From IMG/VR virus record IMGVR_UViG_3300044796_000657, positions 62,001 to 126,000 of that record: DNA of 64,000 nt. One strand, 5' to 3'. The notes below the pieces were generated by a model. The model was not told where the DNA came from, did not search any database, and was given only the letters and a program-made list of their open reading frames with translations. Positions 1 to 64,000 of this stretch are shown here, one piece after another. Both the position numbers and the translations under genes were made by a program. Within the stretch, counting starts at the first letter, position 1, and every line of letters starts with the position of its first letter.

Positions 1-297
1 TGTTTTGAAAGTGGCGTAAAATGTGCTTTTGAATGGGTCTTGCTCGTATGCTGCTTTGTATTGTTCGTTTGGTGTGCCTGATACACTCAACGTTAACAGC
101 GGAGCAATTTCAATGGGCTTGACTGCTTTGACTTGCGGCTTAGTTGAAAGGAGATCGTAATTGCAGAAATCACAGATGATCGTGCCTTCAGGGATGCGAT
201 TGAGGCATCCGGGGCATTCGTCCATTGTGAAATCGTAACCACATTGGCATACTTCGCCTTGCGGTCGTGCTTTACATTGTGGACAAGTAGTAATCAT
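1..297 (-). CDS. Double zinc-ribbon protein (runs off the window edge); paralog of 27276..27767 and 27771..28397
   Basis: Translated by hand: MITTCPQCKARPQGEVCQCGYDFTMDECPGCLNRIPEGTIICDFCNYDLLS; ATG at 297 lies 8 nt after the 14-bp element. Confidence 0.8.
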   Translation of the reverse strand, partial: MITTCPQCKARPQGEVCQCGYDFTMDECPGCLNRIPEGTIICDFCNYDLLSTKPQVKAVKPIEIAPLLTLSVSGTPNEQYKAAYEQDPFKSTFYATFKT

Positions 298-305
298 ACC
301 AATAG

Positions 306-319
306 GGATGTATGGTCAC
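306..319 (-). promoter_or_regulatory. 14-bp element (variant GTGACCATACATCC)
   Basis: Contains the TGA stop of 316..681; ATG at +9. Confidence 0.8.
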
Positions 320-681
320 AGACCGCCCGACTTCTTGAGAACACGCCCGTTAACGGCATTGCCAATTTTTTGCTGTGAAACTTTGATTTTAGGCAGTTTG
401 CGTTTACCAGCCCACTTCAGCATTGTAGGCGTCAAGATAATCGTTGCGTTTGGATCTTTTGAACCAATCGTAATGATACTAGCGTAGAAGCTCACCCTTG
501 CCTCAGTGTTGGCCAATCGCATGATCTTCTCAATGATTGCTGTGGTTTCGGCTTCATTGAGTTTGGGGAATGTATCACCACGCTGAAATGCCGGAATCAA
601 ATCAATGATTCCTTGTCTTGTCGCAACAGCTTGAGCAGCCCTAGCAGGATCGCTCAAGTCGTTTAGTTCTGGGAATGGCAT
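316..681 (-). CDS. Hypothetical protein
   Basis: ORF; AGGAG SD before ATG 681 (MPFPEL). Confidence 0.65.
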   Translation of the reverse strand: MPFPELNDLSDPARAAQAVATRQGIIDLIPAFQRGDTFPKLNEAETTAIIEKIMRLANTEARVSFYASIITIGSKDPNATIILTPTMLKWAGKRKLPKIKVSQQKIGNAVNGRVLKKSGGL

Positions 682-915
682 GTTAACTCTCCTTTTGAAC
701 ATTCTCAAACAAAGTACGGAGAACCATAGAGACTTCGCTGTTTTCGCAATCGTTAGCAATGTCGTCAAATCCAAGTTGTAGATCAGGCTCATCGTATTGG
801 TATGCAAAATTGAGAATTCGCATAACAGTACCGAGAGCCAACAACTAGCTTTTCAGGCGTTCATGATCAACGGTAGCAAATAACTGTTTAAGAGGCTTGC
901 GTGTACTTGTCATGA

Positions 916-1128
916 TTATCTCATACATTGGAAGGGAACGGCAGTGACGTTGATGCTGATGTCATCTGATTTGATGGGGCAAATGACATCACTTGCGATT
1001 TTTTTGGCATGGTCTGCATTCTGAATGCCTTGGACGCCAGAGTTAAGGTAAAACGTAGGCACTTGATGCGTCAAATCGCCTTTTGCTGTGTGATGAACAA
1101 CAGTGGCATCAATGGCATATAGTAGCAT
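916..1128 (-). CDS. Hypothetical protein
   Basis: ORF; GGGAG SD before ATG 1128. Confidence 0.6.
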   Translation of the reverse strand: MLLYAIDATVVHHTAKGDLTHQVPTFYLNSGVQGIQNADHAKKIASDVICPIKSDDISINVTAVPFQCMR

Positions 1129-1151
1129 GACGTTCTCCCTTATAACCATGT

Positions 1152-1165
1152 GGGTGTATGGTCAC
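1152..1165 (-). promoter_or_regulatory. 14-bp element GTGACCATACACCC
   Basis: Exact copy; T/A at +8/+9. Confidence 0.85.
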
Positions 1166-1513
1166 TCATATCATGGGATCAAAGGCAAGGAAAGTGTTAA
1201 ACTTAGGCCATTGTAAATGAGTTGCTAAGTCTTTGTTTTTATTGGCCCACTTGGTATTACAAGCGTAACAAGCCATAACAGTGTTAGGTCGTTCTATAAA
1301 AAGTTCTATATCATCAAATAGAACCCAAACACCATCAAGTGCCCCACCCTTACTAACAGGTCGTATATGTTCAACTGTTGCCATATAATCAGGAAATTGT
1401 ATCCCTTGAGGCTGCGGTTGCGGCAACTCCGTTAAACCAAAACACCAGAAGCATGTTCCCATTTGCTTGAAGAACAAATTATCCAATACCTCTCGCTTTC
1501 TCTTGCTTCCCAC
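1166..1513 (-). CDS. HNH endonuclease-like protein
   Basis: CFWC ... TVEHIRPVSKGG ... NTVMACYACN. Confidence 0.8.
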   Translation of the reverse strand: MGSKRKREVLDNLFFKQMGTCFWCFGLTELPQPQPQGIQFPDYMATVEHIRPVSKGGALDGVWVLFDDIELFIERPNTVMACYACNTKWANKNKDLATHLQWPKFNTFLAFDPMI

Positions 1514-1522
1514 GACAGTTTC

Positions 1523-1645
1523 CTATTTTAATTCAACATCAATTTTACATGATGTTAAGGTTACCACGGAATGGTATTCGGCTTTGACTCGTATTTGCTT
1601 GTGCTGACATCCTGCAAGCAACAAGATAAGCATCCATGCTTTCAT
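1523..1645 (-). CDS. Small putative lipoprotein (40 aa, not in the ORF track)
   Basis: MKAWMLILLLAGCQHKQ...: basic N-terminus, hydrophobic stretch, LAGC lipobox; fills the gap between neighbouring genes. Confidence 0.6.
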   Translation of the reverse strand: MKAWMLILLLAGCQHKQIRVKAEYHSVVTLTSCKIDVELK

Positions 1646-1657
1646 TTGAACCTTTCG

Positions 1658-1927
1658 TTAGTTGATGCCAAGTGCGTGATAATTGGCCCGCACATCGGCC
1701 ATATGGTTTCGGTAAATGTTTGTGTGATTCGGCAACACGCTGACCAGATCATTACGGTGAACTTGAAACAGTTGGGGATACTGCCGAGGGTTGATACCGT
1801 ATTTCACCTTAACCTCTTCAACAGTGAGGTATCCCGGCGATGGCATCCAAGCAGTCTTGCAAACAACCTCCAGAATGATCGCTTCACGACTTCCGGGTTC
1901 AGGAATTTGGCTGAATGCTGCTGCCAT
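1658..1927 (-). CDS. Hypothetical protein
   Basis: ORF with GAGGGG SD, downstream of a 14-bp element. Confidence 0.6.
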   Translation of the reverse strand: MAAAFSQIPEPGSREAIILEVVCKTAWMPSPGYLTVEEVKVKYGINPRQYPQLFQVHRNDLVSVLPNHTNIYRNHMADVRANYHALGIN

Positions 1928-1954
1928 GATAAAGCCCCTCGTTGTTAACCATAA

Positions 1955-1968
1955 GGGTGTATGGTCAC
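1955..1968 (-). promoter_or_regulatory. 14-bp element
   Basis: Exact copy; T/A at +8/+9. Confidence 0.85.
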
Positions 1969-1969
1969 G

Positions 1970-2446
1970 TTATAGTTCAGGGGAAAATTCACAGATGTTG
2001 AAGTTGGGTGTATCCACAATGTAGGGCTTAGGCCACTGCATCCAAAAGTATTCACGACGGAGCTTGTGGAAGAGATCGCTTTGAAGTTTGGTTGCGATGC
2101 CAATGGTGTAATTGTCGTTTTCAATCTCTTGCGTGAATGCTTCGTTGAACATCATTGCTAAACGAGAGTAAAGGTTAACACGGAAAAATGTTTTGTCTGA
2201 TGTTTCGATGTGTAAGAATTCGCCACGCATCCGACTGCTGCAAATTCTGGATAGGTGAATTTGGGCATTGGCATCGTAAACGCCAATCCAAATGTATACA
2301 GGCTTTTCGAGTAACTTGCTACTGCAAATTGGCGTATACAATTTCACCAAAATGATTTTGGCAAATTTCTTGGGGGCTTCAATTGCTTTGCCATAAGCGG
2401 GCAACGCAAGAGCAGCGGAAATGCCTAAGAAGGTTCTGCGGTTCAT
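1970..2446 (-). CDS. Hypothetical protein with twin-arginine (Tat)-like signal
   Basis: MNRRTFLGISAALALPAYG. Confidence 0.6.
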   Translation of the reverse strand: MNRRTFLGISAALALPAYGKAIEAPKKFAKIILVKLYTPICSSKLLEKPVYIWIGVYDANAQIHLSRICSSRMRGEFLHIETSDKTFFRVNLYSRLAMMFNEAFTQEIENDNYTIGIATKLQSDLFHKLRREYFWMQWPKPYIVDTPNFNICEFSPEL

Positions 2447-2447
2447 A

Positions 2448-2759
2448 TCAAAGTCCCCTTGACCTTTTTCGTGTTTTTTCGATCATATCAGCACGCAATT
2501 TTTTGATGACGTATGCCAAAGCGTCTTGCAGTGCGATTTCGGTGGCAGGTATCGCTGTTCGTTGGGCAGTTAACACGCCAATCAAATTAATGATTTCCTT
2601 GGTGGTGACCATCTCTTCCAAAATCAACACGATAGGCGTGGCGGAATGCTGCGTTTCTTTTTTGAGTTTGGCAACACCATCTTCCCACGAACCGGGAAAA
2701 CTTTTAACCGAGGGCACTGAAGCCCCGGAAGTTGACCGATAATAGAAGTAGATGTTCAT
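2448..2759 (-). CDS. Hypothetical protein (probably leaderless)
   Basis: ATG exactly 8 nt after the element; no SD. Confidence 0.6.
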   Translation of the reverse strand: MNIYFYYRSTSGASVPSVKSFPGSWEDGVAKLKKETQHSATPIVLILEEMVTTKEIINLIGVLTAQRTAIPATEIALQDALAYVIKKLRADMIEKTRKRSRGL

Positions 2760-2767
2760 ACCAATGA

Positions 2768-2781
2768 GGGTGTATGGTCAC
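2768..2781 (-). promoter_or_regulatory. 14-bp element
   Basis: Exact copy; ATG at +9. Confidence 0.85.
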
Positions 2782-2952
2782 CAATTATCGGGCGGCCCAT
2801 GACATGACGGGCAAAGCGTTCGGCGTGACCACTGGCCAGCAACGCACTTGTATTCATTGCCAACATACCCACATTCATGTGTGAATTTGTTGAAAACGAA
2901 ACCGTTTTGGGTCAAGATTGCTGCTTTGAGAGCGTTCATGTTAACCTCAGAG

Positions 2953-3024
2953 TGGGCCGACCCGGATTCGAACCGAGAACCAAGACATTATGAGTATCCT
3001 GCTCTACCGTTGAGCTATCGGCCC
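2953..3024 (-). tRNA. tRNA with CAU anticodon, most likely tRNA-Ile2 (lysidine type); CCA not encoded
   Basis: GGGCCGA-TAGCTCAACGGTAGAGCA-GGATA-CTCATAA-TGTCT-TGGTT-CTCGGTTCGAATCCGGG-TCGGCCC-A. G1-C72 pair and no GGG/CCC anticodon stem argue against initiator; C4-G69/C5-G68 as in Ile2. Confidence 0.9.
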
Positions 3025-3219
3025 ATTGAATTCATTTCTCGCAGTAGCAGTGATTGGTCAAGTCCATCAACAATTCCCCGTTGACGTACTTTTCCCGTGC
3101 CTGCTTCACGGGCAGAAAATAATCCCTTGAGGCATCCCGTGAATCACGGATTATCCGAACCGTTTCCACTTTGATCTGTTTCCGTTTCACAATGAACTCC
3201 TTGGGATAGGGGCACGAAC

Positions 3220-3248
3220 ACTATAACCAATTATACCACTCTTGTCAA
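3220..3248 (-). promoter_or_regulatory. sigma70-like promoter upstream of a small ORF and the tRNA
   Basis: TTGACA-17-TATAGT. Confidence 0.7.
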
Positions 3249-4303
3249 TCATAAATTTTGATTTTTGTGATATGTCCGCATTTACAGACATACACTGCAT
3301 GTCTTCCGCTCCACATCTCCTTGAATGGTGAGGGTTTATTGCATTCAGAACACTTCACCTTTTCAGTTAAGAAGTTGATGATTGTATTTTTCAAACGAGT
3401 GAGAAATCTTAACATATTACTCACCTTTTGGGATAAGAGACAAGATAGCATGATCCCTTGACGGATGCGTTGGTGTGTCGCTAGAAAGCCATACTACGCC
3501 ATGTGACCAAACTCCTGTTGCAATCGCATAGTTGATCATCTTCTGACCAGACAATACATTGTCCGGATTTTTACAACGCAATCCCAAATGAGTAGTAATC
3601 GGATGAAGCGTTGGCTCTTGACAAGTAGGGCAAACAAGCCTTGCCATGAATGCTTCAACGTCGGCAAGAGGAATAGCGACCCATCGATTGCCGCCTACTT
3701 TCAACAAACAACCAACATGTATTCCATCCCAAAACATATCCTTGCCATTGATCTTTAACCGTCCTGTCCAACGCAATTTATACCCGTCTGGCAAGGAATT
3801 ACGTGCGCCAGCATCGAGACGTTGGTCGCCAGTGAAGCCGAATTTTTGGAAGTAGTGCCTCTTGCCAGCCACGACCTACTCCTTTGTTGAATTGATTTCA
3901 CCATCCGGGTGAATAGTGTAAGTAATGGTGCCGGGGCCATACCAAACGCTTTTGGTGGTGCCGGGCTTCCAAGCGGTATCAATTTTTTCCAAAACGATCT
4001 TGTGGGTAATCGTCTTGCTTTGAGGAGCCGGAAGATCGTTGTCGGTGTAATTCATACGATTAACTTTCGTAATGATTGTCGTGACCGGATTCATCGTAGA
4101 TTGGCTCCCCATACGGCAATTCATCATTGCAGTAGGCTTCGTGGGCCATGATGCCATCACGAAAACCTTCGGCAAAATCGGTATTACCACGCTTGCTTTC
4201 AGGAAGCACGGTTTCACCACCTCGCCCCAGATTCCAACCTTCCCAATACTGAGTTTCCTTGATCGTCATTGCTGACCCTCGTTAACCATTTGGACAACAA
4301 TAG

Positions 4304-4317
4304 GGGTGTATGGTCAC
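4304..4317 (-). promoter_or_regulatory. 14-bp element
   Basis: Exact copy; T/G at +8/+9. Confidence 0.85.
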
Positions 4318-5095
4318 TGGTTGTTTGGCTTTCTGTCTCTTATGATCTTTAACAGCATCTTTATCGTTGAGACGCCTAATTGTTCGACTGACATTACAAC
4401 CACGAATGCCAACCAAACAAACGCCCAAATTGGCAGCGTAACGAATAGTATAAGTACCATCGCTTTCTTTTGTCGCTTTGTAAGACATTAGATTTTACCT
4501 ATTCTGTCTCGGTTGTAGGAGGCAGTCATGTCCTCTTGATCGGTGGTCGTGACGACATTGCTGCCTTCAAACGCCACGATGGTATACACTTCCCCTACCG
4601 TCAAAGGAGCATATTTACCAGTGTAGCCTGTTGGCTTCTGAAGCAATCGTACCGACTCCCCCACTTTGAAGGTAGGATGTTTGATGGTCTTGCCGTGGGC
4701 CGGGCAAAAACCAACTTGATCGCACTTACAGACGACACCGGGACAAACAGCTTTGCCATTGTCGCCAAGGATATAATCGAGCATCTTAAGCATGTGCTGA
4801 CTCCGGTTTGTTGGTATCAATCATTGCCACGATTTTGCGAAGCCTTGTGATGTCCTGCGTTTCAAGCCAGTTCATCGGCAAGGATGAAATTAACAGTAAC
4901 CCCAAATTGAAGGCTTCATCACAAGTCAGAACGAGTTCCAATTCCCGATCCTTGATTGCCGCTGGCCCTGCTGTCACCTTTTGTTTGACATAAAGGCGAG
5001 TTACACCGTCAGTAATGGCGTTGCGGCGTGATGAAATCGGGTTCGTAACCAGTTGTGATGTTGTATCTTTCATGACAGCCTCTTGTTAACGTGAG

Positions 5096-5109
5096 GGGTG
5101 TATGGTCAC
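5096..5109 (-). promoter_or_regulatory. 14-bp element
   Basis: Exact copy; contains stop of 5106..5741. Confidence 0.85.
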
Positions 5110-5741
5110 TCAGGGATGGTAGCCAATATCGTATCAATATCGGCCAATTGGCCTTTGGTTACATGGGCTTGTCGTTCAAACAGATTGCCGAGATGCGGCC
5201 ATACGTGATCAGGAGTGATGCCATTACGCCAAGCCCGCAAACGTTGAGCGGCACCTTGAACTTTTTTGTTAGGCAAGTGTAGTTGGGCACATACATTCCA
5301 AATTGTTCCAATATGATCTTCGTAATCTGGATCTGACTCTGTGAATTGTTGAGCCTGCGTTGTGATCAATGGCTTGTTGCGAACACATCGCCCAAGGATT
5401 GTTCGGCACTTTTTGGCCGTTTCTTCCAATCCATAGTTAACACGATATTTGGGATCGAGTTCGTTAGGGGACATCCACGTTGACGCACCAGTACGAGCAA
5501 CGCTGATTTCATCTTCTGCCATACAGTCAAAATTTCCGACAAACGGTGCTGTGTCCATTGGAACAATGAGATACATATCATCAATGATGTTAACTACCAA
5601 CCATGACAATCCAATTGGATCGGTAAGGTCGGGCAGTACAAACACATCACCGATAGCAGCCGGGCCGTCTTTGGGCGGCTTGGCATTGGTGAGCTTAGCT
5701 GCGGCATCAGCAACGGCGGCTTTGATTTTGGTGGTGTTCAT
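5106..5741 (-). CDS. Hypothetical protein (probably leaderless)
   Basis: 211-aa ORF flanked by two elements; ATG at +9. Confidence 0.7.
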   Translation of the reverse strand: MNTTKIKAAVADAAAKLTNAKPPKDGPAAIGDVFVLPDLTDPIGLSWLVVNIIDDMYLIVPMDTAPFVGNFDCMAEDEISVARTGASTWMSPNELDPKYRVNYGLEETAKKCRTILGRCVRNKPLITTQAQQFTESDPDYEDHIGTIWNVCAQLHLPNKKVQGAAQRLRAWRNGITPDHVWPHLGNLFERQAHVTKGQLADIDTILATIPE

Positions 5742-5749
5742 AACTCTCC

Positions 5750-5763
5750 GGGTGTATGGTCAC
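5750..5763 (-). promoter_or_regulatory. 14-bp element
   Basis: Exact copy; contains stop of 5760..6086; ATG at +9. Confidence 0.85.
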
Positions 5764-6086
5764 AGTTGAGTTTTGCGGCCAGTGAGTACATTCACAACAA
5801 CTTCATTTTGTCCGAAAGCCGCACGCATTTCGTACATCTCTTCGGCGGTTGGTTCAACGCCTTCTTGCTGTTGACGATATTCTTTAACGAATGCTTGAAT
5901 CTCTTGTGATTGCGCCAATTTTTGGGCCGCACGATCTACCGGAATACCGTAAGATTCGCAGGAGTCCAATGGGCAGCAGCGATCCGTTTCCACCCATCGC
6001 CAAACCTTACCATCATCGGTATAGGCTTGACTGTCAAATGTCCAATTGCTATGACTTTTGGTGAAAGTTTCAGTGCGTCGTGCCAT
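5760..6086 (-). CDS. Hypothetical protein
   Basis: ORF between two elements; likely start MARRTE. Confidence 0.65.
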   Translation of the reverse strand: MARRTETFTKSHSNWTFDSQAYTDDGKVWRWVETDRCCPLDSCESYGIPVDRAAQKLAQSQEIQAFVKEYRQQQEGVEPTAEEMYEMRAAFGQNEVVVNVLTGRKTQL

Positions 6087-6128
6087 TTGAATACTCGGTG
6101 AGAGAGGATGTAACCAAGTTAACAAGTA

Positions 6129-6142
6129 GGGTGTATGGTCAC
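6129..6142 (-). promoter_or_regulatory. 14-bp element
   Basis: Exact copy. Confidence 0.85.
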
Positions 6143-7097
6143 TAAATGCCAATGCTTTTTATCATTTGTTTATACTTTGTGGATTTTGATTTCAATTGGA
6201 GGGCAGTGCGTATGACTACCTTGGCAGCAATACGTTTGAAGGCGAAGGATTTGTCCTTAAGTATTTCCGTGATTTGGAAAATGGTAAGAATTTCCTCCAA
6301 GAAAATCTCATCTTCTGGCTTCGATGCCCGCAAAACTGGAAGATTCTTCAATAGATCAAAGGCACGAACGAGTTGTTCATCGGTCACTGGGTTCTGGGGT
6401 ATTTTCATGGCATCCACGCAATGAATTTACAAGTTAGGGTAAGTTCGATTCGTTGGATTTCATCTTCACGACAATACACAACGAACCGAATGCCGTGTTC
6501 AAACATCGCTTTGCGAAACATTGGAATTCACCTCAGCCCGTGAAAGAACGTATCGGATGTCACCAAAGATTGTTAAGATCATATCATCGGCGTCTTTGAA
6601 ATCGCCATTACCAACATATCTGAGAATGAGACGTTGGCTCCTGTCGCTGTATGGAACACAAACATACTTCAATCCCATCACAAGGCTTCCAATTTCAAGA
6701 TAGCTCATGGCATCCTACCGGTAAAGGGGAACAATCATTTCTTCAACAGTAGTAGTTATGAAGACATCACCCTTATTAACAGTATTGCGGTTGCCTCGTT
6801 CGTAAGCGTATTCGCCAACAGCGATTTTGCGGTAAATGGCGTGGGGTTCGGGAATGAAGCAGAACAGATCGTTAACATTCAAGCCGCTGAATGGAATAGC
6901 CATGCCTTCATTGACAAAGCGGGAAATTGTTATCAGTCTGGGGTGTTCGGTATTGTTGCGATTGATCTTGATAGCACAAGACTCGCAATAGAGTCGATGA
7001 TCAAGTGAGTGATGGCAATTATCGTGGGGATTGGTACACCGAGTTACCGAACACTTAGGATTTTCTGGCATTGTTTATTCCTCATTGGTACCTATTA

Positions 7098-7111
7098 GGG
7101 TGTATGGTCAC
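7098..7111 (-). promoter_or_regulatory. 14-bp element
   Basis: Exact copy; contains stop of the GNAT gene. Confidence 0.85.
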
Positions 7112-7449
7112 TTCACCTTTCGCATCATGAAATAACCATCAACACGCTCATAAGTTTTGAATCCGAATTTGGTATAAAGTTTAATGGCAGGGTCATTTTT
7201 CTCACCAACAGCAATACGGAGACGCAGTCCCTTGGCGTATTTTTCAATCCATTGTAATACCTTTGTTCCGAAACCTTGACGGCGATAATTCTCATTTACA
7301 TGAAGATAACCAATGTAGATTTCGTCTTTTTTTTTGGTTGTGAGAATAACGTATGCAATGATAGGGCTATACTTGTCGCCGTCTTTGGCGACAAGTTGAA
7401 ATGACGGCCCTGCTACCCGCTCTAAATCGTATCTTTGCATGAGCAACAT
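7108..7449 (-). CDS. GNAT-family N-acetyltransferase
   Basis: LHVNENYRRQGFG acetyl-CoA motif; NDPAIKLYTKFGF. Confidence 0.85.
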   Translation of the reverse strand: MLLMQRYDLERVAGPSFQLVAKDGDKYSPIIAYVILTTKKKDEIYIGYLHVNENYRRQGFGTKVLQWIEKYAKGLRLRIAVGEKNDPAIKLYTKFGFKTYERVDGYFMMRKVK

Positions 7450-7912
7450 CGATCATCCTTATCGGGAAACGATACGCTTGAACGAGGGCAGGAAGAAATA
7501 GTTCTGCTTATCATTACTTGGCCAGAAGATTCGTACCAATCGTCCCCAACTCCATCCACAACCCTCATTGGACGGGAAGGAAATGTCGAAGTATTTACCG
7601 AAGATGGTAAATCCCCAACACTTAACATTCTTGTGATACCAATGAATCTTGAACATGTTATCCCCAATAAATAGGTTTTTCAACGATGTACCACTTTTCA
7701 AGCAATCGCTTACAAACAAATAAATCAACGCTCCATTTGCCCGGACAAACCAATTGAGGTTCGCCAAAATGGAATGTATCTTTCAAGACAGGATCATTGA
7801 ATTGCTTCTTGATCCACTCCACTGCTTTTTCAAATGTTTCACAAGGCTGAATTTCAAGCGATGTATTAACAAAAAAGATCACCATTGGCGTTCTCTCACA
7901 ATGCGAACATAC

Positions 7913-7941
7913 ACATTAGCCTACCATTTAGCTTTTGTCAA
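7913..7941 (-). promoter_or_regulatory. sigma70-like promoter
   Basis: TTGACA-17-TAATGT. Confidence 0.6.
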
Positions 7942-8171
7942 GCAAAATTATCGGATTTTTTTAACGAGAACGTAAACATGATTACTGGAGGCACCAACGT
8001 CGTCTTGAACAACGCTGATGTTCCCTTTGAATTTATCTTTCCATTTTTCTGCTGCCGCAATGACTACATTCAAATCGCCATTTCCGAAAAAAGTTTCTGG
8101 GAAACAGCGAACCAATTGATTGTTGACAGTAAAAGTCAGCATAACGTGGTATCGCATTTCAACCTCGCAAG

Positions 8172-8546
8172 TTAAGCCGCTTTACGGCATTGTTGAATGG
8201 CGGTTGCAACCTGAATGAGTTCATCGATGCTGCCGATTTCCTTTGCCGCTTTTTCCACAATGGAAATTTGGCCGATGGCACGATACAAACTACCATCGAG
8301 AATTTGCGGCGGCTTTACTTCCAAGCCAACCTTAATTCGCTCATCGGTAGAACGCAATTCACCCTTGCGAACCCGATTGCGAAGTTCGCTGAGGTAGTTC
8401 TTATTGTAGATCAACTTTAACTTCAACTTGATGTATGCCGCCAACTGAGTAGCACTTTTGATTGGCTTTTGTTTTTCGGTTTCAACAATCAAATCCACAA
8501 CGGATTGTTGTGTCGGACGATCAGTTTTTTTGGAAAGATTTTTCAT
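8172..8546 (-). CDS. Small basic putative DNA-binding (HTH-like) protein; resembles 57371..57718
   Basis: SATQLAAYIKLKLKLIYNKNYLSELR plus C-terminal helical hairpin. Confidence 0.55.
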   Translation of the reverse strand: MKNLSKKTDRPTQQSVVDLIVETEKQKPIKSATQLAAYIKLKLKLIYNKNYLSELRNRVRKGELRSTDERIKVGLEVKPPQILDGSLYRAIGQISIVEKAAKEIGSIDELIQVATAIQQCRKAA

Positions 8547-8585
8547 GACAAGCATCTCGTAAGGAAGTTGAGGGAACATCATGGA

Positions 8586-8599
8586 GGGTGTATGGTCAC
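8586..8599 (-). promoter_or_regulatory. 14-bp element
   Basis: Exact copy; contains stop of 8596..9222. Confidence 0.85.
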
Positions 8600-9222
8600 A
8601 ACACAATTTCCGACTCAGCAAATTCTTGATCCCTAATCGCCCATTGTTCCTCTCGGATACCCTCCCAAAAGGCGTTAGCGTTTAATTCATAAACCTTACT
8701 AATTGCCAGAGCAACTGCTCTAGCAATTTCTGGATTGTGGCCTTCCTCCACTTCATCCACAGACGGCGGTTCAGTGTTGGAATATGTCTGATGGTATGAC
8801 GTCACCATCCAAGAGGCAATTTCTTCGGCAATCTCGCCACCGATGGTTTTACGAACAACTTCCACAACGCCAGCACCAATAGACAAGTATTCGCCGGACA
8901 AATACACGATCTTTTCGTCCGCATCAACTTTAATTTGATTCCATTTGTCGGGGAGAAGTTGGGATGCTGCGTTTTTGATCATCACCACAAGGGAAGTGAA
9001 GCCCTCTTGCAACTTGACAATAGCCGCATCATGATCTTCGATGGGCTTGTATTTTCGGATCTCTTGTGGAGCGACGACGCAAGTTTGATTGCCGTTTTCA
9101 AAGTGAACGGCATGGTGGCCAATTCCAAAGCATTTCTGATAGGTCATTTTGGCCCATCGAGGTTTGCTTTGAACCCCCAACTTGACAAACGCCTTAACTA
9201 TTTCACCCTTTTTGAACTTCAT
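8596..9222 (-). CDS. Hypothetical protein
   Basis: 208-aa ORF; GAGGA SD. Confidence 0.7.
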   Translation of the reverse strand: MKFKKGEIVKAFVKLGVQSKPRWAKMTYQKCFGIGHHAVHFENGNQTCVVAPQEIRKYKPIEDHDAAIVKLQEGFTSLVVMIKNAASQLLPDKWNQIKVDADEKIVYLSGEYLSIGAGVVEVVRKTIGGEIAEEIASWMVTSYHQTYSNTEPPSVDEVEEGHNPEIARAVALAISKVYELNANAFWEGIREEQWAIRDQEFAESEIVL

Positions 9223-9247
9223 GACAAATCCTCATTGGTACCAATGA

Positions 9248-9261
9248 GGGTGTATGGTCAC
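9248..9261 (-). promoter_or_regulatory. 14-bp element
   Basis: Exact copy; overlaps a 20-bp palindrome at 9230-9249. Confidence 0.85.
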
Positions 9262-9265
9262 TTGA

Positions 9266-9493
9266 TTATTCGGCTTCGGCTTCGGCTTCGGCTTCGTTGA
9301 TTTCAGAAGTGATTCTTTCGGCGGCTTTGTGTGCTTCAATGGCAGCGTCACAAACGGTTTCCGCTTCGCCTGATGCCTCTTGATTATTGGAATAGCGAGC
9401 CAAGACGCCAACACCACGCCAACGAACTTCCCATCCCCACGTACCGTTTTTGTTGTTCAAAATCAGATTCAAGCCACCGTCAATATTATTCAT
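9266..9493 (-). CDS. Hypothetical protein ending in an EA repeat
   Basis: Start MNNIDG after GAGGA SD. Confidence 0.6.
   Translation of the reverse strand: MNNIDGGLNLILNNKNGTWGWEVRWRGVGVLARYSNNQEASGEAETVCDAAIEAHKAAERITSEINEAEAEAEAE
9269..9296. repeat. 6-bp tandem repeat (TTCGGC, about 4.7 units), encoding EAEAEAE
   Basis: Seen directly. Confidence 0.9.
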
Positions 9494-9520
9494 GGCATAT
9501 CCTCTTGGGTATGCCATGAT

Positions 9521-9534
9521 GGGTGTATGGTCAC
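9521..9534 (-). promoter_or_regulatory. 14-bp element
   Basis: Exact copy; contains stop of the CCA-enzyme gene. Confidence 0.85.
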
Positions 9535-10226
9535 CTGCTTCTAAACGTTGGCATTAACCAAAAATTACTCTCACTGCGAAAGAGACAATCCACCATTTTG
9601 TACTGAGTGAGGTAATGAATGGTTTTCGCCGTGCTATGGGCAAAGCACTTGTAAAGCTCTTCACGAATCCGCTCTTCACTGATAGTGGTCGTCAATTTAT
9701 CAATTAACGACTTATCACTAAAAGCATCTTGGATTTGATCGCAAAGCGTCACATCTTTAACGATGGCAAATCGGATTGCTCTCAGAATGCGTAAAGCATC
9801 TTCGTGGAATCGTTCTTTGGCGCTGCCAACGCATCGCAGGAACTTTGCCTTAAGGTCTGCGATGCCGTTGTGAGGATCAATGTATTCGCCCTTATCCTCA
9901 TCGTAGGCAATCGCATTCATGGTGAAGTCACGGCGTGCCAGATCATCGTACAGTGTGCCTACGTTGACTGTATCGGGACGACGACCATCGCTGTATTGTC
10001 CATCACGACGACACAGTACGAAGTCGGCAGGCTGTTTGCCGGGCATATGCGCCCTCACCGTCCAATACTGCGGTTGTTCGAGAAATACTTTCCCGCCTTT
10101 GGATTTGATCCAAGCGAGCATGGTTGCGTAATCGGGGGCTTCAACAGCGTAATCGATATCCTTGCTAACAACGCCAAGAAGTTCATCACGCACCGAGCCA
10201 CCAACACGATAATACTTAACACTCAT
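9531..10226 (-). CDS. cca: tRNA nucleotidyltransferase (class II CCA-adding / poly(A) polymerase family)
   Basis: VGGSVRD..G...DIDY, DLARRDFTMNA, EDALRILRAIRF; likely start MSVKYY downstream of the element. Confidence 0.9.
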   Translation of the reverse strand: MSVKYYRVGGSVRDELLGVVSKDIDYAVEAPDYATMLAWIKSKGGKVFLEQPQYWTVRAHMPGKQPADFVLCRRDGQYSDGRRPDTVNVGTLYDDLARRDFTMNAIAYDEDKGEYIDPHNGIADLKAKFLRCVGSAKERFHEDALRILRAIRFAIVKDVTLCDQIQDAFSDKSLIDKLTTTISEERIREELYKCFAHSTAKTIHYLTQYKMVDCLFRSESNFWLMPTFRSR

Positions 10227-10241
10227 GCCTTTTGTAACCAG

Positions 10242-10255
10242 GGATGTATGGTCAC
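10242..10255 (-). promoter_or_regulatory. 14-bp element (variant GTGACCATACATCC)
   Basis: One mismatch; C/A at +8/+9. Confidence 0.8.
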
Positions 10256-11017
10256 TCAAATTTCGCCACTCAGCACTGGCCGCTTTTCAATCAACTCAGC
10301 TTCAATTTCAACTTTGAATTTTTGCTTCAATAGAGACAACAGATACTTTTCAGCACGCTCCAAGGTTGGGCAACGCATATTAACGTCGCCCAAAATAGAA
10401 GAAACCGGTGAGCGATAAACACCTTTGGTTTCCGCTGATTCATTCGGATCAATGGAAACTGACCCAATGAATTTACTGTCAAGGTAATACGAGTAAAAGT
10501 CGTTTGTGACTTTTAGTTTAGTTAACTTTGGCATTACTTCCCCCTGATAATTTCGGCCTTTTCAACGTCTTTGATTGTAGCAATTGACCAGAAGTAAGGA
10601 TACTTCAGTCTGGTTTGTGCGAGGGCATTATAAAGGTCTAATGCTTCCTGTTTTGTGGTAGCCGCAACAAAAGCAAGTGTGTTCTCAATGTGATCGGTGC
10701 AAAAGTATTCGTGCGAAACAGTGAAAACGGTTTTGCTTGTTGCTTCCAGTTTAGCACGTAAACTACTTGCCATTACCAGTTGATCAAACGTGAATTCACA
10801 TACGAAACAAGCAACACTCCCTCTGTATTGCTTCGGTTCGTATTTAGGATACTTTGAGGTATCGGTACCCCGGTCGTATATGACAAAGCCACCACTCTCT
10901 TTTTCTTGAATGATGTATCTTAATGATGACGCCAATTCTTGTTTATTGAAGCCGGGGATCATGAGAGTGCCTCAAAGCGAATGATCTATAATACAATATT
11001 CTATCGGAATGTCAATA

Positions 11018-12352
11018 CTATTTTGGCATAATGAACAACTCGTCTGTTCCACGTGCTTCGCCATTTTGCCCCATTGATCGCTTTACATTTAACTTAATCA
11101 TTTTGTATTTAGAATAACGTTTTCGTGATTCGGGATGATTGTCATAAGACAACAGCCAATTATCTTTTATTTCTAACAATTCAACTAAATCGTCATGGTC
11201 TACCATATCAAACTTACATCCGTAATATGATGTGGTTTTTTCTAGGTCGCTGAAATAGGGCGGATCAAGATATATTTTCCCCTTTGCCAATGCTACCACT
11301 TCACGAAAATCCTGATTGGTAATACGAACACCTTGGAGTAGTCGTGAGGCGTTATTGAATTTTTCAATTTTCAAGCTATCACGACAATGGAATTTAGGGG
11401 CATAAACCTGACCTAATTGGCCAAAACTGTATACCATTTTGTAATAGAACTTCCACGCCAGTTCTTCGGTACTACCGGCCTTATCAGCACGGATTTGATT
11501 GCGATACTCTTTCCATCGTTCTTTATCTGGTTGATCCTTGGCGATTTGCGAAATAAGATAGTCTGGATTATCTCTGACAGTAGTATGAAATGCCCACAAT
11601 GGTTTATAACCATCGTTCATCCAAATTTTAAGATTTGGATACAAACTCTTGGCCCACAAAGTCACTACCCCACCACCAGTACAAGCATCGCAAAACTCTG
11701 ATGCTTCGTTAAGATTTAAGTGCTTCATGATCTCTTCCCCTAATCGCCGTTTGCTACCCGGCCATGAAAGGGGAACGTTTTTCGTACAACTGAATTTATT
11801 GTCTTTTGCTCGTGACTCAAAGGCGCAATTATTTTTTGCAAACCAACCTAACTCTCTGGTAATGGGTTTTATGTGATTGATACCCAACTCTTTCGATGCT
11901 TGTTTCCAAAGTGTAATAGCAGGAGCATTATCATTGAGATACTTGATGGTTTTTCTGAAATTTGAACGAGCGGTACGAAATTGTGCTAATTCTTTTATTG
12001 AGTAAGGTGCAGGTTTGCCACTATAAAGATAACAAGCCAAACCAATATCCTCATTGGGGGAATCAAACATTGTTTGCAAACTGATCCATCCTTGGGATTT
12101 GGTATCATGCCAGACTGTTTGAAGATAATCCTTCATCCGACTTTTTGTCAACCACTCTTCAAATGTTTTGTTGTTTTGCTGCAAAGCGATATGACGAATG
12201 AAGTGAAGTGAAATTCCCATTTCACGATAATAGCTACCGGCTGTGGGAATACGTTGTAAATTGAGGGCGTTAACTTGACGAGCAAGTTTGCTTGAATCAA
12301 AGGGTTGTCTTGTTTTGGCAACATTGCAAATAGCATCGTACATTGCTAACAT
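11018..12352 (-). CDS. Dam/D12-class N6-adenine DNA methyltransferase with long N-terminal extension
   Basis: PLSWPGSK, DACTGGG, MND, YLDPPY, WLLSYD; start MLAMYD after GGAG SD. Confidence 0.85.
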   Translation of the reverse strand: MLAMYDAICNVAKTRQPFDSSKLARQVNALNLQRIPTAGSYYREMGISLHFIRHIALQQNNKTFEEWLTKSRMKDYLQTVWHDTKSQGWISLQTMFDSPNEDIGLACYLYSGKPAPYSIKELAQFRTARSNFRKTIKYLNDNAPAITLWKQASKELGINHIKPITRELGWFAKNNCAFESRAKDNKFSCTKNVPLSWPGSKRRLGEEIMKHLNLNEASEFCDACTGGGVVTLWAKSLYPNLKIWMNDGYKPLWAFHTTVRDNPDYLISQIAKDQPDKERWKEYRNQIRADKAGSTEELAWKFYYKMVYSFGQLGQVYAPKFHCRDSLKIEKFNNASRLLQGVRITNQDFREVVALAKGKIYLDPPYFSDLEKTTSYYGCKFDMVDHDDLVELLEIKDNWLLSYDNHPESRKRYSKYKMIKLNVKRSMGQNGEARGTDELFIMPK

Positions 12353-12386
12353 ATCCAACTCCTTTAGTACTACGTAACGAAATACG

Positions 12387-12415
12387 ACTATATCAAATAC
12401 GATCAACAATGTCAA
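12387..12415 (-). promoter_or_regulatory. sigma70-like promoter of the methylase
   Basis: TTGACA-17-TATAGT. Confidence 0.7.
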
Positions 12416-12437
12416 CAATATTCTTGCCATTTAACGT

Positions 12438-12466
12438 AAAAAGCCCCGTCAATGACGGGGCTTTTT
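12438..12466. terminator. Bidirectional intrinsic terminator
   Basis: AAAAAGCCCCGTCA-A-TGACGGGGCTTTTT. Confidence 0.85.
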
Positions 12467-12479
12467 GAATTCGTTGCGT

Positions 12480-12899
12480 TTAGGCGACGAGTTCGGCGTC
12501 GTATTGTGCCACCAGAGCTTCCCGGCTGAGCTCCTTGTTCGGGCGACCGGCCACCTTGACGGGGTAGCGGCTGTTGTGGTTGCTGATGCCACGGTTTTCG
12601 CAGAACAGTTGGCCCTTGCGGTGGAAGAACTTAACTCCCTTGGGGCCGAATTGTTTCAGGCGGTAGATCGTGGTGACCGTGGCGTGTTCGCCGTTGCCGT
12701 TGTCGGCGGTGAAGTCGCCGTTCTTGTAGAACACCAAGATGTCCGTTTCGTAGAGGCGAATGAAAATCTTGCCATTGGCCAAGCGAACGTTGACGTTCTT
12801 GGCGATGTCCTTGTTCTTCTCGCTGCCGAGGAACTTCAGGTATTGCCCGTAGGTGTGGCAAACAGCGGCGGCTTCGAGCACTTTCGTTTGAAAGGGCAT
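12480..12899 (-). CDS. Hypothetical protein with GC-rich codon usage
   Basis: Start MPFQTK after GAGGA SD; followed by a terminator. Confidence 0.7.
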   Translation of the reverse strand: MPFQTKVLEAAAVCHTYGQYLKFLGSEKNKDIAKNVNVRLANGKIFIRLYETDILVFYKNGDFTADNGNGEHATVTTIYRLKQFGPKGVKFFHRKGQLFCENRGISNHNSRYPVKVAGRPNKELSREALVAQYDAELVA

Positions 12900-12952
12900 G
12901 GTCAAATCCTCAAAAGGTTGGTGATGTTGAGGGAAACTACTTTGTTGCCCCC

Positions 12953-13615
12953 TTACACATAGCACGGTGTATGGTCACTCGTACGGTTTGAGGCGTCACC
13001 AATTAATCTTTCTGGATAAAGGAAATGGCATGCAATGGGGCATTTGACATCTTCATCGGCTTTTCCTGTGTAAAGAACTAAAGCACTCGTCGGAATTGTG
13101 GGAGGAACAATCTTCTTTTTGTCCATCTTCCTTGCTATTGACCACGCTTCAAAAGCAACCACTTCCGCATCGGGATTCCGTTTTTCTTTATCCCACCACG
13201 CCTTAAAGAAAAGGATATTTTGTGCGTGTGCGGTTAACGCATTAGAAGTATCATGACACCATCCATGCAAGCCACGATCTTTCTGTTGTGGCGCATACGC
13301 CGTGACATAACGACCTTTCATCAAGCTAATGATTTCTTTCTTTCGCAATGGCGTTGAAGGCTTGCTGTGTTTTTTGGGCATTTTTCCTTTGATACACTCA
13401 CGAATGCTCATAACATCCGTAACAACAGTGATCCATTTTTCATTGGTGCTTTTCAAGGCATTAATAACTGCCCAATATTCTGCTGCTACGGAATCATTAT
13501 TGATTTCAGAGAAATGCAAACCATAATCATAAGTGCCATTAGATGCGCACCATGCCCATCCATAGAAATCACGGGTTGCGCTTCCGTCTGCGTAGATAAT
13601 CATAATGACACTCAA
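12953..13615 (-). CDS. RNase H-like protein
   Basis: IYADGS, AAEYWAVINAL, VVTD, HD: acidic catalytic pattern. Confidence 0.7.
   Translation of the reverse strand: MSVIMIIYADGSATRDFYGWAWCASNGTYDYGLHFSEINNDSVAAEYWAVINALKSTNEKWITVVTDVMSIRECIKGKMPKKHSKPSTPLRKKEIISLMKGRYVTAYAPQQKDRGLHGWCHDTSNALTAHAQNILFFKAWWDKEKRNPDAEVVAFEAWSIARKMDKKKIVPPTIPTSALVLYTGKADEDVKCPIACHFLYPERLIGDASNRTSDHTPCYV
12965..12978 (-). promoter_or_regulatory. 14-bp element (variant ...CACCG)
   Basis: One mismatch; T/G at +8/+9. Confidence 0.8.
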
Positions 13616-13627
13616 TTAAGATGAACG

Positions 13628-13656
13628 ACAATACCAAAACCTGCCTTCTTTGTCAA
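13628..13656 (-). promoter_or_regulatory. sigma70-like promoter
   Basis: TTGACA-17-TATTGT. Confidence 0.6.
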
Positions 13657-14136
13657 TATCAATTTGTGAATTTTTTGGCCGAGATGGTGGCTAGATTTGA
13701 TGAGTTAACTCGCTTTGGATTTGTGGGGTCATGATCCCATACCACCGTGGCTACGACTACTCCGTTCACTGTTTGTGTATCGATGACAGTGCCACGCCAT
13801 CGGTGGAGATCACCCCCACCGATGGATTGAAGAAACTGAACAGAGTAGGCAACTCTCATGACTTAACCTTTGGGTTTGACGAGAGCCAAATGAACACCAA
13901 TCCAATTCCACGCCTCTTCGGTCGTATCGAAGTATGGTGTTCGACCTTCATACGTGTCCTGCACAAATTCACCAGTCTCGCTCTCGCTGTGCATATGCCA
14001 TGTCTCGACTTTGGCTTTCTTGCCTTCGAGAACGTGAAGGCGAAAATCCATACAACCACCAGCGAAGGTGACAATCGTCATGGATTCGGGTTCACTTGCT
14101 GCCGTCATGAGTTAACTCCTGTGGGGGTTTGAACAC

Positions 14137-14691
14137 TTATGTGGGTGTATGGTCACGCTTGGGCATAATATCCCAATCCACACTCAACCATTCCCCCGCT
14201 TGAATGAACGTTTCTCCTCGTTCTTTAATAGTGCGATAGGTGTCTGCTAACGCAAGAGCCATGCGATCCGGACGACCAATTTCAGAAGTGGGAACTGCCC
14301 TGCTAATCGTTCCAGTCTTACTGCCAAAGGTAGTGACGATAGCACTCTCTGTATGTCGTGGAGCAACCTTGCTGTGGCCGTGGTTGGGAGTAGCAAGATA
14401 CGGACAAACCTTTGCCGCATATGTTGCACATTCAAGGTGCATTGGCCCATCAACGAAACGCCGATGCTTCATACACTTCGGCCCACCAATGAAGGCGAAC
14501 GGAGGCATCATTCTTTGACCGCAAAGATGGCAAAGGTTTTTATTTAACGCTTCTGTTCGGTGAGCTTGATGGACAACCTTGAAGTCTGGTATTTTGTCTT
14601 CCCCAACGAAGACTGTGTAGTGAACCACATATCCCCTGTAGAGAGGGAATTTTTTCATACGTTCGGGAATAGGAATGGCAGAAATTTCCAT
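14137..14691 (-). CDS. Hypothetical Cys/His-rich protein
   Basis: CHLCG, FIGGP, PMHLECA, CPYL. Confidence 0.7.
   Translation of the reverse strand: MEISAIPIPERMKKFPLYRGYVVHYTVFVGEDKIPDFKVVHQAHRTEALNKNLCHLCGQRMMPPFAFIGGPKCMKHRRFVDGPMHLECATYAAKVCPYLATPNHGHSKVAPRHTESAIVTTFGSKTGTISRAVPTSEIGRPDRMALALADTYRTIKERGETFIQAGEWLSVDWDIMPKRDHTPT
14143..14156 (-). promoter_or_regulatory. 14-bp element
   Basis: Exact copy inside the 3' end of 14137..14691. Confidence 0.85.
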
Positions 14692-15643
14692 GTTAACTAC
14701 TTTCTTTCTCGGAGGGACGTTGTGTTAGTTGATCGAAGGCGTCAAGGAGAGCAGGAATATCCCTCTCCAGCAGTATTGTGATTGCTTCCGTTTTGTTGTG
14801 AAAATCCGAACCGGGGCCGAAGCCACCAATCCGCCTCATCAACGTAGTTAACTTTTCCGGATCGGACAAAAAGATCGTATGAACAACTTGAAGCCGTTCA
14901 CGAACTTTATCACGATATTTCTTTTTCGGAATAATCATCTAGCACCTTTGTGCTGAAGGTACCGAAACATAACCACACCCATCACTATTAACAAAATGTA
15001 GAGTGCCACACCAATGAGAATGGATACCGTCATGGATTGAACGGGATTTTTGTAAACCATAATAACGGTTGCTGGTATGGTTACAAATAATCCCAACATC
15101 ATGTAAAGGAGTTCGCCGAGTTTCATATGTACCAACCTGTGTTGACGATGGAACCACAAGAAGTTAACTTACAATCAGCCAATTTGTATTTGGCAAATGA
15201 GGGATCGTACGTCTTTTCTGCTTTCTTGATACCAGTTTGTTTTTTCTTTGAAAGCATTTCTAATGCCTCTTGACGTTGAGGCCCACTCAACGTACCAACA
15301 TCATACTGTGAGTTAATGTTGGCAACTTCATTACCGAAGTTACTCTCCTCGTTTAATTCTCTTCTTTGAGTAGCAAGCCAATCAGTGAGCGTAGGCAATT
15401 CGCCGTAGAAAGGCTCCTCACCCAACAGGAAAGCCAAGTAACAGATTGTTTCACTGTCATCTTCACTGAGTTCACGGATTAGGCTATTAGCCATTTTGCC
15501 GTGACAGTTTGCGAAAAGCGATTTGTCGAATGCCGCCAACTCTTTTGTTGGAACTTGGTACAAGACAACCTTTGTGCCATCGTACCAAGCAATGAGGGTA
15601 TTTTTCATCCTGTTTTCCCCTATTGGTTTCCGAACATCATAAC

Positions 15644-15657
15644 GGGTGTATGGTCAC
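15644..15657 (-). promoter_or_regulatory. 14-bp element
   Basis: Exact copy; contains stop of 15654..15866. Confidence 0.85.
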
Positions 15658-15891
15658 TCGGATATTTGGAAAGGGGGATTATTATTGAAGTGACGAATTG
15701 TTGCGATGCCGACAATGGCAGCAATGATGTAGGCAATGATGCCGAAGACGATAAGGAACGTAGAAAGCCAGTAGGGCTTCGGGTAGATTTGGTCAATTTG
15801 GTACAGGACGATACCTGTCCAGACCAATGCAGGTAATAAGCCAATGAGGAAATACGGATACTTCATTGCTATGTCTCCTTGGGGTTATTGT

Positions 15892-16443
15892 TTACAAGCT
15901 ACCTTCTGAAAACAAGGTTTCTTGGATAGCGGCATAATCATCGTAGGGCATCAACTGGATACCGATTTGAGCATCCCTGATGCATGCCCGCATCTCTTGA
16001 AACTTCATGATTTCTTGGCGAGGATCAAAATCCTTGAAAGTGGCATCGGATTTCAATTGCTCACAATACTTAATGTTGTCGTCAATTTCCTTGAAGCATT
16101 CTTCACGGTGTTCTTCGCTTCGGATTTTGCGACAAGATGTGAAGACCAGTAAAGCAAGCCCTTTATCTTTTTTGTCGCTACTCCAATCGGCAGCGTGGCT
16201 CAAAATGCGAGTGAGTTTAATTTCGTTGAACCGAATACACTTGGCAGGTTCGCCGTCTACAATCGGCACGATAGCCGAGAGCGATGAATTGAGGTTCGGA
16301 CACGCTGCGATGGCTGCAGTGAGGGTAGGAAATTGAGTGGCTTTTTCGTGACTGGAATGCCAATTGCCGGACCCCGGTTTGGGGCTGTGTTCGTAATATG
16401 ATCCGTTGCCGTTAATGTGATAAAGAGTGTAAACCTTCCCCAT
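15892..16443 (-). CDS. Hypothetical protein
   Basis: ORF; AGGAG SD. Confidence 0.65.
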   Translation of the reverse strand: MGKVYTLYHINGNGSYYEHSPKPGSGNWHSSHEKATQFPTLTAAIAACPNLNSSLSAIVPIVDGEPAKCIRFNEIKLTRILSHAADWSSDKKDKGLALLVFTSCRKIRSEEHREECFKEIDDNIKYCEQLKSDATFKDFDPRQEIMKFQEMRACIRDAQIGIQLMPYDDYAAIQETLFSEGSL

Positions 16444-16469
16444 GACACAACTCCTTTTAGTATCTATTG

Positions 16470-16483
16470 GGGTGTATGGTCAC
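16470..16483 (-). promoter_or_regulatory. 14-bp element
   Basis: Exact copy. Confidence 0.85.
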
Positions 16484-17043
16484 AGCTTTCACAATTCACA
16501 CAACTATGTTTGTGTATGGCATGAGCAAACCAATAAACCAGAATGCCGGGCCAAAAAACAATTCCTCCAATCCACACATACACATGTCCCTCTTCCCACT
16601 CTTTGCTCCCTTTGTTTATAACATCCATGTGAAAAGACGATATACCAACACCAATACATGCCCAACAGGCAATAATTATCCAACCCCAATTCATGGACGA
16701 CCACGTAAGAATGTAATCCCACATATCAATTCTCCTGTTATTGAGGCAAAATGAATACGCTTTCGGCTGTACCATTGGCTTTGTTAATTGTAACTACATC
16801 GCCTTCCATCGCAGCGTCTAACAAAATCTCATATGTCTGCATTGACATATTGACAAGTTGTGTGTTGTTTTTAACTTTGGCCTGTTTCCGCATCTTCTTC
16901 ATCCTCGCTTCGGTACCCTTGGGAAGAATGATATATCTTTCCCCGGTACTCGGAATGCGAAAAATGAGAATGATAATCAAACCTGCGGCAATTAAGCCAA
17001 GCCATACAAAAGGGTTCATGTTTGTTCTCGTAAGGTAGCCCGC

Positions 17044-17072
17044 ATACTACCATAATAACCCATCTTTGTCAA
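17044..17072 (-). promoter_or_regulatory. sigma70-like promoter
   Basis: TTGACA-17-TAGTAT. Confidence 0.6.
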
Positions 17073-17324
17073 GCAGAAACTTCTGGCAAAAATCTGAATT
17101 CCTTAAAGAATTCTTTGTTTTGAAACATAATGTTTAACAGCTCGACTGCGTTCGGAACAGCCAACAACTCATCACACATCTCCAACGTGGCCTCAATCTT
17201 GAAGCCGTTAAATTGAAGTAAGTGCTTTGCTAACTGCCTCTCCAATTTTGTTTTTTCAATGAGTATCTCTAGGTTTTTGGTATTGGTAGTACAAATTTTT
17301 CGGGTGCGACTACTCATAGCCATA

Positions 17325-17747
17325 TCATACTCCTTTGAATGTTGTAGAGCATTTCTCACACTTGTAAGCAATTCCTGCTGTGGTTTGTTCCCATAGAACA
17401 TTATCACTCTTGCATTTGGGACACTTAACATCAACAGTACGGAAGCATTTTTCACAATATGGCTCATTGCGACCGGGTAAGAAACTCGCATCATCCCGGT
17501 CGTCAATCCAGCAATAGCATTTTGTACAGTGTTCACAGACGCATTGCTTCAAATCCTTTGCCATTGAACTGCCGGGGCTTACATCGTCGGTATAGCCGTG
17601 GCAATTAGGGCAAATGAGAGCAGGTGAACATTCACAACACTTATAGCACTTTTCGCAATAGCGACAAGTTTTGTTGGCCTTGCCACATTCTTTGCAAGGA
17701 CAATCGGGACTAGCCGCAAGAAAATAGGGTGGTAGTTTACGGGACAT
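17325..17747 (-). CDS. Cys-rich multi-zinc-finger protein
   Basis: Many CxxC pairs. Confidence 0.6.
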   Translation of the reverse strand: MSRKLPPYFLAASPDCPCKECGKANKTCRYCEKCYKCCECSPALICPNCHGYTDDVSPGSSMAKDLKQCVCEHCTKCYCWIDDRDDASFLPGRNEPYCEKCFRTVDVKCPKCKSDNVLWEQTTAGIAYKCEKCSTTFKGV

Positions 17748-17771
17748 TTCATTCTCTATGTGTCACGGCCA

Positions 17772-17794
17772 TTAGCCCGCCAATGGCGGGCTAA
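17772..17794. terminator. GC-rich hairpin after 17812..18105
   Basis: TTAGCCCGCCA-A-TGGCGGGCTAA; no clear U tract. Confidence 0.5.
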
Positions 17795-17811
17795 ATGGGG
17801 GGATGATGACC

Positions 17812-18105
17812 TTACTCTTCGTCGCCTGTTTCAACGGCGGCAGGAACGTCCTTCTTGGCCTTGACGGTGATTTGCAAGGACTTGTACGTTTTTCCCTTCC
17901 ATTCCCGATCAACTTCCGAAAATTGCATCTGCGGGAAGCAACGGATGAGGTAGTTTTTCAGAGCGGCATTGGATTTGCAGCGGCCTCGAACATGCTTGGA
18001 ATACTTGACGAGGAACATGACTTGCGCCGGGGTCATGTCTTCGGATTTGATGCCAAACGCCGCTTCGAACTCTTCCTTAACTTGGGGATTTTCAAATCGC
18101 ATCAT
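17812..18105 (-). CDS. Hypothetical protein with GC-rich codon usage
   Basis: AGGAG SD; lies between an element and a hairpin. Confidence 0.7.
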   Translation of the reverse strand: MMRFENPQVKEEFEAAFGIKSEDMTPAQVMFLVKYSKHVRGRCKSNAALKNYLIRCFPQMQFSEVDREWKGKTYKSLQITVKAKKDVPAAVETGDEE

Positions 18106-18146
18106 GACAATTGACTCCTGTGATGAATGGTTTGGAACACTGGATA

Positions 18147-18160
18147 GGGTGTATGGTCAC
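18147..18160 (-). promoter_or_regulatory. 14-bp element
   Basis: Exact copy; contains stop of 18157..18435. Confidence 0.85.
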
Positions 18161-18697
18161 TTGACAGATTTGTGTCCAATCCAGCCACCAATGAAACCAA
18201 TGGTAAGGGTTGCCATGTACTTCACAATGTCTTGGTTCAACACCCTACTCGTCATAACGACAATCGTTGGACCGTCGGCGGTTTCTTCAATGAAGTATTC
18301 AATACGAGAAACATTGAGATGATCGGCACGAACCAAAGTGCCCATGAATTGTGAATATTTATCCAAAAACTCTTTGACATTAACTTTACCATCAAGAACG
18401 GCGATCCGCTCTCTGGTCAATTTCTTTTCTGCCACAAATCACCCCTCGATTGCTTGGCGTTTCAATTCAGCACGGCTAAGTTGCCGCACTGGCTTTTTTG
18501 GTCGCTCGTAAAGGTAATGAACAACATCACCGTTGTCAAGCGTGACGATGTCTTTCACAGAATATTTTTCGTTGTCGGCAAGAATTCGCAAAACCTGTAT
18601 TGACCCATCTTTTAATTTTTTCTTATTCCCTGTTTCATTTTGCGATTCTTCTGCCGTACAAGTGAAGCATATGAATGTCGTCGTTGTCATTCAGTCC

Positions 18698-19267
18698 TCA
18701 AGTTTTGAGTTTGCGTTTCTTGGCGGGCTTGGCAGGCTTGAGCAAGTGAGCCGAAACCTTTTTGTCGTTAACATACTGGCGTGCTTCAGTCAGCACTTTC
18801 AGAACGTTCTCACGATCCTTGAGGGCATCGTAAGATAGCCAGATGGCTGTTTCATCAAACACTTCCATCTCAAACATGATGCTATCATCGTCAAGACGGG
18901 CACTCCAACGAATGAGGGTGTCATTGTCACCGATATGGTCGCCCTCCTTGCCGATAACAAGGGTGCGATCACTGTTCTGCAGTCGTTCCACCACTCCCGA
19001 ACCGGGGGCAATATCGCCGTCCCAAAGGTCGGAAATGACAGCCTCAACGGTTTCAATGAAAAACTCTCGGAGTTCGCAAACGTCTTCTGTGGTCACCGGA
19101 CGGGCCATGTTGCAGTGGGCGTTTGGATCGGCTTCATTACCGAACCAACAAGACATTAACCCATATGCCAACCACGACCGAAAATCTTCATAGATGGTGT
19201 AATTGGGCGTTGCCTGATTGGGCTGAATATGGAAGCCCATCGGATTACGAACGTGTTTCACTTTCAT
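18698..19267 (-). CDS. Hypothetical protein
   Basis: ORF; GAGGGG SD. Confidence 0.65.
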   Translation of the reverse strand: MKVKHVRNPMGFHIQPNQATPNYTIYEDFRSWLAYGLMSCWFGNEADPNAHCNMARPVTTEDVCELREFFIETVEAVISDLWDGDIAPGSGVVERLQNSDRTLVIGKEGDHIGDNDTLIRWSARLDDDSIMFEMEVFDETAIWLSYDALKDRENVLKVLTEARQYVNDKKVSAHLLKPAKPAKKRKLKT

Positions 19268-19291
19268 AACATCCCCTCAGTGTACCAATTT

Positions 19292-19305
19292 GGGTGTATG
19301 GTCAC
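19292..19305 (-). promoter_or_regulatory. 14-bp element
   Basis: Exact copy. Confidence 0.85.
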
Positions 19306-19306
19306 A

Positions 19307-19795
19307 TCATTTACTTTGAACGAACTTCACAAGTGCTTCGAGTTCAATCAAAGCACTGTTTTTGAAATTGTGTTTGGTGAAATCTTCCAACTTGTCCAAC
19401 TGAACGGCAATGACGCCGTAGGTTTCGATGAGAAAATGCGGAGCAATAACGTAATTTTTCATTATCTGTCTAAACACCGCAGGAATAACTTCACAAGCAT
19501 AGGCGTGAATGTGACCACAAACCTCTTGCGTATCGCCATTGTGTCGTGCATGGCTACACAACCGAACGATTTTAGTGGTACCCGCAAGAAGATTGAAACC
19601 TATCTCTTCAATCGTTTCACGATAAAGCCCTTCGAGTAATTCTTCACCCGGTTCGATTCGTCCACCTGCCCAACCGATGAAACCATCTTGACGCATCACC
19701 ATCAATGCTAGATTGCCAGAGTAGATGGCAGCGAACACACGATCTTTTTGATTCGGATGCCGCAAGCCCTTCTTGATTTCTGTAAACATTAACAT
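19307..19795 (-). CDS. Nudix hydrolase (NUDT16-like)
   Basis: Nudix box GGRIEPGEELLEGLYRETIEEIG preceded by MRQDGFIGW. Confidence 0.85.
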   Translation of the reverse strand: MLMFTEIKKGLRHPNQKDRVFAAIYSGNLALMVMRQDGFIGWAGGRIEPGEELLEGLYRETIEEIGFNLLAGTTKIVRLCSHARHNGDTQEVCGHIHAYACEVIPAVFRQIMKNYVIAPHFLIETYGVIAVQLDKLEDFTKHNFKNSALIELEALVKFVQSK

Positions 19796-19834
19796 TCCCT
19801 CGTTAAAGATCAGAATACTCTGGCAATCGATGGA

Positions 19835-20122
19835 CTACAATTGAATGAGAACTTGAGACGGAAGTTTCCAACTGGTGGCACCTTTGCCCTTTTTGCCCTC
19901 AACCGCTTTGGCTTCCACCTTTTCGGCCAAGCCCATTGCGTCTAGCAAACGGATCAGCGCCGTGGCATGTACATAGCCTTTGGTCTGTTCAGCTTCGGAA
20001 GTTCCATCCACGATCAAACCCAAACGGATCGCTAATTCCTTGGCGGTGCCCGTGACAGTTTGGTTGGGGCTAGACACGGCTTTGAAACCACAAGTATCGT
20101 CACTGATTTCGTCGTCGGGCAT
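19835..20122 (-). CDS. Hypothetical protein
   Basis: Start MPDDEI after GGAG SD, downstream of a consensus sigma70 promoter. Confidence 0.6.
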   Translation of the reverse strand: MPDDEISDDTCGFKAVSSPNQTVTGTAKELAIRLGLIVDGTSEAEQTKGYVHATALIRLLDAMGLAEKVEAKAVEGKKGKGATSWKLPSQVLIQL

Positions 20123-20153
20123 GACCGGTTCTCCGAGGGTTTGAGGAACTTCC

Positions 20154-20182
20154 ATTATACCAAACTGTACATCGCTTGTCAA
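20154..20182 (-). promoter_or_regulatory. Perfect sigma70 consensus promoter
   Basis: TTGACA-17-TATAAT. Confidence 0.85.
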
Positions 20183-20192
20183 GCAAATAATC

Positions 20193-20206
20193 GGGTGTAT
20201 GGTCAC
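20193..20206 (-). promoter_or_regulatory. 14-bp element
   Basis: Exact copy; contains stop of 20203..20451. Confidence 0.85.
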
Positions 20207-21268
20207 GCCGCATTGAGCATTGCCAATTCATCATCTGACAAGCACGCTATCGGTTCACCGGCATTCTTGCCGTAGTAAACCGAAATGTAGTTGTGGCCCG
20301 TGAAGCCTTTCGCCTGAATACCGTACTTCAAAATATCAAAGCGTTCATAAGGAGCATTGATGTTATTGTTCCGTAACTCGTCTTTGAGTTCGGCAATGCT
20401 TTTGAAGCCCTGATAATCCGCCGCATCACCGAGTCTTGCATACAACAACATGTTAACTCCCGTGAATTTGATCGTGAATTATTGCCATCTGTTCATGTGT
20501 CAATCCAAGCAATTGAGCATAGGTAAACAAATGTTCTTGTGAAAGATGAAGATACAACGCACGATGACAAGAACCGCACCAATGCCGTGAGACAAAGGGA
20601 AGTTTAACCTTCGAGTTTGTATCCACATAATCCGGCAACTGCGGGCCTTTATATTGTCTCCAATTGTAAACCCCAAAGTGGCCACATCCGGGGCAAGTGT
20701 GGTACAAAGTCAAGTTCGGATCATCTTGCGAAAAACCAATGTGCGACCAAACGCATTGGCATCGGCTACATTGGTGTTTGTGTCGCATTTTCATGAAGTC
20801 ATATAGTGTACGATTTTAGCCAGTAGCTGCGCTCTCACGGGCGATGGCAAGTCTCGGTAAACGCTCCGCAAATTGGCCAATACTTCCAAGTGGTACTTTT
20901 TGGCCCCCTCTTTCTGCATACTTTCTTTGGCTTGTCGGTCGGCTTCAAAGGCATCATGCCGTGCCCGCAGCTTTTGGAGATCACTTTCGTTATCCCACAT
21001 GCCGAGGTACTTGTTCCCACCCTTTTTGCTGAAAAACACCTTTTCGCCATCGTATTCAAAAGCGAAAATCTGACCGGGCCTAGCACTTTTTTCAACGGTG
21101 CCGTTAAGTGTTACCACATCGTCATTATCACTCAGCGGCGGCAATTCTTGACCTTCGTTGCCTATTTTGGTGATGTCCATCCAATAGAACTTATCATCCT
21201 TGCGGAAAAGAAACAGAAAATTGACACTTCGTTTTTCGGCCATGACATTTCCCCTTGGTTAACCATAA

Positions 21269-21282
21269 TGGTGTATGGTCAC
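21269..21282 (-). promoter_or_regulatory. 14-bp element (variant ...CACCA)
   Basis: One mismatch; contains stop of 21279..21662. Confidence 0.8.
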
Positions 21283-21662
21283 ACCTTGGCGACGGCGGTG
21301 GTGGCGATGTAAGCCGATTTGATAAGATCGTCCAATTCTTGGAAGAGGGGGTTGTCGCCGAAGATGGCACTTGAATGACTATCAACGGCTTCCGAGGCAT
21401 TCTTGAAATCCGAACGACTCACGCTGATACACTTGGAGTGTTCTGAGTGTTGAAGGATGTACGTTTTGCCGTCGTCGCCGTCCACGATGGCAGCAGGCCC
21501 GCCGTAGGTATGGTATTTCATTGCGCCGGTAGTTTGACGACTGACCCGGCTTCCCTTTTTGGGATTGTGTTCAACGATGAATTTGCATACCCCACGCTTG
21601 TTTCCACCCAAAGGCCAATCGGTGAATTCGGCTTGAAGGCGAGCGTTGCTGAACTTAACCAT
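21279..21662 (-). CDS. Hypothetical protein
   Basis: ORF between two elements. Confidence 0.7.
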   Translation of the reverse strand: MVKFSNARLQAEFTDWPLGGNKRGVCKFIVEHNPKKGSRVSRQTTGAMKYHTYGGPAAIVDGDDGKTYILQHSEHSKCISVSRSDFKNASEAVDSHSSAIFGDNPLFQELDDLIKSAYIATTAVAKV

Positions 21663-21698
21663 GATGAACTCTAAATGGGTTGTTTCTTATAACTGTGA

Positions 21699-21712
21699 GG
21701 GTGTATGGTCAC
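21699..21712 (-). promoter_or_regulatory. 14-bp element
   Basis: Exact copy. Confidence 0.85.
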
Positions 21713-22724
21713 TAGTAAAACGTTATTGTATGACAACGCCCACCCCACTCAGAAGAAAAACCTACCCAACGATAACATCGAGGGCATTGAGTACCCATTC
21801 TATGCAAGCCGTGTTTTATCGGGTAATGAACTTCACCTTTAATATATCGCCACAATCTCGCCAACCAATGATCGGAGATTGTTGTGGTTCCATACCTGAC
21901 TTCTTCAAAATGGAAAATTTGGTGACAACACCAGCATTCAATCCGCTTCATACGAGTAGTGAGAACGACCGAAGATGAGACTTCCATGATATGTTCCTAT
22001 GCGGGTACGGTTCCACTGACGGCATAAATGCTAACCCGTCCAAAATTACCATGCTCCAACGGAGTTCGAAGTGGGAAGCTGACGAGTTGATTTTCGTCAA
22101 CCAATTCTTGAAGTAAGATATTCAAATCAGGAATTTGAATTGACATTAACTGGTTCATAGCCAGCGAAATTTCTTCATCCGTCGTGACTCTTTTTTTTGT
22201 CACGAAAACACGAATCAACATCTTGAGTGCGTCTTTGATATTACCGTGCGGATCTGCTGCGAGATTCAATGTACACCCCAATCCTTTTTGTATTCGCCTG
22301 TCGTGAAGAAACGAATGACGCCATCATGTTGATAGCTAAATGTGGCGCTGCGTTTTTCGCTTTCAACTTCAATCCCCTACACTTTGTACCATCGCACTTT
22401 GTACCTCTTGCCTTCGAGGTTAAACTCAATGTGATGATAATCATTGCGAGCATCGTAGTAAAGCAAAAAGTCATCAGCCTTTGGCATCTTCAAAATGAAT
22501 TCAAAGAAGAAAGGCCAAGACTTATTCTCCCAAGCGTTTACTGTATACCAGTCAAATCGCCATTCATCAAAGCCACACGAAACCTTAACTTGCCCTCGTT
22601 TGAGCCAATCAGCAATCAGAGCATAACTGCTACAAAAAGGCGGCTGTTGATGGAGATAGCTACACAATTGTTCAACGGTTCGTAAAATCGGTTGAACTTT
22701 TGACATAACAACCTTTGGATAAAT

Positions 22725-22837
22725 TCAGGGGAAGCGACTTGGGTGTTTTTGGGGCCACCCTGCCCATTTGGTACCCGTTCGTAGATTTCTCTACAGCCAC
22801 TTGCTACCTAACACGGGTAAACATTAGGCTCCCATGA
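22725..22837 (-). ncRNA. Candidate structured RNA with H-type pseudoknot
   Basis: Intergenic; TACCCGT/ACGGGTA stem, GTAGA-GAAA-TCTAC hairpin, GGGC-A-GGGTG-GCCC-CAAAAA-CACCC. Confidence 0.45.
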
Positions 22838-22840
22838 TCG

Positions 22841-23425
22841 TTAAGCCGCTACCAGTGCAACGGCATCTTCATCGAGTTTTTGTTTTTTGTTCTTCCACGG
22901 CTTGGTAAGAAGGCGAGTCACTTCTTCCGCTGGCAATTCTGCCACGAACTTCGTTACCCCACCCATGCTCAGAATGCCTGCGATGATGTTAATACATGCC
23001 ATGATGACATACATGGTACCGACGATGTAATAGGCACTTGCCCACAACATAATCGTAGCAATCCAACCGAACACGAATTGCCGTATGACCGTGAAATATC
23101 GGACTGGAATTAACGTTGCTGTGGCACAAGCCTCTTGACCTTCTTTCTCTGACAGATTACCCTTGTAGGTCATGCCGTAAAAGATCACAATGGCCATCCA
23201 TGTCATCACACAGGAAAAGCCATAGGACAAACCCGATGCCCATGCGAGTGCAGGCAGCAAGTTCGTCACGATTTGCGGCAGATGATCCGTTTGTGTTGAC
23301 ACCAATACCGCTGCGGGTACGCCGTAAAAGGTTAAGAACCACATAAGACCCCCGAACCAACTGTAAAGCGACCGGCGGGCACGCATTGAGCTGATCAGCT
23401 TCTTTTGGTCTTTCGTGAGCGTCAT
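22841..23425 (-). CDS. Multi-pass membrane protein
   Basis: About four hydrophobic segments. Confidence 0.7.
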   Translation of the reverse strand: MTLTKDQKKLISSMRARRSLYSWFGGLMWFLTFYGVPAAVLVSTQTDHLPQIVTNLLPALAWASGLSYGFSCVMTWMAIVIFYGMTYKGNLSEKEGQEACATATLIPVRYFTVIRQFVFGWIATIMLWASAYYIVGTMYVIMACINIIAGILSMGGVTKFVAELPAEEVTRLLTKPWKNKKQKLDEDAVALVAA

Positions 23426-23748
23426 AAATCCCCCATGAACTGCTTGAGAAGGTTAGAAGTGGCATTTGCCAAATCAGCCTGATCCTCACCGAGAGTACCG
23501 GCCAATTCTGTTAACTCATCTGCACGTTCTTGGCAAACCTCTTTCGTAGGTGCCGCCAACGCCAAATCACAGATAGTTAACTTTTCATGAGAGTGGCAAG
23601 CCGAATAACTCTCACAAAAAGATTCCGCTGTTTCTTCGGCCTCTTCGTATTTGAAGCCAAGAGCCAAAAGAACAGTCCCCGGATGTCCAGCTATGACTTG
23701 CGTGGGCTGTCCAAGTTTTTGATAAACGGTGACTTTCACGTTCAAGTC

Positions 23749-24330
23749 TCAGAGGGTGCAACGAGCGCCGGAGTGTTTCACGTGTAAAGATTCGCCGGGC
23801 CGGAGCAACCGTCCCGTTGTTTTTTCTTCATCCAAGTGGACTGCGAGGAAGAATTCGGCAGCGAAGGGGTTGACGTAAACCCCACCGTGCCAAATCACCC
23901 AATCGTACGACTTCGTGCTTCCATCACGCCACACCGCATTGACAATCTCAATGGCACCCATTTCCTTATTGGCGGTTCGCAGAGCGTTAACCAATACGCT
24001 CAATGGAACGCCTTCAGGAGTAGTGCCACCGTTCAACTGTTCGCCAACATAGCGAATGTGCAAAGTTTCTTCGGGTTGAAGAAGTCTTGCCCGTGAGCGG
24101 TTCAAATCGAAGTCGCCAGCGAAGAAATAATCGGCTTCAAAGGGGTTAACAAAAACCCCATCGTGCCAAACTACCCATCCCGGCTCCGTGATTGTGCCGT
24201 TATTCCAAACGGCTTCGCCAATGTACAGTGCGCCCATCGGTTGCTTAGCAACTACAAGCCTCTCAATTAAGGCCGCAATGGGTTCGTAATCAATCGGGTT
24301 GTGGCGATCAATCCATCCTTCGGGTTTCAT
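23749..24330 (-). CDS. Hypothetical protein made of two tandem homologous domains
   Basis: AVW..G.....WV.WH.GV.VNPF.A..F.A........RLL.P.E.LH occurs twice. Confidence 0.75.
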   Translation of the reverse strand: MKPEGWIDRHNPIDYEPIAALIERLVVAKQPMGALYIGEAVWNNGTITEPGWVVWHDGVFVNPFEADYFFAGDFDLNRSRARLLQPEETLHIRYVGEQLNGGTTPEGVPLSVLVNALRTANKEMGAIEIVNAVWRDGSTKSYDWVIWHGGVYVNPFAAEFFLAVHLDEEKTTGRLLRPGESLHVKHSGARCTL

Positions 24331-24353
24331 AGCACTTCTCCAAATGAGGAAGT

Positions 24354-24383
24354 AGTATAACATATCTTCTATCGATATGTCAA
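24354..24383 (-). promoter_or_regulatory. sigma70-like promoter
   Basis: TTGACA-18-TATACT. Confidence 0.6.
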
Positions 24384-24664
24384 GATAATTATTTCAAATT
24401 TAAGCCCAAATTGATTTGCGTTTTGGTGGGCGATAATGCACCATTAAGTCATTGCGTGCTTTTTTGGCATTGTGCCAAAGATCATCAAATGCCTTGCGAA
24501 CGAGAATTCTCAAACCCTTGGGAAATGATCGTGGCTTGTCGTAAACAATGCGGCCACACTGTAAGCGTTGGGGCCGATCTTTGTCCTGACCACTATGTAC
24601 TTCAATAAAGCCATCGTCAGTTAATTGAACTGCACATAATGGTGAATGCTGCCATGTTCGCATG

Positions 24665-24859
24665 TTAGCTTTCTTTGGGCTTCTTGGATTTAGTGGGAGT
24701 AAATTTACGCATGTAAGTTCCCTTGGCGGTTACGGTTCCTTTACAAATAGGAAACGTTACACATCCCCAAAATTCACCGAGATAACCGTTGCGAATTTGC
24801 ATGGGTGACAAACATCGTGGACACTGTCTAACCGGTGGTGGGGGTGAAGGCGTATCCAT
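24665..24859 (-). CDS. Stand-alone topoisomerase-type C4 zinc finger
   Basis: CPRC..PMQIRNGYLGEFWGCVTFPIC. Confidence 0.75.
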   Translation of the reverse strand: MDTPSPPPPVRQCPRCLSPMQIRNGYLGEFWGCVTFPICKGTVTAKGTYMRKFTPTKSKKPKES

Positions 24860-25941
24860 TTATCTTCTCATTAACGCTTTGAAGAAATGATAGAGTCCAG
24901 CAGCGATCAGAATAAGGCCAAGCCACCAAATGGCAAAGTAAACCACAATGCCTATGAAAACAACCCAGAGATTACCGTATGCGTTATTGGGCGTAACAGA
25001 AATTGTGTCGTAGATGCCACCCGTATCCATAAGGGCAGGGATGTAAGGATTGTGATGGCAATACGGACACTGAACAGCGCCAGTATTAACTACGTTTTTA
25101 CAATTCGCACACTGGAATGTTGTCATATGTCACCTAATGAAACGAGCAAACAAGAATGTTGTTTGTTCGTATACTTCTACGATGCAAGGCACCTTGAACA
25201 TCTGCACATAGTCCATAACGCACTCGACCACAGTTAGAAGGTCTTGTGTGTTGGTGGACAAAAAACAAATGGTCGCCAATTTTTGTCCATTTGAACTACT
25301 AATCACCATACTGCATGGTGATTTATGAACATCATCCATGTTAATGTCACTCACGATTTCAGGTGGCAGTAATCGTAAATCGGCGTTGGTTGTTGCTCTC
25401 GATAGTAATTCGGCGTAATAACTAATCGATGTTCGCCGACGCCCAATTCTGCCTGCACACTGCTCGATATATCAACGACATCTTCAATCTCGGCATTGGT
25501 GTTATTAAACCTCAATTTGCCGAGCTGTGCCATAAGACGGTTGAAGTTTGGCATCACCTTGGGCATAGCAAACACGCTGCACCCTTGAACCTGTTGGCTT
25601 GTGCCAATCGGCTCTTTCATACGGGAAGAACATCGCAGCACTACCAAGTGTGTCCAATTTTCAGGCGGTTTTTCGTCAACGAAAACCACGATGCCTTTTC
25701 CGTTTGTAATCGTGGGTTCCCAACATGCGAGGTTTCCAATTAACGACAACCTCGTCATGTATTGATTGGAGCGGTCTGATTCCTTGAAATGCACTGGTTG
25801 ACTTTCAGCACATTCAGAAAGCCCAACGTCAAACATGTGAACAGGACGCCACAAAATGGTGCCCGGAATTAACATGGTGGCATAGTTGTCGGCAACCGTC
25901 AAAGTTTTCATAACCGCTCCAGTTTCATTTCACGCAATGGT

Positions 25942-25955
25942 GGGTGTATGGTCAC
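25942..25955 (-). promoter_or_regulatory. 14-bp element
   Basis: Exact copy; contains stop of 25952..26425. Confidence 0.85.
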
Positions 25956-27265
25956 TTGGCTTCGACAAGTGCTTCGACAAGTGCGGGCGGCGACATTTCA
26001 AGACGCTTGTAGAATTTGGCGATTTGTTCCTCACTATCTGGTCGCCAGCCGAACGCTTCGGTGGCAATTTGAGCAATCAGATCATGGGATTGCTTCATCA
26101 GCCAGTCTTTCATATCCAGTCGCACAACCTCATACCAAACCGGTTTGGATTTGGATTTATACGGGCCACGGAAGTGAATGAAGCGACCCTTGGGGGTGAA
26201 TGTCCAATCCGTGTCCGTAGCCAGCACGGAAAAATTGGTTTGGAAGTCCTTGAGCGTCATATGCTCATCGGCTTCGGGATTAACTGCCCGAAGTAGTTTC
26301 CGCACCTTTTTCTTCAACAATTTCACCCCATTGCCCAGAGCGAGGTGACATTCCGCCGTGATCGGGATCAGCCCTTTGAGTGGGCCATCCGTCGCCAGAA
26401 AGTCGGTTAAGTTGCGCCATGCCATTGTTTATTCCCGTAAGGACTAACAGAAGAAATACCAAACAGCCAAACATTACAAGTCGAGATCGACCTTGTAGCC
26501 ACGTTGCTAGATCGTATTGAACAACGTCCAGCATGAATTCAAATTCACAATTTTCGCACGTTTCATACATTACAATTTTTACCATTTTTTTCAAGACTTG
26601 TCAAGAAAAAAATCAACAATTTTATATTCCTTTGTATAGATTCTTTCTTGGCAAGCGAAACAACCTCGAAAGCACAAAAAACACAATGGTGGAGGCCAAA
26701 AATCTGAAACGAGTTTGTAATGATAATACTTATTATCTTTGCCTATCATCATAATGTGGGGAACAATTCGCCCTCGCCAAAGTATGATTGGCTTAAATTT
26801 TCGCAACCACAATGCGAGAACAATGGCTCCGATAAGACAATTACCGTATGGCATGTTAATTTACCTTTCGATAAACAATCCAAAACCTTTTTCCGCTCGG
26901 TTCTGACACCAGACAACTTTTGTCCCCACCAAACCTCATGAGATTAACAGCATCGGCTTTGTGTTTACAAAAAGAAAGAGTATAATTTTTGGCTGCTGCC
27001 ATTAACGCAGCAATCGCATGATAGCAAATACTTGAACGAAGTCCCTTGCAGTGACCTTTATCTGAACAGCACGATTTGACAATGAGTAGATTGGCTTCAC
27101 CCAAACCATCAACACGATCAAATTCAACACTGTACAATTCGCTGTCATGGCCGGGCACTGTCGCATGGACAATACGACCCCTCTCATCGAAAGCACAAAG
27201 CCGCACGAATTCGGCGGCTTTCTTGGCACTTTCTATATTCATTGTCATTCCCCTATTGTCAATTA

Positions 27266-27279
27266 GGGTGTATGGTCAC
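27266..27279 (-). promoter_or_regulatory. 14-bp element
   Basis: Exact copy; contains stop of 27276..27767. Confidence 0.85.
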
Positions 27280-27767
27280 ACCATCTTGTAATCATCGCCA
27301 CCCAATAGGGCAACCAATTTATCGTAATTTTTACGCAAGTCTTTGTTGGGATGATGTTCGGCCAAGTAGCCGAGAGCGTGATTTGTGTACTTGTCGCCCA
27401 AACGTGCGGCCACTTGTCGCAATTGTATAGCCCATTCCACCATCGTCATATCGTTAACTGGTTTCTTGAATTCGTATTCCGGCCACTTGGATACGGTATC
27501 GGCAGCGGGAACATAAATCTTAACGGTTCGCACTACCCGAATGGTGGGTGTAATGAAAGCCGGGTCTTTGGATTTCTTTTCTCGCTTTGGTTTGGGCGTT
27601 TCAGCCATGCCAGTTAAATCATAACGGCAAAACGAACACTCCAAACTGAATTCGGGAATGCGTTTGTTGCATGACGGACACACATCATCGCTGAAGTTGT
27701 AGCCGCATGTACAAATAATTTCTTCGGTATCTAATACCGCTTCACAATCAGGACAATCCTTAGTCAT
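27276..27767 (-). CDS. Double zinc-ribbon protein
   Basis: CPDC..CTCGYNFSDDVCPSCNKRIPE...CSFCRYDL. Confidence 0.75.
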   Translation of the reverse strand: MTKDCPDCEAVLDTEEIICTCGYNFSDDVCPSCNKRIPEFSLECSFCRYDLTGMAETPKPKREKKSKDPAFITPTIRVVRTVKIYVPAADTVSKWPEYEFKKPVNDMTMVEWAIQLRQVAARLGDKYTNHALGYLAEHHPNKDLRKNYDKLVALLGGDDYKMV

Positions 27768-27770
27768 TTT

Positions 27771-28397
27771 TCACCAATTGCGGAAGGTATAATCTTCACC
27801 GCCGAGAAGTCGAAGAATCCTGTCGGCATTGGCCAACAAAACATCATTGCGACCATCTTTGCCGTGTCGCTTGGCGTGCCAAACGGCTTCTTGAGCACAC
27901 CAATTTGCGATGGCGTGATTACTCAAATAAACGCTACTACGGCAAGAAACCTGTGTTCGGTATTCTTCTCGGAAGTTAACCGCCCACTCTCGAAGGTTGT
28001 CGTCAGTGATTTCCTGATCCTTGGGCCAGAACAATGCCGAATAAGAAATGTCAGGCGTGCCGTAGTTGCCCAAAGCAACGGAATGGCTCAACCTCATACC
28101 ACCCAATTTAGGTTGGTTTTGTGGGCGATCTTCATCCACGTATTCATCATACGTTTGTTCCGGTTCTGGAGCGACTGCTACCGCTACCGGAATGAGTTCT
28201 TTGGATTTTTTGGGCTTGGGTGCTGCCTTAACTTTCGCTGGCGTGCCACTCAGAATGTCGTAATTGCAGTGAGGGCAAGTCGGCGATCCTTCTTCGATAC
28301 GAGCCTTGCAGCCCGGACAATCGTCCATCGAAAAATCGTAGCCACACTCACAGACAATGCCTGCAACATTGGCTTTACATTCGGGGCAAGGTTTCAT
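27771..28397 (-). CDS. Double zinc-ribbon protein
   Basis: CPEC..CECGYDFSMDDCPGCKARIEEG..CPHCNYDI; GAGGTG SD. Confidence 0.75.
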   Translation of the reverse strand: MKPCPECKANVAGIVCECGYDFSMDDCPGCKARIEEGSPTCPHCNYDILSGTPAKVKAAPKPKKSKELIPVAVAVAPEPEQTYDEYVDEDRPQNQPKLGGMRLSHSVALGNYGTPDISYSALFWPKDQEITDDNLREWAVNFREEYRTQVSCRSSVYLSNHAIANWCAQEAVWHAKRHGKDGRNDVLLANADRILRLLGGEDYTFRNW

Positions 28398-28429
28398 CGA
28401 GCACCTCATCGTAATGATTACGACATGTA

Positions 28430-28443
28430 GGGTGTATGGTCAC
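28430..28443 (-). promoter_or_regulatory. 14-bp element
   Basis: Exact copy. Confidence 0.85.
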
Positions 28444-28469
28444 CAGCCTACCATAAGTTAAAGTGAAAG

Positions 28470-29261
28470 TCAAGACTTATCTTTTAAGAATTCACGGAAA
28501 GATTCCCCATATTTGAACGCATAAGGATCAAAGGCTTGCCACTTTTGACGTTGTGTTAAACGTGAAGGTTTGTTAGATGGCTTAGATCCTCCCTTACAAC
28601 CAAATGCTTTTAGACTGTTCAATTCGGGATAGCGATCCATATCACCATGACACAAAACGCTACGAGCTTGACCTTTTTGACGATAAGTTCCACTGTGTAA
28701 AAGAAGTCTCAATTCCTTCAACTGATCAAAGGTGTACTTTTGTCCATCTATGAAATAGGTTCCATCATGTTTTGCCACTTTTATAGGTTTAGGCTCAGCA
28801 ACCGCACGATGAGCAGATTTGGGGTGTATGGCTTGTGCTTTTTTGTCTGCTCCTACCAACACAACTTCCATCTTAGATAACATAGGAAAGACTTGTTGTA
28901 ATTTTTTGACACACTTTGACGTATTGGGATTAGTTAACGGCGTCCACAAAGCAATAACCATTTCCTTATAAAGAATACCAAATCGTCCAAGTAAAGCAGG
29001 TGTATTGGCCAAAGCAGCCTTACGAGTCCTAAATGGCTTTTTATAACTTGCACTCAACTTAGCCTTATCAGGAAAAACCATATCAAAAACCATATCGTCA
29101 TCATCTTCAACGTCACGTTGCAACATTTCTTCGTGCGTTTTATGGCCATCATCATCATATAGTAATTCGTTAGACCACGGCAAAAAGAAAAACGTCTTCT
29201 TGCTATCGCTATTGTGATAAATTGTGTCAGGATCGATGTGATCGTAAAGAGTAATATCCAT
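28470..29261 (-). CDS. Hypothetical protein
   Basis: 263-aa ORF. Confidence 0.7.
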   Translation of the reverse strand: MDITLYDHIDPDTIYHNSDSKKTFFFLPWSNELLYDDDGHKTHEEMLQRDVEDDDDMVFDMVFPDKAKLSASYKKPFRTRKAALANTPALLGRFGILYKEMVIALWTPLTNPNTSKCVKKLQQVFPMLSKMEVVLVGADKKAQAIHPKSAHRAVAEPKPIKVAKHDGTYFIDGQKYTFDQLKELRLLLHSGTYRQKGQARSVLCHGDMDRYPELNSLKAFGCKGGSKPSNKPSRLTQRQKWQAFDPYAFKYGESFREFLKDKS

Positions 29262-29624
29262 ATCTTATTTACGCATAGGATACAATGTTAATGGCCCGGT
29301 GTGGATAAAAGGACACTTTTCTTAAATCTTGCCCCTTTTTCACAGCCACCGCAATCGCATAAACATCAACAAGCATACCCTTCTTTTTAGCCGCTTTACC
29401 CAATCTACTAAAATGTTTGCCTGTTGCGCCAGACATTGTCATAGCCGACTGAAGACCATACCAAGAAGCAGTAAGACCAAATGGAGCTAACGCTTCCGCC
29501 AAAACCGTTTCCCGCTGCTTAATAGGATAGCGCTGAATGTTCTTCAAAAGAACCTTCAAAAATCGCCGCATCCGCATTGGGGCGACCTTTTTTGAAGGTT
29601 CTTTTTTGTATTTGATGAATTTGC

Positions 29625-30404
29625 TCATTTGCCATGATGGGGAAAATAGGTTCTAGCAGCTTCTGTTTGATTATGAGCTGGCATCAAGGTTTCAAGAATT
29701 TCCACAATGTTGATAGGTCGATACCAAACATCCCAACCACAATCAAACGCACAAAAGATGCCGGGCAACTCACCGTGACTGTGACCATACAAGTTAATGC
29801 TGCGTGGTGGCTTCCCGCCTTCGATTGCTTGTCGATTGTGCTGTGACTTATTCCAAACCCTCATACTGTAATGAGTACACGTTAAGAGACTGCCTTTATA
29901 GACGATAGGGATTTTATGCTGATCGCAGAGCTTCCCTGACAACTGCAACTCAAATCCCATAGGGTGAATACCTTCAATGTATTCAGTCTCGCTCACCTCA
30001 TGGCACCGAGGGCATTTCTTTTCAAATGCCTCATTCTTATCAACGTGAAGGCAATTCAAGCATTGTTTTTGCCAGCGAAACAATTTCCAAACCGGTTGAT
30101 TACGAACTAATACGCCATCTCTTTTAACGAATATCCTATCGTGATTGCCACCAACCCAAATGATGTGTTTACAGTTAATGTTGTTCAAGTATTCTTGGAC
30201 TTTGGCAACATAAGCGAATTCATCATCCAATTCACCGGGCAAACCCAAATCGCCATTGTAGATGAACAAATCATCCGGTTTGACGTATTCGTTTGTGACT
30301 TCATAGATGTGTTTATTCATTGCGGCAGCATCGACATAAGGGCGTTTGCTGTACCGGATAACGTTGTTGTGATCAAGATGATAATCAGAACTATGCCAAA
30401 TCAT
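29625..30404 (-). CDS. Calcineurin-like metallophosphoesterase with Zn-ribbon insert
   Basis: SDYH, GDLG, GNHD, THY, GHSH; CLNC...CPRC insert; start MIWHSS after GAGG SD. Confidence 0.85.
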   Translation of the reverse strand: MIWHSSDYHLDHNNVIRYSKRPYVDAAAMNKHIYEVTNEYVKPDDLFIYNGDLGLPGELDDEFAYVAKVQEYLNNINCKHIIWVGGNHDRIFVKRDGVLVRNQPVWKLFRWQKQCLNCLHVDKNEAFEKKCPRCHEVSETEYIEGIHPMGFELQLSGKLCDQHKIPIVYKGSLLTCTHYSMRVWNKSQHNRQAIEGGKPPRSINLYGHSHGELPGIFCAFDCGWDVWYRPINIVEILETLMPAHNQTEAARTYFPHHGK

Positions 30405-30417
30405 ATTAAGCCTCGCC

Positions 30418-30493
30418 AACCCGCAGGGGATGGCATCGCACTGCAATGCCTTCCGCTGTTGTCAACGGAATCTGCCGGAATCCCCTGCGAGCT
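30418..30493 (-). ncRNA. Candidate three-way-junction structured RNA / 5' leader
   Basis: 14-bp closing stem and two 8-bp hairpins; all non-Watson-Crick pairs are G-U on the minus strand. Confidence 0.6.
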
Positions 30494-30501
30494 TCCCAAA
30501 G

Positions 30502-30530
30502 ATGATAACATATCACACGCTGTTTGTCAA
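30502..30530 (-). promoter_or_regulatory. sigma70-like promoter directly before the structured RNA
   Basis: TTGACA-17-TATCAT. Confidence 0.7.
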
Positions 30531-30558
30531 GTACTTTTTTGTGTATTACTGTACGGGA

Positions 30559-31176
30559 TTATTCCCAGTACTTCACCCATTCTTCACCAAATCTCTTCCT
30601 AAGTTCAGCCAAGTAAGCATTTGTTTTGATCTTGCACATCCACAATTCGTGCCGCTCACCACCCTTGCACATAACACCTTCACCAAAACTAAGCGGTGAT
30701 GAACGAATTGATTTAAAGAAATCTTCATCCAAAGCACCACAATAAAAGACTTCTGCTGATGGCACTATGTTAGAAAAGATTTTGACAAAAGAATCTGGTG
30801 AGATAATACCTTTTTTGTGAATGTTAACATCAATCAAGACGAGCTGCATTGGATCGCCTTGCACATGATGGCCAGCAAACGAATTAGGCCCGAACCATTC
30901 GCAATACGCAATCGCATTTTCACACTTCAAAACCTTTTCAAATGTGTGAGTTAAAGATGGGGCGAATTGTTTGAGAAACAATGGAATGGCAGCACCAAAA
31001 TCGGTGTCCTGATTATCGAATAGACGGGTTCGAGTACCAAATTTATACCATCCAGTTTTTCTATTCCACTCAAATCTCAAATTGGAACCATCGTATTTTT
31101 TAAATGCAATACATTTCAATGCCGGAGTTTGGTTGAGGAATTTATGTGCGTGCGGAATGGACGGATAGGGCTTCAT
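30559..31176 (-). CDS. RNA-ligase-like nucleotidyltransferase
   Basis: KYDGSN (motif I), CEWFG, EGVMCK, KIKT. Confidence 0.7.
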   Translation of the reverse strand: MKPYPSIPHAHKFLNQTPALKCIAFKKYDGSNLRFEWNRKTGWYKFGTRTRLFDNQDTDFGAAIPLFLKQFAPSLTHTFEKVLKCENAIAYCEWFGPNSFAGHHVQGDPMQLVLIDVNIHKKGIISPDSFVKIFSNIVPSAEVFYCGALDEDFFKSIRSSPLSFGEGVMCKGGERHELWMCKIKTNAYLAELRKRFGEEWVKYWE

Positions 31177-32188
31177 AGGATTCCAATAGATCCATTGCTG
31201 GATTCACGAATTTAACATCCATGCCAAGTAATTCAATGGCTTTGCCGATCCTCATTTCTGGCAAGGTGAGGAACATCAACAAGTTAAGTAAACTAAATTT
31301 TGTCGTCATTCCGTTTACTGTTGCCTCGTAAAGCCAATCTTTAGTTGCACACTTACGTTCGTGGCTAGACATAAAGATCGGCTTATCCAGATCGTACTCA
31401 ATCAAGGTCTTCGAAGTCAGTAGCCGCTTCTGCTTCGATCTTTGCGTTCGTCCATCTGGCTTCGACCTCTGATGGATCTTCTTTTGCATGAAGGGGTACA
31501 TGTGGTGTCCATTCTTCAACAGGTATGTATGGTGGGCCAAGTACGTCAAGAATCCAAGGCCCGGCCTCGTTAAGTTCCATCAAATTCATTTCTGCTTCGA
31601 TGGTTTCTTTGATTTTCTTATCTTCCGTGCAGCAGATTTTAGCCAATGCGATTTGTCCCATTCCTTTCAAAACATCAGCGGCGTCATCAATCGCTACTGG
31701 CTCTTCGATTTCCTTCAAAGTTAACACATGGATGAAGAACAATCTGCACACATCAGATATGGGATTATTCAAAACTCACCTCCTTGAGAACGGAAGAAAA
31801 CCAACCTAACCCGGCATATTTCTTGCCGAGAACCTTGCCGTTTTTGCCATACCTACTTTGTGTAGCACCCGGCAAAAAATGATTTACTAGTGCATCGTAG
31901 AGATACCAAAATGTTAGAAGGATTTCTTTTTCTTCACAGGGAAATTCATTCGCTAATGGTCTTAAGTCTGGCACATCAATGGCGAATGGTTCCTGCACAA
32001 CCTCAGACGTTAAATCACGAGCGCTGATTTTCAACAATAATTCTTCGGCCTGTTCGTGGCTGAACAAAAGCATGTCGTGAGTTTTACGATCTTCAATGTA
32101 TGGCAAGAATAGCCGAGCGTCAGGAAGTATGACAGAATACATGGGGAGAGTGATCTCCTGCACACTTCCCCGTTTGATGAGTATGGTT

Positions 32189-32641
32189 TCACTTAACATG
32201 AGCAGTTTCCACTTCTCGGTATGTTAAGCGTGCTTCATTACAGCCAGCCTTTGAACAACCAAAAGTACCTAGCGGTCTCTTGTTCTGCCCGTAAAGCCGC
32301 TTGCAATTCGGACAAACCGCTTGGAACTTCTTTGGCGGCAACAAGTGGCCGTCACCGCAAGTTACCTTATCAGAACATCCGAGTTTTCTTGCCATTGCCT
32401 TCCAAATGGCATTGTGCTTTTCACCCGGCGTTAGAGCGTGGGCCACTTCATGTAAGAAGGTGTCCATCACATGCTCTTCTGGCCCAACCAGAGCGTAGTA
32501 TCGGTTAATGTAAACCTTCTTCAGGCGATAGCAACACTCACCGAAACTTCTGTTGCCATCTTTGTATTCCAAAGCCCATCCCAAGAGCTTTTGTTCTTGA
32601 AAAATTTGTTTTGCTTTGGCTTCAAGTGTTTCGATGTCCAT
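32189..32641 (-). CDS. SprT-like zinc metalloprotease
   Basis: LHEVAHAL, H...WK, C-terminal CPNC. Confidence 0.8.
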   Translation of the reverse strand: MDIETLEAKAKQIFQEQKLLGWALEYKDGNRSFGECCYRLKKVYINRYYALVGPEEHVMDTFLHEVAHALTPGEKHNAIWKAMARKLGCSDKVTCGDGHLLPPKKFQAVCPNCKRLYGQNKRPLGTFGCSKAGCNEARLTYREVETAHVK

Positions 32642-32665
32642 TGCCGATCCCCTTTCTAGCCATTG

Positions 32666-32679
32666 GGGTGTATGGTCAC
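32666..32679 (-). promoter_or_regulatory. 14-bp element
   Basis: Exact copy. Confidence 0.85.
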
Positions 32680-32709
32680 AGTGTATCAGCAATCAAAACA
32701 AAAATCAAG

Positions 32710-32946
32710 TCAATTTTCTCTCCGATTTTTCCTGTACGTAATACGCCCTTTGGTTAAATCGTAAGGGGATATTTCCACTGTCACATAATCGCCGGGAATG
32801 ATCTTAATGTAATTTCGACGCATCTTCCCGGCAATGTGAGCAATGATTTCAGCATTGTCAACATCTAATAGCTGAACACGAAAATTAGTGTTAGCCAATG
32901 CCTCAATCACTCGACCTTCCAATTCAATTGCTTCTTCTTTTGCCAT
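32710..32946 (-). CDS. infA: Translation initiation factor IF-1
   Basis: [15 protein letters not shown]....FRV...[33 protein letters not shown]. Confidence 0.97.
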
Positions 32947-33590
32947 TATTTACCTTCATTGAATCGCCAATAAGGAATTGAAGGCGGAATTTCGCCCGTT
33001 TCCCAATAGCTTATACCTTCTGCGTTTTTGTAATTTAGCATTGCCGTCTTGAATTTCAGCAATGCCGTCCGTCTCACAGTGATGTAATAAAACTCACAAC
33101 GTGCATCCCGCATAGCATCCCAATGCTTATAGCATTCGTCTGTTTCTATGACGACAGCATTAATGATATTGACTCTGTCTTGTTCTAATTGTGATCTTTC
33201 AAGTATCGTTTTACGATACGCACGATTGAACATTACATATTCGTTAACTAATTTTCTATCGGGGAAACGAACTGCTGCTTCCTCAACAAATGGTGCGTCT
33301 TTTAAGTCGCACCGGCGTCTTCGAATTAGACGCAAATCGCTTTCTGCGTCGGACTCTTTGGCCATGATGTAGCTGGTTTCCCGCCGATCCAAGAGCTGCA
33401 TAATGATTGCTTGCTCTTGGATTGCCTTGCGGAGATAGACGTTCTTCAATTGGTCGTATACCGGATCTTCGAGAGAGGATTGAATCATCAAGATCGCTGT
33501 GAGAGTTTCACAATTGATCTTGTATTCTTCGGACTGCTTTGCTTGCTCTTGAGTCGCAAGTGCCAACATAACCATAATGGCAGCAAACAT
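32946..33590 (-). CDS. Hypothetical exported protein
   Basis: N-terminal signal-like [12 protein letters not shown]; GGAGG SD. Confidence 0.65.
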
Positions 33591-33607
33591 ACGAGCCTCC
33601 TTGAGGA

Positions 33608-34345
33608 TTAATCCTCACACCATCCCGGTTCACACCACCTCGGTATGATTTCATTGGGTAATTGATGAGTATACCCTTGCTTATTCTTTGGATCGAGGTA
33701 CTTGCGTCCTCCAAATACACCAACTCCCCATGCGTGAATATATGTGTTATTTGGTGGCCAATTAACTTTTATGTCTTCACCAAAAATCTTTTTATCTCCA
33801 TGTTTGAGGATTTTTTTAATTCCTTCAATTCCTCCACTTTTCAATATCACATCATCAGTTGCACTCAGTGATTTGGTCGTAAAAATCGAATCAATGTCCG
33901 AAACTGTGTAGCCGAGTCGAATGAGGAGAGTATACAAAGAAAGCATTGGTGGCGCAATCATCCAACGCAATGAGCCACAGAAAATGTAACCATATTCAAA
34001 GCTGGTGCTGTAAATTAGCGAATGTGGTATCTCTAATCGATCTTCGAATTGATGAACAAGCTTTTCGGAATTAACTACGTGTTTTGGCTTGCCTGAAAAA
34101 TAGACCAATACTTGTTGTAACGATGGAGGTGGGGGGGCTTCTTGACCTCCATATATGATCATTTGCGGCTTTTCATTTACAGCGAGAGAATGGTGATCTA
34201 AAACAAATTCTTTGCAAGCGGTTGGAATAGATACCAAAGTTCCATTTTCTGATACTGTGGTGAATTCTTTGAAACCGCTCCCAACAACATTCTTAATGTA
34301 CGGGCTATTGGGCTTCGTAAGATTCATTGGGTATGCTGAAAACAT
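33608..34345 (-). CDS. Hypothetical protein; resembles 43298..43897
   Basis: W...P..LSLYTLLIR motif. Confidence 0.6.
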   Translation of the reverse strand: MFSAYPMNLTKPNSPYIKNVVGSGFKEFTTVSENGTLVSIPTACKEFVLDHHSLAVNEKPQMIIYGGQEAPPPPSLQQVLVYFSGKPKHVVNSEKLVHQFEDRLEIPHSLIYSTSFEYGYIFCGSLRWMIAPPMLSLYTLLIRLGYTVSDIDSIFTTKSLSATDDVILKSGGIEGIKKILKHGDKKIFGEDIKVNWPPNNTYIHAWGVGVFGGRKYLDPKNKQGYTHQLPNEIIPRWCEPGWCED

Positions 34346-34613
34346 GCTGTTGTTCCGCTACAGAGTTCGTGCGATCCTGATTAAGATCTTCCCAAAAAGC
34401 GATTAGTAAATCAATATCACTTGTTCGCTGGCCGGTGGGGGTTGTGTACGAACCGAATTCTTGGTACTCAATCCTCATACGCTCGAATTGATGCGCATGA
34501 TCGATTTCACAATGATGTACATTCATCCGGAGAGTTTTGCGAAGAAATTGGATGAGCCAAAAGAAGATGGCGGCGCAAAGAAGAAGTGCTAAAATGATCA
34601 TAGAAGTGATTCC

Positions 34614-34644
34614 ATCTGCCGCCCGGTTAAACCGGGCGGCAGAT
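34614..34644. terminator. Perfect GC-rich inverted repeat
   Basis: ATCTGCCGCCCGGTT-A-AACCGGGCGGCAGAT; no U tract. Confidence 0.5.
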
Positions 34645-35014
34645 TAAGGTCAAGCGGCTTGCATAGATTCGTATTCGAGTTCGGCAAAATACCACTCGTT
34701 GCCTTCGAAGGCGAAATTCCCGAAGTAGTGATCATCGTACGCAAATCGCCTGAGAACTGTCAGGATCACCAAATCGAGAGCCTTCTTTGTCAGCCCCGTC
34801 TTCAGGAACTTACCGGTCAATGGCCTGACGCTGCCTCGCATCAGTTTCATTTGCCGATCCAAAAGTATCACTCCACAATTTTTGCCATTACAGCTCAATT
34901 TGATTGTGGAGCCAAGCACTTGAGGCTTAACTATTGGCAACACATCGGGCATTCTGTTTCCTCCTGTAATGAATCCCTCAACCCACAACGTCCTGTGCTA
35001 CGGATCGAGAAGAC

Positions 35015-35043
35015 AGTGTAACATATTTGAAATAAGAAGTCAA
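35015..35043 (-). promoter_or_regulatory. sigma70-like promoter
   Basis: TTGACT-17-TACACT. Confidence 0.55.
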
Positions 35044-35610
35044 CACAATTTTATGAAATTATTTTATAATGACCCTCCTGAATTTGAAGTTTGAGAATTT
35101 GAATTCGTGTAGAGGCAGGCGAGAAAAACCACAAGTGGCCGGGTGGCATTTGAATGAGATGAGATTGCTTGAACAATTTCAACTCGCACAATGTTTCACT
35201 GAGAACGTTAAGATCGTTAGACATGACAAATTGATTGGTTGCCTTGCGAATATCAGCAAAATAGACTTTTTCATCGCATCGCCGAACTAGCAAAGAATTT
35301 TCATCGGCTTCAAAGTGGGTTTTCCAATGGTGTTGAGGCCAAGGGCGAATTTTAGCATTCCGATCAGCAATTAAGTGCTTGGCACTTATGAGTAAATTGT
35401 TTGTTTGAGCAACCCCAACTGCCGCAATACAATCGGAAGCAATGGTAGGAACGGTATGGTTAGTGAGCAAATTGCGGATACGTTGCGACAAGTTCGGGTT
35501 TGTAGAATATCCTATGATTGCAAACATTTCGCCTCCTAATAAGCATTCCTAATCTGTCGCCCGATTATGTCGTATAATTCGGCTGTGTCAAGTCTAATTT
35601 ACAATCATTG

Positions 35611-35624
35611 GGGTGTATGGTCAC
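35611..35624 (-). promoter_or_regulatory. 14-bp element at the strand switch
   Basis: Exact copy; T/G at +8/+9. Confidence 0.85.
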
Positions 35625-36149
35625 AATTCAAAACGGTTACTATTATTACCACATAATGAATAATGATGCTGGCTACTATTGCGTACTTCACACAACAACC
35701 AATAATCACTTGTGTTTGTATTTCAACACATATCCCGATGCACAATTTGCCGTTACATCCGGGCCTTATTTAACAAAAAACTCTTGCGATGATATTTGTG
35801 TTAGTGTGCCATGCGTCGTTGAAGAACCATGTGCCTCTATCATTGATGAAGTGTATGATGACACACAAGATATTCATAAGACCAAACACGAAAAAGAATT
35901 AGCCAGAGCACGCTTTAATAGACTACTCCAAAACAAGAGAGAAAAATATGGAAAACCCACCAATTGATTTGATAGAGAAAAAACCAGAATTGAATGATGA
36001 AATCACCAATGAACAATTAGACCAAATGGCGGAAAAAGATAAACATGGTAAGAGTATAAAAATGTCAAAACATGAACGTGAGTTGCTAAAAGCACGTTTG
36101 AAAAGAATGAGTCAACAAGGTGTCAAACTTAACGAAATGCTCAAAAGCA

Positions 36150-37112
36150 ATGTCAGAAACAAATCCTGTAACTGCGGAAAATAAAAATCTACTGCTAAAG
36201 CATATGCTCTCACCCGGCGACGTATTGGTTCTCACCGCTGCCGTTGAAAGTCTTATGAAACAATACCCGAATCAATATCGGGTATTAGTTGAAACGACAT
36301 GTTCTGAAATCTGGCAAAACAATCCGCACATTGGCAATTGTCAGAAAAAGGACTGTCAGACTATTCAAATGCATTACCCAAATATTCACAAGTCGCACAT
36401 GATTGGCACTGGCCACTTCATGAAAGCCTTTTGTGATTATTTGGGTGAACAACTCAAAATACCACTTATCCTTCAAGTCAATAAACCTCACCTATATCTG
36501 TCAGCAGAAGAACAAAAAGACAGACTGATTTCTTGCGATTACATTGTTGTGAATGCAGGAGTCAAAATGGACTACACTTGTAAAGGATGGGGACATAACA
36601 ACTATCAAGAAGTTGTAGATTTACTTCGTGACAAAAAATTTAACATCGTTCAAATAGGCGAAAAACACCATAGACACAAACCTCTGCGTGGCGTAATTAA
36701 CCTATTAGGAAAAACAAAGCCCCGTGAATTATTTAGTCTGTGCTATCATTCACAAGGCGGTATAGGTGGCGTTACATTCCTACAACACATTATGGCATCG
36801 CTTGAAAAGCCTTATGTTTGTTTGTTGGGCGGCAGAGAACCGGCAACGTGGATTTGGTACCCTTCTCAAACTATATTATCCACACAGGGTCAATTGCCAT
36901 GTTGTAAGCCCAACGCTTGTTGGAAAAGTAGAGTTGTTCCACTCAAAGATGGCGATAGCAAAGATCAGTCGTTATGTAAAATGCCAGTTAATAAAAATGG
37001 CGAAATGATACCAAAGTGTATGGAAATGATTTCGCCGTATGAAGTAGTAAACGCCTTATTGAAATACGTTGAAGGTGGTATTATACCGCTTTCTTTGCCC
37101 ATGTCGTCATAA
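36150..37112 (+). CDS. Glycosyltransferase family 9 (heptosyltransferase-like)
   Basis: SPGDVLVLT, WQNNPHI, K.WG..NYQEVV, VQIG, NLLGKT, HIMASLEKP. Confidence 0.8.
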   Translation: MSETNPVTAENKNLLLKHMLSPGDVLVLTAAVESLMKQYPNQYRVLVETTCSEIWQNNPHIGNCQKKDCQTIQMHYPNIHKSHMIGTGHFMKAFCDYLGEQLKIPLILQVNKPHLYLSAEEQKDRLISCDYIVVNAGVKMDYTCKGWGHNNYQEVVDLLRDKKFNIVQIGEKHHRHKPLRGVINLLGKTKPRELFSLCYHSQGGIGGVTFLQHIMASLEKPYVCLLGGREPATWIWYPSQTILSTQGQLPCCKPNACWKSRVVPLKDGDSKDQSLCKMPVNKNGEMIPKCMEMISPYEVVNALLKYVEGGIIPLSLPMSS

Positions 37113-37659
37113 GGTCTTTTTTGCCACCTTGTCCGGCAAAGTGAATCATGAAATCACCTTCATGATAAGTTCCATTGTGCTTATAAGAATTAAACAATCT
37201 TTGACTTACAACTTCAAAGCGTGCCCAATCTTTAGGACAATCTTCAAACAACTGCATAATTGAACCATTGTCGCCATCAAACCAACCATTTCTACAACAA
37301 TAAGCCCGAATCAAAAAGTCATAACTCCACGGACAATTTCTAATCCAAAATTGGCCCGCATTTAGTGTCCAACGATCATAAGAAATGATCATGTCTTTTG
37401 TAGTTTCAGGAGGTACCGGTAAAATTTCAGAATTCATAATTAATGAATCGGCGTCTGTCCAAAAAATCCAATCATAGTTTGGTAAATGTCTGACAAGTAC
37501 TAAAAGTTTTCCCCACATCGCACCATCTGGCGGAAATATACTGGTTTCACAAATGAATGGAATGTTGTGCTTGTCGCAATATGCCTGTTTGTTTTTGGCA
37601 CCAATAATGGCATATTCTTCTATTTTTTTATCGTAAGATGTAAGCATGGCAATTTTCAT
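37081..37659 (-). CDS. Glycosyltransferase family 34-like (GMA12/MNN10)
   Basis: NK.AYC.KH, WGK, YDWIFWTDADS, LNAG, FNSY, GDFMIHFAG. Confidence 0.8.
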   Translation of the reverse strand: MKIAMLTSYDKKIEEYAIIGAKNKQAYCDKHNIPFICETSIFPPDGAMWGKLLVLVRHLPNYDWIFWTDADSLIMNSEILPVPPETTKDMIISYDRWTLNAGQFWIRNCPWSYDFLIRAYCCRNGWFDGDNGSIMQLFEDCPKDWARFEVVSQRLFNSYKHNGTYHEGDFMIHFAGQGGKKDLMTTWAKKAV

Positions 37660-37881
37660 GTCATAGATAGACATAAAACCATAAATTATAATCAAGCACT
37701 CACTCTATTACATCAAGTGAGTCGTGTTGCCAATCGCTAAAAAGACAGTAATATGCAACTTTTTTATTTTACAACTAACTCATCAAAATATCAAAAACGC
37801 CTAGTTTTTAAGGGTTTAAACATTAAAAACCCATAACGACTATTTGATTTATACATATATTCCTTTTTTTGAAAGTGTTTC

Positions 37882-38850
37882 ATGGCTACAATTTCTACAC
37901 GAGTTTTATCGGCTGATCGTCTCAATGATTTTCTCACTTTGTCAGTAGATCCAGTTGATCTGCTTCCCGGCTACGGTGCGGGTTTTGACGGAGGCTTTAA
38001 CTCTTTGGGTAATCTCAGAGGTAAAACCGGTTTCTATAAAGTGGTAATCAATTCTATCACTTGGGAAGGTACTGGTGTTGATACTGGCAAAATGTTAACT
38101 TTGGACGTTCGTGTTCCTCAGTTCAACGAACAAAACGACGTTGCCATCATTGATAACCTGACTTTGGATTCGAGTGACTTGGCAGCAACTTTTAGCATCG
38201 ATACGATTGTCGCCGCTGTTAACCAAGGTATTCCTGGCCCAAGCATTTATACCCAAGGTGACGGTACGTGGGATCTCTTGAACATCAAGACTTCTCTTCC
38301 AGCCTCAACTGATATTACTGATTTTGTTTTGACGGTGGACTACACCTTAACCTTCACCGAAGTTGGTAGCACCCAATTTGACGCCTTGACTGCCGGTAGT
38401 GTTGATCTTTCAGTTGATGATGACAAAAATGCCGATGCTATCAATATTAATATCACCCCTGCCACCGGCGCCGGTGTTTATATCTTCTTGCCTGTTTCTT
38501 TGGAAACTTTAGTTGATGATCAAGTCGTTACGGGCGACTCGGTTCCTGCGTTTACTCTCACCAGCTACGCTTCAATTGGCGGTTACGGATACAGTCGTTC
38601 GCTTATATCACACGCAATTTCCAAGTCCTCATCACATACCAAAAACTATGTGGACGACACGGCTTACGTAATTGCTGTAAATGACGGAAATGCTGATGGT
38701 AACGCTGCTTTGACGCACGTATTTGATAGCGGTTCAACCGTTGCTAAGCATCTATTGTGTAGCGCTTCGTTGTACCGTGTTGATGCATGGCCGACCGACG
38801 ATAAGGTTGATGCAACCCTTAACTTCAAGATGGGCTTTATCTCTGCTTAA
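37882..38850 (+). CDS. Acidic, beta-rich protein, possibly virion structural
   Basis: 322 aa, D/T/S/V-rich; followed by a hairpin. Confidence 0.6.
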   Translation: MATISTRVLSADRLNDFLTLSVDPVDLLPGYGAGFDGGFNSLGNLRGKTGFYKVVINSITWEGTGVDTGKMLTLDVRVPQFNEQNDVAIIDNLTLDSSDLAATFSIDTIVAAVNQGIPGPSIYTQGDGTWDLLNIKTSLPASTDITDFVLTVDYTLTFTEVGSTQFDALTAGSVDLSVDDDKNADAININITPATGAGVYIFLPVSLETLVDDQVVTGDSVPAFTLTSYASIGGYGYSRSLISHAISKSSSHTKNYVDDTAYVIAVNDGNADGNAALTHVFDSGSTVAKHLLCSASLYRVDAWPTDDKVDATLNFKMGFISA

Positions 38851-38873
38851 TTAGTATTTGATTTATCAACAAC

Positions 38874-38909
38874 GAATAATGCCAACAAGAAATCTTGTTG
38901 GCATTATTC
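38874..38909. terminator. Long AT-rich inverted repeat
   Basis: GAATAATGCCAACAAGA-AA-TCTTGTTGGCATTATTC. Confidence 0.6.
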
Positions 38910-38948
38910 ATAACTCTTTATTATTCTCGTTCTAATTGAAGGTAAAAT

Positions 38949-40763
38949 ATGGCATCACCTCCACCACCACCACCACCTGTACCACCTGTGGCACCAAGGA
39001 TGCCTGGCGCCGGTCCACCTAGTCCACCTAGTCCACCACCACCTGTGGCACCCTCTTTTGTACCTGGAGAAAATAATAGTACTATTCAAACACTTACAAA
39101 TGGACAAACAGTAACACATCCAGCAGGTGCGCCTGTACAGACTGGACCACCAGCACCAACGCCATTCTCACCGCCACCCCCACCGCCACTCCCGGAACCG
39201 ATGGTTTTACGACCTGGAGAAAATAACACTGTTATTCAAACACTTCCAAACGGTCAAGAAAGAATATATCCAGCAGGTGGACCACCATCTAATCCGCCAC
39301 CTCCTGCTACTGTACCGCCGCCCGGATCACCACCGACACCACCACTGCCACGACGACCGGGTGCAGGTATGACAACACGACCGGTCGTTCCTCCGACGAC
39401 TGTTCCGCCACCTACACCTACTGTTCCGCCACCTACACCTACTGTTCCGCCACCTACACCTACTGTTCCGCCTGCGACTACTGCTCCACCACCTAGTTCA
39501 ACAACACCGGGCAGTGCATGGATTCCTTCTACGACATCACCACCACCATCATATATTCCACCCGGCCCAACCACTGCACAAATACCGCCAGCTCCTGCCG
39601 GTACAGTGGCGGGGCGAAATGGTTGGATTTCACCGCCGCCGGTCGTCGTGGCTCCACCGCCTCCGCCGCCTCCGGTTGTGGTTCCGCCCCCGCCGCCGGT
39701 CGTTCAAAAGCCGCCCGTAGTCGTTCCGCCGCCGCCCGTATCAACCGGAACGCCTCCCGGCACAGGGCCATCAACAGCAGGTAAGGTTGTTACTGTTCTG
39801 ACTGTGGCTGCATTGGCATCAATAATTGCCGATGCGGTTGAATCGTCAGCAGAAGCATCGTTTAAAGATTGCTTTACTGGCTTAATGGTAGCATGTGGTT
39901 ATACAACGTTCCAACCATTGAATATGTTAGCTAATGAAAATCATCCACAAGGATTCAATATCCCCAACGAAATTGATTTGTTATATAAGAAGCTGAAAGA
40001 CATTCTTTCACGAGCAGTTGCACCTGGACCGTTGTCAATACTACTGCCCGGTGGTGGATCAAGACGTTTTGAAGACTCGGCTGATTTTCAAAAATTCATT
40101 GACGACGTAGCAGCAGATGCGTGTCGTAGGAATAAAGACATAGCTAAACCGGGATTTGATTTATCACTATTCCAAGGCAATCAAGGTTGTTGGGAATTAG
40201 CCAGAGCAATTAACGCCAAAGCAGTAAAGTGTTGGTGTGCCAAGCAACCCAATATCGATCCTGCAGCATGTGTAAAATTAAAAAACTTTACCCAAGTTAA
40301 ACTCAATTGGCTTGTCGCTCTAGATAATAGTTATTTCGGACAAGCATTAACAATAGCGCACCAAAGAATCGAAGGCGGCGGAATCCAAGTTATCGTTATC
40401 AAAAACCAAATGTATCAATTGGTAGATTATGCTCAAGGCCTCATTGATACTTATTGTCCCATTTCATTTAATGGCGAATGTTGCAAAGCAGGAAGAGCCA
40501 TATTACAACAAGTTCAAAAATTCATCAAGGAAAGAGAAACTCTTATCAAGATCATTCTTTCTGCGATTGCTCAATTGAACGCTTTAGAGTGCCCAACAAC
40601 CACATGCGATTATAACGATGTAATGGCAAAGATAACCGAATTGTACGGTAGAGCAATAAACCTCAATAAATCACTTGATCAACTCAACAAAGATTGGAAA
40701 CTATATCTTGCCAATCTAGTTAAACCAACTTGTACAAGTAGCTCTAGTTCTAGTGGCCCTTGA
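38949..40763 (+). CDS. Pro/Thr-rich protein with central hydrophobic segment and Cys-rich helical C-terminal domain
   Basis: About 275 aa Pro-rich; PGENN..IQTL.NGQ...PAG twice; VVTVLTVAALASIIA. Confidence 0.8.
   Translation: MASPPPPPPPVPPVAPRMPGAGPPSPPSPPPPVAPSFVPGENNSTIQTLTNGQTVTHPAGAPVQTGPPAPTPFSPPPPPPLPEPMVLRPGENNTVIQTLPNGQERIYPAGGPPSNPPPPATVPPPGSPPTPPLPRRPGAGMTTRPVVPPTTVPPPTPTVPPPTPTVPPPTPTVPPATTAPPPSSTTPGSAWIPSTTSPPPSYIPPGPTTAQIPPAPAGTVAGRNGWISPPPVVVAPPPPPPPVVVPPPPPVVQKPPVVVPPPPVSTGTPPGTGPSTAGKVVTVLTVAALASIIADAVESSAEASFKDCFTGLMVACGYTTFQPLNMLANENHPQGFNIPNEIDLLYKKLKDILSRAVAPGPLSILLPGGGSRRFEDSADFQKFIDDVAADACRRNKDIAKPGFDLSLFQGNQGCWELARAINAKAVKCWCAKQPNIDPAACVKLKNFTQVKLNWLVALDNSYFGQALTIAHQRIEGGGIQVIVIKNQMYQLVDYAQGLIDTYCPISFNGECCKAGRAILQQVQKFIKERETLIKIILSAIAQLNALECPTTTCDYNDVMAKITELYGRAINLNKSLDQLNKDWKLYLANLVKPTCTSSSSSSGP
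39399..39472. repeat. 21-bp tandem repeat (ACTGTTCCGCCACCTACACCT, about 3.5 units) encoding TVPPPTP
   Basis: Seen directly. Confidence 0.9.
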
Positions 40764-40772
40764 AGTTAACTC

Positions 40773-40808
40773 AAATAACGCCAACATTAGTTGGCGTTAT
40801 TTTTTTTT
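40773..40808 (+). terminator. Intrinsic terminator
   Basis: AAATAACGCCAAC-ATTA-GTTGGCGTTATTT plus T tract. Confidence 0.8.
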
Positions 40809-41022
40809 AACACACAATCTTTCCGTCTTGACCATTATCCAAAAACCACACAATCCGTGCCAACCCTGTTTCATCTTTGGCCCATTTTCTGAAATGTTTT
40901 CCCATTGTGTGAATAGATGAATAAATTCTCTATTTATTGCCCAATCATACAGATGTTCGTATTCGGCATGAGCAGGAATAATCATCTTATTGTGAAAATC
41001 TTGAAACATACTCTTATACCTT

Positions 41023-41661
41023 ATGAGTCAACAAAAACAATATCGCCGCCTAATACAGCTCATTAATCAATTGGAAGTTCAAATCTATGAACCTCTCTAT
41101 GACAGTGAATACACGAATGCTGGACATTGGGATTACGTTGTCTATGACCACGCTAAATTCTTCGACCATTTACACGAATCCCATTACATTCTAGGCCAGA
41201 AAAAAGGTTTAAAATTCATTGATGTTGGTTGCGGTCTGGGAACAAAAGTCAGTTTGGCCAAAGCATACTTTGACTCTTATGGCTTGGAACTCAATGAGAA
41301 GTACGCCCAAGTTGCCAACAAGATCAATCGACCCAAAAAGTTTAATACTTACGGACGTTATAAAAGATTGAAAAACGATAAACAAAGAATTAAGTGTATG
41401 GATGCCTTGAAAGAAGATTACAGCAATTATGATGTCATCTATTTTTTCCGACCCATCAGTCACATGCCAACACAGAAGAAATTAGAAAAACTAATTTTTA
41501 GCACGGCGAAAGAAGGAGCAATCATTCTGCCCATCTATGCCCAAAGTAAATTTCCTAACTATATCAAAAAACTCCCCACACCAAGCGGAGAGTTATATGT
41601 TAAGTGTGAAAATCCTAGCACCTTCAAAAACTACTCAGCGTTATGCCGAGAAATTTCATAA
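41023..41661 (+). CDS. Class I SAM-dependent methyltransferase
   Basis: FIDVGCGLG, YGLE, DAL..DY..YDVIYFF. Confidence 0.85.
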   Translation: MSQQKQYRRLIQLINQLEVQIYEPLYDSEYTNAGHWDYVVYDHAKFFDHLHESHYILGQKKGLKFIDVGCGLGTKVSLAKAYFDSYGLELNEKYAQVANKINRPKKFNTYGRYKRLKNDKQRIKCMDALKEDYSNYDVIYFFRPISHMPTQKKLEKLIFSTAKEGAIILPIYAQSKFPNYIKKLPTPSGELYVKCENPSTFKNYSALCREIS

Positions 41662-42656
41662 TCAATTGTTGTCTTGTAAGCGTAAGGAAGATACCCGTCA
41701 AAAGGATCGCCAATTAACTCATCAATCTTACGCTTTTTCTCTTCTACTTCCAACATCCAAGTCGGTTCTGGCAGTCTGTACCACCTTCTAGCGAACAAAG
41801 ATGTGAAGTTTGCTATACGTTCCGCATTGCCGCCGCCTAACCGTACAAACAATCCTACGAGGTTTTCTGGTAGGTGAGGAGCAGTGAAAACACCTGCACA
41901 TCCATGATCGCACTCCTTCTTGCCAATCAAATGCGGTGCACTGTCACTACCGAGAAAAAACCCCGGCTCACCAGACAACGCCATGCGAACTAATCTATTC
42001 CGATCTTGTGGACGCTTGGGGATTGGCTTACAAAAATAATGTGGTCTCAATTTATCCCCAACAACATCATCCAATGTTAATTCAAGATGATGAAGTGTAA
42101 TTGTGGCTGCACATCGTGGATAAAATGCCTTAACAAAACTTACGGATTCCATTGTCGTGATATGTTCCAACACGATCCGCAACTTGGGAAATTTCATTAT
42201 CATGTCGGCGAGAATTTCCAAAAACCGATCCTCACGATCCATACAGAATTCGCCGGGCATTTCGCCGTGAACACAAAGCGGAATGTCATTCATTGACATA
42301 ACATCAAGACACTCTGCCAAGTGTCCATCAATGTTTTCGAGTTCTTTTCTTCCGAAACCATTTTCTGAGTTGGTTGTCACACCATCAGGGTAAAGCTTGA
42401 CAGCGGTGATATTATTGAGTTGTTGGGGATCTGTTTTGGGTGTTAACTTGAGAGTCATCAATGGCGTCATTTGTTTGCAATGAGCCATGATTTGCTGCTT
42501 GTAAATTTCAGATTCTTTGAGGGTTGAAATGGGTGGGTCGGTATTTGGCATTACCAGAGCGAATTCGCAGTAACGATCCGATTGAGGGACAATCGTTGCT
42601 AGTGCATCCCCTTGACGGAAATGCACGTGAGCATCAACGAATGCTGGTAAACGCAT
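41631..42656 (-). CDS. pyrC: Dihydroorotase
   Basis: DAHVHFR, VMPN..PP, KLYP, HGE, EHITT, HHL, CKP, GSDSAPH. Confidence 0.95.
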   Translation of the reverse strand: MRLPAFVDAHVHFRQGDALATIVPQSDRYCEFALVMPNTDPPISTLKESEIYKQQIMAHCKQMTPLMTLKLTPKTDPQQLNNITAVKLYPDGVTTNSENGFGRKELENIDGHLAECLDVMSMNDIPLCVHGEMPGEFCMDREDRFLEILADMIMKFPKLRIVLEHITTMESVSFVKAFYPRCAATITLHHLELTLDDVVGDKLRPHYFCKPIPKRPQDRNRLVRMALSGEPGFFLGSDSAPHLIGKKECDHGCAGVFTAPHLPENLVGLFVRLGGGNAERIANFTSLFARRWYRLPEPTWMLEVEEKKRKIDELIGDPFDGYLPYAYKTTIDYEISRHNAE

Positions 42657-43004
42657 ATCACACCTTTACGGAAGATAAAATCACATCCCAATGTTCAGCG
42701 GATTTTGCTTGTTCCGTTAACCAAGGCATCGGCCCGGTGTAATAATACCGAGCAACTAATTGCCGAGTTTGACGAAGAAAATGCGTTTCCATAAAAACGA
42801 CATTCGCCATATCAATACTCATCAACTCGCTATTTTTGCTCTTTTTGAGCGTTAATTGCCCATTACCAAAGGATTTGAAAGTCGCTTTGAAGTTGATGTT
42901 ATTGGGGTAGTGAATATCAAGAGCGGCGTTATTACACAAATACATCAAAAGTGTAGTTGCGTCGTAAGGCCGCACAAGTGTTTTGAAGTTCGTCAAGAGC
43001 ATGA

Positions 43005-43226
43005 TTACTCAACGATGGGCGTGATGGTGACTTCGGAAGTAGTAAGTTCACATTCAGCAGCCAGCCAGAATTCGACACCGTCGCTTTGAGGACGACCAGC
43101 AACTTCCCACTTGTGGTATGCCAGTTTCTCAATCTTGGTGCGACCGTGACAAGCCTTTTTGCTGCACGTTTTCTTTAACGTGGTGGTGGTTGCGGTTTCG
43201 GGGGGTGTTGCGGTAATAGTTGCCAT
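43005..43226 (-). CDS. DUF2934-like protein
   Basis: IEKLAYHKWEVAGRPQSDGVEFWLAAECEL. Confidence 0.8.
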   Translation of the reverse strand: MATITATPPETATTTTLKKTCSKKACHGRTKIEKLAYHKWEVAGRPQSDGVEFWLAAECELTTSEVTITPIVE

Positions 43227-43297
43227 AAATCTTTCTCTATTAGACCATAATTGGTGTGAGGTAATTAAAACATAATGATCGGTCGTTGTCAAGTGGA

Positions 43298-43897
43298 TTA
43301 TCCAAATAAAGTCAATTTTAATTCTCTGAACAATGAAGTTGTAGAAAGTAGTGAGTCTAGTTTCTTTTTCTTATGTAACAAGTAGCGAGTATCAAATTGT
43401 TGATACCATCCCTTTTCTGATCCTGTGTAATAACAATGACGAGACAGAAAATAATCTATCGCCTCTTTGGTATTAGATGCTTGACCATCAGCCATAATCA
43501 TCTTGTCCAAATCGCCTTCATAATGTTGGGCGGCTCTCAACAAGATGGTAAACAACGAAAGACGAATTGGTTGGGCACGCCAAAATCGTGCAGGCTTAAT
43601 CCATACAACATCTTTAACATCACATTTGCGTATTTTGCTTTTGAATGTTAATCCTAATTCATTTTCCACTTCCCCAATCACATCTCTGACTGTTTCATAG
43701 GGACATGCATAGAAAAATTGCTTGTACCAACTCTGATCGAAATTGTAATGAAATGAATCACGACAGTTATACCATTCCATAAAGATTGCTCTTGGCCAAT
43801 CTCTGTAAAAGTAACGACTGCCATATCGAATCATCCCAAATTGTCCCATTTTAATAATGGGATTCTGAACCTTATCAAATTCAGGAATTTTTTTCAT
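43298..43897 (-). CDS. Hypothetical protein; resembles 33608..34345
   Basis: W...P..LSLFTILLR motif. Confidence 0.65.
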   Translation of the reverse strand: MKKIPEFDKVQNPIIKMGQFGMIRYGSRYFYRDWPRAIFMEWYNCRDSFHYNFDQSWYKQFFYACPYETVRDVIGEVENELGLTFKSKIRKCDVKDVVWIKPARFWRAQPIRLSLFTILLRAAQHYEGDLDKMIMADGQASNTKEAIDYFLSRHCYYTGSEKGWYQQFDTRYLLHKKKKLDSLLSTTSLFRELKLTLFG

Positions 43898-44421
43898 AAG
43901 CTGGCCTGAAGATGAAAATTATCTACTTCGCTGAATATTTGTGTCCAACGATAAGCAGACAATTGATGAGGTTCTACATAATAATATTCACAACAGAATT
44001 TGTCCAATATGCGAATGAAGCGATTTGAAGTATATTGAATGGCAGCACTTGGCCCAATACAAAATGTGTAAGTCTTATCTTTCTCGCCCATATTAAGGCG
44101 GATCATTTGATTGATTATTGATTCGCAAGTCACCAACCGGCCTGAATGCCCATTGACAAGTGACCACAAACAGGGTCTCATTTTCAAATAGGATGCCAAA
44201 GATTGGTAATCAGTAGGCATATCAGAGGTTGCCATCTGAAATATCCTCAATAACAATATTGGTTCTTTTGATCTTTTTCTTTCTCTTCGGCTTCAACTTC
44301 AACTTCTTAGATTTGATTTTTTTTGCGGGACGGGATGACAAAGAATTGGTTATGCCATCCAACGAATCGGCTAACCAAAATCTCAAATCCAGCAATCGTC
44401 CAAAGTTAGGGGACTTTTTCA

Positions 44422-44625
44422 TTACGGCACCTGAAGCCTATTATTGATTTTATGCCAGCACTTCATTTGAATTGCTGCTTCACCAGCTTGTTGTTTGTAA
44501 TAGAAACTGATAGCGGTGCCCTCAAGGGTCACCTCCATCAACTCTACATTAACTTTGACACTAAGGTGTCGCAAGCCAAATATCTTTTTCAAAGCACAAT
44601 GAAGAGCATCCAATTCTGCGTCCAT
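44422..44625 (-). CDS. Single BON-domain protein
   Basis: VTLEGTAISFYYKQQAGEAA.......INNRLQV. Confidence 0.65.
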   Translation of the reverse strand: MDAELDALHCALKKIFGLRHLSVKVNVELMEVTLEGTAISFYYKQQAGEAAIQMKCWHKINNRLQVP

Positions 44626-44648
44626 TTACATTCCCCTAATTTGTAAGA

Positions 44649-44676
44649 AGTATATCACTTCTGTGGGGAATGTCAA
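44649..44676 (-). promoter_or_regulatory. sigma70-like promoter
   Basis: TTGACA-16-TATACT. Confidence 0.6.
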
Positions 44677-45742
44677 GAAAATTACGCTAATTTATTTTAT
44701 ATGATGCCTTTAATGTTGTAATAACTTCATGTTCACTTTGGCCTCTAAATGCTTTGATTTCATTGGCGGTACTTAACAAAACATACCCACCTGCCAAAGC
44801 AGGGGTTTCTGAATAAGCTTTTTTTTGAAAATCATAAACAGTAAAAGTTCTAGGTGCGTGCATGCCTACGAATTCATGAATTCCCAAGATACAATAATCG
44901 GTCAAATCGGAAACTTTACGCACTCTGAACTTTTGTGCTTTAACCATTTCAAATAAAGCAATAAGTTCATAAGTCATTGGACACCTTCATCAATACTCAA
45001 TGCTGTTATTTGTTGTATCAAGTCGCTTTTAGAAGCCATAAGCACTTTTGCCAAATCTTCTAGCGGTATAAGGCCCAGATTTTCAATCTCTTCTTCGGAA
45101 GATAGTCTGGCATACTCAGACACCAAAAGCATTAAATGTGCTGCATAACCACTTTGTAAATCGATGGCATGTAACCACGAATTGTTCAATCGTGATAGGC
45201 ACAGATAATCTTGCAACGTGTAAGTATTGCGAACACGCAATCTCACAGTCTTGGCGTTGTGCAAAATCTCCGCTAGTGTCATTGGCTTTTGCGACACTTT
45301 TGTTCAACCTGATCCATGAGGCCACAGAGCGTAGGTGCAACCAAAATTTGGCCACATGCCCACTTCCAATCCCATGCCGTGAAAGTCGCCCGACCTTTTA
45401 CCATTCGCCACTCACCATCAAAATCATTATTGGCCTTAACTATATCCGTCACTATGCCTTCAACCAACTTCATTTCATCTTGATTCCAAGGCCCATGATA
45501 AACACACATCCAGCATTGCGGAAAATGGCCCAACGACTTTTTGCTGCCAACTATGATTGGCGCAGCAGTTTTGACTAATTCCTGAATCTTAATATCATCA
45601 CAACCCGAAGTTGTTAAGATACCACACTTTTGACAAGTGATTTCGATTTGTTTTTTGAAGTAAGAACATAGCACGTTTTGGCTTGAACATTTTGCGCACC
45701 ATATTGGTGTTTTGGGCTTAATTTTAACTATCACCTTATGCC

Positions 45743-46732
45743 TCACAAGTCGTGGGTGCTATTTGATATATCCTCAATATCAACCTTAGATCGCTTACCA
45801 AAATCTTTCGGCCAATAAACCTCGTCTTCATATTCCATTACGTAACTTCTTCGCCGAGTCGAGTGGCCAGATTTATTCGCCGCCTTACAAGCCGTAATCG
45901 CTTCCTTGTCATAATCGTGCCACATCGAAAGAGATTTCGTATCAACCCAACGCATCCCTTGGATTTTATGCATTATACCTTCCCGCTCATTGGGATACAA
46001 CGCACAAAATGTTTTGATCCTAGACTTGAGTAAACTTAAAATAAACGATTCGTGTTCAAGCTTTTCCCTAAAGAATAAAGCAACACTCATTCTTGCTGGC
46101 CACTGGTAGTAGGTCAGCATTTCCTTCATGCCAATGGTGTGACCGTTTAGTAAATGATTTGTAGCAGTGTGTACAAAGTTATTAGCTTCGTGCGGCCCTT
46201 CACCATTGGATTGCCAGCCAAGGGTAGGCCAAGGACTGCTAGGATAAAGAGCGGTTCCCGACGATCCCAATGCGGCGTGTTTTGAAAATGGTGTTGGTCC
46301 ATTCCCAACACTTAAGTCTTCATAAAACTGACTCATCCATTTTGTTGAAGTATAAGGGGAAATTAACCCAGTACAGAACCCACAAAGATCGGCAGCATAT
46401 ACATCAGTAACAGGAAGATTGGTATCTATTACAAATGCGTGAGTAGGATCACCAAACTTCATGTTTTCACATTGGCGATTTCTTTCCCTAACATACATCA
46501 CTCTTAAATTGGCATCTACCTTGTACACCTCCATGTCATGCGGCCCTATTACTGGCAACAGGTGAAGGGAATTCGTGGGGATAAAAGCATAATTCCAAAA
46601 CTGTTGGTATGGAATTCTCTTGTTCTTAAGAATGTAAGGATTCTCGATTTGAAACGACAAACAAGAGACATTCAAGAAATCGCATATCTGCGTATCCTTA
46701 CCAACAAAATCAGGAAATGGATAGTGTGGCAC
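45743..46732 (-). CDS. Hypothetical protein
   Basis: 329-aa ORF. Confidence 0.7.
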   Translation of the reverse strand: MPHYPFPDFVGKDTQICDFLNVSCLSFQIENPYILKNKRIPYQQFWNYAFIPTNSLHLLPVIGPHDMEVYKVDANLRVMYVRERNRQCENMKFGDPTHAFVIDTNLPVTDVYAADLCGFCTGLISPYTSTKWMSQFYEDLSVGNGPTPFSKHAALGSSGTALYPSSPWPTLGWQSNGEGPHEANNFVHTATNHLLNGHTIGMKEMLTYYQWPARMSVALFFREKLEHESFILSLLKSRIKTFCALYPNEREGIMHKIQGMRWVDTKSLSMWHDYDKEAITACKAANKSGHSTRRRSYVMEYEDEVYWPKDFGKRSKVDIEDISNSTHDL

Positions 46733-47598
46733 GGTTCGCCCTTAAGAATTAAGTTCATTGGTTCGTAAAACAATCTTGCTCAACATTGAACGCAATTCAT
46801 CAAGATCGCCTACTCTCGCAGCAACCAACTGAACCAACAAAGGCGACATCCTCTTATAGTCTTCACCGTAATCAGAACGAATAGTGGTCGCTACTCTGTT
46901 AAGTTCCTTATCGGTCAATGGGTGTCCGAATTCGTGACAAAACCATATCCGATCTAAACTATCGGTGACCACAAAGATATTCTTTTCCCAAGGAATGGGA
47001 CTGTTTGCGTCATAGCACAAAAAGTGACCATCCTTGTTGTCTGCCGGACGATGTTCCGGAACAGCAATTTGTATCGATACTTTTAACATTCAAAACCTCA
47101 ATATTTTAAAACCTGTGCCGTTCTTATAAATGTCAGACCCATGCTCTCTAACTCTTGACGAGCTTCGGGTGTTTTGTCTAACCACAACAAAAAGTCTACC
47201 ACGGGTGTAGTATCTTTTTGTGGCTCAGAAACACGGCACGCCATTTTCGCTGCCGAAAACTTGTGTCGTCTAACGAGTCTTTCGCCCAACTCAATTAACG
47301 TACTTTTCATATCCATAGCAAATCTCCTAATAGGGTGGCGGTTTGCCTTTTTTCCACCAATCGGGATCGTCGCCTTCTTTTTCTTTCTCTTCTTCTTCTT
47401 TGAGTTTGCTTGCTGCGTGTCCAACAATTTTATAGGCTGCGAAAAAAGTAATCGCAACTCCCAAAAGTACGCCTATCAACAGCGTAAGTAAAATCGTAGC
47501 AAATTCTCCTTGAACACCAACACAATAACCCCAAGTTAACAATACGCCCATAAAAAAGGAAGCAATACCGACACTAACTTTGTTATCGAAAATAAGAC

Positions 47599-48348
47599 CT
47601 AACATACAGTAAGTACCTCAAATCCTTGTGGTGTTACTACGACCGTGTGTTCGTATTGAGCAGACAATTTTCCATCCGCTGTTGTTGCCGTCCAACCATC
47701 CTGCTCATTAATGATTGCATCAGCAACACCTTCATTGATCATCGGCTCAATTGTAAACACCATCCCCGGCCTCATCCTCAACCCAACACTCTTCGGTGCA
47801 ACAAAAGGAATTTGTGGCTCCTCATGAAAACCTAATCCTACACCATGACCGCAAAATTGATAAACTGTACCACAACCATGTGAAGTGGCTATCCGATTGA
47901 TTTCATATCCAATGTTGCTGAAATAGTTGCCCGGCCTCACCTCATGAATACCAGCATCCAAACAATCCTTAGCAACCTTCACCAAGTCACTCGCTGTCTT
48001 AGAAACCTCGCCAACAAGATACATGGTACTTGTATCACCGTAAAACCCATTCAAAATTGTTGTCACATCTACGTTAACAATATCGCCATTCTTCAATTCG
48101 TAATTACCGGGAATTCCATGACAAACTACCTCATTCACCGATATACAACAAGATGCCGGGTAGCCATGATAACCAAGAGTCGCCGCAACTGCTTTGTTCT
48201 TCTTGATAAACTCTTCAACACGAACATTGATTTCGGCAGTAGTTGAACCAGCCTTAACGTATTGCGAAATATGCTCCAAGCAACTCGCCGCAACACGCCC
48301 ACTGTCTCTAATACCAGCAATTTGTCTCTTATTCTTAATACGAATCAT
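47599..48348 (-). CDS. map: Methionine aminopeptidase type I
   Basis: CISVNEVVCHGIP, DVT, GDTS, GHGVG..FHEEP, FTIEPMIN, SAQYEHT. Confidence 0.97.
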   Translation of the reverse strand: MIRIKNKRQIAGIRDSGRVAASCLEHISQYVKAGSTTAEINVRVEEFIKKNKAVAATLGYHGYPASCCISVNEVVCHGIPGNYELKNGDIVNVDVTTILNGFYGDTSTMYLVGEVSKTASDLVKVAKDCLDAGIHEVRPGNYFSNIGYEINRIATSHGCGTVYQFCGHGVGLGFHEEPQIPFVAPKSVGLRMRPGMVFTIEPMINEGVADAIINEQDGWTATTADGKLSAQYEHTVVVTPQGFEVLTVC

Positions 48349-48387
48349 GTCGTTAATATACCCTATAAATAACCAATTTTCAATTAC

Positions 48388-49116
48388 TTAACTTTTCCAA
48401 GAAGTAAGATCACGACCGGTAAAATTTTCCAATCGCTCAATCATTGGTAAATAAAACTCTAATGCCATCTTGCGATCTACTTCCTTCATAACGGGATTGT
48501 AACCGGAATGATTTTCATTGTACTTCTTGTCGTACTTCTCTGGAACGAAAGACGCATCCACCTCAACCCACTCGTATAGTTCTCGCAACACATTCAAAGG
48601 ATCACTCACCAAATCATCGTACCAAAACAATTTGATTTGCTTTTCAGGAAAGAAAGAGTACCAACGTTTGAGATACTTTAAGTAATTGCCTTTTTCCTGA
48701 AGTGAATTCCAAAATGGCCCCGGCCACGGATGACCAAAATTAAACGCATCAGAAAAAGAAGTTCCCGGTGGTATCTTATGCTCTGCCCACACACCAACTT
48801 TCCAATGACTGAAGGCCCGCTCAACCGGGTTTCTCAGAAAGGCAAAAATCTTAACTTTGGGACAATAAGTCTTAACCAAAGCAGGTGCATGAGGAACATT
48901 AATATAAGCCGGTGTGATTTCGCCGGTTCTATAAACGTTCGGTATTCTACTAAACTTGGCAAGATACTGTTCTGGCGTTATTTCCAGTTTGTCAAAGTAA
49001 TGAAGCTCTTTAAGATATGGCATCCTAATTTCGGGATGATCTTTCAATTGATGCCACGCCCATGTTGTAGCACCTTTCATTACGCCAATACCAATGTAAT
49101 CCGGTTTTCTTTGCAT
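48388..49116 (-). CDS. PAPS-dependent sulfotransferase
   Basis: PDYIGIGVMKGATTW (5'-PSB), KELHYFD, GEITPAY, RNPVERAFSHW (3'-PB). Confidence 0.9.
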   Translation of the reverse strand: MQRKPDYIGIGVMKGATTWAWHQLKDHPEIRMPYLKELHYFDKLEITPEQYLAKFSRIPNVYRTGEITPAYINVPHAPALVKTYCPKVKIFAFLRNPVERAFSHWKVGVWAEHKIPPGTSFSDAFNFGHPWPGPFWNSLQEKGNYLKYLKRWYSFFPEKQIKLFWYDDLVSDPLNVLRELYEWVEVDASFVPEKYDKKYNENHSGYNPVMKEVDRKMALEFYLPMIERLENFTGRDLTSWKS

Positions 49117-49131
49117 ATCTTATCAAAGTAA

Positions 49132-50220
49132 TCAAACTTCTTTTAGATTGATCAAAAAGATGGGAATGTGTAACAAAAATACAATTACCAAACACATCAA
49201 AATCACATGCGGATTTGTAGCATTGAAAATCATTAACATCAAAAACACTTTTGGCAAAGTGAATATCATCTTGCGTGCCGTACCAGATCCAGATTGTGTT
49301 GGAACAAACAATCCTAGAAACAGTGTAGTACACACCGCTATGGCATACTGATTATCAACCAAAGCAAAGAGTGCTATCAGAAAACCGATAATCATCAACG
49401 CAGCGCCAATGCTGCCAAAAACGGTTTGAACATCATTTGGCATTGATGAATTTTTACCCTCTACAACACCTGTATCAAAACACATCACAATGGTTAATAT
49501 CTTGAGAGCCGCAAACACAAAGCATGTACAAGCCAACCAGTGCCACTTGGTTAAATGTCCCACATGGCCGTAAATCACTTGTTCAAAATTAAATGCCGGA
49601 CTAAGTTCTCTCAAAGCGATATAGCTTCCCAAAAGTGGGATTGCGCAATAACCCAAAATGTAATAATCCCGCCATTCCGGCAATTCAATTTTTTGTGCTG
49701 CTAATATTATTGATTGAGCCAGTAAGTGAATGATAATCGTTGGCCACAAACCCAACTTCAAAAATATGTACACATACACCGCACCACATACAAAATGAGG
49801 TACGATATTGAACACTCTGACTTTAAATATTAAGCCATAAAAAAGCCACCAGCTAACAAGAGAAACACCAACTAGTAACCAAAAAGTGAATTGACTATCA
49901 ACCAATTGTGTCGAAAAAATATGCAAGAATAACCAGCGATAAATCTCTTCTAATGGCACCAAAAACAAAAGAAACCAATGGTTGTCATTAATATAATCCA
50001 TGCAAACTTCGTCATAATCTTGTGGCTTAGAAAAGTAAGCCAATCCCATGATGAGGGAAGTTGCACAATATATGACTGCTTGTAGGGTCACATAAGAACA
50101 AATGCTGCCCCATATGCCGTTTAGTAAATAAGCACCCACACCAAAAAAGGCCAGTAAGACCCATGAAGTTAAGGCACCAGACGCATAAGATTTAACCACT
50201 TGGATCTCCCTTTTTTCCAA
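49132..50220 (-). CDS. Polytopic membrane protein with CPBP/Abi intramembrane-protease-like N-terminal part
   Basis: PLEEIYRW, later IIIH; many hydrophobic segments. Confidence 0.6.
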   Translation of the reverse strand: MEKREIQVVKSYASGALTSWVLLAFFGVGAYLLNGIWGSICSYVTLQAVIYCATSLIMGLAYFSKPQDYDEVCMDYINDNHWFLLFLVPLEEIYRWLFLHIFSTQLVDSQFTFWLLVGVSLVSWWLFYGLIFKVRVFNIVPHFVCGAVYVYIFLKLGLWPTIIIHLLAQSIILAAQKIELPEWRDYYILGYCAIPLLGSYIALRELSPAFNFEQVIYGHVGHLTKWHWLACTCFVFAALKILTIVMCFDTGVVEGKNSSMPNDVQTVFGSIGAALMIIGFLIALFALVDNQYAIAVCTTLFLGLFVPTQSGSGTARKMIFTLPKVFLMLMIFNATNPHVILMCLVIVFLLHIPIFLINLKEV

Positions 50221-50250
50221 TAGATGCCTACATAGGCTGAGGGGGCAAGT

Positions 50251-50433
50251 ATGAATCCAAACGACAAAGATTTTTTAGACGACGAATCATCTTACAATAA
50301 TTCGTCAGAAGATGGAAGCTCAGAAGTTGCAGAAGACGACGATGAAGACGTCTTCGGCTACGGAGACTCTAGCGACGAAGAAATTGAAGATACTCATGAT
50401 TTTGATGATGATGACGATTATGAAGACGACTAA
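50251..50433 (+). CDS. Very acidic small protein
   Basis: D/E-rich; GAGGGGG SD. Confidence 0.55.
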   Translation: MNPNDKDFLDDESSYNNSSEDGSSEVAEDDDEDVFGYGDSSDEEIEDTHDFDDDDDYEDD

Positions 50434-50814
50434 CAACCGCCGTAATTATAATTATCGCCATCATCTTCATAGATCTCGATCTCAATCTCGCCAAGTCTCT
50501 TTCCGCAGCTAGAGAAATTGGTCATTGTTCGACAATTTGGCTTGGGGGGTGGCGATGTTAACGAAACAGTATTTACATTTTGACTCAAATTGTCATTGCA
50601 CTCAATCTCATCAATGGCAACTTGCACTCTTATAGGTCTTGGATCGAAATTTAGAGGATTTGGATCGAAATAGCGAAAATGGACGTTATTTACATCCGCA
50701 TCGTCGTAGTAACCAATATAATGGTCAAGACACGACGGACATATCCAACGCCCATAAAATTGGCCGAGACGATAAGCAGGTTCGTTGCATAAATCGCAAT
50801 TCACGACTACTCCT

Positions 50815-51477
50815 TTATGAAGTCCAATTAACAGACTTCCAATACTCTTTCCGCCACGATTTCAACTTCTTGTCAATACTTTCAATAGTATCTTCGGCCC
50901 CGGCAGGCGGAAAACCACCCAAAGTACGCCAATCCTGAAAATCTATCACGCACTCATCAGCAATGAAAGGCTCATTAGACTCCATTGCTAATTGTGCCGC
51001 TTGAACACATTCCACAGGATCAAAAGAAAACTCTAATTTCATCAAAGCATTAAATACATGAATCGGGATTGAGTTATAAACCTCTTTCATATCCCGTATC
51101 GTTTGCAATTTAACACCATGCGAATTCTTCCTAGCACATTCAGATGGATTCAATGCCCAAGATGTAGAAGGATGAATAACGATGTATTCGTATTCATACC
51201 GCTTCGCCATTCTAATGTACGGACTCGCTAAATACGGCTTCAAATTACACGCATCCACAACAACAACCGGCACAGACTCACGTAAGGCATCACGTACAGC
51301 ACTCTGGTTAGAGAAGTGTGCCATCATGGAGTCATCAGCACTCCACTTGAAGTATTCATCCTTACCCATGTAATCATCATGAGAAAAGACGGCACCACCA
51401 AGCCTCTCCGCAATGTTGTTGGCCAAATGGGTTTTGCCCGACCCCGGAAGCCCCCGCATTAAAAACATTCTTTTCAC
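50815..51477 (-). CDS. P-loop kinase (AAA_33 / polynucleotide-kinase-like)
   Basis: LMRGLPGSGKT, SHDDY, VVVDACN, NSHGV. Confidence 0.8.
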   Translation of the reverse strand: MKRMFLMRGLPGSGKTHLANNIAERLGGAVFSHDDYMGKDEYFKWSADDSMMAHFSNQSAVRDALRESVPVVVVDACNLKPYLASPYIRMAKRYEYEYIVIHPSTSWALNPSECARKNSHGVKLQTIRDMKEVYNSIPIHVFNALMKLEFSFDPVECVQAAQLAMESNEPFIADECVIDFQDWRTLGGFPPAGAEDTIESIDKKLKSWRKEYWKSVNWTS

Positions 51478-51478
51478 G

Positions 51479-52255
51479 TTAATTCCCCGTCTCTCTCAAC
51501 AAGGCCCATTCCTGTGGATCTGATTGTGGAATACGAACAATGTTGCCGTCTTTATAAGACACAATTCTGATTTTTGTGTCTTCATAATCGGCAAGAACAA
51601 TACGACCAAATCCGTGTTTGGGATGTTCAATTTCTACGCCAACAGGTTTTTTGGCAAGTTCCTGAATGCTAAATGGTCGCCAACCAAAAATAGCATCACA
51701 AGCTGATATAACTTGTCTTGCTACATCAGGATCGCCATCTCCTACATAATCGAGCAATTGTTTACTTTCATCAATGTAGAGCTTCTTGAAATCCGTAGGT
51801 GCGTTAACCATATCAATAAGGTTGTCTTGGCGATCAAACATCTTCTTGATTTTGGATTTCTGAGTTACCTTGGCCAGTCGCTCCCAATCCATTCGCTTGC
51901 GGTCACGGCGGGGGACACCCTTCAAAACCTTCGTTTGATTGGTTAGTTCGTTAACGCTGAACAAAACGTACTCACTTGTCGCTTCCAAAATTTCTTCATC
52001 AGTGATACTCGTATCTTCCTTTGTGTCGTGAAGATACCCACTGGCTATGTCTTCCATATCCATCAGAGGATGCGTGCCAATCGCCCCCGCAACACGTATC
52101 GTATGTACGGTGAAAGGATCGCCTGAATATTTTCGCTTTTGTCCGTCGTGATGTTTTAGCATCAATGCAATTGCATTGGTTAACTGCTGACGTTGCATGG
52201 GTTCTACCCAATACGGCCAGCGGCGATATGAAATGTTGCTAGGCGTGGTTTTCAT
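51479..52255 (-). CDS. HD-domain hydrolase, SpoT/Mesh1 (p)ppGpp-hydrolase-like
   Basis: HDGQKRKYSGDPFTVH, LHDTKEDT, K.FDRQDNL. Confidence 0.85.
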   Translation of the reverse strand: MKTTPSNISYRRWPYWVEPMQRQQLTNAIALMLKHHDGQKRKYSGDPFTVHTIRVAGAIGTHPLMDMEDIASGYLHDTKEDTSITDEEILEATSEYVLFSVNELTNQTKVLKGVPRRDRKRMDWERLAKVTQKSKIKKMFDRQDNLIDMVNAPTDFKKLYIDESKQLLDYVGDGDPDVARQVISACDAIFGWRPFSIQELAKKPVGVEIEHPKHGFGRIVLADYEDTKIRIVSYKDGNIVRIPQSDPQEWALLRETGN

Positions 52256-52776
52256 AGACCTTTTTCGTTTGGTAAAGCCTTGCGAGCCAATTCTTTTTCA
52301 AGCAGTCGCTTCAAGATCGGTTCGGGAACCAGTTTCTTCAAGCACCTTATTTCTAAATCACTTACATCTTTGGTCAAATCCCTTACCAAAGATGAACTGA
52401 AATCGCTTATCTTGTCCGGTGAAACAATGTAGACCGTAGTTAACTCCGGCCACTTGTCTTGATTGTAATTCTGTAACGCTTTTTCGCCACTGAAGTCATT
52501 GGCAGAACGCATTCCTCGTATCAAAACAGGAATATTCATCTTCTTGGCAAATTCCCACAAATACATCTTGGGATAACCGACAACTTCCACGTTCGGCAAA
52601 TCAATTGCCGACTTAACCATTTCCACCCGCTCTTCATTCGTGAAAGCGTAATTCTTATCTTCGTTGTCGCCAATGCCAACAACGAGCTTGTCGGTTAACT
52701 TGGCAGCGGTTTCAATCAGCCAAAAATGGCCGTAATGAGGGGGATTTGCTGACAATGGAAAGATGGCACTTTTCAT
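52252..52776 (-). CDS. coaD: Phosphopantetheine adenylyltransferase
   Basis: AIFP.SANPPHYGH, K...F..EERVEM, IRGMR...DF..E, SSSLVR. Confidence 0.85.
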   Translation of the reverse strand: MKSAIFPLSANPPHYGHFWLIETAAKLTDKLVVGIGDNEDKNYAFTNEERVEMVKSAIDLPNVEVVGYPKMYLWEFAKKMNIPVLIRGMRSANDFSGEKALQNYNQDKWPELTTVYIVSPDKISDFSSSLVRDLTKDVSDLEIRCLKKLVPEPILKRLLEKELARKALPNEKGL

Positions 52777-53579
52777 GACATTCTCCTTAGTACCTGCTAC
52801 GGTATTTGTTTTCAGGAGGCTTGGCGTTGCCTCGTTTCATTGGCGTGATGACGGGCTTGTAGTTGGGGATTTTGGTGTTACGACAATGAGGACATTCAAC
52901 CGTCACGTAATGAGGTTCAATATCCTTGAAGCATTTGGCGCAAACCAAACCACCACCGACCGAAGCGAATGATTGATGCGACTCATTAACAAATTCCAAT
53001 GGTGTTCGCACCAAAGCATAAGGATGAGTCGTAGATGGTTGAAATCTTCCGATTTTCAACACATTGCAAAGTTGTTCGTGTCGATCATCAAGTGCGCCGG
53101 GAAATCGGCGATTAATGATTTCATTCACAGCGACTTCGTCGTTATCATTACAGATGGCATTGTATTGGCCACCGTTAACTTTGATGTGAATCATGACACT
53201 CCTCTTTTCGCTCGTTCGAGTCTGGTTTTTGCGGATTCCATATCCCGCTGCGCCCGTTCAAGTTGATATTTGGCTTCACGAAGTTTTTGCTGCTCTTTAG
53301 CTGTTGCTTTTCTTAGCAACGCTTTGGCAACACGTTCCGACTCGTCAATCACTTCCACAACACCAACACCCAACTTGAGGATTGTTGGAATGGGATAAGC
53401 GGGATTACTGGAGAAGTATGTTACCGCCGCCCTTGCCGGGCCGAGCTTAACATAAATCCTTGCCGTCTTAATGTCGTCAACCCATGAACTTCCGTATCCG
53501 TAATGTCCTTTACGTCGAAAGAACTGACCTGTGCTGTTCTGGACAACGTAAAAGAACAATTCGCTCAAGTCGGGGGCAC

Positions 53580-54086
53580 TCATGCCTTTGCCTTTTTGTA
53601 GAGCATATGCCCACGATGATCAAGTTTCTCAAACGACTTGGGCCAATATCGTTTGAACAAGTTGAGTGACCATTTACAGGCACCAACTTCCCCATGTCCA
53701 AGAGTATGTGCAAATTCATGCAAAAATACAACTACAGAATATTCGCCATCAGCATTTGGCTCAATAAGAATGACGGCGGGTTTACTTCGTAAACAACATG
53801 GCCCACAAGGAATTTTGTCTACGAACACCAATTTGGGTTCTGGGATTTCGTACACCTTGGCAAGTGCGGTATTGAGCGTCCGATACTTAACTTGGATTTC
53901 TTCAGGGGTGCCACGATATGGATTCATGGCCCGGAAGGCTTCAATAGCCTTACCGGTGCCACTGCGGTACTTCATTTCGTCGTCTAAGCACTCAACGACG
54001 GTTTTGGGATATGGATTCTTGGAAGGTTCATCAACCCGAACCAGTTCACCAAATAATTTGTTTAACTTGCCAAACAGTTTGCTCAT
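53580..54086 (-). CDS. Putative zinc metallopeptidase
   Basis: FLHEFAH...GE. Confidence 0.5.
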   Translation of the reverse strand: MSKLFGKLNKLFGELVRVDEPSKNPYPKTVVECLDDEMKYRSGTGKAIEAFRAMNPYRGTPEEIQVKYRTLNTALAKVYEIPEPKLVFVDKIPCGPCCLRSKPAVILIEPNADGEYSVVVFLHEFAHTLGHGEVGACKWSLNLFKRYWPKSFEKLDHRGHMLYKKAKA

Positions 54087-54451
54087 AAAAGCCCCATAGT
54101 GCGGGCCTCCGCTCGTATGGAGTCCCTCAGTGATTTCTTGGACTTTAGTATAAACAAACTGTCGGCAATACTCAAGGTCACAACATTGACCGTCGCAACA
54201 CCATCTGCGACCGCTCGACTAACAGTATGGTTGCCGTCAATTAAGTAATGACACACAACCTTATCAATTGGCAAAGACGCAAAGATTACGACTTTTAGCA
54301 AATCGGCGTGCAGCACGTGTACGGGATCGATATAGATCAAAGGTAACAGCCAATCCAAAGACGGAGCTTTTTTCTCCGGTTCGTATTTAGCAGCCTTTTT
54401 CTTCGCCTCCGTGATATTAAACTTCAAATGTAGGAAAGTAAAAAATTCCAT
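54083..54451 (-). CDS. ParB/Srx-like domain protein (tentative)
   Basis: YLIDGNHTVSRA; GGAGG SD. Confidence 0.45.
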   Translation of the reverse strand: MEFFTFLHLKFNITEAKKKAAKYEPEKKAPSLDWLLPLIYIDPVHVLHADLLKVVIFASLPIDKVVCHYLIDGNHTVSRAVADGVATVNVVTLSIADSLFILKSKKSLRDSIRAEARTMGLL

Positions 54452-54470
54452 AGACACCTCCGATTTACGA

Positions 54471-54484
54471 GGGTGTATGGTCAC
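54471..54484 (-). promoter_or_regulatory. 14-bp element
   Basis: Exact copy; pyrimidine-purine step shifted by 1 nt. Confidence 0.8.
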
Positions 54485-54787
54485 ACGATTGACAGAATGA
54501 TTTTTCACTTTATCACTCGGCCTTTTTAGACTTAAGATTAGTAGGCACACGATCTCCAAAAATGCCTACCGAATCTTCAATGGATTGCCCCTCCTTGAAA
54601 CGATCCCATATGATTTTTGCCGATGCTTCATCAGTCAAAATTTCTTGGTATTGAACCCCATCTTCCAACTTAAGTTTGATACGCTCGCCCACCAACCAGC
54701 GAATACGACGAGTCCAAGTGCGACCATTCGTACAATCAGCACGCTTGGCGGTTTTGCGGTTATCCCAAGATTTAATTAGTGAGAAGC

Positions 54788-55525
54788 TCATGCCTGAGAG
54801 GGTGTATGGTCACTCAATGCTTGAAGCCAATGGATAAGCCTTTTGGCACCATGTAGGTCTTTTGAATTGTGTTTAACTAATACTGCCGACATATCAAAAT
54901 GACAGTTGCGATGAAAAAGTCGGCCATCTACAACATAGAAGCGGTCACGGGCGAAATTTGGATCACGCCACTTGCTAAGTTTTTCGCCCTCTTGATGTTG
55001 GCCGAATAAGCCAAACCGCTCATCCACTCGCTCTTCAACTCGTTGCCAAAAATAAGTTCTAAAACCATCAGGCATTGGCATTTCAACACATTGATTGATG
55101 TTAACACTTCGCTCTTTATTGTAATCTGGTTTCGCACTGTCAATTGTCTTACAAAGCAATAAAAACTTGGAAACAGCAGGCTCTACCAATTCCATACGAA
55201 GTCGCTGCTTTTCATCTTCTTTCATCCCAATATATTTACGAAGACTAACATCAGGCCGTGTTTCCTTAATGACTGATGCCTTGCCAAAAAAACCACCGCC
55301 ACCCTTAACGATACTACGTCCAGCTTGTGGCTTATCCCACTCGTCCACAATGGGCCTAAACTCTTTGTGAAACTTCTCAAACGAAACTTTACGAATTTTG
55401 CCATTTTCATCAACCAAATCCAATTTTTTTGCTTTCAATCCATGTTCGGAGCCAATGTAAAGCCACAAAGAGTTGTCAGTTGTGCGATGCATGGTCTGAG
55501 GAACGTAAAGCATAAAAGCCTCCAT
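54788..55525 (-). CDS. Hypothetical protein
   Basis: 245-aa ORF. Confidence 0.65.
   Translation of the reverse strand: MEAFMLYVPQTMHRTTDNSLWLYIGSEHGLKAKKLDLVDENGKIRKVSFEKFHKEFRPIVDEWDKPQAGRSIVKGGGGFFGKASVIKETRPDVSLRKYIGMKEDEKQRLRMELVEPAVSKFLLLCKTIDSAKPDYNKERSVNINQCVEMPMPDGFRTYFWQRVEERVDERFGLFGQHQEGEKLSKWRDPNFARDRFYVVDGRLFHRNCHFDMSAVLVKHNSKDLHGAKRLIHWLQALSDHTPSQA
54800..54813 (-). promoter_or_regulatory. 14-bp element
   Basis: Exact copy; ATG of 54513..54791 at +9. Confidence 0.85.
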
Positions 55526-55533
55526 TTTCCATC

Positions 55534-55562
55534 AGTATAACATTTTATCGCACTAAAGTCAA
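55534..55562 (-). promoter_or_regulatory. sigma70-like promoter
   Basis: TTGACT-17-TATACT. Confidence 0.65.
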
Positions 55563-56163
55563 GTAAAAAGCGTCAATCAACACGATAAACCTTGTTCCGC
55601 CTACTCAAACTGGCCAAGACCTGAAATTTGTCTTCGTAAAGAATAGAGTTAACTTCTTCTGCTTCAAACAAAGCGGTGCCATTAATGGCATTCATCAATT
55701 CTTTGCCTTTTGCGATACTCTCTATTGCCGTATCTTTGAACCAGTAGTAATGGTTATCGGTATTTGTGCTGCGATAAAACTTCGTACTTGGAGCAGGCAA
55801 ATAAGAGTTATACCATCGCATAACTTCGTTGATTTTATTCAAGTTGAATTTAAGATTTTTCAATCCTTTGCTATTAGGATATTGTTGAATACCCCAAGCA
55901 AAAGTCAACAAACCTTCACTCTCATAACGACCACCATAAACGAATCTATAATAACTCATTTGAACGCAATCCTTTCACCAAAGGGCGTTGATGCCGCCGC
56001 TTGAATTCTTCGATGCCAATCGTTTTGAGATACAACCCACTGCGTTCGCTGTGAATTTTAAAGATTCTTCGTTTTTTTGGAGTTTGACACGGTTCTCCGG
56101 GCTTCGCCTGACACCGGGAACATATCGTTGAGTTTTTAGCATCAGTGCTTGCCCATCCAGTTA

Positions 56164-57114
56164 TCATTTAGCGGCTATCCTTTTTTCGTCCAAGTAAAGA
56201 TGTTCTGGTCTAACACATAGATCGTTATCACAGGTGTGTAATACTCGCTTACCTTCCGGAATATCACCATAAGCCAATCCGTACGCTACTCTGTGCGCCA
56301 ACTTTGGCGAATGATCTACACTGAAATGGCCGAACCCATTATGATTGTACGCCGTCCATTCCCAACACTCGCCGCTCTTGTCAACCTTCTTCCAGAATCT
56401 CTCATCAATCGATTCCTTCGAACGATTCGGTAATCTCTCAATCTTTTCTGGTGGATGATATTCGGCATCATACCAACTGTGATTGTAAACCACCGCATGG
56501 ATCGTCTGGCGGCTTGTATTGTATTGCTTTGCCATTTCACCAATGTTAACAGGCCCGGCTACAACCGCTGCTCTAATAGCATCAACATCCGGCTTTGTTA
56601 ACTTCGCATTCACCAAACCTAAGTCGGCACGTTCCAAAGCAATAAGGTGTTCTGGATTGTGGCATTCTTCATTCTTGCAACTTCTCGTCACTTCTTGCGA
56701 TTTTCTGAGAGGGGATTTGAAGAGTTCATAAATTCCACGAACCAACAATCTCATACCTGTTGGCAGAGATAGAGACTTCGGCTTTTCCCCTTGCCAAACC
56801 CAACAATCATCTACGACCTTGACACAGGATTGAATCCGTGCTTTCAGGTCTTCAACAGGAACAGTTGATTTGAGTGAGTTGGCCAAACGGAGGTGTTCGG
56901 ATTTAATACAAAGGGGATTTTGACAGGTGCGTGTGATGTGGGCACCCTTTGGAATATTTCCGTGTGTTAATTCATAAGCGACACGATGGGCAATGAGTCT
57001 CCCACCCGCCATTTGGAAAACGCCGTATAATGGCTTGGGGTTAAGTGTCCCTTTCCAAATCAAACAATCGCCTTCTACTGCTGCATTAGCCCAAAATTCT
57101 TCTTGGTTTATCAT
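56164..57114 (-). CDS. HNH homing-endonuclease-like protein with three HNH units and an HTH
   Basis: CLIWKG/CWVWQG/CWEWTA; AHRVAY twice; C.N..C...HL three times. Confidence 0.85.
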   Translation of the reverse strand: MINQEEFWANAAVEGDCLIWKGTLNPKPLYGVFQMAGGRLIAHRVAYELTHGNIPKGAHITRTCQNPLCIKSEHLRLANSLKSTVPVEDLKARIQSCVKVVDDCWVWQGEKPKSLSLPTGMRLLVRGIYELFKSPLRKSQEVTRSCKNEECHNPEHLIALERADLGLVNAKLTKPDVDAIRAAVVAGPVNIGEMAKQYNTSRQTIHAVVYNHSWYDAEYHPPEKIERLPNRSKESIDERFWKKVDKSGECWEWTAYNHNGFGHFSVDHSPKLAHRVAYGLAYGDIPEGKRVLHTCDNDLCVRPEHLYLDEKRIAAK

Positions 57115-57339
57115 AGGATTTTCTTAAGTAAAAAATGTTTCATCAGTATAATGTTCTTTTTTGTATATTCAAGTACAGGTTATCGAGTTTGCGATTTCAA
57201 AGTCGCCATTGCAACCTGATACAATTCTTTGCCCAATCTTCGTTCTAGGCTTTGACGAATATCTTGTGGCAGTTTAGGATTACGAAGTTGTTCTAAGATC
57301 AAATCCAAGCGATCATTTTTTAACATGTTAATCCCCAAT

Positions 57340-57367
57340 AAACAAAACCGGCCCGAAGGCCGGTCTT
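57340..57367 (-). terminator. Intrinsic terminator with UUCG tetraloop
   Basis: AAGACCGGCC-TTCG-GGCCGGTTTTGTTT. Confidence 0.85.
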
Positions 57368-57370
57368 AAC

Positions 57371-57718
57371 TCACGAAAGTGTAGCAAGGATTTCTTTGAC
57401 TGTCTGCTCACCGTATTTTTCTGTCCACTGTTTATACTGCTTGACCATATTGACAATTTCAATTGCCACTTCCGCAGTATTAACCACTGGCGGCTTTTCT
57501 GCACGCCCAAGGTATTGCCGATTTTTGAATGGTCTGGTTGTTCCTATGATCTTAGCACGGCCTGAAGATATGTAATTTTTAGGAACAGAGTGCCCGAATT
57601 GGTCTTGAATGTACCTCTGAATGTCTTCGGTACTTCTAAGTCCGGTATTACAAGCGGCCTTAATAGACGCAAATGTATTGAACTTCTTGACCGTTTCAAC
57701 TTTAACTTCTTCCATCAT
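57371..57718 (-). CDS. Small putative DNA-binding protein; resembles 8172..8546
   Basis: STEDIQRYIQDQFGHSVPKNYISSGR; GGAGG SD. Confidence 0.55.
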   Translation of the reverse strand: MMEEVKVETVKKFNTFASIKAACNTGLRSTEDIQRYIQDQFGHSVPKNYISSGRAKIIGTTRPFKNRQYLGRAEKPPVVNTAEVAIEIVNMVKQYKQWTEKYGEQTVKEILATLS

Positions 57719-58421
57719 GACATTCCTCCTCCAGAGTAGTGTTATTAGAACCAACGCCCAATTTGCCTGCTCGAAATTTCCATGCCATCATTTTAGATGT
57801 ATCTTGATAAATTTTTGGCAATCCAATTTTGGCATCAGGAAACATCATTTGAAACATGGTTTTGTAAGTAGCAATTAACTCGTTTTTCGCCATCCTCAAA
57901 TTTCGACTATATGTTTTTGGATATGAGGATTCCATCCAAGATTTAAGGTTTGAATAATCAGCGAATCCACGGGGGATACAATAAAACGTGAAACTCAAAA
58001 AGGCATTTTCAGCTAATCGGGGCCGTAAATGTCCAAAAAGCCAAGAGAAAAGATCGCCGTTAATGTTGCCGCATAGATCGGCATTGAGCAAATCTACCGG
58101 TGGCTCTTCATCCGTCAAAACGACAGAACTCAATTCGCCATAGATACACTTAACCAAATCTTTATTGATACACTTTTGACGCACTAGACTATTTTTGACT
58201 TTAATCATTTTGTCAAAATTTGGCCCGTTTCGTTCAACAAATTTCAAAAGAGTTTGATTGCCAATCACCAACTTTTCCAACGCTTTCTTTACACACACAC
58301 CATCGCTACTTGGTAAAAAAATAGCATGTTTGGCTTCTTGCTTAATGTTGAAAGTCCAATTTCTTATTTCGTCTTTTGCCGGTCTTTTTTGAGCACACCA
58401 AGGATTATTAATACCCTTCAT
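57702..58421 (-). CDS. Hypothetical protein, possibly methyltransferase fold
   Basis: FVERN, VDLLNADLCG; weak. Confidence 0.45.
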   Translation of the reverse strand: MKGINNPWCAQKRPAKDEIRNWTFNIKQEAKHAIFLPSSDGVCVKKALEKLVIGNQTLLKFVERNGPNFDKMIKVKNSLVRQKCINKDLVKCIYGELSSVVLTDEEPPVDLLNADLCGNINGDLFSWLFGHLRPRLAENAFLSFTFYCIPRGFADYSNLKSWMESSYPKTYSRNLRMAKNELIATYKTMFQMMFPDAKIGLPKIYQDTSKMMAWKFRAGKLGVGSNNTTLEEECHDGRS

Positions 58422-59566
58422 TTCTCAGCCTCGAAGTAAAATTCATTTACTGATTATACTTCCAGTCAAGCGATTATCAAGGTTTTATAAAATGAGTCAT
58501 TTTGAAACTAAAAATACGTCAATGGGATCGAAAGTCCTAGTCAGCCAAAAATTCATCCACGCTATTGCACGTTTGTCCCCACCGAAAATTAATATGGGTA
58601 TCCAAGCCAATAACACGAACATGCCAATCGTAGCAAGCCACAAAAGAACCAACACAATTCCAAAACAATACCTAAGCCATTTTTTCATCTATGGTACACC
58701 CATTACTTTCTTTTGAACACACATACAAAACCTAGAAACACATAATGCCCATCTATCAACGTAAGGCTCACCTGTAATTAATTGCATTATCCAACACGGC
58801 CCTAAGACCATTATAGCAACCAAAATAGTCACTATGGCCAAATGGAACAAAAACAAGCATACCAATGCATATCTGATACTTTGCCACACTTTACTGATTT
58901 TCATCTGGTTCTTCTCCAAGTGATTGTAGGAAGCACTCCCACCCATGAGACCATTTTCTATCTCTTGCATGTCCGAAAAATTTTTCTATAACGATTAGAA
59001 AAAACCACGGTGGCAACCATAACAACAAAATAACCAAAGCGACAGGAAACATCACTACATGTCGCATCGCAGTCCAAATCTTAATGTTCATTTCTTTGGC
59101 TCAATCTCCAACTTTGTATACAAAAAGTTATTGGTGTTATCCGCACTGAGATAAGTGCATTGGATAATGAAGGGCTGTTTGACTTTCATCCAAATTTCCA
59201 CACTATCTCCATAAGTGCTGCCGAAACGACTGCTACTCTTAACAACTTTCACTTCTAATATCGTGACGAGTTCATAATCATCGCACGTTTTGAAATCCCA
59301 TTTTTGGCCCCACTTGGCATTCAATTTCAGACAAGTAATACCATCAGGCTTTAATTTGACGATTTGTTTATGATTTTTCTCTGTCACTAAATTGGTAATT
59401 AACTCTTTGTCGTTTTGGTTTTGAACACAACTGTAGACGCCGCAAGTAAGAGAGAACATAAGGATAAGAGAGAACAGAACCCACAAAATGGTTTTCATGA
59501 CATTTTTCCTGTATTGTTTAGTAATTGTACAACAACAAACAACACAGATCAATACTAATTAATTAT

Positions 59567-60187
59567 ATGAAAATAGGCATCGTTTCGTGTTGGAATAAAA
59601 AGTACGAGGTGTTGGCAAATTTAGTATTGCCAAATCGTAGAATCTATTGCGAAAAACATGGTTACGAGAGTGTAGAAGTAGGTGGTTGGGACTCTGACAC
59701 GTGGGAAGGCCGGGCAGCTTGCTGGGGTCGGATGGACGTTTCAAGAAAAGTTTTGCACCGCTTTGATGCTATCTTTGTCATGGACATTGATGCTGTTATC
59801 ACCAACATGGATATTAAAATCGAAGATTTAGCTACTCACGACTTTGTCAGTACAGCCGATGTGAATGGCCTAAACGCCGGAATGATTTTAATTAAGCATA
59901 CGGATTGGTCGGCAGCATTTATGGATAAGTATTGGGAAACAGGAAAGCGTTATCAACACTTTCCCAATAGCGAACAAAGTTGTATGGCACATCTTTTGAT
60001 TTGTGAGCCACAAGAGAAGTGGTCAATCAAACCACAACGCACCATGAACAGTTTTCCATATCATCTGTACGAAGATTTCAAATTCCCTGAAGGGCAGTGG
60101 GAAAGTTTGGATTTTATTTTACACACTCCTGCCTTGGATATTCAGACAAGATTGAAGGTACTAGGTGAGGCAATTTTGGTCGATTAA
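59567..60187 (+). CDS. Glycosyltransferase family 34-like (second copy)
   Basis: YCEKHGY, FDAIFVMDIDA, LNAG, EQ, MNSF, DFILH. Confidence 0.8.
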   Translation: MKIGIVSCWNKKYEVLANLVLPNRRIYCEKHGYESVEVGGWDSDTWEGRAACWGRMDVSRKVLHRFDAIFVMDIDAVITNMDIKIEDLATHDFVSTADVNGLNAGMILIKHTDWSAAFMDKYWETGKRYQHFPNSEQSCMAHLLICEPQEKWSIKPQRTMNSFPYHLYEDFKFPEGQWESLDFILHTPALDIQTRLKVLGEAILVD

Positions 60188-60776
60188 AATAAGATAATTT
60201 TTGATAATGTGTGAATCCAAAATATGTTAATATTTTATTATTGATGTCTCTAAGAATCAAAGTCAGAGTTGCTGACTTCTTTTCCTTCATGCGATCTGCT
60301 ATCCATCGTATCGGCAATAAATACTGATTCCATTTTATTTTTTGCATTTGAAAAAAAATGCCAATGCCACGACGAATAGGAATACTAAGTATCGTAAATT
60401 CGAGTAAATTTGATCTTACTTCCAAAGCAATATCAGCAGGTGAGATGTCCATTGGTTCCCAAGAAGTAATTACATATCTTATTATATCACCTTTTGCCAA
60501 AGAAGAGTTTTGGATATTTTGAAAGTGATTACTCATCCTTGAAAATTCCCGACTAAAAGTCGTTTTTTTATTTTTTATTTTTAACCACAAAGAAACATCG
60601 CTAAGTGTAATTCCCACATTTTGAATTATCACTTCTAAATACTCAGAAGAAATTATCGAAGAATAGCCTGTACTAAATTTCAACAATTTAACTTTTGGTT
60701 TATGACTCCTGATATAATTATTAATACTAATTGTTAATGCTATTAAACCTATTGAAATTGCAATTACATTTTCCAA
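60114..60776 (-). CDS. AT-rich hypothetical protein with N-terminal membrane anchor
   Basis: IAISIGLIALTISI; markedly AT-rich DNA. Confidence 0.5.
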   Translation of the reverse strand: MENVIAISIGLIALTISINNYIRSHKPKVKLLKFSTGYSSIISSEYLEVIIQNVGITLSDVSLWLKIKNKKTTFSREFSRMSNHFQNIQNSSLAKGDIIRYVITSWEPMDISPADIALEVRSNLLEFTILSIPIRRGIGIFFQMQKIKWNQYLLPIRWIADRMKEKKSATLTLILRDINNKILTYFGFTHYQKLSYFNRPKLPHLVPSILSEYPRQECVK

Positions 60777-60802
60777 ATCGTCACCTTATAAAAATAAAAA
60801 AA

Positions 60803-61099
60803 TTATTTCCTAATAAGAAAACCATCGGCAATAGTTGTTTCGGGTACGCAAATCCATGTCCGCAATTTAGGATTAATCGACATTCGATGTATAGCAATTG
60901 CGGCAATTAAATATGATTTCCCGCTACCAGTAGGAAGGTTATTGATTCGAAATGGCTTATCGTGTTGATGAAGCCACCCTTCCGTCTGTCCTTGTCGTAG
61001 AAGATCATAACCATTAGCTTTTTGATCGGGTAATGCTGACTTCAGGAGGTTCCAACCTAGTTTTGCAGCAGTGGAAATGTTAAAGTTTTTATTGTTCAT
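60803..61099 (-). pseudogene. Truncated SF2 helicase (N-terminal part only)
   Basis: LRQGQ, LPTGSGKS, WICVP, then stop. Confidence 0.6.
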
Positions 61100-61917
61100 C
61101 TACAAAGTATAACAATTAATTTTATGAATTCAATTTCGTTAACTTGGATTTTCTTTTCAAAACTCGCAGCGTTCTACCGCCTTCAATTGTTAATTTCCCA
61201 TTCGCTCTAATAAGACCGAACGAAACAAGCAGATCAAAATTAGGGCCACTCTTAACCCTCTTTTCGACAACCGACGAACCTGCCTTTTTGAGCAAGGCAA
61301 ATTGACCTGCCGTTAAAATCACTTCACCATTTCTTATTTTTTGACGAATGTTGCTCATTTGATCTCCTTTGCCAAGACGTAATACCACCTGTCCGGTTCC
61401 ACATAATCCAACATCCACAAGTGCCCACCGATATTAACTGTGCGGTGTGGCCTTTCAACTATCTCGCCACTGCTCAATGCCCATCCACCTTCACAAACAG
61501 CCGCATAAATGACAATTTGGCTAATATCCCCCAATTTCATTGTAGGTGCTGACAGATTTCGTTCTATGGAAGCACGAATACAAGATAATCCCGTCTTGTA
61601 TTGGATGAGCGTGATTTCGCTTTTTGTAATACCGATGACAATGTAATACATGCGGTTGCGAGAACGGCTACTATAGCCCTTGCCATTGGTGAATTCATCT
61701 GCCGCCATTTCAATAGCGGTGTTAATTTTCAAGCCTTCCGGCAGAATATAGAACATTCCGGGCGTATTGGCTTGTGTCCAAAACTTGCGATCCATACCAC
61801 CGGCTGAATTTTGATTCGGGGTGATGGTTGCTACCCAATTGTTACCATTCTGGGTAAGCAAAGGTACCTTAGTCATCGCACCATCTTCAAGTGGTATCTT
61901 AACTATAGGGCGTTCCA

Positions 61918-62535
61918 TTATTTACCTCTCAAATGGCTTAACTTATCAGCAATTTGATTACCGCCACGGGGAATCCATTTCACACGTTCACCAAACTTGG
62001 TAGAAGCAAACTGATTGTCAGTATAAATTTCATCATTGTATTCAGGCGAAGGATATTGATCCAATGCAAACTGAATACCCAATTCTTCCGCTTCTTGTGA
62101 ACTTTCGCACGCAACGTTTCGCACAAACACATCCATATCACCGTTTACCCATTTGTGAATTACGGCAATACGTGCTTTCCCCAATTTCCAACCCGCATCA
62201 ACAAAGATCCCTGCCGAAATAATAGTCTGTTTATCAGTTAAGAGTGGTTCAACCTCAACCGACAGATTTTCAATGGCACGAATGATTTTTGCCGCACCTT
62301 CATCGGTTTGTCTGTAGTTGTAACGAAGAAGTTCGTCAAGGAGAGTTCTTGTTGAAATTATCCTTGCTGACCGCCAGCCGGTGGGCATAAATTTGATTTC
62401 GCCATCTTTGTTAACCCAAACGTTATGCTTGCCACCGGCGTGCGGAATCTGCATGTGATACGAAGTATGTACTTCAACGCTATAACCATGAGCGGTAAGA
62501 AGGTCAACAACGTAATTGGCATTTATCCGGTTCAT
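61918..62535 (-). CDS. Protein with C-terminal RNase H-like domain (probably leaderless)
   Basis: IFVDAG, SQEAE..GI..AL, IYTDNQ, WIPRGGNQIADKLS. Confidence 0.8.
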   Translation of the reverse strand: MNRINANYVVDLLTAHGYSVEVHTSYHMQIPHAGGKHNVWVNKDGEIKFMPTGWRSARIISTRTLLDELLRYNYRQTDEGAAKIIRAIENLSVEVEPLLTDKQTIISAGIFVDAGWKLGKARIAVIHKWVNGDMDVFVRNVACESSQEAEELGIQFALDQYPSPEYNDEIYTDNQFASTKFGERVKWIPRGGNQIADKLSHLRGK

Positions 62536-62543
62536 GTTATGTG

Positions 62544-62557
62544 GGGTGTATGGTCAC
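62544..62557 (-). promoter_or_regulatory. 14-bp element
   Basis: Exact copy; ATG at +9. Confidence 0.85.
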
Positions 62558-62837
62558 AGTTCCCTACATTTCATCAGATTTGATAATCTTAATTTCATAC
62601 TGTCCTAGCTTATCTTCGTCCATGTATGATAAGGCTAAGTAGCAATCAGCACGGGTTTTGAAACATGCCAAAGGCATATCTTCTGCCGCTTTGCCACTGA
62701 CTATGTCATAACAGGGAATGACACCACTGCCCCAATTAATGTCCGTGTAGTAAGCACGATAGCCATCATCCTTTACAAGATCGGCATGACGAAGTTCAAT
62801 GGCATAACGCATAAGTTTGCTCCTTAATTAAACTTAT

Positions 62838-62851
62838 GGGTGTATGGTCAC
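62838..62851 (-). promoter_or_regulatory. 14-bp element
   Basis: Exact copy. Confidence 0.85.
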
Positions 62852-63256
62852 AGGTGAGGCTTCATGATATTCTATCCACAAGGATGTAAGATAATTGGAT
62901 TAGCCAAACGATAGGCAAAACTTGTGTGAGGAAATCCCGTTTTTCGCATGAGTTTTGGCAATTGAACTTTATGACGAACCAAAGTACCAACTCTGAACAT
63001 TTCAAATAACGCAGCATTGGCTAAGTTCGAAATGACATCATTGGTTTTTGTTGTTCTCATCGTTCCCTTAAATTTCAAATGAAACTCATAATGAAAAACT
63101 TTTGATGAATTGGCAATTTCACCATTTTCATGTAACCATTTTACAATCCAATCATGCATTTCTTGCTTTTTAGCTTTTGCATATGCAGTTAACATTTTCA
63201 TTCCTGTAAAGGTGTGAGACGAATGGGATCATCCATGTTAACCTCTTGTTGAAGTG

Positions 63257-63270
63257 AGGGGTATGGTCAC
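63257..63270 (-). promoter_or_regulatory. Degenerate element (GTGACCATACCCCT)
   Basis: First 10 nt exact; contains stop of 63267..63488. Confidence 0.65.
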
Positions 63271-64000
63271 AAGTTCTTTATGATGTAGTCTTTGACGATC
63301 TGCGGGGTAACAGGATCACGAACTACTCCCCACGGCTCTAAGTTTTCGATACCAAGTTGTTGCATAGTGACGACGAAACTTTTGGTACAGGTTGGATTCC
63401 TGATTTTAACGTTGTCCTTTCCAACGAAGTAACTCCACTCTTTTTCATCAATATGAACTTTTCGGGAAAGGGGCTTGGAAGTTCGCATCTTAGTCTATCC
63501 TTAAGGTTGAGGTTCTGTAACTTTTACTCTTCCCTTGTCTTCAACCATCGCAAATATTCACGACCTATGCGAGTACTAACAAATTGTTTCCACAATCCTC
63601 GCCCATACGCATACATGAAAACATCGTAGCGAGAATACCCATGCCTACGACCAAAAATGCCAGTGAAGAAACAGAACGGATCGCTAGGAGGTGGGCAAGT
63701 AGGTTCACGATCAAGAAGAAAATCAGAACCATTCCATCGCCAATACTTCCAACCGGATATTCCACAATTAAAGTTTGGCGATATTGGCAATGGACATACA
63801 GATTTTCTGGGCTTATGCCAACCACTTAGAAACTTCCACCAAAAACACGCATACCAAGAAGGGTACAATTCAGTACCCCACTTGTTCCGCATTTTCCAAT
63901 AGTTAACAGGTGGCCAGCCAACTATGAATTTGTAGAGTTTCCAAAACAAGACATAATCCTCATTGGTTGACTTTGACTATATCATACGTCAAGACTCATG

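What the first reader, a model, noticed from the sequence alone, without database searches (positions are those of the whole stretch)
297..62557. Five genes start exactly at the predicted +1: leaderless mRNAs in a genome that encodes its own IF-1
Seen: ATGs at 297, 2759, 5741, 54791 and 62535 each begin exactly 8 nt after the 14-mer, and no properly spaced SD fits in that gap. Most other element-led genes have a longer leader with an SD. Five hits at the same offset independently pin the start site. Inference: these are leaderless transcripts. A link to the phage IF-1 (32710..32946) is speculative.
Basis: partly seen in the sequence, partly recalled or inferred. Interest (0 to 1): 0.6.

Follow-up and report, generated by a model that had tools for sequence, protein, structure and literature searches.

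The report
Probable leaderless genes behind a phage promoter
In a giant (at least 430 kb) peat-soil phage, six unrelated genes start exactly 8 bases after a promoter-like 14-base motif repeated about 100 times, so their messages probably begin at the start codon; this is a known way of starting translation, it was not confirmed here by RNA data, and nothing ties it to the phage's own IF-1.

Summary
On the minus strand, GTGACCATACACCC (one copy ends ATCC) lies exactly 8 nt before the ATGs at window 297, 2759, 5741, 54791 and 62535. A sixth case lies outside the window.

Across the 430-kb genome there are 104 GTGACCATACA cores.
- All 6 ATGs at offset 8 open ORFs of 72-288 aa, and the six proteins are unrelated.
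- No ORF-opening ATG lies at offsets 9-14.
- 35 of the 46 exact 14-mers lead SD-led starts at offsets 17-41.

The motif behaves like a promoter.
- It is co-oriented with the genes.
- Seven copies sit 9-16 nt after strong terminators.
- Its weaker downstream half ends in T (67%) then a purine (88%) exactly where these ATGs begin, which fits a pyrimidine(-1)/purine(+1) start site.

Leaderless transcripts are therefore the best reading (about 0.55). No transcription start was mapped: the only RNA run is held as contigs.

Caveats:
- About a third of crudely called genes lack an SD anyway.
- Four of the six follow an upstream stop inside the motif, and one has an ATGA overlap.
- One has a marginal GGAG, and one has an alternative GTG start.

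The IF-1 link is unsupported, because the phage also encodes IF-3 and bS21.

A second class turned up: TAAATA-N4-ATG at 17 genes, nature unresolved.

The parts
298..319 (-). Promoter-like element: 14-mer variant GTGACCATACATCC at 306-319, plus the 8-nt downstream half (298-305) that abuts the ATG
1..297 (-). 5' part of a 288-aa ORF (full ORF genome 61433-62297). It begins MITTCPQC, and a double zinc-ribbon pattern starts at residue 5
2760..2781 (-). Promoter-like element (14-mer at 2768-2781) plus 8-nt spacer
2448..2759 (-). 103-aa orphan ORF with its ATG at offset 8. An alternative in-frame GTG at codon 15 lies behind GGGG
5742..5763 (-). Promoter-like element (14-mer at 5750-5763) plus 8-nt spacer GGAGAGTT. 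The GGAG ends 4 nt before the ATG
5106..5741 (-). 211-aa orphan ORF with its ATG at offset 8. The next in-frame start is only at codon 33. It has the highest coding score over its first 27 codons
54792..54813 (-). Promoter-like element (14-mer at 54800-54813) plus 8-nt spacer. It lies inside the last codons of the upstream 245-aa ORF
54513..54791 (-). 92-aa orphan ORF with its ATG at offset 8. The ATG overlaps the upstream gene's TGA (ATGA)
62536..62557 (-). Promoter-like element (14-mer at 62544-62557) plus 8-nt spacer
61918..62535 (-). 205-aa orphan ORF with its ATG at offset 8. The upstream ORF ends in TAG 31 nt before the ATG, ahead of the element
1152..63270 (-). 27 further copies of the element in the window, all on the minus strand. 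Most are followed by a 17-41-nt leader with an SD
32710..32946 (-). IF-1 (infA-like, 78 aa). Its start overlaps the upstream stop (TAATG). It lies in the block downstream of the element at 35611-35624

Best explanation
The 14-mer GTGACCATACACCC, together with a weaker downstream half (consensus Y-N-A-T-N-G-K-T), is a phage-specific promoter of one gene class. It occurs about 100 times, almost all on one strand, between genome 28 and 172 kb.

Transcription most likely starts at the purine 9 nt after the 14-mer. For most genes this gives a 10-35-nt leader carrying an SD.

At six unrelated genes (five in the window) the A of the ATG occupies that +1 position. Transcripts made from the gene's own promoter would then be leaderless and would be translated by 5'-terminal-AUG recognition.

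The same genes also sit inside longer read-through transcripts from upstream promoters. There, SD-independent initiation or re-initiation could add to their translation.

What is shown: the motif, its copy number and orientation, the exact offset, the ORFs, and the conservation pattern. What is inferred: promoter function, the exact start site, use of these ATGs, and which polymerase or sigma factor reads the motif. No phage RNA polymerase was detected, but two phage sigma-70-family genes are present.
For: Exact offset at five window sites and a sixth elsewhere.

Histogram over the 104 cores:
- 6 of 6 ATGs at offset 8 open long ORFs, against about 1 in 3 for the incidental ATGs at offset 2.
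- None open an ORF at offsets 9-14.

The six proteins are unrelated.

Motif logo:
- No conservation upstream of the 14-mer.
- Conservation runs through T (67%) at offset 8 and a purine (88%) at offset 9, then drops to background.

The base before the ATG is a pyrimidine in 6 of 6 of these genes, against 53% in 198 SD-led genes.

SD sequences of leadered genes begin at offset 10 or later, with one probable mis-call. The shortest leader has its ATG at offset 19 and GGAGGTG at offsets 10-16.

Seven strong intrinsic terminators end 9-16 nt upstream of an element. An RNA-level element in that position would rarely be transcribed.

Evidence on the starts themselves:
- In 4 of 5 window genes the next in-frame start is at codon 25-33 and has no SD.
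- The 288-aa ORF has a four-cysteine zinc-ribbon pattern from residue 5 that only the offset-8 ATG can encode.
- The collection's gene calls use the offset-8 ATG for the 205- and 211-aa genes.
Against: - No 5'-end data exist. The metatranscriptome run is held as contigs, and they span the elements.
- The start site could lie a few nt upstream. Offset 6 is a G in 62% of copies.
- If the A-T at offsets 3-4 belongs to a -10-like element, the start could instead lie downstream of the ATG.
- SD-less starts are common in this genome, about a third of crude calls, so the ribosome evidently initiates without an SD on internal sites too.
- In 4 of 6 cases the upstream ORF stops at the TGA inside the element, 18 nt before the ATG, and in one case ATG and TGA overlap. 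Re-initiation is therefore available.
- The 5741 site has GGAG 4 nt before the ATG, and the 2759 gene has an alternative GTG start.
- JGI's gene caller started the 288-aa gene at its second ATG, and homologues lack the zinc-ribbon extension.
- No relative carrying the same motif was found, so no cross-genome check was possible.
Confidence: 0.55

Rival explanations
1. The element is a promoter, but its start site is not on the ATG. It lies either further downstream or several nt upstream. The six genes are translated mainly from read-through polycistronic RNA by SD-independent initiation or termination-reinitiation. In this view the fixed offset reflects tight packing of a gene start against the last constrained promoter base.
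For: - Upstream ORFs stop at the TGA inside the element (18 nt before the ATG) in 4 of 6 cases, and one case is an ATGA overlap.
- About a third of crude genes lack an SD.
- RNA-library contigs run across the elements.
- The A-T at offsets 3-4 and the A-rich offsets 12-13 would allow a -10-like box with a later start.
Against: - The upstream stop sits at three different distances from the ATG, yet the offset to the element is identical in all six.
- There is no tail of SD-less starts at offsets 9-14, and none is used at offsets 0-7, although those bases are only weakly constrained.
- A start site beyond offset 10 would cut off the SD of the shortest leaders.
- The pyrimidine/purine pair sits exactly at the -1/+1 position.
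Confidence: 0.25
2. The element is not a promoter. It is an RNA-level site, such as a processing or protein-binding site in polycistronic RNA, or a DNA site for another protein. Any 5' end at the ATG would then arise by cleavage.
For: - The 11-nt core is invariant and shows no -35/-10 layout.
- A subset can fold GUGACCAU with AUGGUUAC into a hairpin, down to -14 kcal/mol.
- Cores also occur as tandem arrays and as convergent pairs about 70 bp apart, which is odd for promoters.
Against: - The hairpin is not general: mean -3.9 against -3.1 kcal/mol for controls.
- T rather than C is conserved at offset 8, which does not fit a hairpin or a palindrome.
- Strong terminators lie 9-16 nt upstream of seven copies.
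- Orientation always matches the downstream gene, and the distance to SD-led starts is promoter-like.
Confidence: 0.08
3. Some or all of the offset-8 ATGs are not the real starts. The proteins begin at downstream codons, and the ATGs are incidental matches to the A-T-rich motif positions.
For: - From the column frequencies at offsets 9-11 (my arithmetic), about 2-3 ATGs at this offset are expected by chance.
- The 2759 gene has a GTG at codon 15 behind GGGG.
- JGI called the 288-aa gene from its second ATG, and the homologues are shorter at the N-terminus.
- Coding scores over the first 27 codons are only modestly positive for most.
Against: - 6 of 6 are in frame and open. Taking the roughly 1-in-3 seen for incidental ATGs, the chance of that is about 0.0014 (my arithmetic).
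- Four of the five window genes have no SD-led alternative and would leave 70-100 nt without coding in a compact genome.
- The zinc-ribbon pattern at residues 5-20 is unlikely in non-coding sequence.
Confidence: 0.08
4. The phage IF-1 exists specifically to promote translation of these leaderless messages.
For: - IF-1 is real and lies in an element-led block.
- A review reports that IF1 and IF2 stimulate leaderless translation in vitro and that IF1 strongly stimulates 70S scanning (PMC9031893).
Against: - The same genome encodes IF-3, reported to inhibit leaderless initiation when raised, and bS21, but no IF-2.
- None of its three CAT-anticodon tRNAs looks like an initiator.
- IF1 and IF3 are common in huge phages with no known link to leaderless mRNAs (PMC7162821).
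- The 14-mer class contributes only 6 of roughly 600 genes.
Confidence: 0.05

Closest known systems
Leaderless phage mRNAs such as lambda cI transcribed from pRM (PMC10491246; review PMC9031893)
   Same: The ATG sits at the inferred +1, with no SD. All six use ATG, as 5'-terminal-AUG recognition requires.
   Different: Here the promoter is a repeated phage-specific 14-mer shared with dozens of leadered genes. The start site is inferred, not mapped.
Single-block promoters read by phage-encoded sigma factors or polymerases (T4 late TATAAATA with gp55; phiEco32 gp36; T7-type promoters). Recalled from memory, not checked here.
   Same: One highly conserved block repeated before many genes of one class, with no -35 partner. 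The phage carries its own sigma-family genes.
   Different: The sequence is unlike any of these. No single-subunit or multisubunit RNA polymerase was detected. Which factor reads the motif is unknown.
Thermus phages phiYS40 and P23-45, reported to make leaderless middle/late transcripts. Recalled from memory; I did not find or read these papers.
   Same: A phage gene class in which promoters place +1 on the start codon.
   Different: In this genome only a minority of the class is leaderless. The host and the polymerase are unknown.
Transcriptome-mapped jumbo phages phiKZ and AR9
   Same: A large phage with many copies of a class-specific promoter motif.
   Different: phiKZ showed no leaderless transcript (PMC8244752), and AR9 leaders are 26-491 nt (PMC5312081). 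Leaderless genes would therefore be unusual among the jumbo phages studied so far.
Huge phages carrying translation genes (PMC7162821)
   Same: IF-1, IF-3, bS21, 37 tRNAs, a tmRNA and an aminoacyl-tRNA synthetase.
   Different: That paper draws no link to leaderless messages, and none could be shown here.

Membership tests
Leaderless mRNA | The primary 5' end coincides with, or lies within a few nt of, the start codon | not testable with these tools
   The only RNA run is kept as contigs, so no 5' ends are visible. The start is inferred only from the T/purine conservation at offsets 8/9.
Leaderless mRNA | The start codon is AUG at the 5' end and no SD is used | tested here: met
   6 of 6 are ATG. 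Five of six have no SD-like run. The 5741 site has GGAG 4 nt upstream, which would not be transcribed from its own promoter if +1 is the A.
Leaderless mRNA | The promoter element lies at one fixed short distance from the start codon | tested here: met
   The spacing is exactly 8 nt in all six, with none at offsets 9-14.
Leaderless mRNA | The protein really starts at that AUG | tested here: inconclusive
   For: a zinc-ribbon pattern from residue 5; no nearby alternative in 4 of 5; gene calls agree for two genes. Against: JGI used the second ATG for one gene, and its homologues lack that N-terminus. The structure prediction was uninformative.
Phage class-specific promoter | A conserved motif repeated far above chance, intergenic, and co-oriented with the downstream genes | tested here: met
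   32 hits against 0.39 expected in the window. 104 cores in the genome, clustered at 28-172 kb and almost all on the gene strand. 54 lead SD-led starts.
Phage class-specific promoter | Transcripts initiate at it, and a cognate polymerase or sigma factor is identified | not testable with these tools
   Two sigma-70-family ORFs are present. No RNA polymerase was found. The large unknown proteins have no matches. No assignment is possible.
Canonical sigma-70 -35/-10 promoter | Two hexamers about 17 bp apart that resemble TTGACA and TATAAT | tested here: not met
   There is no conservation upstream of the 14-mer. The two conserved blocks are only about 10 nt apart.
Hairpin promoter or RNA stem-loop element | A stable, conserved stem-loop | tested here: not met
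   Mean folding energy is -3.9 against -3.1 kcal/mol for controls. Only a subset forms the stem.
Translational coupling (stop-start overlap or re-initiation) | The upstream stop overlaps the start or lies within a few nt of it | tested here: inconclusive
   ATGA overlap at 54791. The stop lies 18 nt upstream in four cases and 28 nt upstream in one.
Bacterial-type IF-1 (infA) | A full-length match to the S1-like IF-1 fold family above the curated cut-off | tested here: met
   PF01176, 88.6 bits against a cut-off of 30.2, covering residues 7-72.

The most novel reading that the evidence does not exclude
Leaderless initiation is a programmed feature of this giant phage rather than six oddities. 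Two unrelated promoter-like signals both place +1 on the ATG: the 14-mer at offset 8 (6 genes) and the hexamer TAAATA at offset 4 (17 genes). The TAAATA class includes a pair of divergent genes with only 32 nt between their start codons. The phage also brings its own IF-1, IF-3 and bS21 to tune start-site choice. If so, this would be the first jumbo or huge phage with a sizeable leaderless gene set.
Probability: 0.2. Interest if true: 0.7.

Novelty: new member of a known kind. Interest (0 to 1): 0.45.

Why it matters
If confirmed, the exact-offset genes give a single-nucleotide anchor for the start site of an otherwise uncharacterised promoter in an uncultured phage of at least 430 kb. They would also show that huge phages can use leaderless initiation; phiKZ showed no leaderless transcript, and AR9 leaders are 26 nt or longer. 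It would give a concrete, testable setting for asking what phage-encoded IF-1, IF-3 and bS21 do. In itself, leaderless translation of phage genes is established biology.

Tried and rejected
1. RNA evidence. One metatranscriptome run holds 85% of window 1-6000, but only as contigs. It shows no 5' ends, no joints and no differences, and its contigs cross the elements. I sent 6,000 letters.

2. Relatives with the same motif.
- A scan of viral contigs for the 14-mer gave only single, chance-level hits.
- A scan of metagenome contigs for the 14-mer plus N8 plus ATG gave single hits apart from one locus (L162) with two cores on opposite strands, which I take as chance.
- A few of those hits were gut-metagenome contigs. 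I did not analyse them further and took none for human DNA.

3. Relatives by protein. No close relative was found in viral contigs for the 205- and 211-aa proteins, the 173-aa sigma factor or the DnaE-like protein. Word searches found no homologues for two of the proteins and three shorter ones for the 288-aa protein, in unrelated operon contexts. No cross-genome test of the arrangement was therefore possible.

4. Hairpin model: rejected.

5. Two-hexamer sigma-70 model: rejected.

6. GTTAAC as a second promoter box. It is over-represented but spread evenly and has no conserved flanks.

7. Search for the polymerase.
- PF00940, PF00562 and PF00623 gave no match.
- The four largest unknown proteins had no Pfam, PHROGs or PDB-sequence match.
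- The rest of the 614-kb source contig could not be searched.

8. Single-sequence structure prediction of the 205-aa protein: pLDDT 35, unusable.

9. Initiator tRNA. None of the three CAT-anticodon tRNAs has initiator features.

10. Host guess from the synthetase: only 28% identity to Bdellovibrionales entries, which is uninformative.

11. The count of terminators upstream of elements is not above random (9 of 104 against 6%). Only their tight 9-16-nt spacing to the element is informative.


Full report
**What the window is.** The window is bases 62001-126000 of a single 430,229-bp IMG/VR virus record. The matching DNA and RNA sequencing runs are labelled peat metagenome. The same genes lie on a JGI contig of 614,480 bp, so the 430-kb record is probably a trimmed piece.

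The genome looks like a huge phage:
- 37 tRNAs and a tmRNA;
- a class-I aminoacyl-tRNA synthetase and a DnaE-like polymerase;
- IF-1, IF-3 and bS21;
- two sigma-70-family genes.

**The observation.** All features are on the minus strand. The 14-mer GTGACCATACACCC occupies window 2768-2781, 5750-5763, 54800-54813 and 62544-62557. The one-mismatch form ending ATCC occupies 306-319. In each case exactly eight bases separate it from an ATG whose A is at 2759, 5741, 54791, 62535 and 297.

- The window holds 32 copies with up to 2 mismatches, against 0.39 expected.
- The genome holds 46 exact copies and 104 exact GTGACCATACA cores. Nearly all are on the minus strand between 28 and 172 kb.
- The ATGs open ORFs of 288, 103, 211, 92 and 205 aa.
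- A sixth case lies at genome 35365, behind a core variant, with a 72-aa ORF.
- The six proteins share no similarity, so the cases are independent rather than duplicated.

Over the 104 cores:
- Offset 8 has six ATGs, and all six open ORFs of at least 60 aa.
- Offsets 9-14 have none that open an ORF.
- The main cloud of starts lies at offsets 17-41 and is SD-led. This covers 35 of the 46 exact copies.
- ATGs at offsets 2, 3 and 6 are part of the motif's own downstream half. Only about a third are in frame, as chance predicts, and all but one ambiguous case (window 8586) have an SD-led in-frame start further on.

**Is the element a promoter?**
- There is no conservation upstream of the 14-mer. 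Downstream there is a weaker half, Y-N-A-T-N-G-K-T, followed by a purine (T 67% at offset 8, purine 88% at offset 9). After that the information content falls to background.
- Every copy that precedes a gene has the gene's orientation.
- Seven strong intrinsic terminators end 9-16 nt before a copy. That is a terminator-then-promoter layout, and it is hard to reconcile with an RNA-level element.
- A hairpin between the core and the downstream half forms in only a subset: mean -3.9 against -3.1 kcal/mol in controls.
- The layout does not fit a two-hexamer sigma-70 promoter.

I put promoter function at about 0.85.

Who reads the element is open. No single-subunit or multisubunit polymerase was detected in the 430 kb. 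The large unknown proteins match nothing. The two phage sigma factors are candidates.

**Where is +1?** Three indirect lines point to the base 9 nt after the 14-mer.
- The conserved T-then-purine pair sits there in all 104 copies, matching the pyrimidine(-1)/purine(+1) preference of multisubunit polymerases. This is textbook knowledge, not tested here.
- With one probable mis-call, the SD sequences of leadered genes begin at offset 10 or later. The shortest leader has GGAGGTG at offsets 10-16 and its ATG at offset 19. The start therefore cannot be much later.
- The six SD-less genes all place their A exactly there. The base before it is a pyrimidine in 6 of 6, against 53% in 198 SD-led genes.

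A start a few bases earlier cannot be excluded; offset 6 is a G in 62% of copies. That would still give a leader shorter than the 10-nt limit that one dRNA-seq study used to define leaderless (PMC8244752).

**Are the ATGs real starts?**

Evidence for:
- 6 of 6 are in frame and open.
- In four of the five window genes the next in-frame start is at codon 25-33 without an SD.
- The 288-aa ORF has a CxxC-x8-CxC pattern from residue 5, which forms a double zinc ribbon with a second CxxC pair. The Pfam DZR profile aligns over residues 5-46, but at a non-significant E-value.
- The collection's gene calls use the offset-8 ATG for the 205- and 211-aa genes.

Evidence against:
- JGI called the 288-aa gene from its second ATG, and three homologues lack the ribbon region.
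- The 103-aa gene has a GTG at codon 15 behind GGGG.
- Codon-usage scores over the first 27 codons are positive but modest.
- Structure prediction failed.

**Rival mechanisms.**
- The genes are co-directional with few terminators, so read-through RNA must also carry them. RNA-library contigs do cross the elements.
- On such RNA, re-initiation is possible. Four upstream ORFs stop at the TGA inside the element, 18 nt before the ATG. One shows an ATGA overlap, and one stops 28 nt upstream.
- Because the stop sits at three different distances while the element offset is constant, the element rather than the stop fixes the ATG position.
- About a third of crudely called genes lack an SD. Absence of an SD is therefore weak evidence on its own.

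**IF-1.** The gene at 32710-32946 is a full-length IF-1. Its start overlaps the upstream stop, and it lies in an element-led block.

- A review states that IF1 and IF2 stimulate leaderless translation in vitro, whereas raised IF3 inhibits it (PMC9031893).
- This phage also encodes IF-3 and bS21 but not IF-2. None of its three CAT-anticodon tRNAs looks like an initiator.
- IF1 and IF3 are common in huge phages (PMC7162821).

The set looks like a general translation kit, and a specific link is unsupported.

**An extra finding that bears on the question.** The hexamer TAAATA sits almost only just before start codons.
- Among 580 first-ATG ORFs it occurs 24 times in the 40 nt upstream. Twenty-two of those have a spacer of 0-7 nt, and 12 have a spacer of exactly 4 nt.
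- Seventeen genes have TAAATA-N4-ATG with no SD. One is in the window (ATG at 29261).
- A pyrimidine precedes the ATG in 16 of 17. Combined with the 14-mer class this is 22 of 23, p about 9e-6.
- Two divergent genes at genome 298708 and 298741 have only 32 nt between their start codons, each with its own TAAATA-N4.
- Another such gene follows a strong terminator by about 27 nt.

This may be a second, -10-like promoter class giving leaderless messages. Alternatively it may be an A/U-rich translation signal in the RNA. I could not decide between the two.

**Comparison and verdict.**
- Leaderless phage messages are established (lambda cI, PMC10491246; review PMC9031893).
- Among mapped jumbo phages, none was seen in phiKZ (PMC8244752), and AR9 leaders are at least 26 nt (PMC5312081).
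- No relative with this motif exists in the searched collections, so the case rests on one genome.

The leaderless reading is the best explanation at about 0.55. The IF-1 link is not supported. I class the finding as a new member of a known kind, of moderate interest.

Noticed in passing
window 29259-29271 (minus strand); genome-wide list in notebook entry 3: The hexamer TAAATA lies exactly 4 nt before the ATG of 17 genes with no SD, and a pyrimidine precedes the ATG in 16 of 17. The set includes a divergent pair with 32 nt between the two start codons (genome 298708/298741) and one gene right after a terminator (genome 362019). It could be a -10-like promoter giving leaderless messages, or an A/U-rich translation signal.
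   Followed up: partly
genome 28699-29872 and 32017-32364 (L111:6699-7872 and 10017-10364): Arrays of the GTGACCATACA core occur here. Seven plus-strand copies flank, and run antisense to, a 259-aa minus-strand ORF. Four minus-strand copies, three of them with a 40-nt period, lie upstream of a 676-aa UvrD-like helicase.
   Followed up: partly
genome 32208/32276, 34898/34967, 40269/40341, 45898/45970 (L111, L112): Convergent pairs of cores lie about 70 bp apart and have their own conserved flanks. Three of the minus-strand partners sit directly after strong terminators. Their function is unknown: small RNAs, regulatory sites or a mobile unit.
   Followed up: no
window 2952-3024 (minus strand): tRNA with a CAT anticodon, 171 nt upstream of the offset-8 element at 2768-2781. 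It has a G1-C72 pair and no run of three G-C pairs in the anticodon stem, so it is not initiator-like. The genome has 37 tRNAs and a tmRNA.
   Followed up: yes
genome 223482-223730 (L239) and 231564-231695 (L240): The phage also encodes IF-3 (180-aa frame) and ribosomal protein bS21. No IF-2 was found.
   Followed up: partly
whole record; L221: The same genes lie on a JGI contig of 614,480 bp. The 430-kb record that IMG/VR labels a provirus is therefore probably a trimmed part of a larger phage contig. The remaining 184 kb could not be searched.
   Followed up: partly
window 316-318, 2778-2780, 5760-5762: The TGA inside GTGACC serves as the stop codon of the upstream ORF at four of the six offset-8 sites. 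Gene end, promoter and next gene start are packed into 22 nt.
   Followed up: yes
whole genome: GATATC occurs only 13 times and CTATAG 27 times in 430 kb, while GTTAAC occurs 312 times. This may reflect restriction-site avoidance.
   Followed up: no
window 10227-10255 (minus strand): A variant element (ending ATCC) is followed by an ATG at offset 15 that opens a 231-aa ORF, with only AAGG 1 nt upstream of it. If +1 is at offset 9, the leader would be about 7 nt.
   Followed up: no
L115:131-997 (window 1-297 plus upstream): The 288-aa protein is a conserved core of about 215 aa, with homologues in other phage-like contigs, fused to an N-terminal double zinc ribbon that the homologues lack.
   Followed up: partly
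window 11018-12430 and 56164-57114 (minus strand): A D12-class adenine DNA methyltransferase and an HNH homing-type endonuclease lie in the element-rich region.
   Followed up: no

What the first reader, a model, noticed from the sequence alone, without database searches (positions are those of the whole stretch)
306..63270. 32 co-oriented copies of GTGACCATACACCC with a fixed pyrimidine-purine step 8/9 nt downstream: candidate new single-block phage promoter system
Seen: 32 copies counted by eye (27 exact). Plus-strand starts: 306, 1152, 1955, 2768, 4304, 5096, 5750, 6129, 7098, 8586, 9248, 9521, 10242, 12965, 14143, 15644, 16470, 18147, 19292, 20193, 21269, 21699, 25942, 27266, 28430, 32666, 35611, 54471, 54800, 62544, 62838, 63257. 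All read on the minus (coding) strand, at or near gene junctions and upstream of a start codon. The following spacer varies, but in 30 of 32 copies nt 8 is C/T and nt 9 is A/G (exceptions 54471, 63257); chance would give roughly one in four. Established: transcription typically starts at a purine preceded by a pyrimidine. Inference: the element occupies -22..-9 of a promoter with no visible -35 box. It matches no sigma70, sigma54, T4-late or T7 consensus I recognise, which implies a phage-encoded RNA polymerase, sigma factor or activator. No such gene was recognised in this window.
Basis: partly seen in the sequence, partly recalled or inferred. Interest (0 to 1): 0.92.

Follow-up and report, generated by a model that had tools for sequence, protein, structure and literature searches.

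The report
Conserved promoter-like motif of a megaphage
A 14-base sequence repeated 32 times in front of genes in this window is most likely the promoter of a second, phage-controlled wave of transcription in a 614-kb uncultivated megaphage; it is kept letter for letter in distant relatives, but no transcript data exist yet and the protein that reads it is not identified.

Summary
There are 32 copies of GTGACCATACACCC (27 exact), all on the minus strand, against 0.39 expected. A pyrimidine-purine step sits at +8/+9 in 30 of 32.

The window is bases 62,001-126,000 of an IMG/VR contig cut from a 614,480-bp JGI megaphage contig. In the 177 kb of that contig analysed, the 11-base core GTGACCATACA occurs 103 times.

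Of these, 61 copies lie 20-42 nt upstream of a ribosome-binding-site-led start codon, or exactly 9 nt upstream of an ATG that has no ribosome-binding site. Six genes are of the second kind. That points to an mRNA 5' end at +9.

Four relatives with 46-57% protein identity and 32-52% GC carry the same motif before an orthologous RuvB-like gene. One also carries it before a tRNA gene.

Host-type TTGACA/TATAAT promoters are a separate class interleaved in the same region. No phage RNA polymerase turned up in about 213 kb inspected. Two phage sigma-factor genes did, one of them 18 kb beyond the window.

Best reading, confidence 0.6: a phage-specific promoter, probably read by host core polymerase with a phage sigma. 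Rivals: stoperator-like repressor sites or an RNA-level site. Arrays of the bare core in both orientations around a helicase gene remain unexplained. This is a new member of a known kind.

The parts
306..319 (-). motif copy (ATCC variant); putative start 297
   Evidence: Y-R ok; ATG exactly at +9 opens a 288-aa Zn-ribbon ORF, no SD, no alternative start
1152..1165 (-). motif copy, exact
   Evidence: Y-R ok; SD-led ATG at +24
1955..1968 (-). motif copy, exact
   Evidence: Y-R ok; SD-led ATG at +28
2768..2781 (-). motif copy, exact; putative start 2759
   Evidence: ATG at +9 opens a 103-aa ORF, which is also the start chosen by the JGI and Logan gene calls
4304..4317 (-). motif copy, exact
   Evidence: Y-R ok; SD-led ATG at +35
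5096..5109 (-). motif copy, exact
   Evidence: Y-R ok; SD-led ATG at +23
5750..5763 (-). motif copy, exact; putative start 5741
   Evidence: ATG at +9 opens a 211-aa ORF, which is the public gene call
6129..6142 (-). motif copy, exact
   Evidence: Y-R ok; ATG at +43 (JGI call, weak SD)
7098..7111 (-). motif copy, exact
   Evidence: Y-R ok; SD-led ATG at +27
8586..8599 (-). motif copy, exact
   Evidence: Y-R ok; start codon ambiguous (ATG at +4, +7 or +40; the two public calls differ)
9248..9261 (-). motif copy, exact
   Evidence: Y-R ok; SD-led ATG at +26, 208-aa gene
9521..9534 (-). motif copy, exact
   Evidence: Y-R ok; SD-led ATG at +28
10242..10255 (-). motif copy (ATCC variant)
   Evidence: Y-R ok; JGI start at +16 of the PolyA_pol/CCA-adding family gene
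12965..12978 (-). motif copy (CCG variant)
   Evidence: Y-R ok; SD-led ATG at +66
14143..14156 (-). motif copy, exact
   Evidence: Y-R ok; SD-led ATG at +35
15644..15657 (-). motif copy, exact
   Evidence: Y-R ok; SD-led ATG at +36
16470..16483 (-). motif copy, exact
   Evidence: Y-R ok; SD-led ATG at +27
18147..18160 (-). motif copy, exact
   Evidence: Y-R ok; SD-led ATG at +42
19292..19305 (-). motif copy, exact
   Evidence: Y-R ok; SD-led ATG at +25
20193..20206 (-). motif copy, exact, in tandem with a host-type promoter
   Evidence: a 12/12 TTGACA-17-TATAAT match (20182-20154) lies between the motif and the gene start at +71
21269..21282 (-). motif copy (CCA variant)
   Evidence: Y-R ok; SD-led ATG at +26
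21699..21712 (-). motif copy, exact
   Evidence: Y-R ok; ATG at +37, weak SD
25942..25955 (-). motif copy, exact
   Evidence: Y-R ok; SD-led ATG at +31
27266..27279 (-). motif copy, exact
   Evidence: Y-R ok; SD-led ATG at +24
28430..28443 (-). motif copy, exact, just downstream of a host-type promoter-like site
   Evidence: TTGACT-17-TAGGCT ends 1 nt before the motif; SD-led ATG at +33
32666..32679 (-). motif copy, exact
   Evidence: Y-R ok; SD-led ATG at +25
35611..35624 (-). motif copy, exact, at the head of the minus-strand gene block (divergent junction)
   Evidence: no sigma-70-like site in the 500 nt upstream; an 11/12 host-type promoter (35591-35564) lies downstream; gene start at +84
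54471..54484 (-). motif copy, exact, without the Y-R step
   Evidence: SD starts at +10, ATG at +20
54800..54813 (-). motif copy, exact; putative start 54791
   Evidence: ATG at +9 opens a 92-aa ORF, no SD, no alternative start
62544..62557 (-). motif copy, exact; putative start 62535
   Evidence: ATG at +9 opens a 205-aa ORF, no SD, no alternative start
62838..62851 (-). motif copy, exact
   Evidence: Y-R ok; SD-led ATG at +26
63257..63270 (-). degenerate copy (2 mismatches), without the Y-R step
   Evidence: SD-led ATG at +21
29781..29794 (+). core-only copy (GTGACCATACAAGT) in reverse orientation, inside the phosphoesterase ORF 29625-30446
   Evidence: exact 11-mer core (about 0.07 exact 11-mers expected by chance in 140 kb); no gene follows it

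Best explanation
The element is the promoter of a phage-specific transcription class, 'middle' in the sense of following the host-promoter class, in a 614-kb megaphage. A sequence-specific factor docks on the invariant core GTGACCATACA plus the CC-rich positions 12-14. That places the block at about -22 to -9. RNA synthesis starts about 8-9 nt downstream, at the purine that follows a T; the weak signature A-T-n-G-K-T-R lies around the start. This gives either mRNAs with 11-34-nt leaders that begin just before the Shine-Dalgarno (SD) sequence or, for at least five or six genes, leaderless mRNAs beginning with AUG. Host-type TTGACA/TATAAT promoters in the same region form the earlier class. The most likely reader is host core RNA polymerase carrying a phage sigma factor: the 261-aa one at contig 143,989-144,774, or the 144-aa one at 195,733-196,167. 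An undetected phage RNA polymerase in the unread about 65% of the genome is the alternative. Shown here: the motif, its statistics, its position and orientation, its conservation, and the presence of the sigma genes. Inferred: transcription start, timing, and which protein reads the motif.
For: 32 of 32 copies are on the coding strand, against 0.39 expected. There are 103 cores in 177 kb. Conservation starts abruptly at G1 with nothing at -35. Y-R at +8/+9 occurs in 30/32 window copies, 71/87 copies and 57/61 gene-proximal copies. Six SD-less ATGs lie exactly at +9; five have no in-frame alternative start with an SD, and two of them are the starts chosen by public gene calls. The other starts cluster at +20 to +42, and apart from one copy (5750, GGAG at +1..+4) no SD begins before +9. 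The motif heads transcription units at strand switches (window 35611; contig 345,810). Host-type promoters occur either just upstream or just downstream of it, as expected for independent tandem promoters. In relatives with 46-57% identical RuvB-like proteins and 32-52% GC, the motif is the only block that aligns upstream of the ortholog. One relative has it 34 nt before a tRNA-Leu gene, which excludes a translation signal. Two sigma-70-family genes lie on the same contig. The 261-aa one sits in a motif-free stretch, is preceded by a host-type promoter-like site, and lies upstream in transcription order of the motif-dense region. Strong host-type promoter matches are enriched on the coding strand, 41 versus 13 with 17.8 expected, so host polymerase is used. 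Published precedents exist: conserved early-promoter blocks of jumbo phages, and the AR9 late promoter with the layout block, 6 N, T, purine(+1) (PMC7598289).
Against: There are no transcript 5' ends. With a start at +9, the block sits at -22..-9, which does not fit the usual -10 (-12..-7) and -35 geometry of a sigma with regions 2 and 4. Neither sigma could be tied to the motif: no usable homologues were found, and the Clp_N-adjacent position that holds the 261-aa sigma gene in this phage holds unrelated genes in relative L456. Arrays of the bare core at 40-54-nt spacing, in both orientations, without the start-site signature and without genes, surround a helicase gene. Four convergent pairs of copies also exist. 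These look more like protein-binding arrays than promoters. In four of five genomes a host-type promoter lies immediately upstream of the motif at the RuvB-like gene, so the motif is not needed there as the only promoter. The count of ATGs at +9 (6) is only modestly above what the column frequencies alone predict (about 3.5, my calculation).
Confidence: 0.6

Rival explanations
1. Stoperator-like or operator sites. A monomeric phage DNA-binding protein, a repressor or global regulator, binds the asymmetric core wherever it occurs and blocks or modulates host RNA polymerase in an orientation-dependent way. This would silence the roughly 175-kb accessory region, for example in a plasmid-like carrier state or late in infection.
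For: The features match what is described for Cluster A mycobacteriophage repressor sites: more than 20 copies of an asymmetric 13-14-mer, in short intergenic spaces and in promoters, with orientation tied to the direction of transcription (PMC9283540). Bare-core arrays and inverted pairs without start-site features look like binding-site clusters. The motif lies 0-23 nt downstream of the -10 of a host-type promoter at the RuvB-like gene in four genomes, and at window 28430 and contig 171,917 and 345,810. These are classical operator positions. A ParB-HTH protein is encoded nearby.
Against: It does not explain the fixed Y-R step, the weak second block, the SD-less ATGs exactly at +9, or why almost no SD (one exception, copy 5750) begins before +9. 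Some copies lie upstream of the -35 of host-type promoters, where a roadblock would be useless. No repressor, integrase or other lysogeny gene was recognised in the parts read. There is no similarity to the mycobacteriophage site.
Confidence: 0.17
2. An RNA-level or elongation-level signal inside transcripts that start at host-type promoters. Either it is a site for a sequence-specific endoribonuclease that cuts between +8 and +9 and frees each cistron, or it is a loading or pause site for an elongation factor (ops/nut-like).
For: It is strictly co-oriented with transcription, and intrinsic terminator-like hairpins are few. It lies in the leader directly after host-type promoters at several loci. 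A cut at +8/+9 would equally yield the leaderless AUGs. Partial complementarity ACCA(T)/(A)TGGT exists in some copies.
Against: Only 22 of 87 copies have the complementary TGGT. The mean folding energy of -3.7 kcal/mol is close to the controls at -2.5 to -2.7. The copies at window 35611 and 20193 lie upstream of the host-type promoter, and at 35611 there is no upstream same-strand gene, so they would not be transcribed. Reverse-strand arrays in non-coding DNA are not explained. No RNase candidate is tied to it; the only hits were RNase H-family matches in the window and a NYN-domain protein at 000657 ~153.3-153.9 kb.
Confidence: 0.1
3. The core is primarily a replication or partition element: iterons, or polar barrier sites for an initiator, helicase or ParB-like protein. 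Its presence before genes would be secondary.
For: Seven same-strand copies lie upstream of a UvrD-like helicase gene, and seven reverse copies lie downstream of it, flanking a 252-aa zinc-ribbon ORF. T4 and T7 origins are known to contain phage promoters (my knowledge, not checked here).
Against: About 60-90 dispersed single copies with a fixed relation to gene starts are not what iterons or centromeres look like. The arrays can be accommodated by the promoter reading, as an origin primed by transcription.
Confidence: 0.05

Closest known systems
Early promoters of RNA-polymerase-encoding jumbo phages and the AR9 late promoter (PMC7598289)
   Same: A short, highly conserved block can be found bioinformatically upstream of many co-oriented small early genes, with no -35. 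The AR9 late promoters have the layout block (-11..-8), 6 N, T(-1), purine(+1), which is close to block (-22..-9), 7 weakly conserved nt, T(-1), purine(+1) here.
   Different: Those blocks are about 10 nt long, AT-rich and centred near -10, and they are read by phage multisubunit polymerases. Here the block is 11-14 nt, 45-57% GC and centred near -15. No such polymerase gene was seen in the 35% of the genome read. Host-type promoters are abundant, which argues that host polymerase is used.
Promoters of T7-group single-subunit RNA polymerases
   Same: Near-perfect conservation of a long asymmetric block in dozens of copies, a sharp upstream edge, a separate weaker initiation region, a purine start, tandem arrangement with host promoters, and orphan copies near replication origins (my knowledge of T7).
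   Different: There is no similarity to the T7, T3, SP6 or K11 consensus as I recall them. The conserved part ends 9 nt before the start instead of running through it. No PF00940 polymerase was found in the parts read. The motif is identical in relatives whose proteins are only about 50% identical, whereas T7-group specificities drift faster.
Phage sigma-dependent promoter classes (T4 late/gp55, SPO1 gp28 and gp33-34, phiEco32 gp36; recalled, not checked here)
   Same: A phage sigma redirects host core polymerase to a conserved phage-only consensus. The T4 late promoter is a single block without a -35 and is conserved across very distant relatives. Here there are two phage sigma genes plus a host-type early class.
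   Different: The position of the block relative to the inferred start does not fit a -10 element. Both sigmas here have a region-4-like helix-turn-helix, yet no -35 element is conserved. The link between sigma and motif is untested.
Stoperators of Cluster A mycobacteriophages (PMC9283540)
   Same: An asymmetric 13-14-mer in more than 20 copies, in short intergenic spaces and promoters, with orientation locked to the direction of transcription.
   Different: Here there is a fixed spacing to start codons and to a Y-R step, leaderless ATGs at +9, and a second weak block. No repressor or lysogeny module was recognised, and the sequence is unrelated.

Membership tests
T7-group single-subunit RNAP promoter | A T7-like RNA polymerase gene (Pfam PF00940) in the same genome | tested here: inconclusive
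   Not found in contig 12.9-205.5 kb or in three smaller pieces, by my own Pfam scans and by precomputed Pfam on gene calls. About 400 kb of the 614-kb contig could not be read.
T7-group single-subunit RNAP promoter | A conserved block running from about -17 through the start site | tested here: not met
   Strong conservation ends 9 nt before the inferred start. Positions -8..+5 carry only 0.0-1.2 bits each.
Sigma-70-family (phage sigma) dependent promoter | A sigma-70-family gene encoded by the phage | tested here: met
   261-aa protein: Sigma70_r2 2.9e-9, r4 3.4e-5, TIGR02937 57.6 bits against a cut-off of 42.9, and PDB SigA/RpoS region 2 hits. 144-aa protein: phrog_351 4e-8, Sigma70_r2 weak.
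Sigma-70-family (phage sigma) dependent promoter | A -10-type element at about -12..-7 and, for sigmas with region 4, a -35 element 15-19 bp upstream | tested here: inconclusive
   With the start at +9, positions -12..-7 read ACCCyn and nothing is conserved at -35. If the start were at +6, then TACACC would sit at -12..-7. The start site itself is not measured.
Host sigma-70 consensus promoter | TTGACA, 16-18 nt, TATAAT | tested here: not met
   The motif contains no such pair. Genuine matches form a separate set (11 strong ones on the minus strand of window 1-40 kb; 41 versus 13 by strand in 167 kb).
Jumbo-phage vRNAP early / nvRNAP late promoters | Phage multisubunit RNAP (split beta/beta') genes | tested here: inconclusive
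   No such gene and no DxDGD-type motif in ORFs of at least 200 aa in the ~155 kb held; the two giant ORFs are repeat proteins.
Jumbo-phage vRNAP early / nvRNAP late promoters | An AT-rich block of about 10 nt centred near -10 | tested here: not met
   The block is 45% GC over the 11-mer and 57% over the 14-mer, and it is centred near -15.
Cluster A mycobacteriophage stoperators | Many copies of an asymmetric 13-14-mer, intergenic, with orientation tied to transcription | tested here: met
   The criteria are taken from PMC9283540.
Cluster A mycobacteriophage stoperators | A cognate immunity repressor and a temperate life style | tested here: inconclusive
   No repressor or integrase family was found in the parts scanned. 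Only a ParB-HTH protein was seen. Most ORFs have no family at all.
Start-associated sequences of Cluster K mycobacteriophages (recalled) | The motif lies immediately upstream of start codons and acts in translation | tested here: not met
   A separate SD follows the motif. The distance to the start varies from 9 to more than 80 nt. One copy precedes a tRNA gene.
Hairpin repeats cut by a Cas6-like RNase / CRISPR-like array | A stable conserved stem-loop, and regular repeat-spacer units | tested here: not met
   Mean MFE is -3.7 against -2.5 to -2.7 kcal/mol in controls, and TGGT is present in 22 of 87 copies. The arrays have 40-54-nt periods with a 14-20-nt repeat.

The most novel reading that the evidence does not exclude
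The 11-nt core is the docking site of one dedicated phage protein with a double use. It would define about 60-90 promoters that a minimal phage sigma (or an unknown polymerase) reads through a contiguous -22..-9 contact not described for sigma-70-family factors. As bare arrays in both orientations around a helicase gene, it would also organise an origin or a polar barrier. This would be a genome-wide 'promoter-iteron' code kept unchanged across a megaphage clade whose genomes range from 32 to 52% GC.
Probability: 0.2. Interest if true: 0.72.

Novelty: new member of a known kind. Interest (0 to 1): 0.5.

Why it matters
Almost nothing is known about how phages of 500 kb and more schedule their genes, because they are uncultivated. 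This motif gives a concrete handle that can be tested at the bench. It partitions about 175 kb of orphan genes into a host-promoter class and a phage-motif class. It predicts exact 5' ends, including a set of leaderless mRNAs. And it comes with two candidate sigma factors that can be expressed and tested with laboratory core polymerase. Its letter-perfect conservation across relatives of very different base composition makes it a marker for finding fragments of this clade in metagenomes. If it is orthogonal to host promoters, it could also supply a promoter/sigma pair as a tool.

Tried and rejected
- **No related GenBank phage.** Megablast of 20 kb and tblastn of the 1953-aa ORF against GenBank phages found no match.
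- **Motif scans of public collections.** The 14-mer and variants were scanned in IMG/VR, JGI metagenomes and GTDB genomes. Only this contig has multiple copies; the rest are singletons with no protein similarity to the phage.
- **Scan for the NADFDGD coding pattern**, intended to catch a beta' gene on this contig.
- **The search for related loci with the RuvB-like alignment** in IMG/VR returned only the contig itself.
- **Homologue searches.** The leaderless 211-aa gene is an ORFan. The 261-aa sigma returned itself plus one weak hit.
- **Giant ORFs as hidden polymerases.** The 1953-aa and 1361-aa proteins are internally repetitive and have no catalytic motifs. The 604-aa ORF has no hit.
- **The 270-aa gene** next to the motif in relative L456 is not a sigma.
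- **Search for a second conserved promoter motif.** A k-mer search found none; the only recurring 12-mer is the 5' end of a paralogous gene family.
- **RNA hairpin idea.** Support is weak.
- **Literature search** for the motif and for the sample identifiers returned only unrelated PCR primers.
- **Reading the block as -35 (GTGACC) plus a -10-like TAnnAA or GGTwA further downstream.** Rejected because the start would then fall at +17 to +20, beyond most Shine-Dalgarno sequences and beyond the ATGs at +9.

Full report
**Observation**

The pattern GTGACCATACACCC, allowing two mismatches, occurs 32 times in the window. All copies are on the minus strand and at the listed coordinates. There are 27 exact copies, against 0.39 expected from shuffles. 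Reading the flanks confirms a pyrimidine at +8 and a purine at +9 in 30 of 32 copies; the exceptions are 54471 and 63257. Base composition is even, at 39-47% GC.

**Where the window comes from**

An exact-match scan of viral contigs showed that only one contig carries many copies: IMGVR_UViG_3300044796_000657, 430,229 bp. The window equals its positions 62,001-126,000, with no mismatch over 43 kb of overlap.

A look-up by protein showed that this is part of JGI contig Ga0480561_0000004, 614,480 bp. IMG/VR cut that contig into two pieces. An identical copy exists in Logan assemblies of SRR35360338.

Gene content is typical of huge phages as described in PMC7162821:
- many small orphan ORFs;
- a CCA-adding-type enzyme, Nudix, GNAT and HNH endonucleases;
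- MetRS and an ArgRS-like protein;
- ribosome recycling factor and Thg1;
- a tmRNA and tRNA-Met;
- CsrA, peptide deformylase and ClpX-like proteins.

Nothing similar is in GenBank phages. By walking with look-ups I read contig positions 12.9-205.5 kb plus three smaller pieces. That is about 213 kb, or 35% of the contig.

**Anatomy of the element**

- The invariant part is the 11-mer GTGACCATACA.
- In 177 kb of the contig it occurs 103 times, 87 on the minus strand and 16 on the plus strand. It is densest at 30-50 kb, with 51 copies, and is absent from 137-163 kb.
- Positions 12-14 prefer CCC (46 of 103).
- Conservation begins abruptly at G1, and nothing is conserved further upstream.
- Downstream there is a weaker signature: A at +3, T at +4, G at +6, G/T at +7, T at +8, purine at +9, and A at +12/+13.
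- The Y-R step at +8/+9 is present in 71 of 87 copies, against 5-41 for the other dinucleotide steps from +1 to +16.

I separated copies that are followed within 60 nt by a Shine-Dalgarno (SD)-led start, or by an ATG at exactly +9, from all other copies.
- The first group has 61 members, and 57 of them have the Y-R step.
- The other 42 copies are arrays, inverted pairs and weak-SD cases. Only 20 of these have the step.

**Relation to genes**

- SD-led start codons cluster at +20 to +42. With one exception (copy 5750, GGAG at +1..+4) no SD starts before +9, and the earliest start at +9/+10. One public gene call starts at +16.
- Six genes start with an ATG exactly at +9 and have no convincing SD (5750 has GGAG only 4 nt upstream): window 306, 2768, 5750, 54800 and 62544, and contig 35,387. 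Five have no in-frame alternative start with an SD. In one, the N-terminal zinc-ribbon cysteines would be lost with a later start. Two of these ATGs are the starts chosen by both public gene callers.
- In about a third of the copies, a long upstream open frame ends at the TGA inside GTGACC. In ten copies the motif lies inside the 3' end of the upstream ORF. The element is therefore positioned by the downstream gene, not by the available spacer.
- Plus-strand copies at contig 4,988, 21,885 and 345,810 point at plus-strand genes.

Together these facts point to an RNA 5' end at or just before +9.

**Two promoter classes**

Near-consensus TTGACA-17-TATAAT sites, several with an extended TG, are present and are strongly biased to the coding strand.
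- There are eleven strong ones in window 1-40 kb.
- Over 167 kb there are 41 on the minus strand and 13 on the plus strand, with 17.8 expected per strand.

They mostly occupy other intergenic spaces than the motif. Where both occur together, the host-type site can lie just upstream (contig 137,050 and 171,917; window 28430) or just downstream (window 20193 and 35611; contig 46,971 and 36,702). Intrinsic-terminator-like sites are fewer than expected by chance. The picture is a host-polymerase class plus a second, motif-dependent class interleaved in long co-directional gene arrays.

**Relatives**

The RuvB-like AAA gene at contig 135,939-137,033 is preceded by the motif. It has five homologues at 45-57% identity; I fetched the contigs of four (P0001, P0002, P0004, P0005; 46-57% by BLASTP). 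All four carry the motif upstream of the ortholog:
- L450 (32% GC): the exact 14-mer.
- L451 (41% GC): two exact copies 38 nt apart.
- L457 (52.5% GC): two copies ending in AACC, 42 nt apart.
- L456 (37% GC): one copy with C5 changed to T.

In an alignment of the five upstream regions, the motif is the only conserved block. Synteny of several neighbouring genes confirms that these are relatives. In four of the five genomes a host-type promoter lies 0-23 nt upstream of the motif.

In L450 a further copy lies 34 nt before a tRNA-Leu gene. That excludes a role in translation initiation. Conservation of the full core (10-11 of 11 bases) across this range of base composition and protein divergence means a strongly constrained reader, most simply a conserved phage-encoded protein.

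**Who reads it**

No RNA polymerase subunit family appeared in any Pfam scan of the parts read. None appeared in the precomputed Pfam of the public gene calls either. The two giant ORFs are repeat proteins without catalytic motifs.

Two sigma-70-family genes were found.
- **The 261-aa sigma, contig 143,989-144,774, minus strand.** It lies 18 kb beyond the right end of the window. It has regions 1.2/2 and 4, and its nearest matches are SigA/RpoS/SigB-F-G and FliA region 2. It sits in the motif-free 137-163 kb stretch. It follows a Clp_N gene that has a host-type promoter-like site. In transcription order it lies upstream of the motif-dense region.
- **The 144-aa sigma, contig 195,733-196,167.** It has a partial region 2 and a region-4-like helix-turn-helix.

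A sigma cascade is therefore likely. Which sigma, if either, reads this motif is not shown. Homologue searches gave nothing usable, and the geometry is unusual for a sigma: the block is at -22..-9 if the start is at +9. With a start at +6, TACACC would occupy -12..-7, so the exact start matters.

**What does not fit neatly**

At contig 32.0-32.4 kb, a 450-nt non-coding stretch upstream of a UvrD-like helicase gene holds seven core copies. Four of them are in tandem at 40-52-nt spacing and mostly lack the start-site signature. Downstream of the helicase, after a GC-rich hairpin, seven core copies in the opposite orientation flank a 252-aa zinc-ribbon ORF.

Four units of about 85 bp consist of two convergent copies. 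One reverse copy lies inside a gene in the window (29781).

These could be transcription-primed origin elements, since T4 and T7 origins contain phage promoters (my knowledge). They could equally be binding arrays for a non-polymerase protein. They are the main reason I keep a stoperator-like reading at 0.17; that class is described in PMC9283540.

An RNA-structure-dependent processing site is weakly supported. Only 22 of 87 copies can form the ACCA/TGGT stem, and folding energies barely differ from controls. Some copies lie where no upstream transcript is expected.

**Verdict**

The promoter interpretation is the best explanation, at confidence 0.6, with the start at about +9. The factor is probably one of two phage sigmas acting on host core polymerase.

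This is a new consensus for an uncharacterised megaphage clade. I rate it a new member of a known kind, namely phage-specific conserved promoters (PMC7598289), and not a new kind of system. The core-only arrays and the unusual block-to-start geometry leave room for something less ordinary.

Noticed in passing
whole window (= IMGVR_UViG_3300044796_000657:62001-126000): The source is a 614,480-bp JGI contig (Ga0480561_0000004). IMG/VR split it into two 'viral regions' of 430 kb and 175 kb, leaving about 9.3 kb out between them. An identical sequence occurs in Logan assemblies of SRR35360338. I could not read what lies in the omitted segment.
   Followed up: partly
outside the window: L453:2260-3045 (+) = contig 143,989-144,774 (-); L463:9348-9782 (+) = contig 195,733-196,167 (-): Two phage sigma-70-family genes, of 261 aa and 144 aa. 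The first follows ClpX-like and Clp_N genes and is preceded by a host-type promoter-like site.
   Followed up: partly
L454:1334-1681 and L454:3839-4986 (contig about 28.7-32.4 kb): There are arrays of the bare 11-mer core. Seven copies lie upstream of a UvrD-like helicase gene on the gene strand. Seven copies in reverse orientation lie downstream of it, around a 252-aa zinc-ribbon ORF. The spacing is 40-54 nt, and a GC-rich hairpin lies between the helicase gene and the reverse copies. This may be an origin or a binding-site cluster.
   Followed up: partly
contig 32,208/32,289; 34,898/34,980; 40,269/40,354; 45,898/45,983 (L079, L129): Four paralogous units of about 85 bp, each made of two convergent motif copies. 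They share inner sequences (yATGAATAG... and ...AAAGAAACGG) and would form a long hairpin in RNA. Their function is unknown.
   Followed up: no
window 29781-29794 (+): An exact 11-mer core in reverse orientation inside the phosphoesterase ORF 29625-30446. About 0.07 exact 11-mers are expected by chance in 140 kb (the sequence held when this copy was found).
   Followed up: no
window 3248-3220, 11015-10988, 12415-12387, 13656-13628, 17072-17044, 20182-20154, 24383-24354, 30530-30502, 35591-35564 (all minus strand): Near-consensus TTGACA/TATAAT promoters, several with an extended TG, all on the coding strand. Over 167 kb there are 41 on the minus strand and 13 on the plus strand, with 17.8 expected per strand. 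The host therefore uses canonical sigma-70 promoters.
   Followed up: yes
window 2952-3024 (-): A tRNA-Met gene (ARAGORN and Rfam, 65.4 bits), about 200 nt downstream of the host-type promoter at 3248-3220. A tmRNA gene lies at L027:9016-9382 (contig 131,045-131,411).
   Followed up: partly
L041:3968-9829 (-) (contig 53,308-59,169) and L460:4870-8955 (+) (contig 177,142-181,227): Two giant orphan proteins, of 1953 aa and 1361 aa, built of internal repeats (about 100-130-aa units, and 'TTWNV' units). They have no Pfam, PHROG or PDB hit. Neither is a polymerase.
   Followed up: partly
window 36000-54400: A motif-free block with genes on both strands. It encodes glycosyltransferases (GT9, GT34), sulfotransferases, a cytidylyltransferase, methionine aminopeptidase (M24) and an amidohydrolase-like protein. 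It looks like a sugar-modification island.
   Followed up: no
contig 24,754-26,180 (L061/L454): A family of small plus-strand paralogues shares an identical 5' end (ATGAACCTCAATAAA...). This was the only other recurrent 12-mer found.
   Followed up: no
all motif copies: In 34 of 103 copies, a long upstream open frame terminates at the TGA contained in GTGACC, so the stop codon of one gene lies inside the putative promoter of the next. The identical 14-mers at nearly every junction could also serve as microhomology for gene shuffling.
   Followed up: partly
L458:2575-2802, L458:1-985, L458:2907-3524 (contig about 147-157 kb): The phage encodes a CsrA homologue, a serpin and a NYN-domain ribonuclease. 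PRPP synthetase, FolD and purE/SAICAR synthetase genes are nearby.
   Followed up: no

What the first reader, a model, noticed from the sequence alone, without database searches (positions are those of the whole stretch)
316..63270. The element supplies the TGA stop of the preceding gene, producing cassette-like element-gene-element units
Seen: the TGA in G-TGA-CC terminates ORFs ending at 316, 5106, 5760, 7108, 8596, 9531, 15654, 18157, 20203, 21279, 25952, 27276 and 63267. Other stops abut or overlap it (1166, 6142, 10256, 21712). In others it is translated as a C-terminal DHTP or VTIHP. Several units are one gene between two direct repeats (5106-5741, 5760-6086, 8596-9222, 9266-9493, 9531-10226, 21279-21662). 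Inference: this may be simple compaction, or the repeats may serve as recombination points for gain, loss and shuffling of small genes, as proposed for repeated promoter cassettes in T4-like phages.
Basis: partly seen in the sequence, partly recalled or inferred. Interest (0 to 1): 0.6.

Follow-up and report, generated by a model that had tools for sequence, protein, structure and literature searches.

The report
Repeated promoter-like motif overlapping gene stops
A 14-base motif repeated about 100 times in the early-gene region of an uncultured giant peat phage is most likely the phage's own promoter, and it sits so close to the preceding genes that its built-in TGA often serves as their stop codon; this is tidy genome packing rather than a new mechanism.

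Summary
GTGACCATACACCC occurs 32 times in the window, all on the minus strand, against 0.39 expected by chance. There are 73 to 104 copies in the 430-kb virus record, clustered at 20-130 kb. No copy lies inside a gene body. In 14 window copies (30 genome-wide) the motif's TGA is the stop of the upstream gene. That is 30 of the 38 genes that reach the motif, against 1/3 expected (p=1e-8).

The motif is best read as a phage-specific promoter:
- It has a sharp 5' edge and always points the same way as the genes.
- The next start codon lies 36-56 nt downstream.
- Seven copies directly follow strong intrinsic terminators.
- One copy heads a gene block after a strand switch.
- It shares the intergenic gaps, almost mutually exclusively, with canonical sigma70-type promoters.

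The phage encodes two sigma factors; no T7-like or multisubunit RNA polymerase was found. A 595-kb relative lacks this motif. It carries its own motif (AGCTGTAC core, 134 copies) in the same arrangement, again with stops fused to the 5' edge.

Using the TGA as a stop is therefore compaction. The recombination-cassette idea could not be tested. No diverged close relative exists in the collections, every other contig is identical, and only contigs, not reads, were available.

The parts
306..319 (-). Motif copy (GTGACCATACATCC, 1 mismatch). Its TGA (316-318) stops the upstream ORF 316-681. The next gene starts with ATG exactly at motif position 22 (297).
1152..1165 (-). Motif copy. The TGA of ORF 1166-1513 abuts its 5' edge. 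The next gene (916-1128) starts 37 nt from G0. The 3' half forms a hairpin with positions 1-7.
1955..1968 (-). Motif copy. The TAA of ORF 1970-2446 lies 4 nt before it. The next gene is 1658-1927.
2768..2781 (-). Motif copy. Its TGA ends a doubtful 53-aa ORF (2778-2939). The next gene (2448-2759) starts with ATG at position 22 and has no SD.
4304..4317 (-). Motif copy translated as VTIHP in the C-terminus of ORF 4282-4488. A paralogue at G000 41282-41479 also contains a copy.
5096..5109 (-). Motif copy. Its TGA stops ORF 5106-5741 (211 aa). The next gene is 4786-5073.
5750..5763 (-). Motif copy. Its TGA stops ORF 5760-6086 (108 aa). The next gene starts with ATG at position 22 (5741).
6129..6142 (-). 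Motif copy. The TAG of ORF 6142-6417 overlaps G0. The next gene is 5760-6086.
7098..7111 (-). Motif copy. Its TGA stops the GNAT acetyltransferase gene 7108-7449. The next gene is 6715-7071.
8586..8599 (-). Motif copy. Its TGA stops ORF 8596-9222 (208 aa).
9248..9261 (-). Motif copy. The TAA of ORF 9266-9493 lies 7 nt before it. The next gene is 8596-9222.
9521..9534 (-). Motif copy. Its TGA stops the tRNA nucleotidyltransferase-like gene 9531-10226. The next gene is 9266-9493.
10242..10255 (-). Motif copy (1 mismatch). The TGA of ORF 10256-10534 abuts it. The next gene is 9531-10226. It forms a strong hairpin.
12965..12978 (-). Motif copy (last base G). ORF 12953-13615 reads through it, with its stop 23 nt from G0.
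14143..14156 (-). Motif copy. ORF 14137-14691 reads through it. The next gene is 13863-14108.
15644..15657 (-). Motif copy. Its TGA stops ORF 15654-15866. The next gene is 15123-15608.
16470..16483 (-). Motif copy. ORF 16464-16775 reads through it. The next gene is 15892-16443.
18147..18160 (-). Motif copy. Its TGA stops ORF 18157-18435. The next gene is 17812-18105.
19292..19305 (-). Motif copy. The TGA of ORF 19307-19795 lies 4 nt before it. The next gene is 18698-19267.
20193..20206 (-). Motif copy. Its TGA stops ORF 20203-20451. A perfect TTGACA-N17-TATAAT promoter follows 10 nt downstream.
21269..21282 (-). Motif copy (last base A). Its TGA stops ORF 21279-21662. The next gene is 20791-21243.
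21699..21712 (-). Motif copy. The TAG of ORF 21712-21987 overlaps G0. The next gene is 21279-21662.
25942..25955 (-). Motif copy. Its TGA stops ORF 25952-26425. The next gene is 25351-25911.
27266..27279 (-). Motif copy. Its TGA stops ORF 27276-27767 (zinc-ribbon UPF0547). The next gene is 26856-27248.
28430..28443 (-). Motif copy lying free in the gap. The upstream stop is 29 nt before it (ORF 28470-29261). The next gene is 27771-28409.
32666..32679 (-). Motif copy lying free in the gap, with the upstream stop 33 nt before it. The next gene starts 38 nt from G0.
35611..35624 (-). Motif copy at the head of the minus-strand gene block, next to a plus-strand island, with no upstream gene on the same strand. 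A sigma70-like promoter and then gene 35051-35527 follow.
54471..54484 (-). Motif copy lying free in the gap, with the upstream stop 31 nt before it. The next gene starts 33 nt from G0.
54800..54813 (-). Motif copy. ORF 54788-55525 reads through it, and its TGA overlaps the next gene's ATG at position 22 (ATGA).
62544..62557 (-). Motif copy. An upstream TAG lies 9 nt before it. The next gene (61918-62535) starts with ATG at position 22 and has no SD.
62838..62851 (-). Motif copy lying free in the gap. The stop of ORF 62872-63201 is 23 nt before it.
63257..63270 (-). Degenerate copy (GTGACCATACCCCT, 2 mismatches). Its TGA stops a 73-aa ORF ending at 63267. The next gene is 62872-63201.

Best explanation
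The element is a compact, phage-specific promoter, or at least the core recognition site for the phage's transcription-initiation machinery. It is used many times inside a long array of small early or accessory genes that all run the same way, in an uncultured huge phage from peat (614-kb contig). The recognised sequence is GTGACCATACA (invariant), then CCC, then a weaker Y-n-A-T-n-G-t-T-R-n-n-A, about 26 nt in all, with nothing conserved upstream. Transcription would start at about motif position 16-23. What is shown: the copy number, strand, position, spacing, terminator context and complementarity with sigma70-type promoters. What is inferred: promoter activity itself, the start site, and which protein reads the motif. 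Because the signal begins with G-TGA-CC and has a hard 5' edge, deletions that pack genes tightly can run the upstream gene right up to it. Only the frame that meets TGA ends the protein without a tail that would run across the promoter and the next ribosome-binding site, so that frame is kept. The 'element-gene-element' units are simply genes with their own promoter in a region that has a promoter every 1-3 genes.
For: 1. There are 32 copies in the window against 0.39 expected, all on the gene strand. The genome holds 73 copies (up to 1 mismatch) and 104 exact 11-mers, clustered at 20-130 kb. All of the few plus-strand copies tested precede plus-strand genes.
2. No copy lies inside a gene body, although 92% of the genome is coding.
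3. The logo has a sharp 5' edge and a fuzzy 3' side. The next start codon lies mostly 36-56 nt from G0. SD cores begin at positions 23-31 in 17 of 29 copies, so an RNA that carries them must start at or before about position 23.
4. All six ATGs at position 22 open long ORFs.
5. Seven copies lie 18-24 nt after strong intrinsic terminators with 9-12-bp GC stems and a T-run. Transcription has to restart there.
6. The copy at 35624 heads a gene block after a strand switch.
7. Of the 90 same-strand gaps of 30 nt or more at 20-130 kb, 45 carry the motif and 15 of the other 45 carry a TTGACA-N16-18-TATAAT promoter; only 0.55% of coding control segments do. Only 3 gaps carry both. The motif therefore fills the same niche as ordinary promoters.
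8. It is the only strongly repeated upstream word in the genome.
9. Two sigma70-family genes are present.
10. The 595-kb relative LR756511.1 (DNA polymerase III alpha 40% identical) lacks this motif. It has 134 copies of its own AGCTGTAC motif in the same layout: clustered at one genome end, pointing with the genes, 25-45 nt before the ATG, with stops fused to the 5' edge.
Against: There are no data on transcript 5' ends. The only RNA run is held as contigs, which span the motifs and cannot show starts, and DNA carry-over is possible. The motif resembles no known sigma consensus, and its -10-equivalent region is GC-rich. No dedicated phage RNA polymerase was found (PF00940, PF00562 and PF00623 negative), and no AsiA or MotA. 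However, 184 kb of the parent contig lie outside the record and could not be searched. Neither sigma gene is linked to the motif by any test. Tandem arrays and face-to-face copies around the helicase gene would also suit a DNA-binding-site reading. The ATGs at position 22 could equally be served by termination-reinitiation, since a stop lies within 31 nt upstream in all six cases.
Confidence: 0.65

Rival explanations
1. The element is an asymmetric operator or 'stoperator'. A phage repressor would bind the 14-mer as a monomer and block initiation or elongation in an orientation-dependent way, silencing the early region as in Cluster A mycobacteriophages.
For: It is a 14-nt asymmetric site with many copies in short intergenic spaces, strictly oriented with transcription, and often touching stop codons. 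Those are the defining traits of stoperators (PMC9283540). Tandem arrays and inverted pairs near the helicase gene look like operator clusters. IMG/VR labels the record 'provirus'.
Against: Copies are confined to 20-130 kb and are nearly absent from the other 300 kb, which includes the replication genes. Seven copies sit just after strong terminators, and one sits where no upstream transcription arrives, so there is nothing to stop there. The motif does not overlap the sigma70-like promoters; it replaces them in the gaps. The constrained distance to the next SD and ATG is not expected of a roadblock. No repressor was identified.
Confidence: 0.1
2. The element works at RNA level. The transcribed sequence GUGACCAUACACCC, together with a partly complementary AUGGUUA, would form a stem-loop that serves as a processing, stabilising or protein-binding site between cistrons.
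For: Positions 16-22 tend to pair with positions 1-7: a mean of 4.4 of 7 pairs, against about 1.5-3.4 in other registers. G.T wobbles are preferred over G-C, which makes the structure strand-specific. Twenty-one of 73 copies reach 6-7 pairs. The motif lies between cistrons, and metatranscriptome contigs span it.
Against: The 5' arm and loop are invariant while the 3' arm is degenerate. Most copies fold weakly (dG above -3 kcal/mol). There is no covariation, since one arm never varies. Copies just downstream of terminators would seldom be transcribed from upstream. Rfam finds nothing. No known endoribonuclease has 11-14-nt specificity (own knowledge).
Confidence: 0.1
3. The element's main role is as a recombination site bounding mobile gene cassettes (PeSL-like modular shuffling), with promoter activity secondary.
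For: The motif-rich 20-100 kb region shares only 5 of about 190 genes with the nearest relative, against 25-50% in core regions. There are several single-gene units. A few copies share 30-76 nt of flanking identity (promoter plus leader). Three small paralogue families have members bounded by copies. PeSLs in T4-type phages set the precedent (PMC2839356, PMC4122927).
Against: The shared identity is usually only 14-26 nt, which is short for homologous exchange. No structural variant, junction or circle was seen, though only contigs and clonal data were available. The motif carries a stop in only one of its three frames, so it is not a universal 'terminate whatever comes before' boundary. High gene turnover is typical of phage early regions whether or not such motifs are present.
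Confidence: 0.07
4. The copies are replication-origin iterons or partition sites, and the intergenic copies are incidental.
For: Tandem arrays with 40-54-bp spacing flank the helicase gene at G000 28.7-29.0 kb and 32.0-32.4 kb.
Against: About 90 further copies stand singly in front of genes across 100 kb, at a fixed orientation and distance from start codons. No origin function explains that.
Confidence: 0.03

Closest known systems
PeSL (promoter-early stem-loop) cassettes of T4-type phages (Arbiol et al. 2010, PMC2839356; Comeau et al. 2014, PMC4122927)
   Same: Both are repeated regulatory motifs concentrated in ORFan-rich, hyperplastic regions. Both begin at the stop codon of the upstream gene, precede small genes, and are associated with a stem-loop containing G-T pairs. 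Single genes are often bracketed by two copies.
   Different: PeSLs are host sigma70-consensus promoters (-35 and -10) plus clear stem-loops, spanning tens of bases. Here the motif is a non-sigma70 14-26-nt sequence with only a weak hairpin tendency, and true sigma70-like promoters sit in other gaps. The recombination role of PeSLs was shown by indel boundaries and mini-circle PCR; nothing comparable could be tested here.
Phage-specific promoters read by phage polymerases or phage sigma factors (the T7-group 23-bp promoters, the T4 late TATAAATA promoter with gp55, SPO1 middle and late promoters). Own knowledge.
   Same: Both are contiguous, near-invariant motifs without a -35 element and with a sharp upstream edge. 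The start site lies close to the 3' end, the motif is reused many times within arrays of genes running the same way, and it sometimes overlaps the end of the upstream gene. The phage here encodes its own sigma-family proteins.
   Different: The sequence is unrelated. No T7-like polymerase was detected. The copy number (about 100) and density (one per 1-3 genes) are unusually high.
Stoperators of Cluster A mycobacteriophages (PMC9283540, PMC6550527)
   Same: Both are 13-14-nt asymmetric sites present in many copies in short intergenic spaces, with an orientation tied to the direction of transcription.
   Different: Stoperators are spread over the whole genome and need upstream transcription to act on. 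Here the copies are regional, follow terminators, and have a constrained distance to the next start codon. No repressor is known.
The AGCTGTAC motif of the uncultured 595-kb phage LR756511.1
   Same: It has the same layout in the nearest available relative: 134 copies clustered at one genome end, oriented with the genes, 25-45 nt before the ATG, with TAA, TGA or TAG fused to its 5' edge.
   Different: The sequence is entirely different. It is often preceded by T-rich terminator tails and followed by a longer conserved leader. It is itself undescribed, so it is a parallel case and not a reference.

Membership tests
PeSL cassettes (T4-type phages) | Contains a host sigma70-consensus early promoter (-35 and -10 boxes) | tested here: not met
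   The logo shows no -35/-10 pair. Reading GTGACC as the -35 and T21A22 as the -10 would put the start near position 33, downstream of the SD in 17 of 29 copies. Canonical TTGACA/TATAAT promoters occupy other gaps.
PeSL cassettes (T4-type phages) | Adjacent stem-loop structure | tested here: inconclusive
   Positions 16-22 pair with positions 1-7 more than in other registers (mean 4.4 of 7), but only about 10 of 73 copies fold below -7 kcal/mol.
PeSL cassettes (T4-type phages) | Located in hyperplastic, ORFan-rich regions and flanking ORFans | tested here: met
   Only 5 of about 190 genes at 20-100 kb have a homologue in the nearest relative, against 25-50% in core regions. Most flanked genes have no Pfam or PHROG hit.
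PeSL cassettes (T4-type phages) | Indel or replacement breakpoints between close relatives fall at the motif; circles join two copies | not testable with these tools
   No diverged close relative was found. Other contigs are identical. The runs are held only as contigs, and the two 'joints' reported are cross-matches of motif copies.
T7-like single-subunit RNA polymerase promoters | A cognate T7-like RNA polymerase is encoded by the phage | tested here: not met
   PF00940 has no match in the 430-kb record, although no control genome matched either. 184 kb of the parent contig could not be searched. The large ORFans have no PDB, Pfam or PHROG match.
T7-like single-subunit RNA polymerase promoters | A contiguous, roughly 20-nt conserved motif ending at the start site, with no -35 element | tested here: inconclusive
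   The architecture fits, but the start site has not been measured.
Phage sigma-factor-dependent promoters | The phage encodes sigma70-family proteins | tested here: met
   A 261-aa ORF has regions 2 and 4 and matches SigA/RpoS; a 173-aa ORF also has regions 2 and 4.
Phage sigma-factor-dependent promoters | The motif is recognised by that sigma factor | not testable with these tools
   This needs in vitro transcription or a reporter assay.
T4 middle promoters (MotA/AsiA sigma appropriation) | MotA and AsiA homologues, and a sigma70 -10 (TAnnnT) 12 nt downstream of the box | tested here: not met
   There is no AsiA or MotA C-terminal domain. The T at the -7 equivalent is not conserved, and the implied start site conflicts with the SD positions.
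Stoperators (Cluster A mycobacteriophages) | A 13-mer-class asymmetric site in short intergenic spaces, oriented with transcription | tested here: met
Stoperators (Cluster A mycobacteriophages) | Sites distributed throughout the genome and acting on incoming transcription | tested here: not met
   Of the 96 copies with up to 2 mismatches, 90 lie at 20-140 kb. Seven follow terminators and one heads a gene block.
Stoperators (Cluster A mycobacteriophages) | A cognate monomeric immunity repressor | not tested
   No candidate was searched for.

The most novel reading that the evidence does not exclude
In huge phages, lineage-specific promoters that are not of the sigma70 type may also act as the exchange points of a PeSL-like cassette system. 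Genes would travel as 'promoter-leader-ORF' units and recombine at the 14-26-nt motif, which would explain why the motif-dense 100 kb is almost entirely ORFans. A second unexcluded twist is that an as yet unrecognised polymerase or factor, possibly encoded in the unsearched 184 kb of the contig, reads the motif.
Probability: 0.15. Interest if true: 0.65.

Novelty: new member of a known kind. Interest (0 to 1): 0.4.

Why it matters
Huge phages of more than 500 kb are known only from metagenomes, and almost nothing is known about how they time gene expression. A motif that marks about 100 transcription units and alternates with host-type promoters gives a direct handle on this. It predicts a regulon of about 200 mostly unknown early or middle genes, and a testable pairing with one of two phage sigma factors. 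It also suggests a general rule, that each lineage has its own motif, because a 595-kb relative shows the same layout with a different sequence. For annotation, it explains why so many genes here end in TGA inside a repeat, and it warns against reading the repeats as mobile-element ends without evidence.

Tried and rejected
- A megablast of 20 kb of the window against cultured and deposited phages found nothing.
- Searches for relatives with the 211-aa ORFan, the DNA polymerase and the 1953-aa protein found nothing, or only the same contig.
- Motif scans of the viral and metagenome contig collections returned only single, chance-level hits.
- Cluster look-ups and encoding contigs from other samples or runs returned sequence identical to the genome, with one SNP in one contig. 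No strain-level comparison was therefore possible.
- Read laying on 4800-10300 showed only contigs. The two reported 'joints' have thousands of unrelated letters between the sides and come from other motif copies in the same 64-kb contig, so they are not excision junctions. The RNA contigs give no transcript starts.
- The reading 'GTGACC = -35, TAnnAa = -10' was rejected because the implied start site lies downstream of many SD sequences.
- A CRISPR-array reading of the tandem copies was rejected. The repeat unit is only about 14-23 nt and the spacers about 20 nt.
- The protein atlas search on the 1953-aa ORFan gave no usable hit.
- The parent JGI contig cannot be searched as a whole.

Full report
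**What the window is.** The window is bases 62,001-126,000 of a 430,229-bp IMG/VR virus record with 43% GC. The record is bases 240-430,468 of a 614,480-bp contig from a peat metagenome (JGI 3300044796, Ga0480561_0000004). It encodes a DNA polymerase III alpha-like polymerase, helicases, a Dam-type methylase, an HNH endonuclease, a tRNA nucleotidyltransferase and very many ORFans. The nearest deposited genome is LR756511.1, an uncultured 595-kb 'huge phage'; its polymerase is 40% identical over 93% of the length. My codon-usage gene caller finds about 767 genes and 92% coding density, with stop usage TAA 407, TGA 289 and TAG 71.

**Checking the observation.** GTGACCATACACCC (up to 2 mismatches) occurs 32 times in the window, always on the minus strand, which is the gene strand. 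Shuffles give 0.39. Genome-wide counts are:
- 73 copies with up to 1 mismatch, 66 of them on the minus strand.
- 96 copies with up to 2 mismatches.
- 104 exact copies of the 11-mer GTGACCATACA.
- Nearly all lie between 20 and 130 kb.

The 32 window copies break down as follows:
- In 14, the motif's TGA is the upstream stop.
- In 8, a stop lies within 9 nt of the 5' edge or overlaps G0.
- In 5, the upstream gene reads through the motif as VTIHP or DHTP.
- In 4, the motif lies free in the gap.
- In 1, there is no upstream gene on that strand.

Of the genes that reach the motif, 14 of 19 in the window (p=3.8e-4) and 30 of 38 genome-wide (p=1e-8) are in the TGA frame, against 1/3 expected. No copy lies in the body of a gene.

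**Anatomy of the motif.**
- The logo has a hard 5' edge, with zero information upstream of G0. Positions 0-10 are invariant and positions 11-13 are CCC.
- In the 28-47 kb part of the genome these three positions vary (AGCC, AACC, ATCC and others).
- A weaker tail follows: Y14, A16, T17, G19, T21, R22, A25.
- The tail is partly complementary to positions 1-7. The mean is 4.4 of 7 pairs, against about 1.5-3.4 in shifted registers, and G.T is preferred over G-C. Only about 10 of 73 copies make a stable hairpin.
- The next gene's start codon is mostly 36-56 nt from G0. SD cores begin at positions 23-31 in 17 of 29 copies.
- Six copies have ATG exactly at position 22. All six open long ORFs of 72-288 aa, mostly without an SD.

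**Evidence that it is a promoter-type signal.**
- Seven copies at 32-46 kb sit 18-24 nt downstream of textbook intrinsic terminators, with 9-12-bp GC-rich stems followed by a T-run. Genes follow these copies, so transcription has to restart there.
- The copy at window 35624 heads the minus-strand block next to a plus-strand island.
- Among the 90 same-strand gaps of 30 nt or more at 20-130 kb, 45 carry the motif. Of the other 45, 15 carry a TTGACA-N16-18-TATAAT promoter with up to 2 mismatches, against 0.55% of coding control segments. Only 3 gaps carry both.
- The motif and ordinary host-type promoters therefore divide the same niche. This looks like two promoter classes interleaved in an early region.
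- The motif is the only strongly repeated upstream word in the genome.
- The SD positions and the ATGs at position 22 place any start site at or before about position 23. That excludes the sigma70-like reading (GTGACC as -35, T21A22 as -10, start near position 33) and points to a compact promoter without a -35 element.

**Who reads it is unknown.** The record has two sigma70-family genes:
- One of 261 aa, with regions 2 and 4, whose best PDB matches are SigA and RpoS.
- One of 173 aa, also with regions 2 and 4.

It has no T7-like polymerase, no beta or beta-prime domains, and no AsiA or MotA. The largest ORFans (1953, 1487 and 994 aa) match nothing. 184 kb of the parent contig could not be searched.

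**A parallel in the relative.** LR756511.1 does not contain the motif above chance level. Its most repeated words centre on AGCTGTAC, with 134 copies against 18 expected. These copies:
- cluster in the first ~100 kb and run with the genes;
- are usually preceded by T-A/G-A/C (TAA, TGA) and often by T-rich terminator tails;
- are followed by TWAA, a conserved leader, an SD and an ATG 25-45 nt downstream.

Upstream stops pile up at offsets -3 to -1 (16 of 104). Two related huge phages thus use unrelated sequences in the same arrangement. That is expected of promoters co-evolving with a phage-specific reader. The fusion of stops to the 5' edge recurs independently of the TGA in this particular motif.

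**Why the TGA is used.** The four bases G-T-G-A are invariant even where no gene ends at them: after terminators, in arrays and at the head of a gene block. They are therefore conserved as part of the signal, not as a stop. In a genome that is 92% coding, deletions that remove spacer bring genes up against the hard 5' edge. A gene entering in the TGA frame ends cleanly. In the other two frames it gains 6-12 residues that run across the promoter and the next ribosome-binding site. Selection against such tails explains the 79% share of the TGA frame. The motif has no stop in the other two frames, so it is not a universal cassette terminator. Exchange inside the motif would keep each upstream gene's own junction, so the frame bias says nothing about recombination.

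**The recombination idea.**
- No diverged relative sharing the motif exists in the viral or metagenome contig collections. None exists among 5.8 billion proteins for the proteins tried.
- The contigs found in a second JGI sample and two Logan runs are identical to the genome, apart from one SNP in one of them.
- The one reads call returned contigs only. Its two 'joints' are 23-nt cross-matches to other motif copies in the same contig, separated by thousands of letters.

Circumstantial points in favour are:
- The motif-rich 20-100 kb region shares 5 of about 190 genes with the relative, against 25-50% in core regions.
- Some copies share 30-76 nt of promoter-plus-leader identity.
- Three small paralogue families are bounded by copies.

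Against it, typical identity is only 14-26 nt, and high turnover is normal for phage early regions. I rate a primary recombination role as unlikely but not excluded.

**Rivals.** A stoperator-like operator fits the asymmetry, orientation and intergenic position (PMC9283540). It does not fit the regional confinement, the copies after terminators, or the fixed distance to start codons. An RNA stem-loop or processing site fits the wobble-biased pairing. It does not fit the invariant 5' arm paired with a degenerate 3' arm, or the terminator context. Iterons fit only the arrays beside the helicase gene.

**Verdict.** The element is most likely a new, lineage-specific promoter of a huge phage (confidence about 0.65). 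Its use as a stop codon is a by-product of compaction. The cassette and recombination reading remains untested.

Noticed in passing
G000 28,690-29,030 and 32,000-32,370 (outside the window; L012:8690-9030 and 12000-12370): Tandem arrays of the 11-mer core, spaced 40-54 bp, flank a helicase gene (29921-31951, minus strand). Plus-oriented copies lie downstream of the gene and minus-oriented copies upstream, so both arrays point towards it. They could be stacked promoters, operator clusters or origin iterons.
   Followed up: partly
G000 about 28.7, 32.2, 34.9, 40.3 and 45.9 kb (outside the window): A composite module recurs five times: a minus copy, then 10-25 nt, then a plus copy followed by a conserved TGAAAGAAACGG, then about 55 nt, then a second minus copy facing the plus copy, often preceded by a 12-bp-stem terminator. 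Two copies facing each other about 85 bp apart suggest a short antisense RNA or mini-ORF unit.
   Followed up: partly
window 3248, 11015, 12415, 13656, 17072, 20182, 24383, 26604, 30530, 35591, 44676, 48383, 55562, 58480 (first base of the -35 box, minus strand): Near-consensus TTGACA-N16-18-TATAAT promoters sit in intergenic gaps that mostly lack the 14-mer. The one at 20182 is a perfect match. This implies a host with a standard sigma70 consensus and a second, host-read promoter class in the same gene array.
   Followed up: yes
whole record / parent contig: IMG/VR labels the 430-kb record 'provirus', but it is bases 240-430,468 of a 614,480-bp contig. Its closest relative is a 595-kb free phage genome. 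The whole contig may therefore be one roughly 0.6-Mb phage whose right-hand 184 kb were trimmed off as 'host'.
   Followed up: partly
LR756511.1 (L042-L071), mainly bases 1-100,000: This relative has its own repeated motif, (T)TATAA-AGCTGTAC-TWAA, in 134 copies. It is often followed by a conserved leader (…CTTTACCTCTAACGCAAAGGAG…) before the ATG. The motif appears to be undescribed.
   Followed up: partly
window 2952-3024 (-): A tRNA-Met (CAT) gene lies among the small early genes (ARAGORN and Rfam agree). T-arm words recur in the genome, so further tRNA genes are likely elsewhere.
   Followed up: no
window 35,600-41,700: A plus-strand island interrupts the minus-strand array. It holds a glycosyltransferase-9-like gene (36120-37112), two ORFans and a 604-aa ORFan in a stretch with higher GC (0.49) and strong negative GC skew. 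It may be a later insertion.
   Followed up: no
G000 53,308-59,169 (-), just left of the window: A 1953-aa ORFan has an internal ~550-nt tandem duplication at 75% identity. It has no homologue in any library searched, apart from the JGI gene call for the same gene (P0013, 1928 aa, 100% identical).
   Followed up: partly
window 4800-10300: A peat metatranscriptome run from a different study holds 76% of the sampled words of this stretch as identical short contigs. The phage, or its DNA, was therefore present in an RNA library, which is consistent with active infection in situ.
   Followed up: partly

What the first reader, a model, noticed from the sequence alone, without database searches (positions are those of the whole stretch)
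5073..54484. Element plus spacer pairs with the downstream SD/ATG: a possible promoter-dependent translation switch
Seen (minus strand): at 9230-9249 a perfect 20-bp palindrome, CCTCATTGGT|ACCAATGAGG, is centred exactly on the predicted +1 and covers the GAGG SD. At 9490-9519 TCATGGCATA pairs with TATGCCATGA, covering the ATG. At 27266, CCCTAATTG-A-CAATAGGG. At 54471, ACACCCTCG-TAAAT-CGGAGGTGT. At 5096, CCTCACGTT|AACAAGAGG. Read-through RNA from upstream would carry both arms and hide the RBS. RNA starting at +9 would lack most of the 5' arm and be translatable. Established: T4 uses this logic for a few late genes such as lysozyme e and soc. Inference: here it may be built into the promoter itself through its C-rich end.
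Basis: partly seen in the sequence, partly recalled or inferred. Interest (0 to 1): 0.7.

Follow-up and report, generated by a model that had tools for sequence, protein, structure and literature searches.

The report
Phage promoter repeats; RBS-masking mostly incidental
A 430-kb peat phage carries about 100 identical promoter-like elements in front of its small genes; their pairing with the ribosome-binding sites is no better than controls, except at one or a few junctions, so it is not a switch built into the promoter.

Summary
All five cited pairings are in the sequence. Only one stands out. At 9490-9519 the long RNA folds at -22.4 kcal/mol (z -3.2) and the short RNA at -1.8.

The element behind them is real. 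GTGACCATACA occurs 104 times, without variation, in a 430-kb phage record. It is co-oriented with genes and sits just upstream of SD+ATG. Six ORFs, five of them without an SD, begin exactly at element position 23, which is a purine in 91 of 104 copies.

I tested 57 SD-bearing junctions. The energy needed to open the RBS in read-through RNA is 6.00 kcal/mol. Controls give 5.78 (swapped promoters), 5.82 (shuffled spacers) and 5.50 (random 22-mers); none differs significantly. MFE z-scores match those of ordinary gene starts (-0.44 vs -0.45). The C-rich end adds about 1.1 kcal/mol, but SD types do not co-vary with it.

Verdict: this is a phage-specific promoter-leader module. Its complementarity to the SD is mostly a by-product of composition. 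A T4 e/soc-type gate is plausible at 9534 and possible at a few other junctions.

The parts
9490..9519 (-). Best candidate gate. The 5' arm UCAUGGCAUACCC lies at element positions 16-28 of the 9534 copy and straddles +1 at 9512. The 3' arm GGAUAUGCCAUGA covers the AUG (9493-9491). The SD GAGG lies partly in the loop and is partly paired.
   Evidence: 13-nt arms, 92%; long RNA -22.4 kcal/mol, z -3.22; short RNA -1.8; opening 16.06 vs 6.12 +/- 2.20 with swapped promoters
9230..9249 (-). Perfect 20-bp palindrome CCTCATTGGT|ACCAATGAGG, centred on the predicted +1 (9239) of the 9261 copy and covering the SD GAGG. The terminator scan also flags it as weakly terminator-like.
   Evidence: long RNA -17.8, z -1.92. 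RBS opening is only 5.6 vs 4.8 in the short RNA and 4.85 +/- 0.95 with swapped promoters.
27247..27268 (-). Imperfect pairing CCCUAAUUG-A-CAAUAGGG at the 27279 copy. Only 5 bp (CCCUA/UAGGG) form.
   Evidence: z -0.88; 7.19 vs 4.15 +/- 2.55
54449..54480 (-). Imperfect pairing at the 54484 copy. CACCCU pairs with GGAGGUG (SD) and CCAUA pairs with UAUGG (start codon).
   Evidence: -14.6 kcal/mol, z -1.86; 11.93 vs 8.28 +/- 2.78
5079..5098 (-). Weak pairing CCUC/GAGG (4 bp) at the 5109 copy.
   Evidence: z +0.80; 5.33 vs 4.94 +/- 2.17
62807..62841 (-). The arm ACCCAUAAGUUU (element positions 11-22 of the 62851 copy, ending at -1) pairs with AAACUUAUGcGU, which holds the start codon. The SD lies in the loop. 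The stem is AU-rich and weak.
   Evidence: 12 nt, 92%; z -0.43; duplex -8.7 vs -3.7 swapped
306..319 (-). Element copy (GTGACCATACATCC). ATG at +1 (297); SD-less ORF of 288 aa.
1152..1165 (-). Element copy. +1 at 1143, ATG at 1128.
1955..1968 (-). Element copy. +1 at 1946, ATG at 1927.
2768..2781 (-). Element copy. ATG at +1 (2759); SD-less ORF of 103 aa.
4304..4317 (-). Element copy. +1 at 4295, ATG at 4269.
5096..5109 (-). Element copy. +1 at 5087, ATG at 5073. The TGA at positions 2-4 is the stop codon of the upstream 211-aa ORF.
5750..5763 (-). Element copy. ATG at +1 (5741); ORF of 211 aa. GGAG lies at positions 15-18.
6129..6142 (-). Element copy. +1 at 6120, ATG at 6086.
7098..7111 (-). 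Element copy. +1 at 7089, ATG at 7071. Its leader shares GGTACCAATGAGGA with the 9261 copy, although the downstream proteins are unrelated.
8586..8599 (-). Element copy. +1 at 8577, ATG at 8546.
9248..9261 (-). Element copy. +1 at 9239, ATG at 9222.
9521..9534 (-). Element copy. +1 at 9512, ATG at 9493.
10242..10255 (-). Element copy (TCC variant). +1 at 10233.
12965..12978 (-). Element copy (CCG variant). +1 at 12956; long leader.
14143..14156 (-). Element copy. +1 at 14134, ATG at 14108.
15644..15657 (-). Element copy. +1 at 15635, ATG at 15608.
16470..16483 (-). Element copy. +1 at 16461, ATG at 16443. CCCCA pairs with UGGGG at the start codon (opening 11.4 vs 5.9).
18147..18160 (-). Element copy. 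+1 at 18138, ATG at 18105.
19292..19305 (-). Element copy. +1 at 19283, ATG at 19267.
20193..20206 (-). Element copy, followed directly by a perfect sigma70-like promoter (TTGACA-17-TATAAT, 20182-20154).
21269..21282 (-). Element copy (CCA variant). +1 at 21260, ATG at 21243. TGGTTAACCA palindrome at +1.
21699..21712 (-). Element copy. +1 at 21690, ATG at 21662.
25942..25955 (-). Element copy. +1 at 25933, ATG at 25911.
27266..27279 (-). Element copy. +1 at 27257, ATG at 27242.
28430..28443 (-). Element copy. +1 at 28421, ATG at 28397. A possible extended -10 host-type promoter (TTGACT-17-TAGGCT) abuts its 5' edge.
   Evidence: read directly from the sequence
32666..32679 (-). Element copy. 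+1 at 32657, ATG at 32641.
35611..35624 (-). First element copy of the minus-strand block. +1 at 35602. A sigma70-like promoter lies downstream at 35591-35564. An RNA-run contig ends at 35598.
54471..54484 (-). Element copy. +1 at 54462, ATG at 54451.
54800..54813 (-). Element copy. ATG at +1 (54791); SD-less ORF of 92 aa.
62544..62557 (-). Element copy. ATG at +1 (62535); SD-less ORF of 205 aa.
62838..62851 (-). Element copy. +1 at 62829, ATG at 62812.
63257..63270 (-). The only plausible functional variant (GTGACCATACCCCT), followed by SD + ATG.

Best explanation
GTGACCATACA(CCC), together with a position-specific downstream part (A-6, T-5, G-3, K-2, T-1, R+1, A+4, A+5), is a phage-specific promoter. 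Its transcription start is at element position 23. It is fused to a short consensus leader (A[A/C]CAA-GAGG-N7-ATG). This promoter-leader module sits in front of about 100 mostly unrelated small genes in the 28-172 kb block of a 430-kb phage.

The promoter ends in C's and the leader holds a G-rich SD. The start region also has a weak dyad (TGGT|ACCA or GTT|AAC). Read-through RNA can therefore often pair the promoter's 3' part with the SD. For most junctions this pairing is an incidental, weak by-product of about 0.5-1 kcal/mol. It is not a co-evolved translation switch.

A true T4 e/soc/I-TevI-type gate is likely at the 9534 junction only, and possible at a handful of others (54484, 16483, 62851; outside the window, genome 32680 and 128503). 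In such a gate, RNA from upstream promoters is masked and RNA from the gene's own promoter is open.

Shown: the sequences, the copy statistics, the folding statistics and the leaderless ORF starts. Inferred: that the element is a promoter, that +1 is position 23, and that a phage sigma factor or an unrecognised factor reads it.
For: Evidence that the element is a promoter:
- 104 exact 11-mers, 87 on the gene strand. It is the most over-represented k-mer in the genome.
- The 5' edge is sharp and the downstream conservation is position-specific.
- Only 7 one-mismatch variants exist, against 6.8 expected by chance.
- ATG falls exactly at position 23 in six copies, each opening an ORF of 72-288 aa, five without an SD. 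Position 23 is a purine in 91/104 copies and position 22 is T in 70/104.
- An RNA contig ends 4 nt from the predicted +1 of the 35624 copy, about 41 nt upstream of where the sigma70-like promoter would start.
- There is no general RNA hairpin within the element: stable in 12.5% of copies, and the reversed control gives the same MFE.

Evidence that the pairing is incidental:
- RBS opening energy is 6.00 native, 5.78 swapped (p 0.53), 5.82 spacer-shuffled (p 0.55) and 5.50 with a random 22-mer (p 0.49).
- Ranks of native junctions among swapped ones are uniform, KS p 0.22.
- Duplex energy is -7.40 native against -6.74 swapped, p 0.37.
- The increment from adding 22 upstream nt is 1.69 kcal/mol, against 1.01 in non-element genes, p 0.23.
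- MFE z is -0.44, against -0.45 at ordinary gene starts.
- G-run SDs are equally common behind CCC and non-CCC copies (15/38 vs 9/19) and are not enriched against neighbouring genes.

Evidence for the 9534 gate. Strong sigma70-like promoters lie upstream on the same strand (11015, 12415), and an RNA contig crosses the junction.
Against: - Everything is in silico. No transcript 5' ends were mapped, because the run is held only as contigs.
- A class-level effect is not excluded. Changing C12-14 to AAA lowers RBS opening by 1.1 kcal/mol (p 8e-4).
- The promoter arm is more complementary to the leaders than random 14-mers (-7.40 vs -5.44, p 2e-5) and slightly more than shuffled spacers (p 0.016).
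- Element genes are about 0.9 kcal/mol more occluded than non-element genes in long RNA (p 0.03).
- Four junctions rank first of 57 among swapped partners, where about one is expected.
- The promoter geometry (-22 to -9) does not fit the -35/-10 spacing of sigma70-family factors, and no phage RNA polymerase was found.
Confidence: 0.65

Rival explanations
1. The promoter's C-rich end plus spacer is a built-in anti-SD, so at every junction read-through RNA is translationally masked and only promoter-initiated RNA is translated.
For: - The consensus shows a dyad about +1 in short-leader copies: 5.97 of 11 pairs, against 4.1 for random sequence.
- C12-14 contribute 1.1 kcal/mol.
- The promoter arm pairs with leaders better than random 14-mers do.
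- Long RNAs cost 1.7 kcal/mol more to open than short ones.
Against: - Random upstream 22-mers give nearly the same cost (+1.2 vs +1.7 kcal/mol, p 0.49).
- Non-element genes show a similar increment (p 0.23).
- There is no excess structure compared with ordinary gene starts.
- SD type does not co-vary with CCC.
- Copies at 32-46 kb carry ACC, GCC, GGC or AGC in place of CCC.
- Most upstream promoters belong to the same class, so masking read-through would give no temporal switch.
Confidence: 0.12
2. The dyad at the start site (TGGT|ACCA, GTT|AAC, and the 20-bp palindrome at 9230-9249) acts on DNA. It is either an operator for a dimeric regulator that shuts these promoters off, or an intrinsic requirement of the polymerase at the initiation site. 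RNA pairing is then irrelevant.
For: - Positions 21 and 24 co-vary (G-C or T-A; 0.55 against 0.32 swapped). These central bases would lie in the loop of any RNA hairpin, so RNA pairing cannot explain the co-variation.
- The centre of symmetry stays at 22|23 in both subtypes.
- Operators that overlap promoters are known for T4 I-TevI (PMC2988022).
Against: - The dyad is weak and mostly lies in the consensus.
- With a fixed centre, all 104 copies show no site-specific excess (z -0.05).
- Subtypes may simply be lineages of a duplicated module.
- No regulator was identified.
Confidence: 0.15
3. The element is not a promoter but an RNA-level signal. A sequence-specific endoribonuclease cuts polycistronic RNA at 22|23, which would also produce the leaderless AUG ends.
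For: - The 11-mer is invariant in an all-or-none way (104 exact copies, and one-mismatch variants at the chance level).
- No cognate polymerase was found.
- RNA contigs cross the elements.
Against: - The element has no conserved hairpin.
- The semi-conserved part is fixed in register, with the Y-1/R+1 pattern typical of start sites.
- Copies occur in tandem arrays upstream of a helicase gene and at the head of the gene block (35624), where there is no upstream transcription on that strand; RNA coverage stops there.
- A possible host-type promoter that abuts the 28443 copy would start inside the element.
Confidence: 0.08

Closest known systems
T4 e (lysozyme), soc, gene 49 and I-TevI: RBS-sequestering hairpins relieved by a late promoter placed inside the hairpin (PMC3014915, PMC2988022)
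   Same: At 9534 the 5' arm lies upstream of, and across, the predicted +1. The 3' arm covers the AUG and part of the SD. Host-type promoters lie upstream on the same strand. The short transcript is unstructured.
   Different: In T4 the gate separates two temporal promoter classes at a few specific genes, and it has been verified by experiment. Here it was proposed as a property of every copy of one promoter, and the controls do not support that. Nothing has been verified by experiment.
Highly conserved phage-specific promoters, such as the T7/SP6-type 17-23 bp promoters and the T4 late TATAAATA (own knowledge; T4 late promoter in PMC3014915)
   Same: Many near-identical copies, co-oriented with genes and immediately upstream of the RBS. 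There is a sharp upstream boundary and a defined distance to +1.
   Different: No single-subunit or multisubunit phage polymerase was detected; only two sigma70-family ORFs were found. The conserved block lies at -22 to -9, which fits neither -35/-10 spacing nor the T4 late -10-only layout. 104 copies show no variation in 11 positions.
PeSL cassettes of T4-like phages: a promoter-early plus stem-loop that flanks ORFans and mediates modular shuffling (PMC2839356, PMC4122927)
   Same: A short conserved regulatory module precedes unrelated small ORFs in a hyperplastic region. Identical promoter-leader stretches are attached to unrelated proteins: there is only 1 paralogous pair among 63.
   Different: A stem-loop is not a general part of the module. 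Recombination at the element was not tested, because no relatives are available.

Membership tests
T4-type promoter-dependent RBS gate (e, soc, I-TevI) | A stable hairpin sequesters the SD and/or AUG in the long transcript | tested here: inconclusive
   Met at 9534 (-22.4 kcal/mol, z -3.22; opening 16.1 kcal/mol). Marginal at 9261 and 54484. Not met at 27279 and 5109. Not met in aggregate over 57 junctions.
T4-type promoter-dependent RBS gate (e, soc, I-TevI) | The gene's own promoter starts inside the hairpin, so the short RNA lacks the 5' arm | tested here: inconclusive
   +1 at position 23 is inferred from six ORFs that start exactly there (five of them SD-less), from R at 23 and T at 22, and from one RNA contig end. 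No 5'-end mapping was possible.
T4-type promoter-dependent RBS gate (e, soc, I-TevI) | Read-through from upstream promoters of another temporal class | tested here: inconclusive
   Strong sigma70-like promoters lie on the same strand. Terminators are few. RNA-run contigs cross the junctions, but contigs have no direction and DNA carry-over cannot be excluded.
T4-type promoter-dependent RBS gate (e, soc, I-TevI) | Long and short transcripts are translated differently | not testable with these tools
   Needs reporter fusions or toeprinting.
Phage-specific promoter | Many conserved copies, co-oriented with genes and directly upstream of them | tested here: met
Phage-specific promoter | A cognate polymerase or specificity factor is encoded by the phage | tested here: inconclusive
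   Two sigma70-family ORFs were found: 261 aa in the ORF at L116:190-975 (region-2 match at genome 144310-144447), and 173 aa in the ORF at L117:34-555 (region-2 match at genome 196021-196230), both on the minus strand. No PF00940, PF00562 or PF00623 hits, and no polymerase motifs in ORFs of 300 aa or more. The PF00940 search had no positive control.
Sigma70-family -35/-10 promoter | Two hexamers 16-18 bp apart, with +1 about 7 nt after the second | tested here: not met
   There is no conservation upstream of G1. With +1 at position 23 the conserved block spans -22 to -9.
N4-type hairpin promoter / structured RNA element | A conserved stem-loop within the element | tested here: not met
   Pairing of positions 1-9 with 16-24 is stable (-6 kcal/mol or lower) in 12.5% of copies. 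Reversing positions 15-27 gives the same mean MFE (-2.93 vs -2.96).
PeSL-like mobile regulatory cassette | A conserved promoter module flanks unrelated ORFs and marks indel or replacement boundaries between related phages | tested here: inconclusive
   The downstream genes are unrelated. No related genome was found for comparison.

The most novel reading that the evidence does not exclude
The promoter-leader module was shaped so that its C-rich 3' end and start-site dyad weakly mask the SD in every read-through RNA, by roughly 0.5-1 kcal/mol or 2-5 fold. Translation of each small gene in this huge phage would then depend mainly on its own promoter. This would be genome-wide translational insulation of cistrons, written into a promoter consensus.
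Probability: 0.12. Interest if true: 0.6.

Novelty: new member of a known kind. Interest (0 to 1): 0.3.

Why it matters
If the general switch were real, one promoter sequence would do two jobs: start transcription, and act as an anti-SD in upstream transcripts. That would be a new design principle for the long, terminator-poor gene arrays of huge phages. The evidence instead points to an ordinary picture. This is a new, unusually invariant phage promoter family with short or absent leaders, plus at most a few gene-specific T4-like gates. The useful outcomes are a precise promoter and +1 model for an uncultured 430-kb peat phage, and one well-defined junction (9534) that can be tested directly.

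Tried and rejected
- RNA hairpin within the element (positions 1-9 with 16-24) and an N4-like hairpin promoter. Rejected: stable in 12.5% of copies, and the reversed control is equal.
- Site-specific co-evolution of the two arms. Rejected by swapped-partner tests on opening energy, duplex energy and fixed-centre palindrome counts. There is only a marginal signal in short-leader copies (p 0.05), and it comes from the central pair 21/24, which cannot pair in RNA.
- SD types adapted to CCC. Rejected.
- T7-like, multisubunit, or motif-detectable polymerase. None found. The 993-aa ORF looks Ig-like and structural; the 1952-aa ORF gave nothing.
- Relatives for covariation. No blastn match to deposited phages. 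The 14-mer gives only single chance hits in IMG/VR. The 208-aa protein and the sigma factor have no relatives.
- RNA evidence. Only one metatranscriptome run exists, and it is held as contigs. No 5'-end pile-ups could be read.
- GTTAAC as a second promoter motif. It is over-represented 2.4-fold across the whole genome and is not specific.
- GUGAC pairing with GUCAU(G) at start codons. (G)TC before ATG is enriched, but element positions 1-5 pair with the RBS at only 3-5% probability.
- An apparent sigma70 promoter abutting the 32679 copy. On recount its spacer is 22 nt, so I dropped it.

Full report
**What is at the cited coordinates.** On the minus strand every cited site lies just downstream of the same 14-mer, GTGACCATACACCC. 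The 20-bp palindrome at 9230-9249 is perfect. The pairings at 27266, 54471 and 5096 are imperfect. Long RNAs, from 20 nt upstream of the element to 15 nt past the ATG, fold with z-scores of -3.22 (9534), -1.92 (9261), -0.88 (27279), -1.86 (54484) and +0.80 (5109) against dinucleotide shuffles. RNAs that start at element position 23 are essentially unstructured.

**The element.** The window is bases 62001-126000 of a 430,229-bp IMG/VR virus record from peat.
- The core GTGACCATACA occurs 104 times without variation in the genome, 87 of them on the minus strand. Nearly all copies lie between 28 and 172 kb. It is by far the most over-represented k-mer.
- One-mismatch variants number 7, against 6.8 expected by chance. 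Only one of them (window 63257-63270) looks functional.
- There is no conservation upstream of G1. Downstream conservation is fixed in register: C12-14, Y15, A17, T18, G20, K21, T22, R23, A26, A27.
- The TGA at positions 2-4 is the stop codon of the upstream ORF in 34 copies.
- The 63 downstream proteins are unrelated apart from one pair. Even so, stretches of promoter plus leader are shared, for example GGTACCAATGAGGA at 7111 and 9261. The unit is therefore a promoter-leader module placed in front of unrelated ORFans. This recalls the PeSL cassettes of T4-like phages (PMC2839356, PMC4122927).

**Where transcription starts.**
- In six copies an ATG begins exactly at position 23 and opens an ORF of 72-288 aa; five of these have no SD. 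Positions 20, 22, 24 and 25 carry no ATG at all, and position 19 carries only one, which opens no ORF.
- Position 23 is a purine in 91/104 copies and position 22 is T in 70/104.
- At the head of the minus-strand block (the 35624 copy) a contig of the metatranscriptome run ends at 35598. That is 4 nt from the predicted +1 (35602) and about 41 nt upstream of where the neighbouring sigma70-like promoter would start. No RNA contig covers 35599-35744.

The inference remains indirect, because the run is stored only as contigs.

**Which polymerase.** I found no T7-like or multisubunit polymerase, and no polymerase motifs. The genome encodes two sigma70-family proteins, of 261 and 173 aa, alongside terminase, a Pol III alpha-like protein, an aminoacyl-tRNA synthetase and others. 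A conserved block at -22 to -9 does not fit -35/-10 geometry, so the specificity factor is unresolved. Strong sigma70-like promoters (11-12 of 12 matches) all lie on the same strand, interspersed with the elements. Terminator-like sites are fewer than in shuffles. Read-through across junctions is therefore expected. RNA-run contigs do cross the elements at 5109, 5763, 8599, 9534 and 10255.

**Test of the switch.** I took the 57 copies followed by a recognisable SD and start codon. For each I computed the free energy needed to unpair the stretch from the SD to the AUG.

| RNA or control | Mean opening energy (kcal/mol) | p vs native |
|---|---|---|
| Starts at position 23 (short) | 4.31 | |
| Starts at position 1 (native) | 6.00 | |
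| Starts 40 nt further upstream | 6.70 | |
| Positions 1-22 taken from another copy | 5.78 | 0.53 |
| Spacer 15-22 shuffled | 5.82 | 0.55 |
| Element fully shuffled | 5.86 | 0.56 |
| Random genomic 22-mer in place of 1-22 | 5.50 | 0.49 |
| C12-14 changed to AAA | 4.90 | 8e-4 |

 The C-rich end therefore contributes about 1.1 kcal/mol. Further results:
- The rank of each native junction among 56 swapped partners is uniformly distributed (KS p 0.22). The top junctions are 9534 (z 4.5) and three outside the window: genome 32680, 37625 and 128503.
- A direct duplex measure between positions 9-22 and the leader gives -7.40 native, -6.74 swapped (p 0.37), -6.37 spacer-shuffled (p 0.016) and -5.44 for random 14-mers (p 2e-5).
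- Ordinary genes of the same genome, treated the same way, give 4.08, 5.08 and 5.75 kcal/mol. The increment from adding 22 upstream nt is 1.01 there against 1.69 for element genes (p 0.23).
- MFE z-scores of the junctions average -0.44, against -0.45 for ordinary gene starts. Only 3 of 57 are below -2.
- G-run SDs are equally frequent behind CCC (15/38) and non-CCC (9/19) copies, and are not enriched against neighbouring genes.

**Reading of the tests.** The arms have not co-adapted site by site, and junctions are not more structured than normal gene starts. What remains is a small class-level complementarity of roughly 0.5-1 kcal/mol. It follows from a C-rich promoter end facing a G-rich SD, and from a weak dyad at the start site. 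In the 33 short-leader copies the dyad about 22|23 scores 5.97 of 11 pairs, against 5.65 swapped and 4.1 random. The only site-specific part is the central pair 21/24 (GGT|AC or GTT|AAC). That pair would sit in the loop of any RNA hairpin, so it points to a DNA-level or lineage effect.

**What survives.** The 9534 junction has the full anatomy of the T4 e/soc/I-TevI gates (PMC3014915, PMC2988022).
- A 13-bp stem has its 5' arm straddling +1.
- The AUG and part of the SD are sequestered.
- The calculated difference between long and short RNA is 10 kcal/mol.
- Host-type promoters lie upstream on the same strand.
- An RNA contig spans the junction.

The perfect palindrome at 9230-9249 is striking as DNA, but it raises the calculated RBS opening cost by less than 1 kcal/mol. 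It may equally be a weak terminator-like insulator or an operator.

**Limits.**
- No related genome was found, so covariation between phages could not be examined.
- No transcript ends or translation data exist.
- Thermodynamic models ignore ribosomes and co-transcriptional folding.
- The host is unknown.

Noticed in passing
Whole genome G000, window included: Extreme palindrome avoidance. CGCG occurs 0 times against 917 expected. Thirteen 6-bp palindromes are entirely absent, each with 42-75 expected: ACGCGT, CCATGG, CCCGGG, CCGCGG, CGATCG, CGCGCG, CTCGAG, GCCGGC, GCGCGC, GCTAGC, GGATCC, GGGCCC and TCGCGA. GTTAAC is over-represented 2.4-fold.
   Followed up: partly
G000:C1 32208-32289, 34898-34980, 40269-40354, 45898-45983 (outside the window): Four units of 82-86 bp are bounded by two element copies facing each other. 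Their inner parts are conserved (TGAAAGAAACGG ... CTATTCAT). They could be convergent promoters, small antisense RNAs or MITE-like units.
   Followed up: partly
G000:C1 28763-29013 (+), 29803-29859 (+), 32030-32162 (-): Tandem arrays of the element core at 40-54 bp spacing lie in non-coding DNA, around and upstream of a UvrD-like helicase gene.
   Followed up: no
window 20182-20154, 12415-12387, 11015-10988, 3248-3220, 35591-35564, 30530-30502, 24383-24354 (all minus strand): Near-perfect sigma70-type promoters (11-12 of 12 matches) all point in the gene direction and are interspersed with the phage element. Two of them lie directly downstream of an element copy (20206, 35624).
   Followed up: partly
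Start codons of element-adjacent genes, genome-wide: (G)TC directly before ATG is enriched. GTC is found in 11/57 element genes against 7/99 neighbouring non-element genes (p 0.035); TC in 19/57 against 14/99 (p 0.0075). The cause is unknown.
   Followed up: partly
window 2952-3024 (-): tRNA-Met (CAT), downstream of a sigma70-like promoter at 3248-3220.
   Followed up: no
window 38874-38909, 34614-34644, 12438-12466, 40773-40802, 17772-17794: Perfect inverted repeats of 11-17 nt with loops of 1-4 nt. They are likely transcription terminators at the boundaries of gene blocks.
   Followed up: no
window 29781-29794 (+): A single plus-strand copy of the 11-mer core (GTGACCATACAAGT) lies inside a minus-strand phosphoesterase-like ORF. 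It is either an antisense promoter or a chance copy.
   Followed up: no
window 9262-9303 (-): A tandem GAAGCC hexanucleotide repeat encodes (Glu-Ala)n at the C-terminus of the ORF just upstream of the 9261 element. The read-laying tool skipped it as a repeat.
   Followed up: no
Sigma ORF at L116:190-975 (-), region-2 match at G000:C1:144310-144447: The protein database records this sigma factor on a contig of 614,480 bp. The IMG/VR record is 430 kb and is classed as 'provirus'. The true extent of the element, and whether it is integrated, is therefore uncertain.
   Followed up: no
window 56164-57114 (-), 11018-12430 (-): An HNH endonuclease and a DNA methyltransferase lie among the ORFans. Nearly all other small ORFs have no Pfam or PHROG match.
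   Followed up: no
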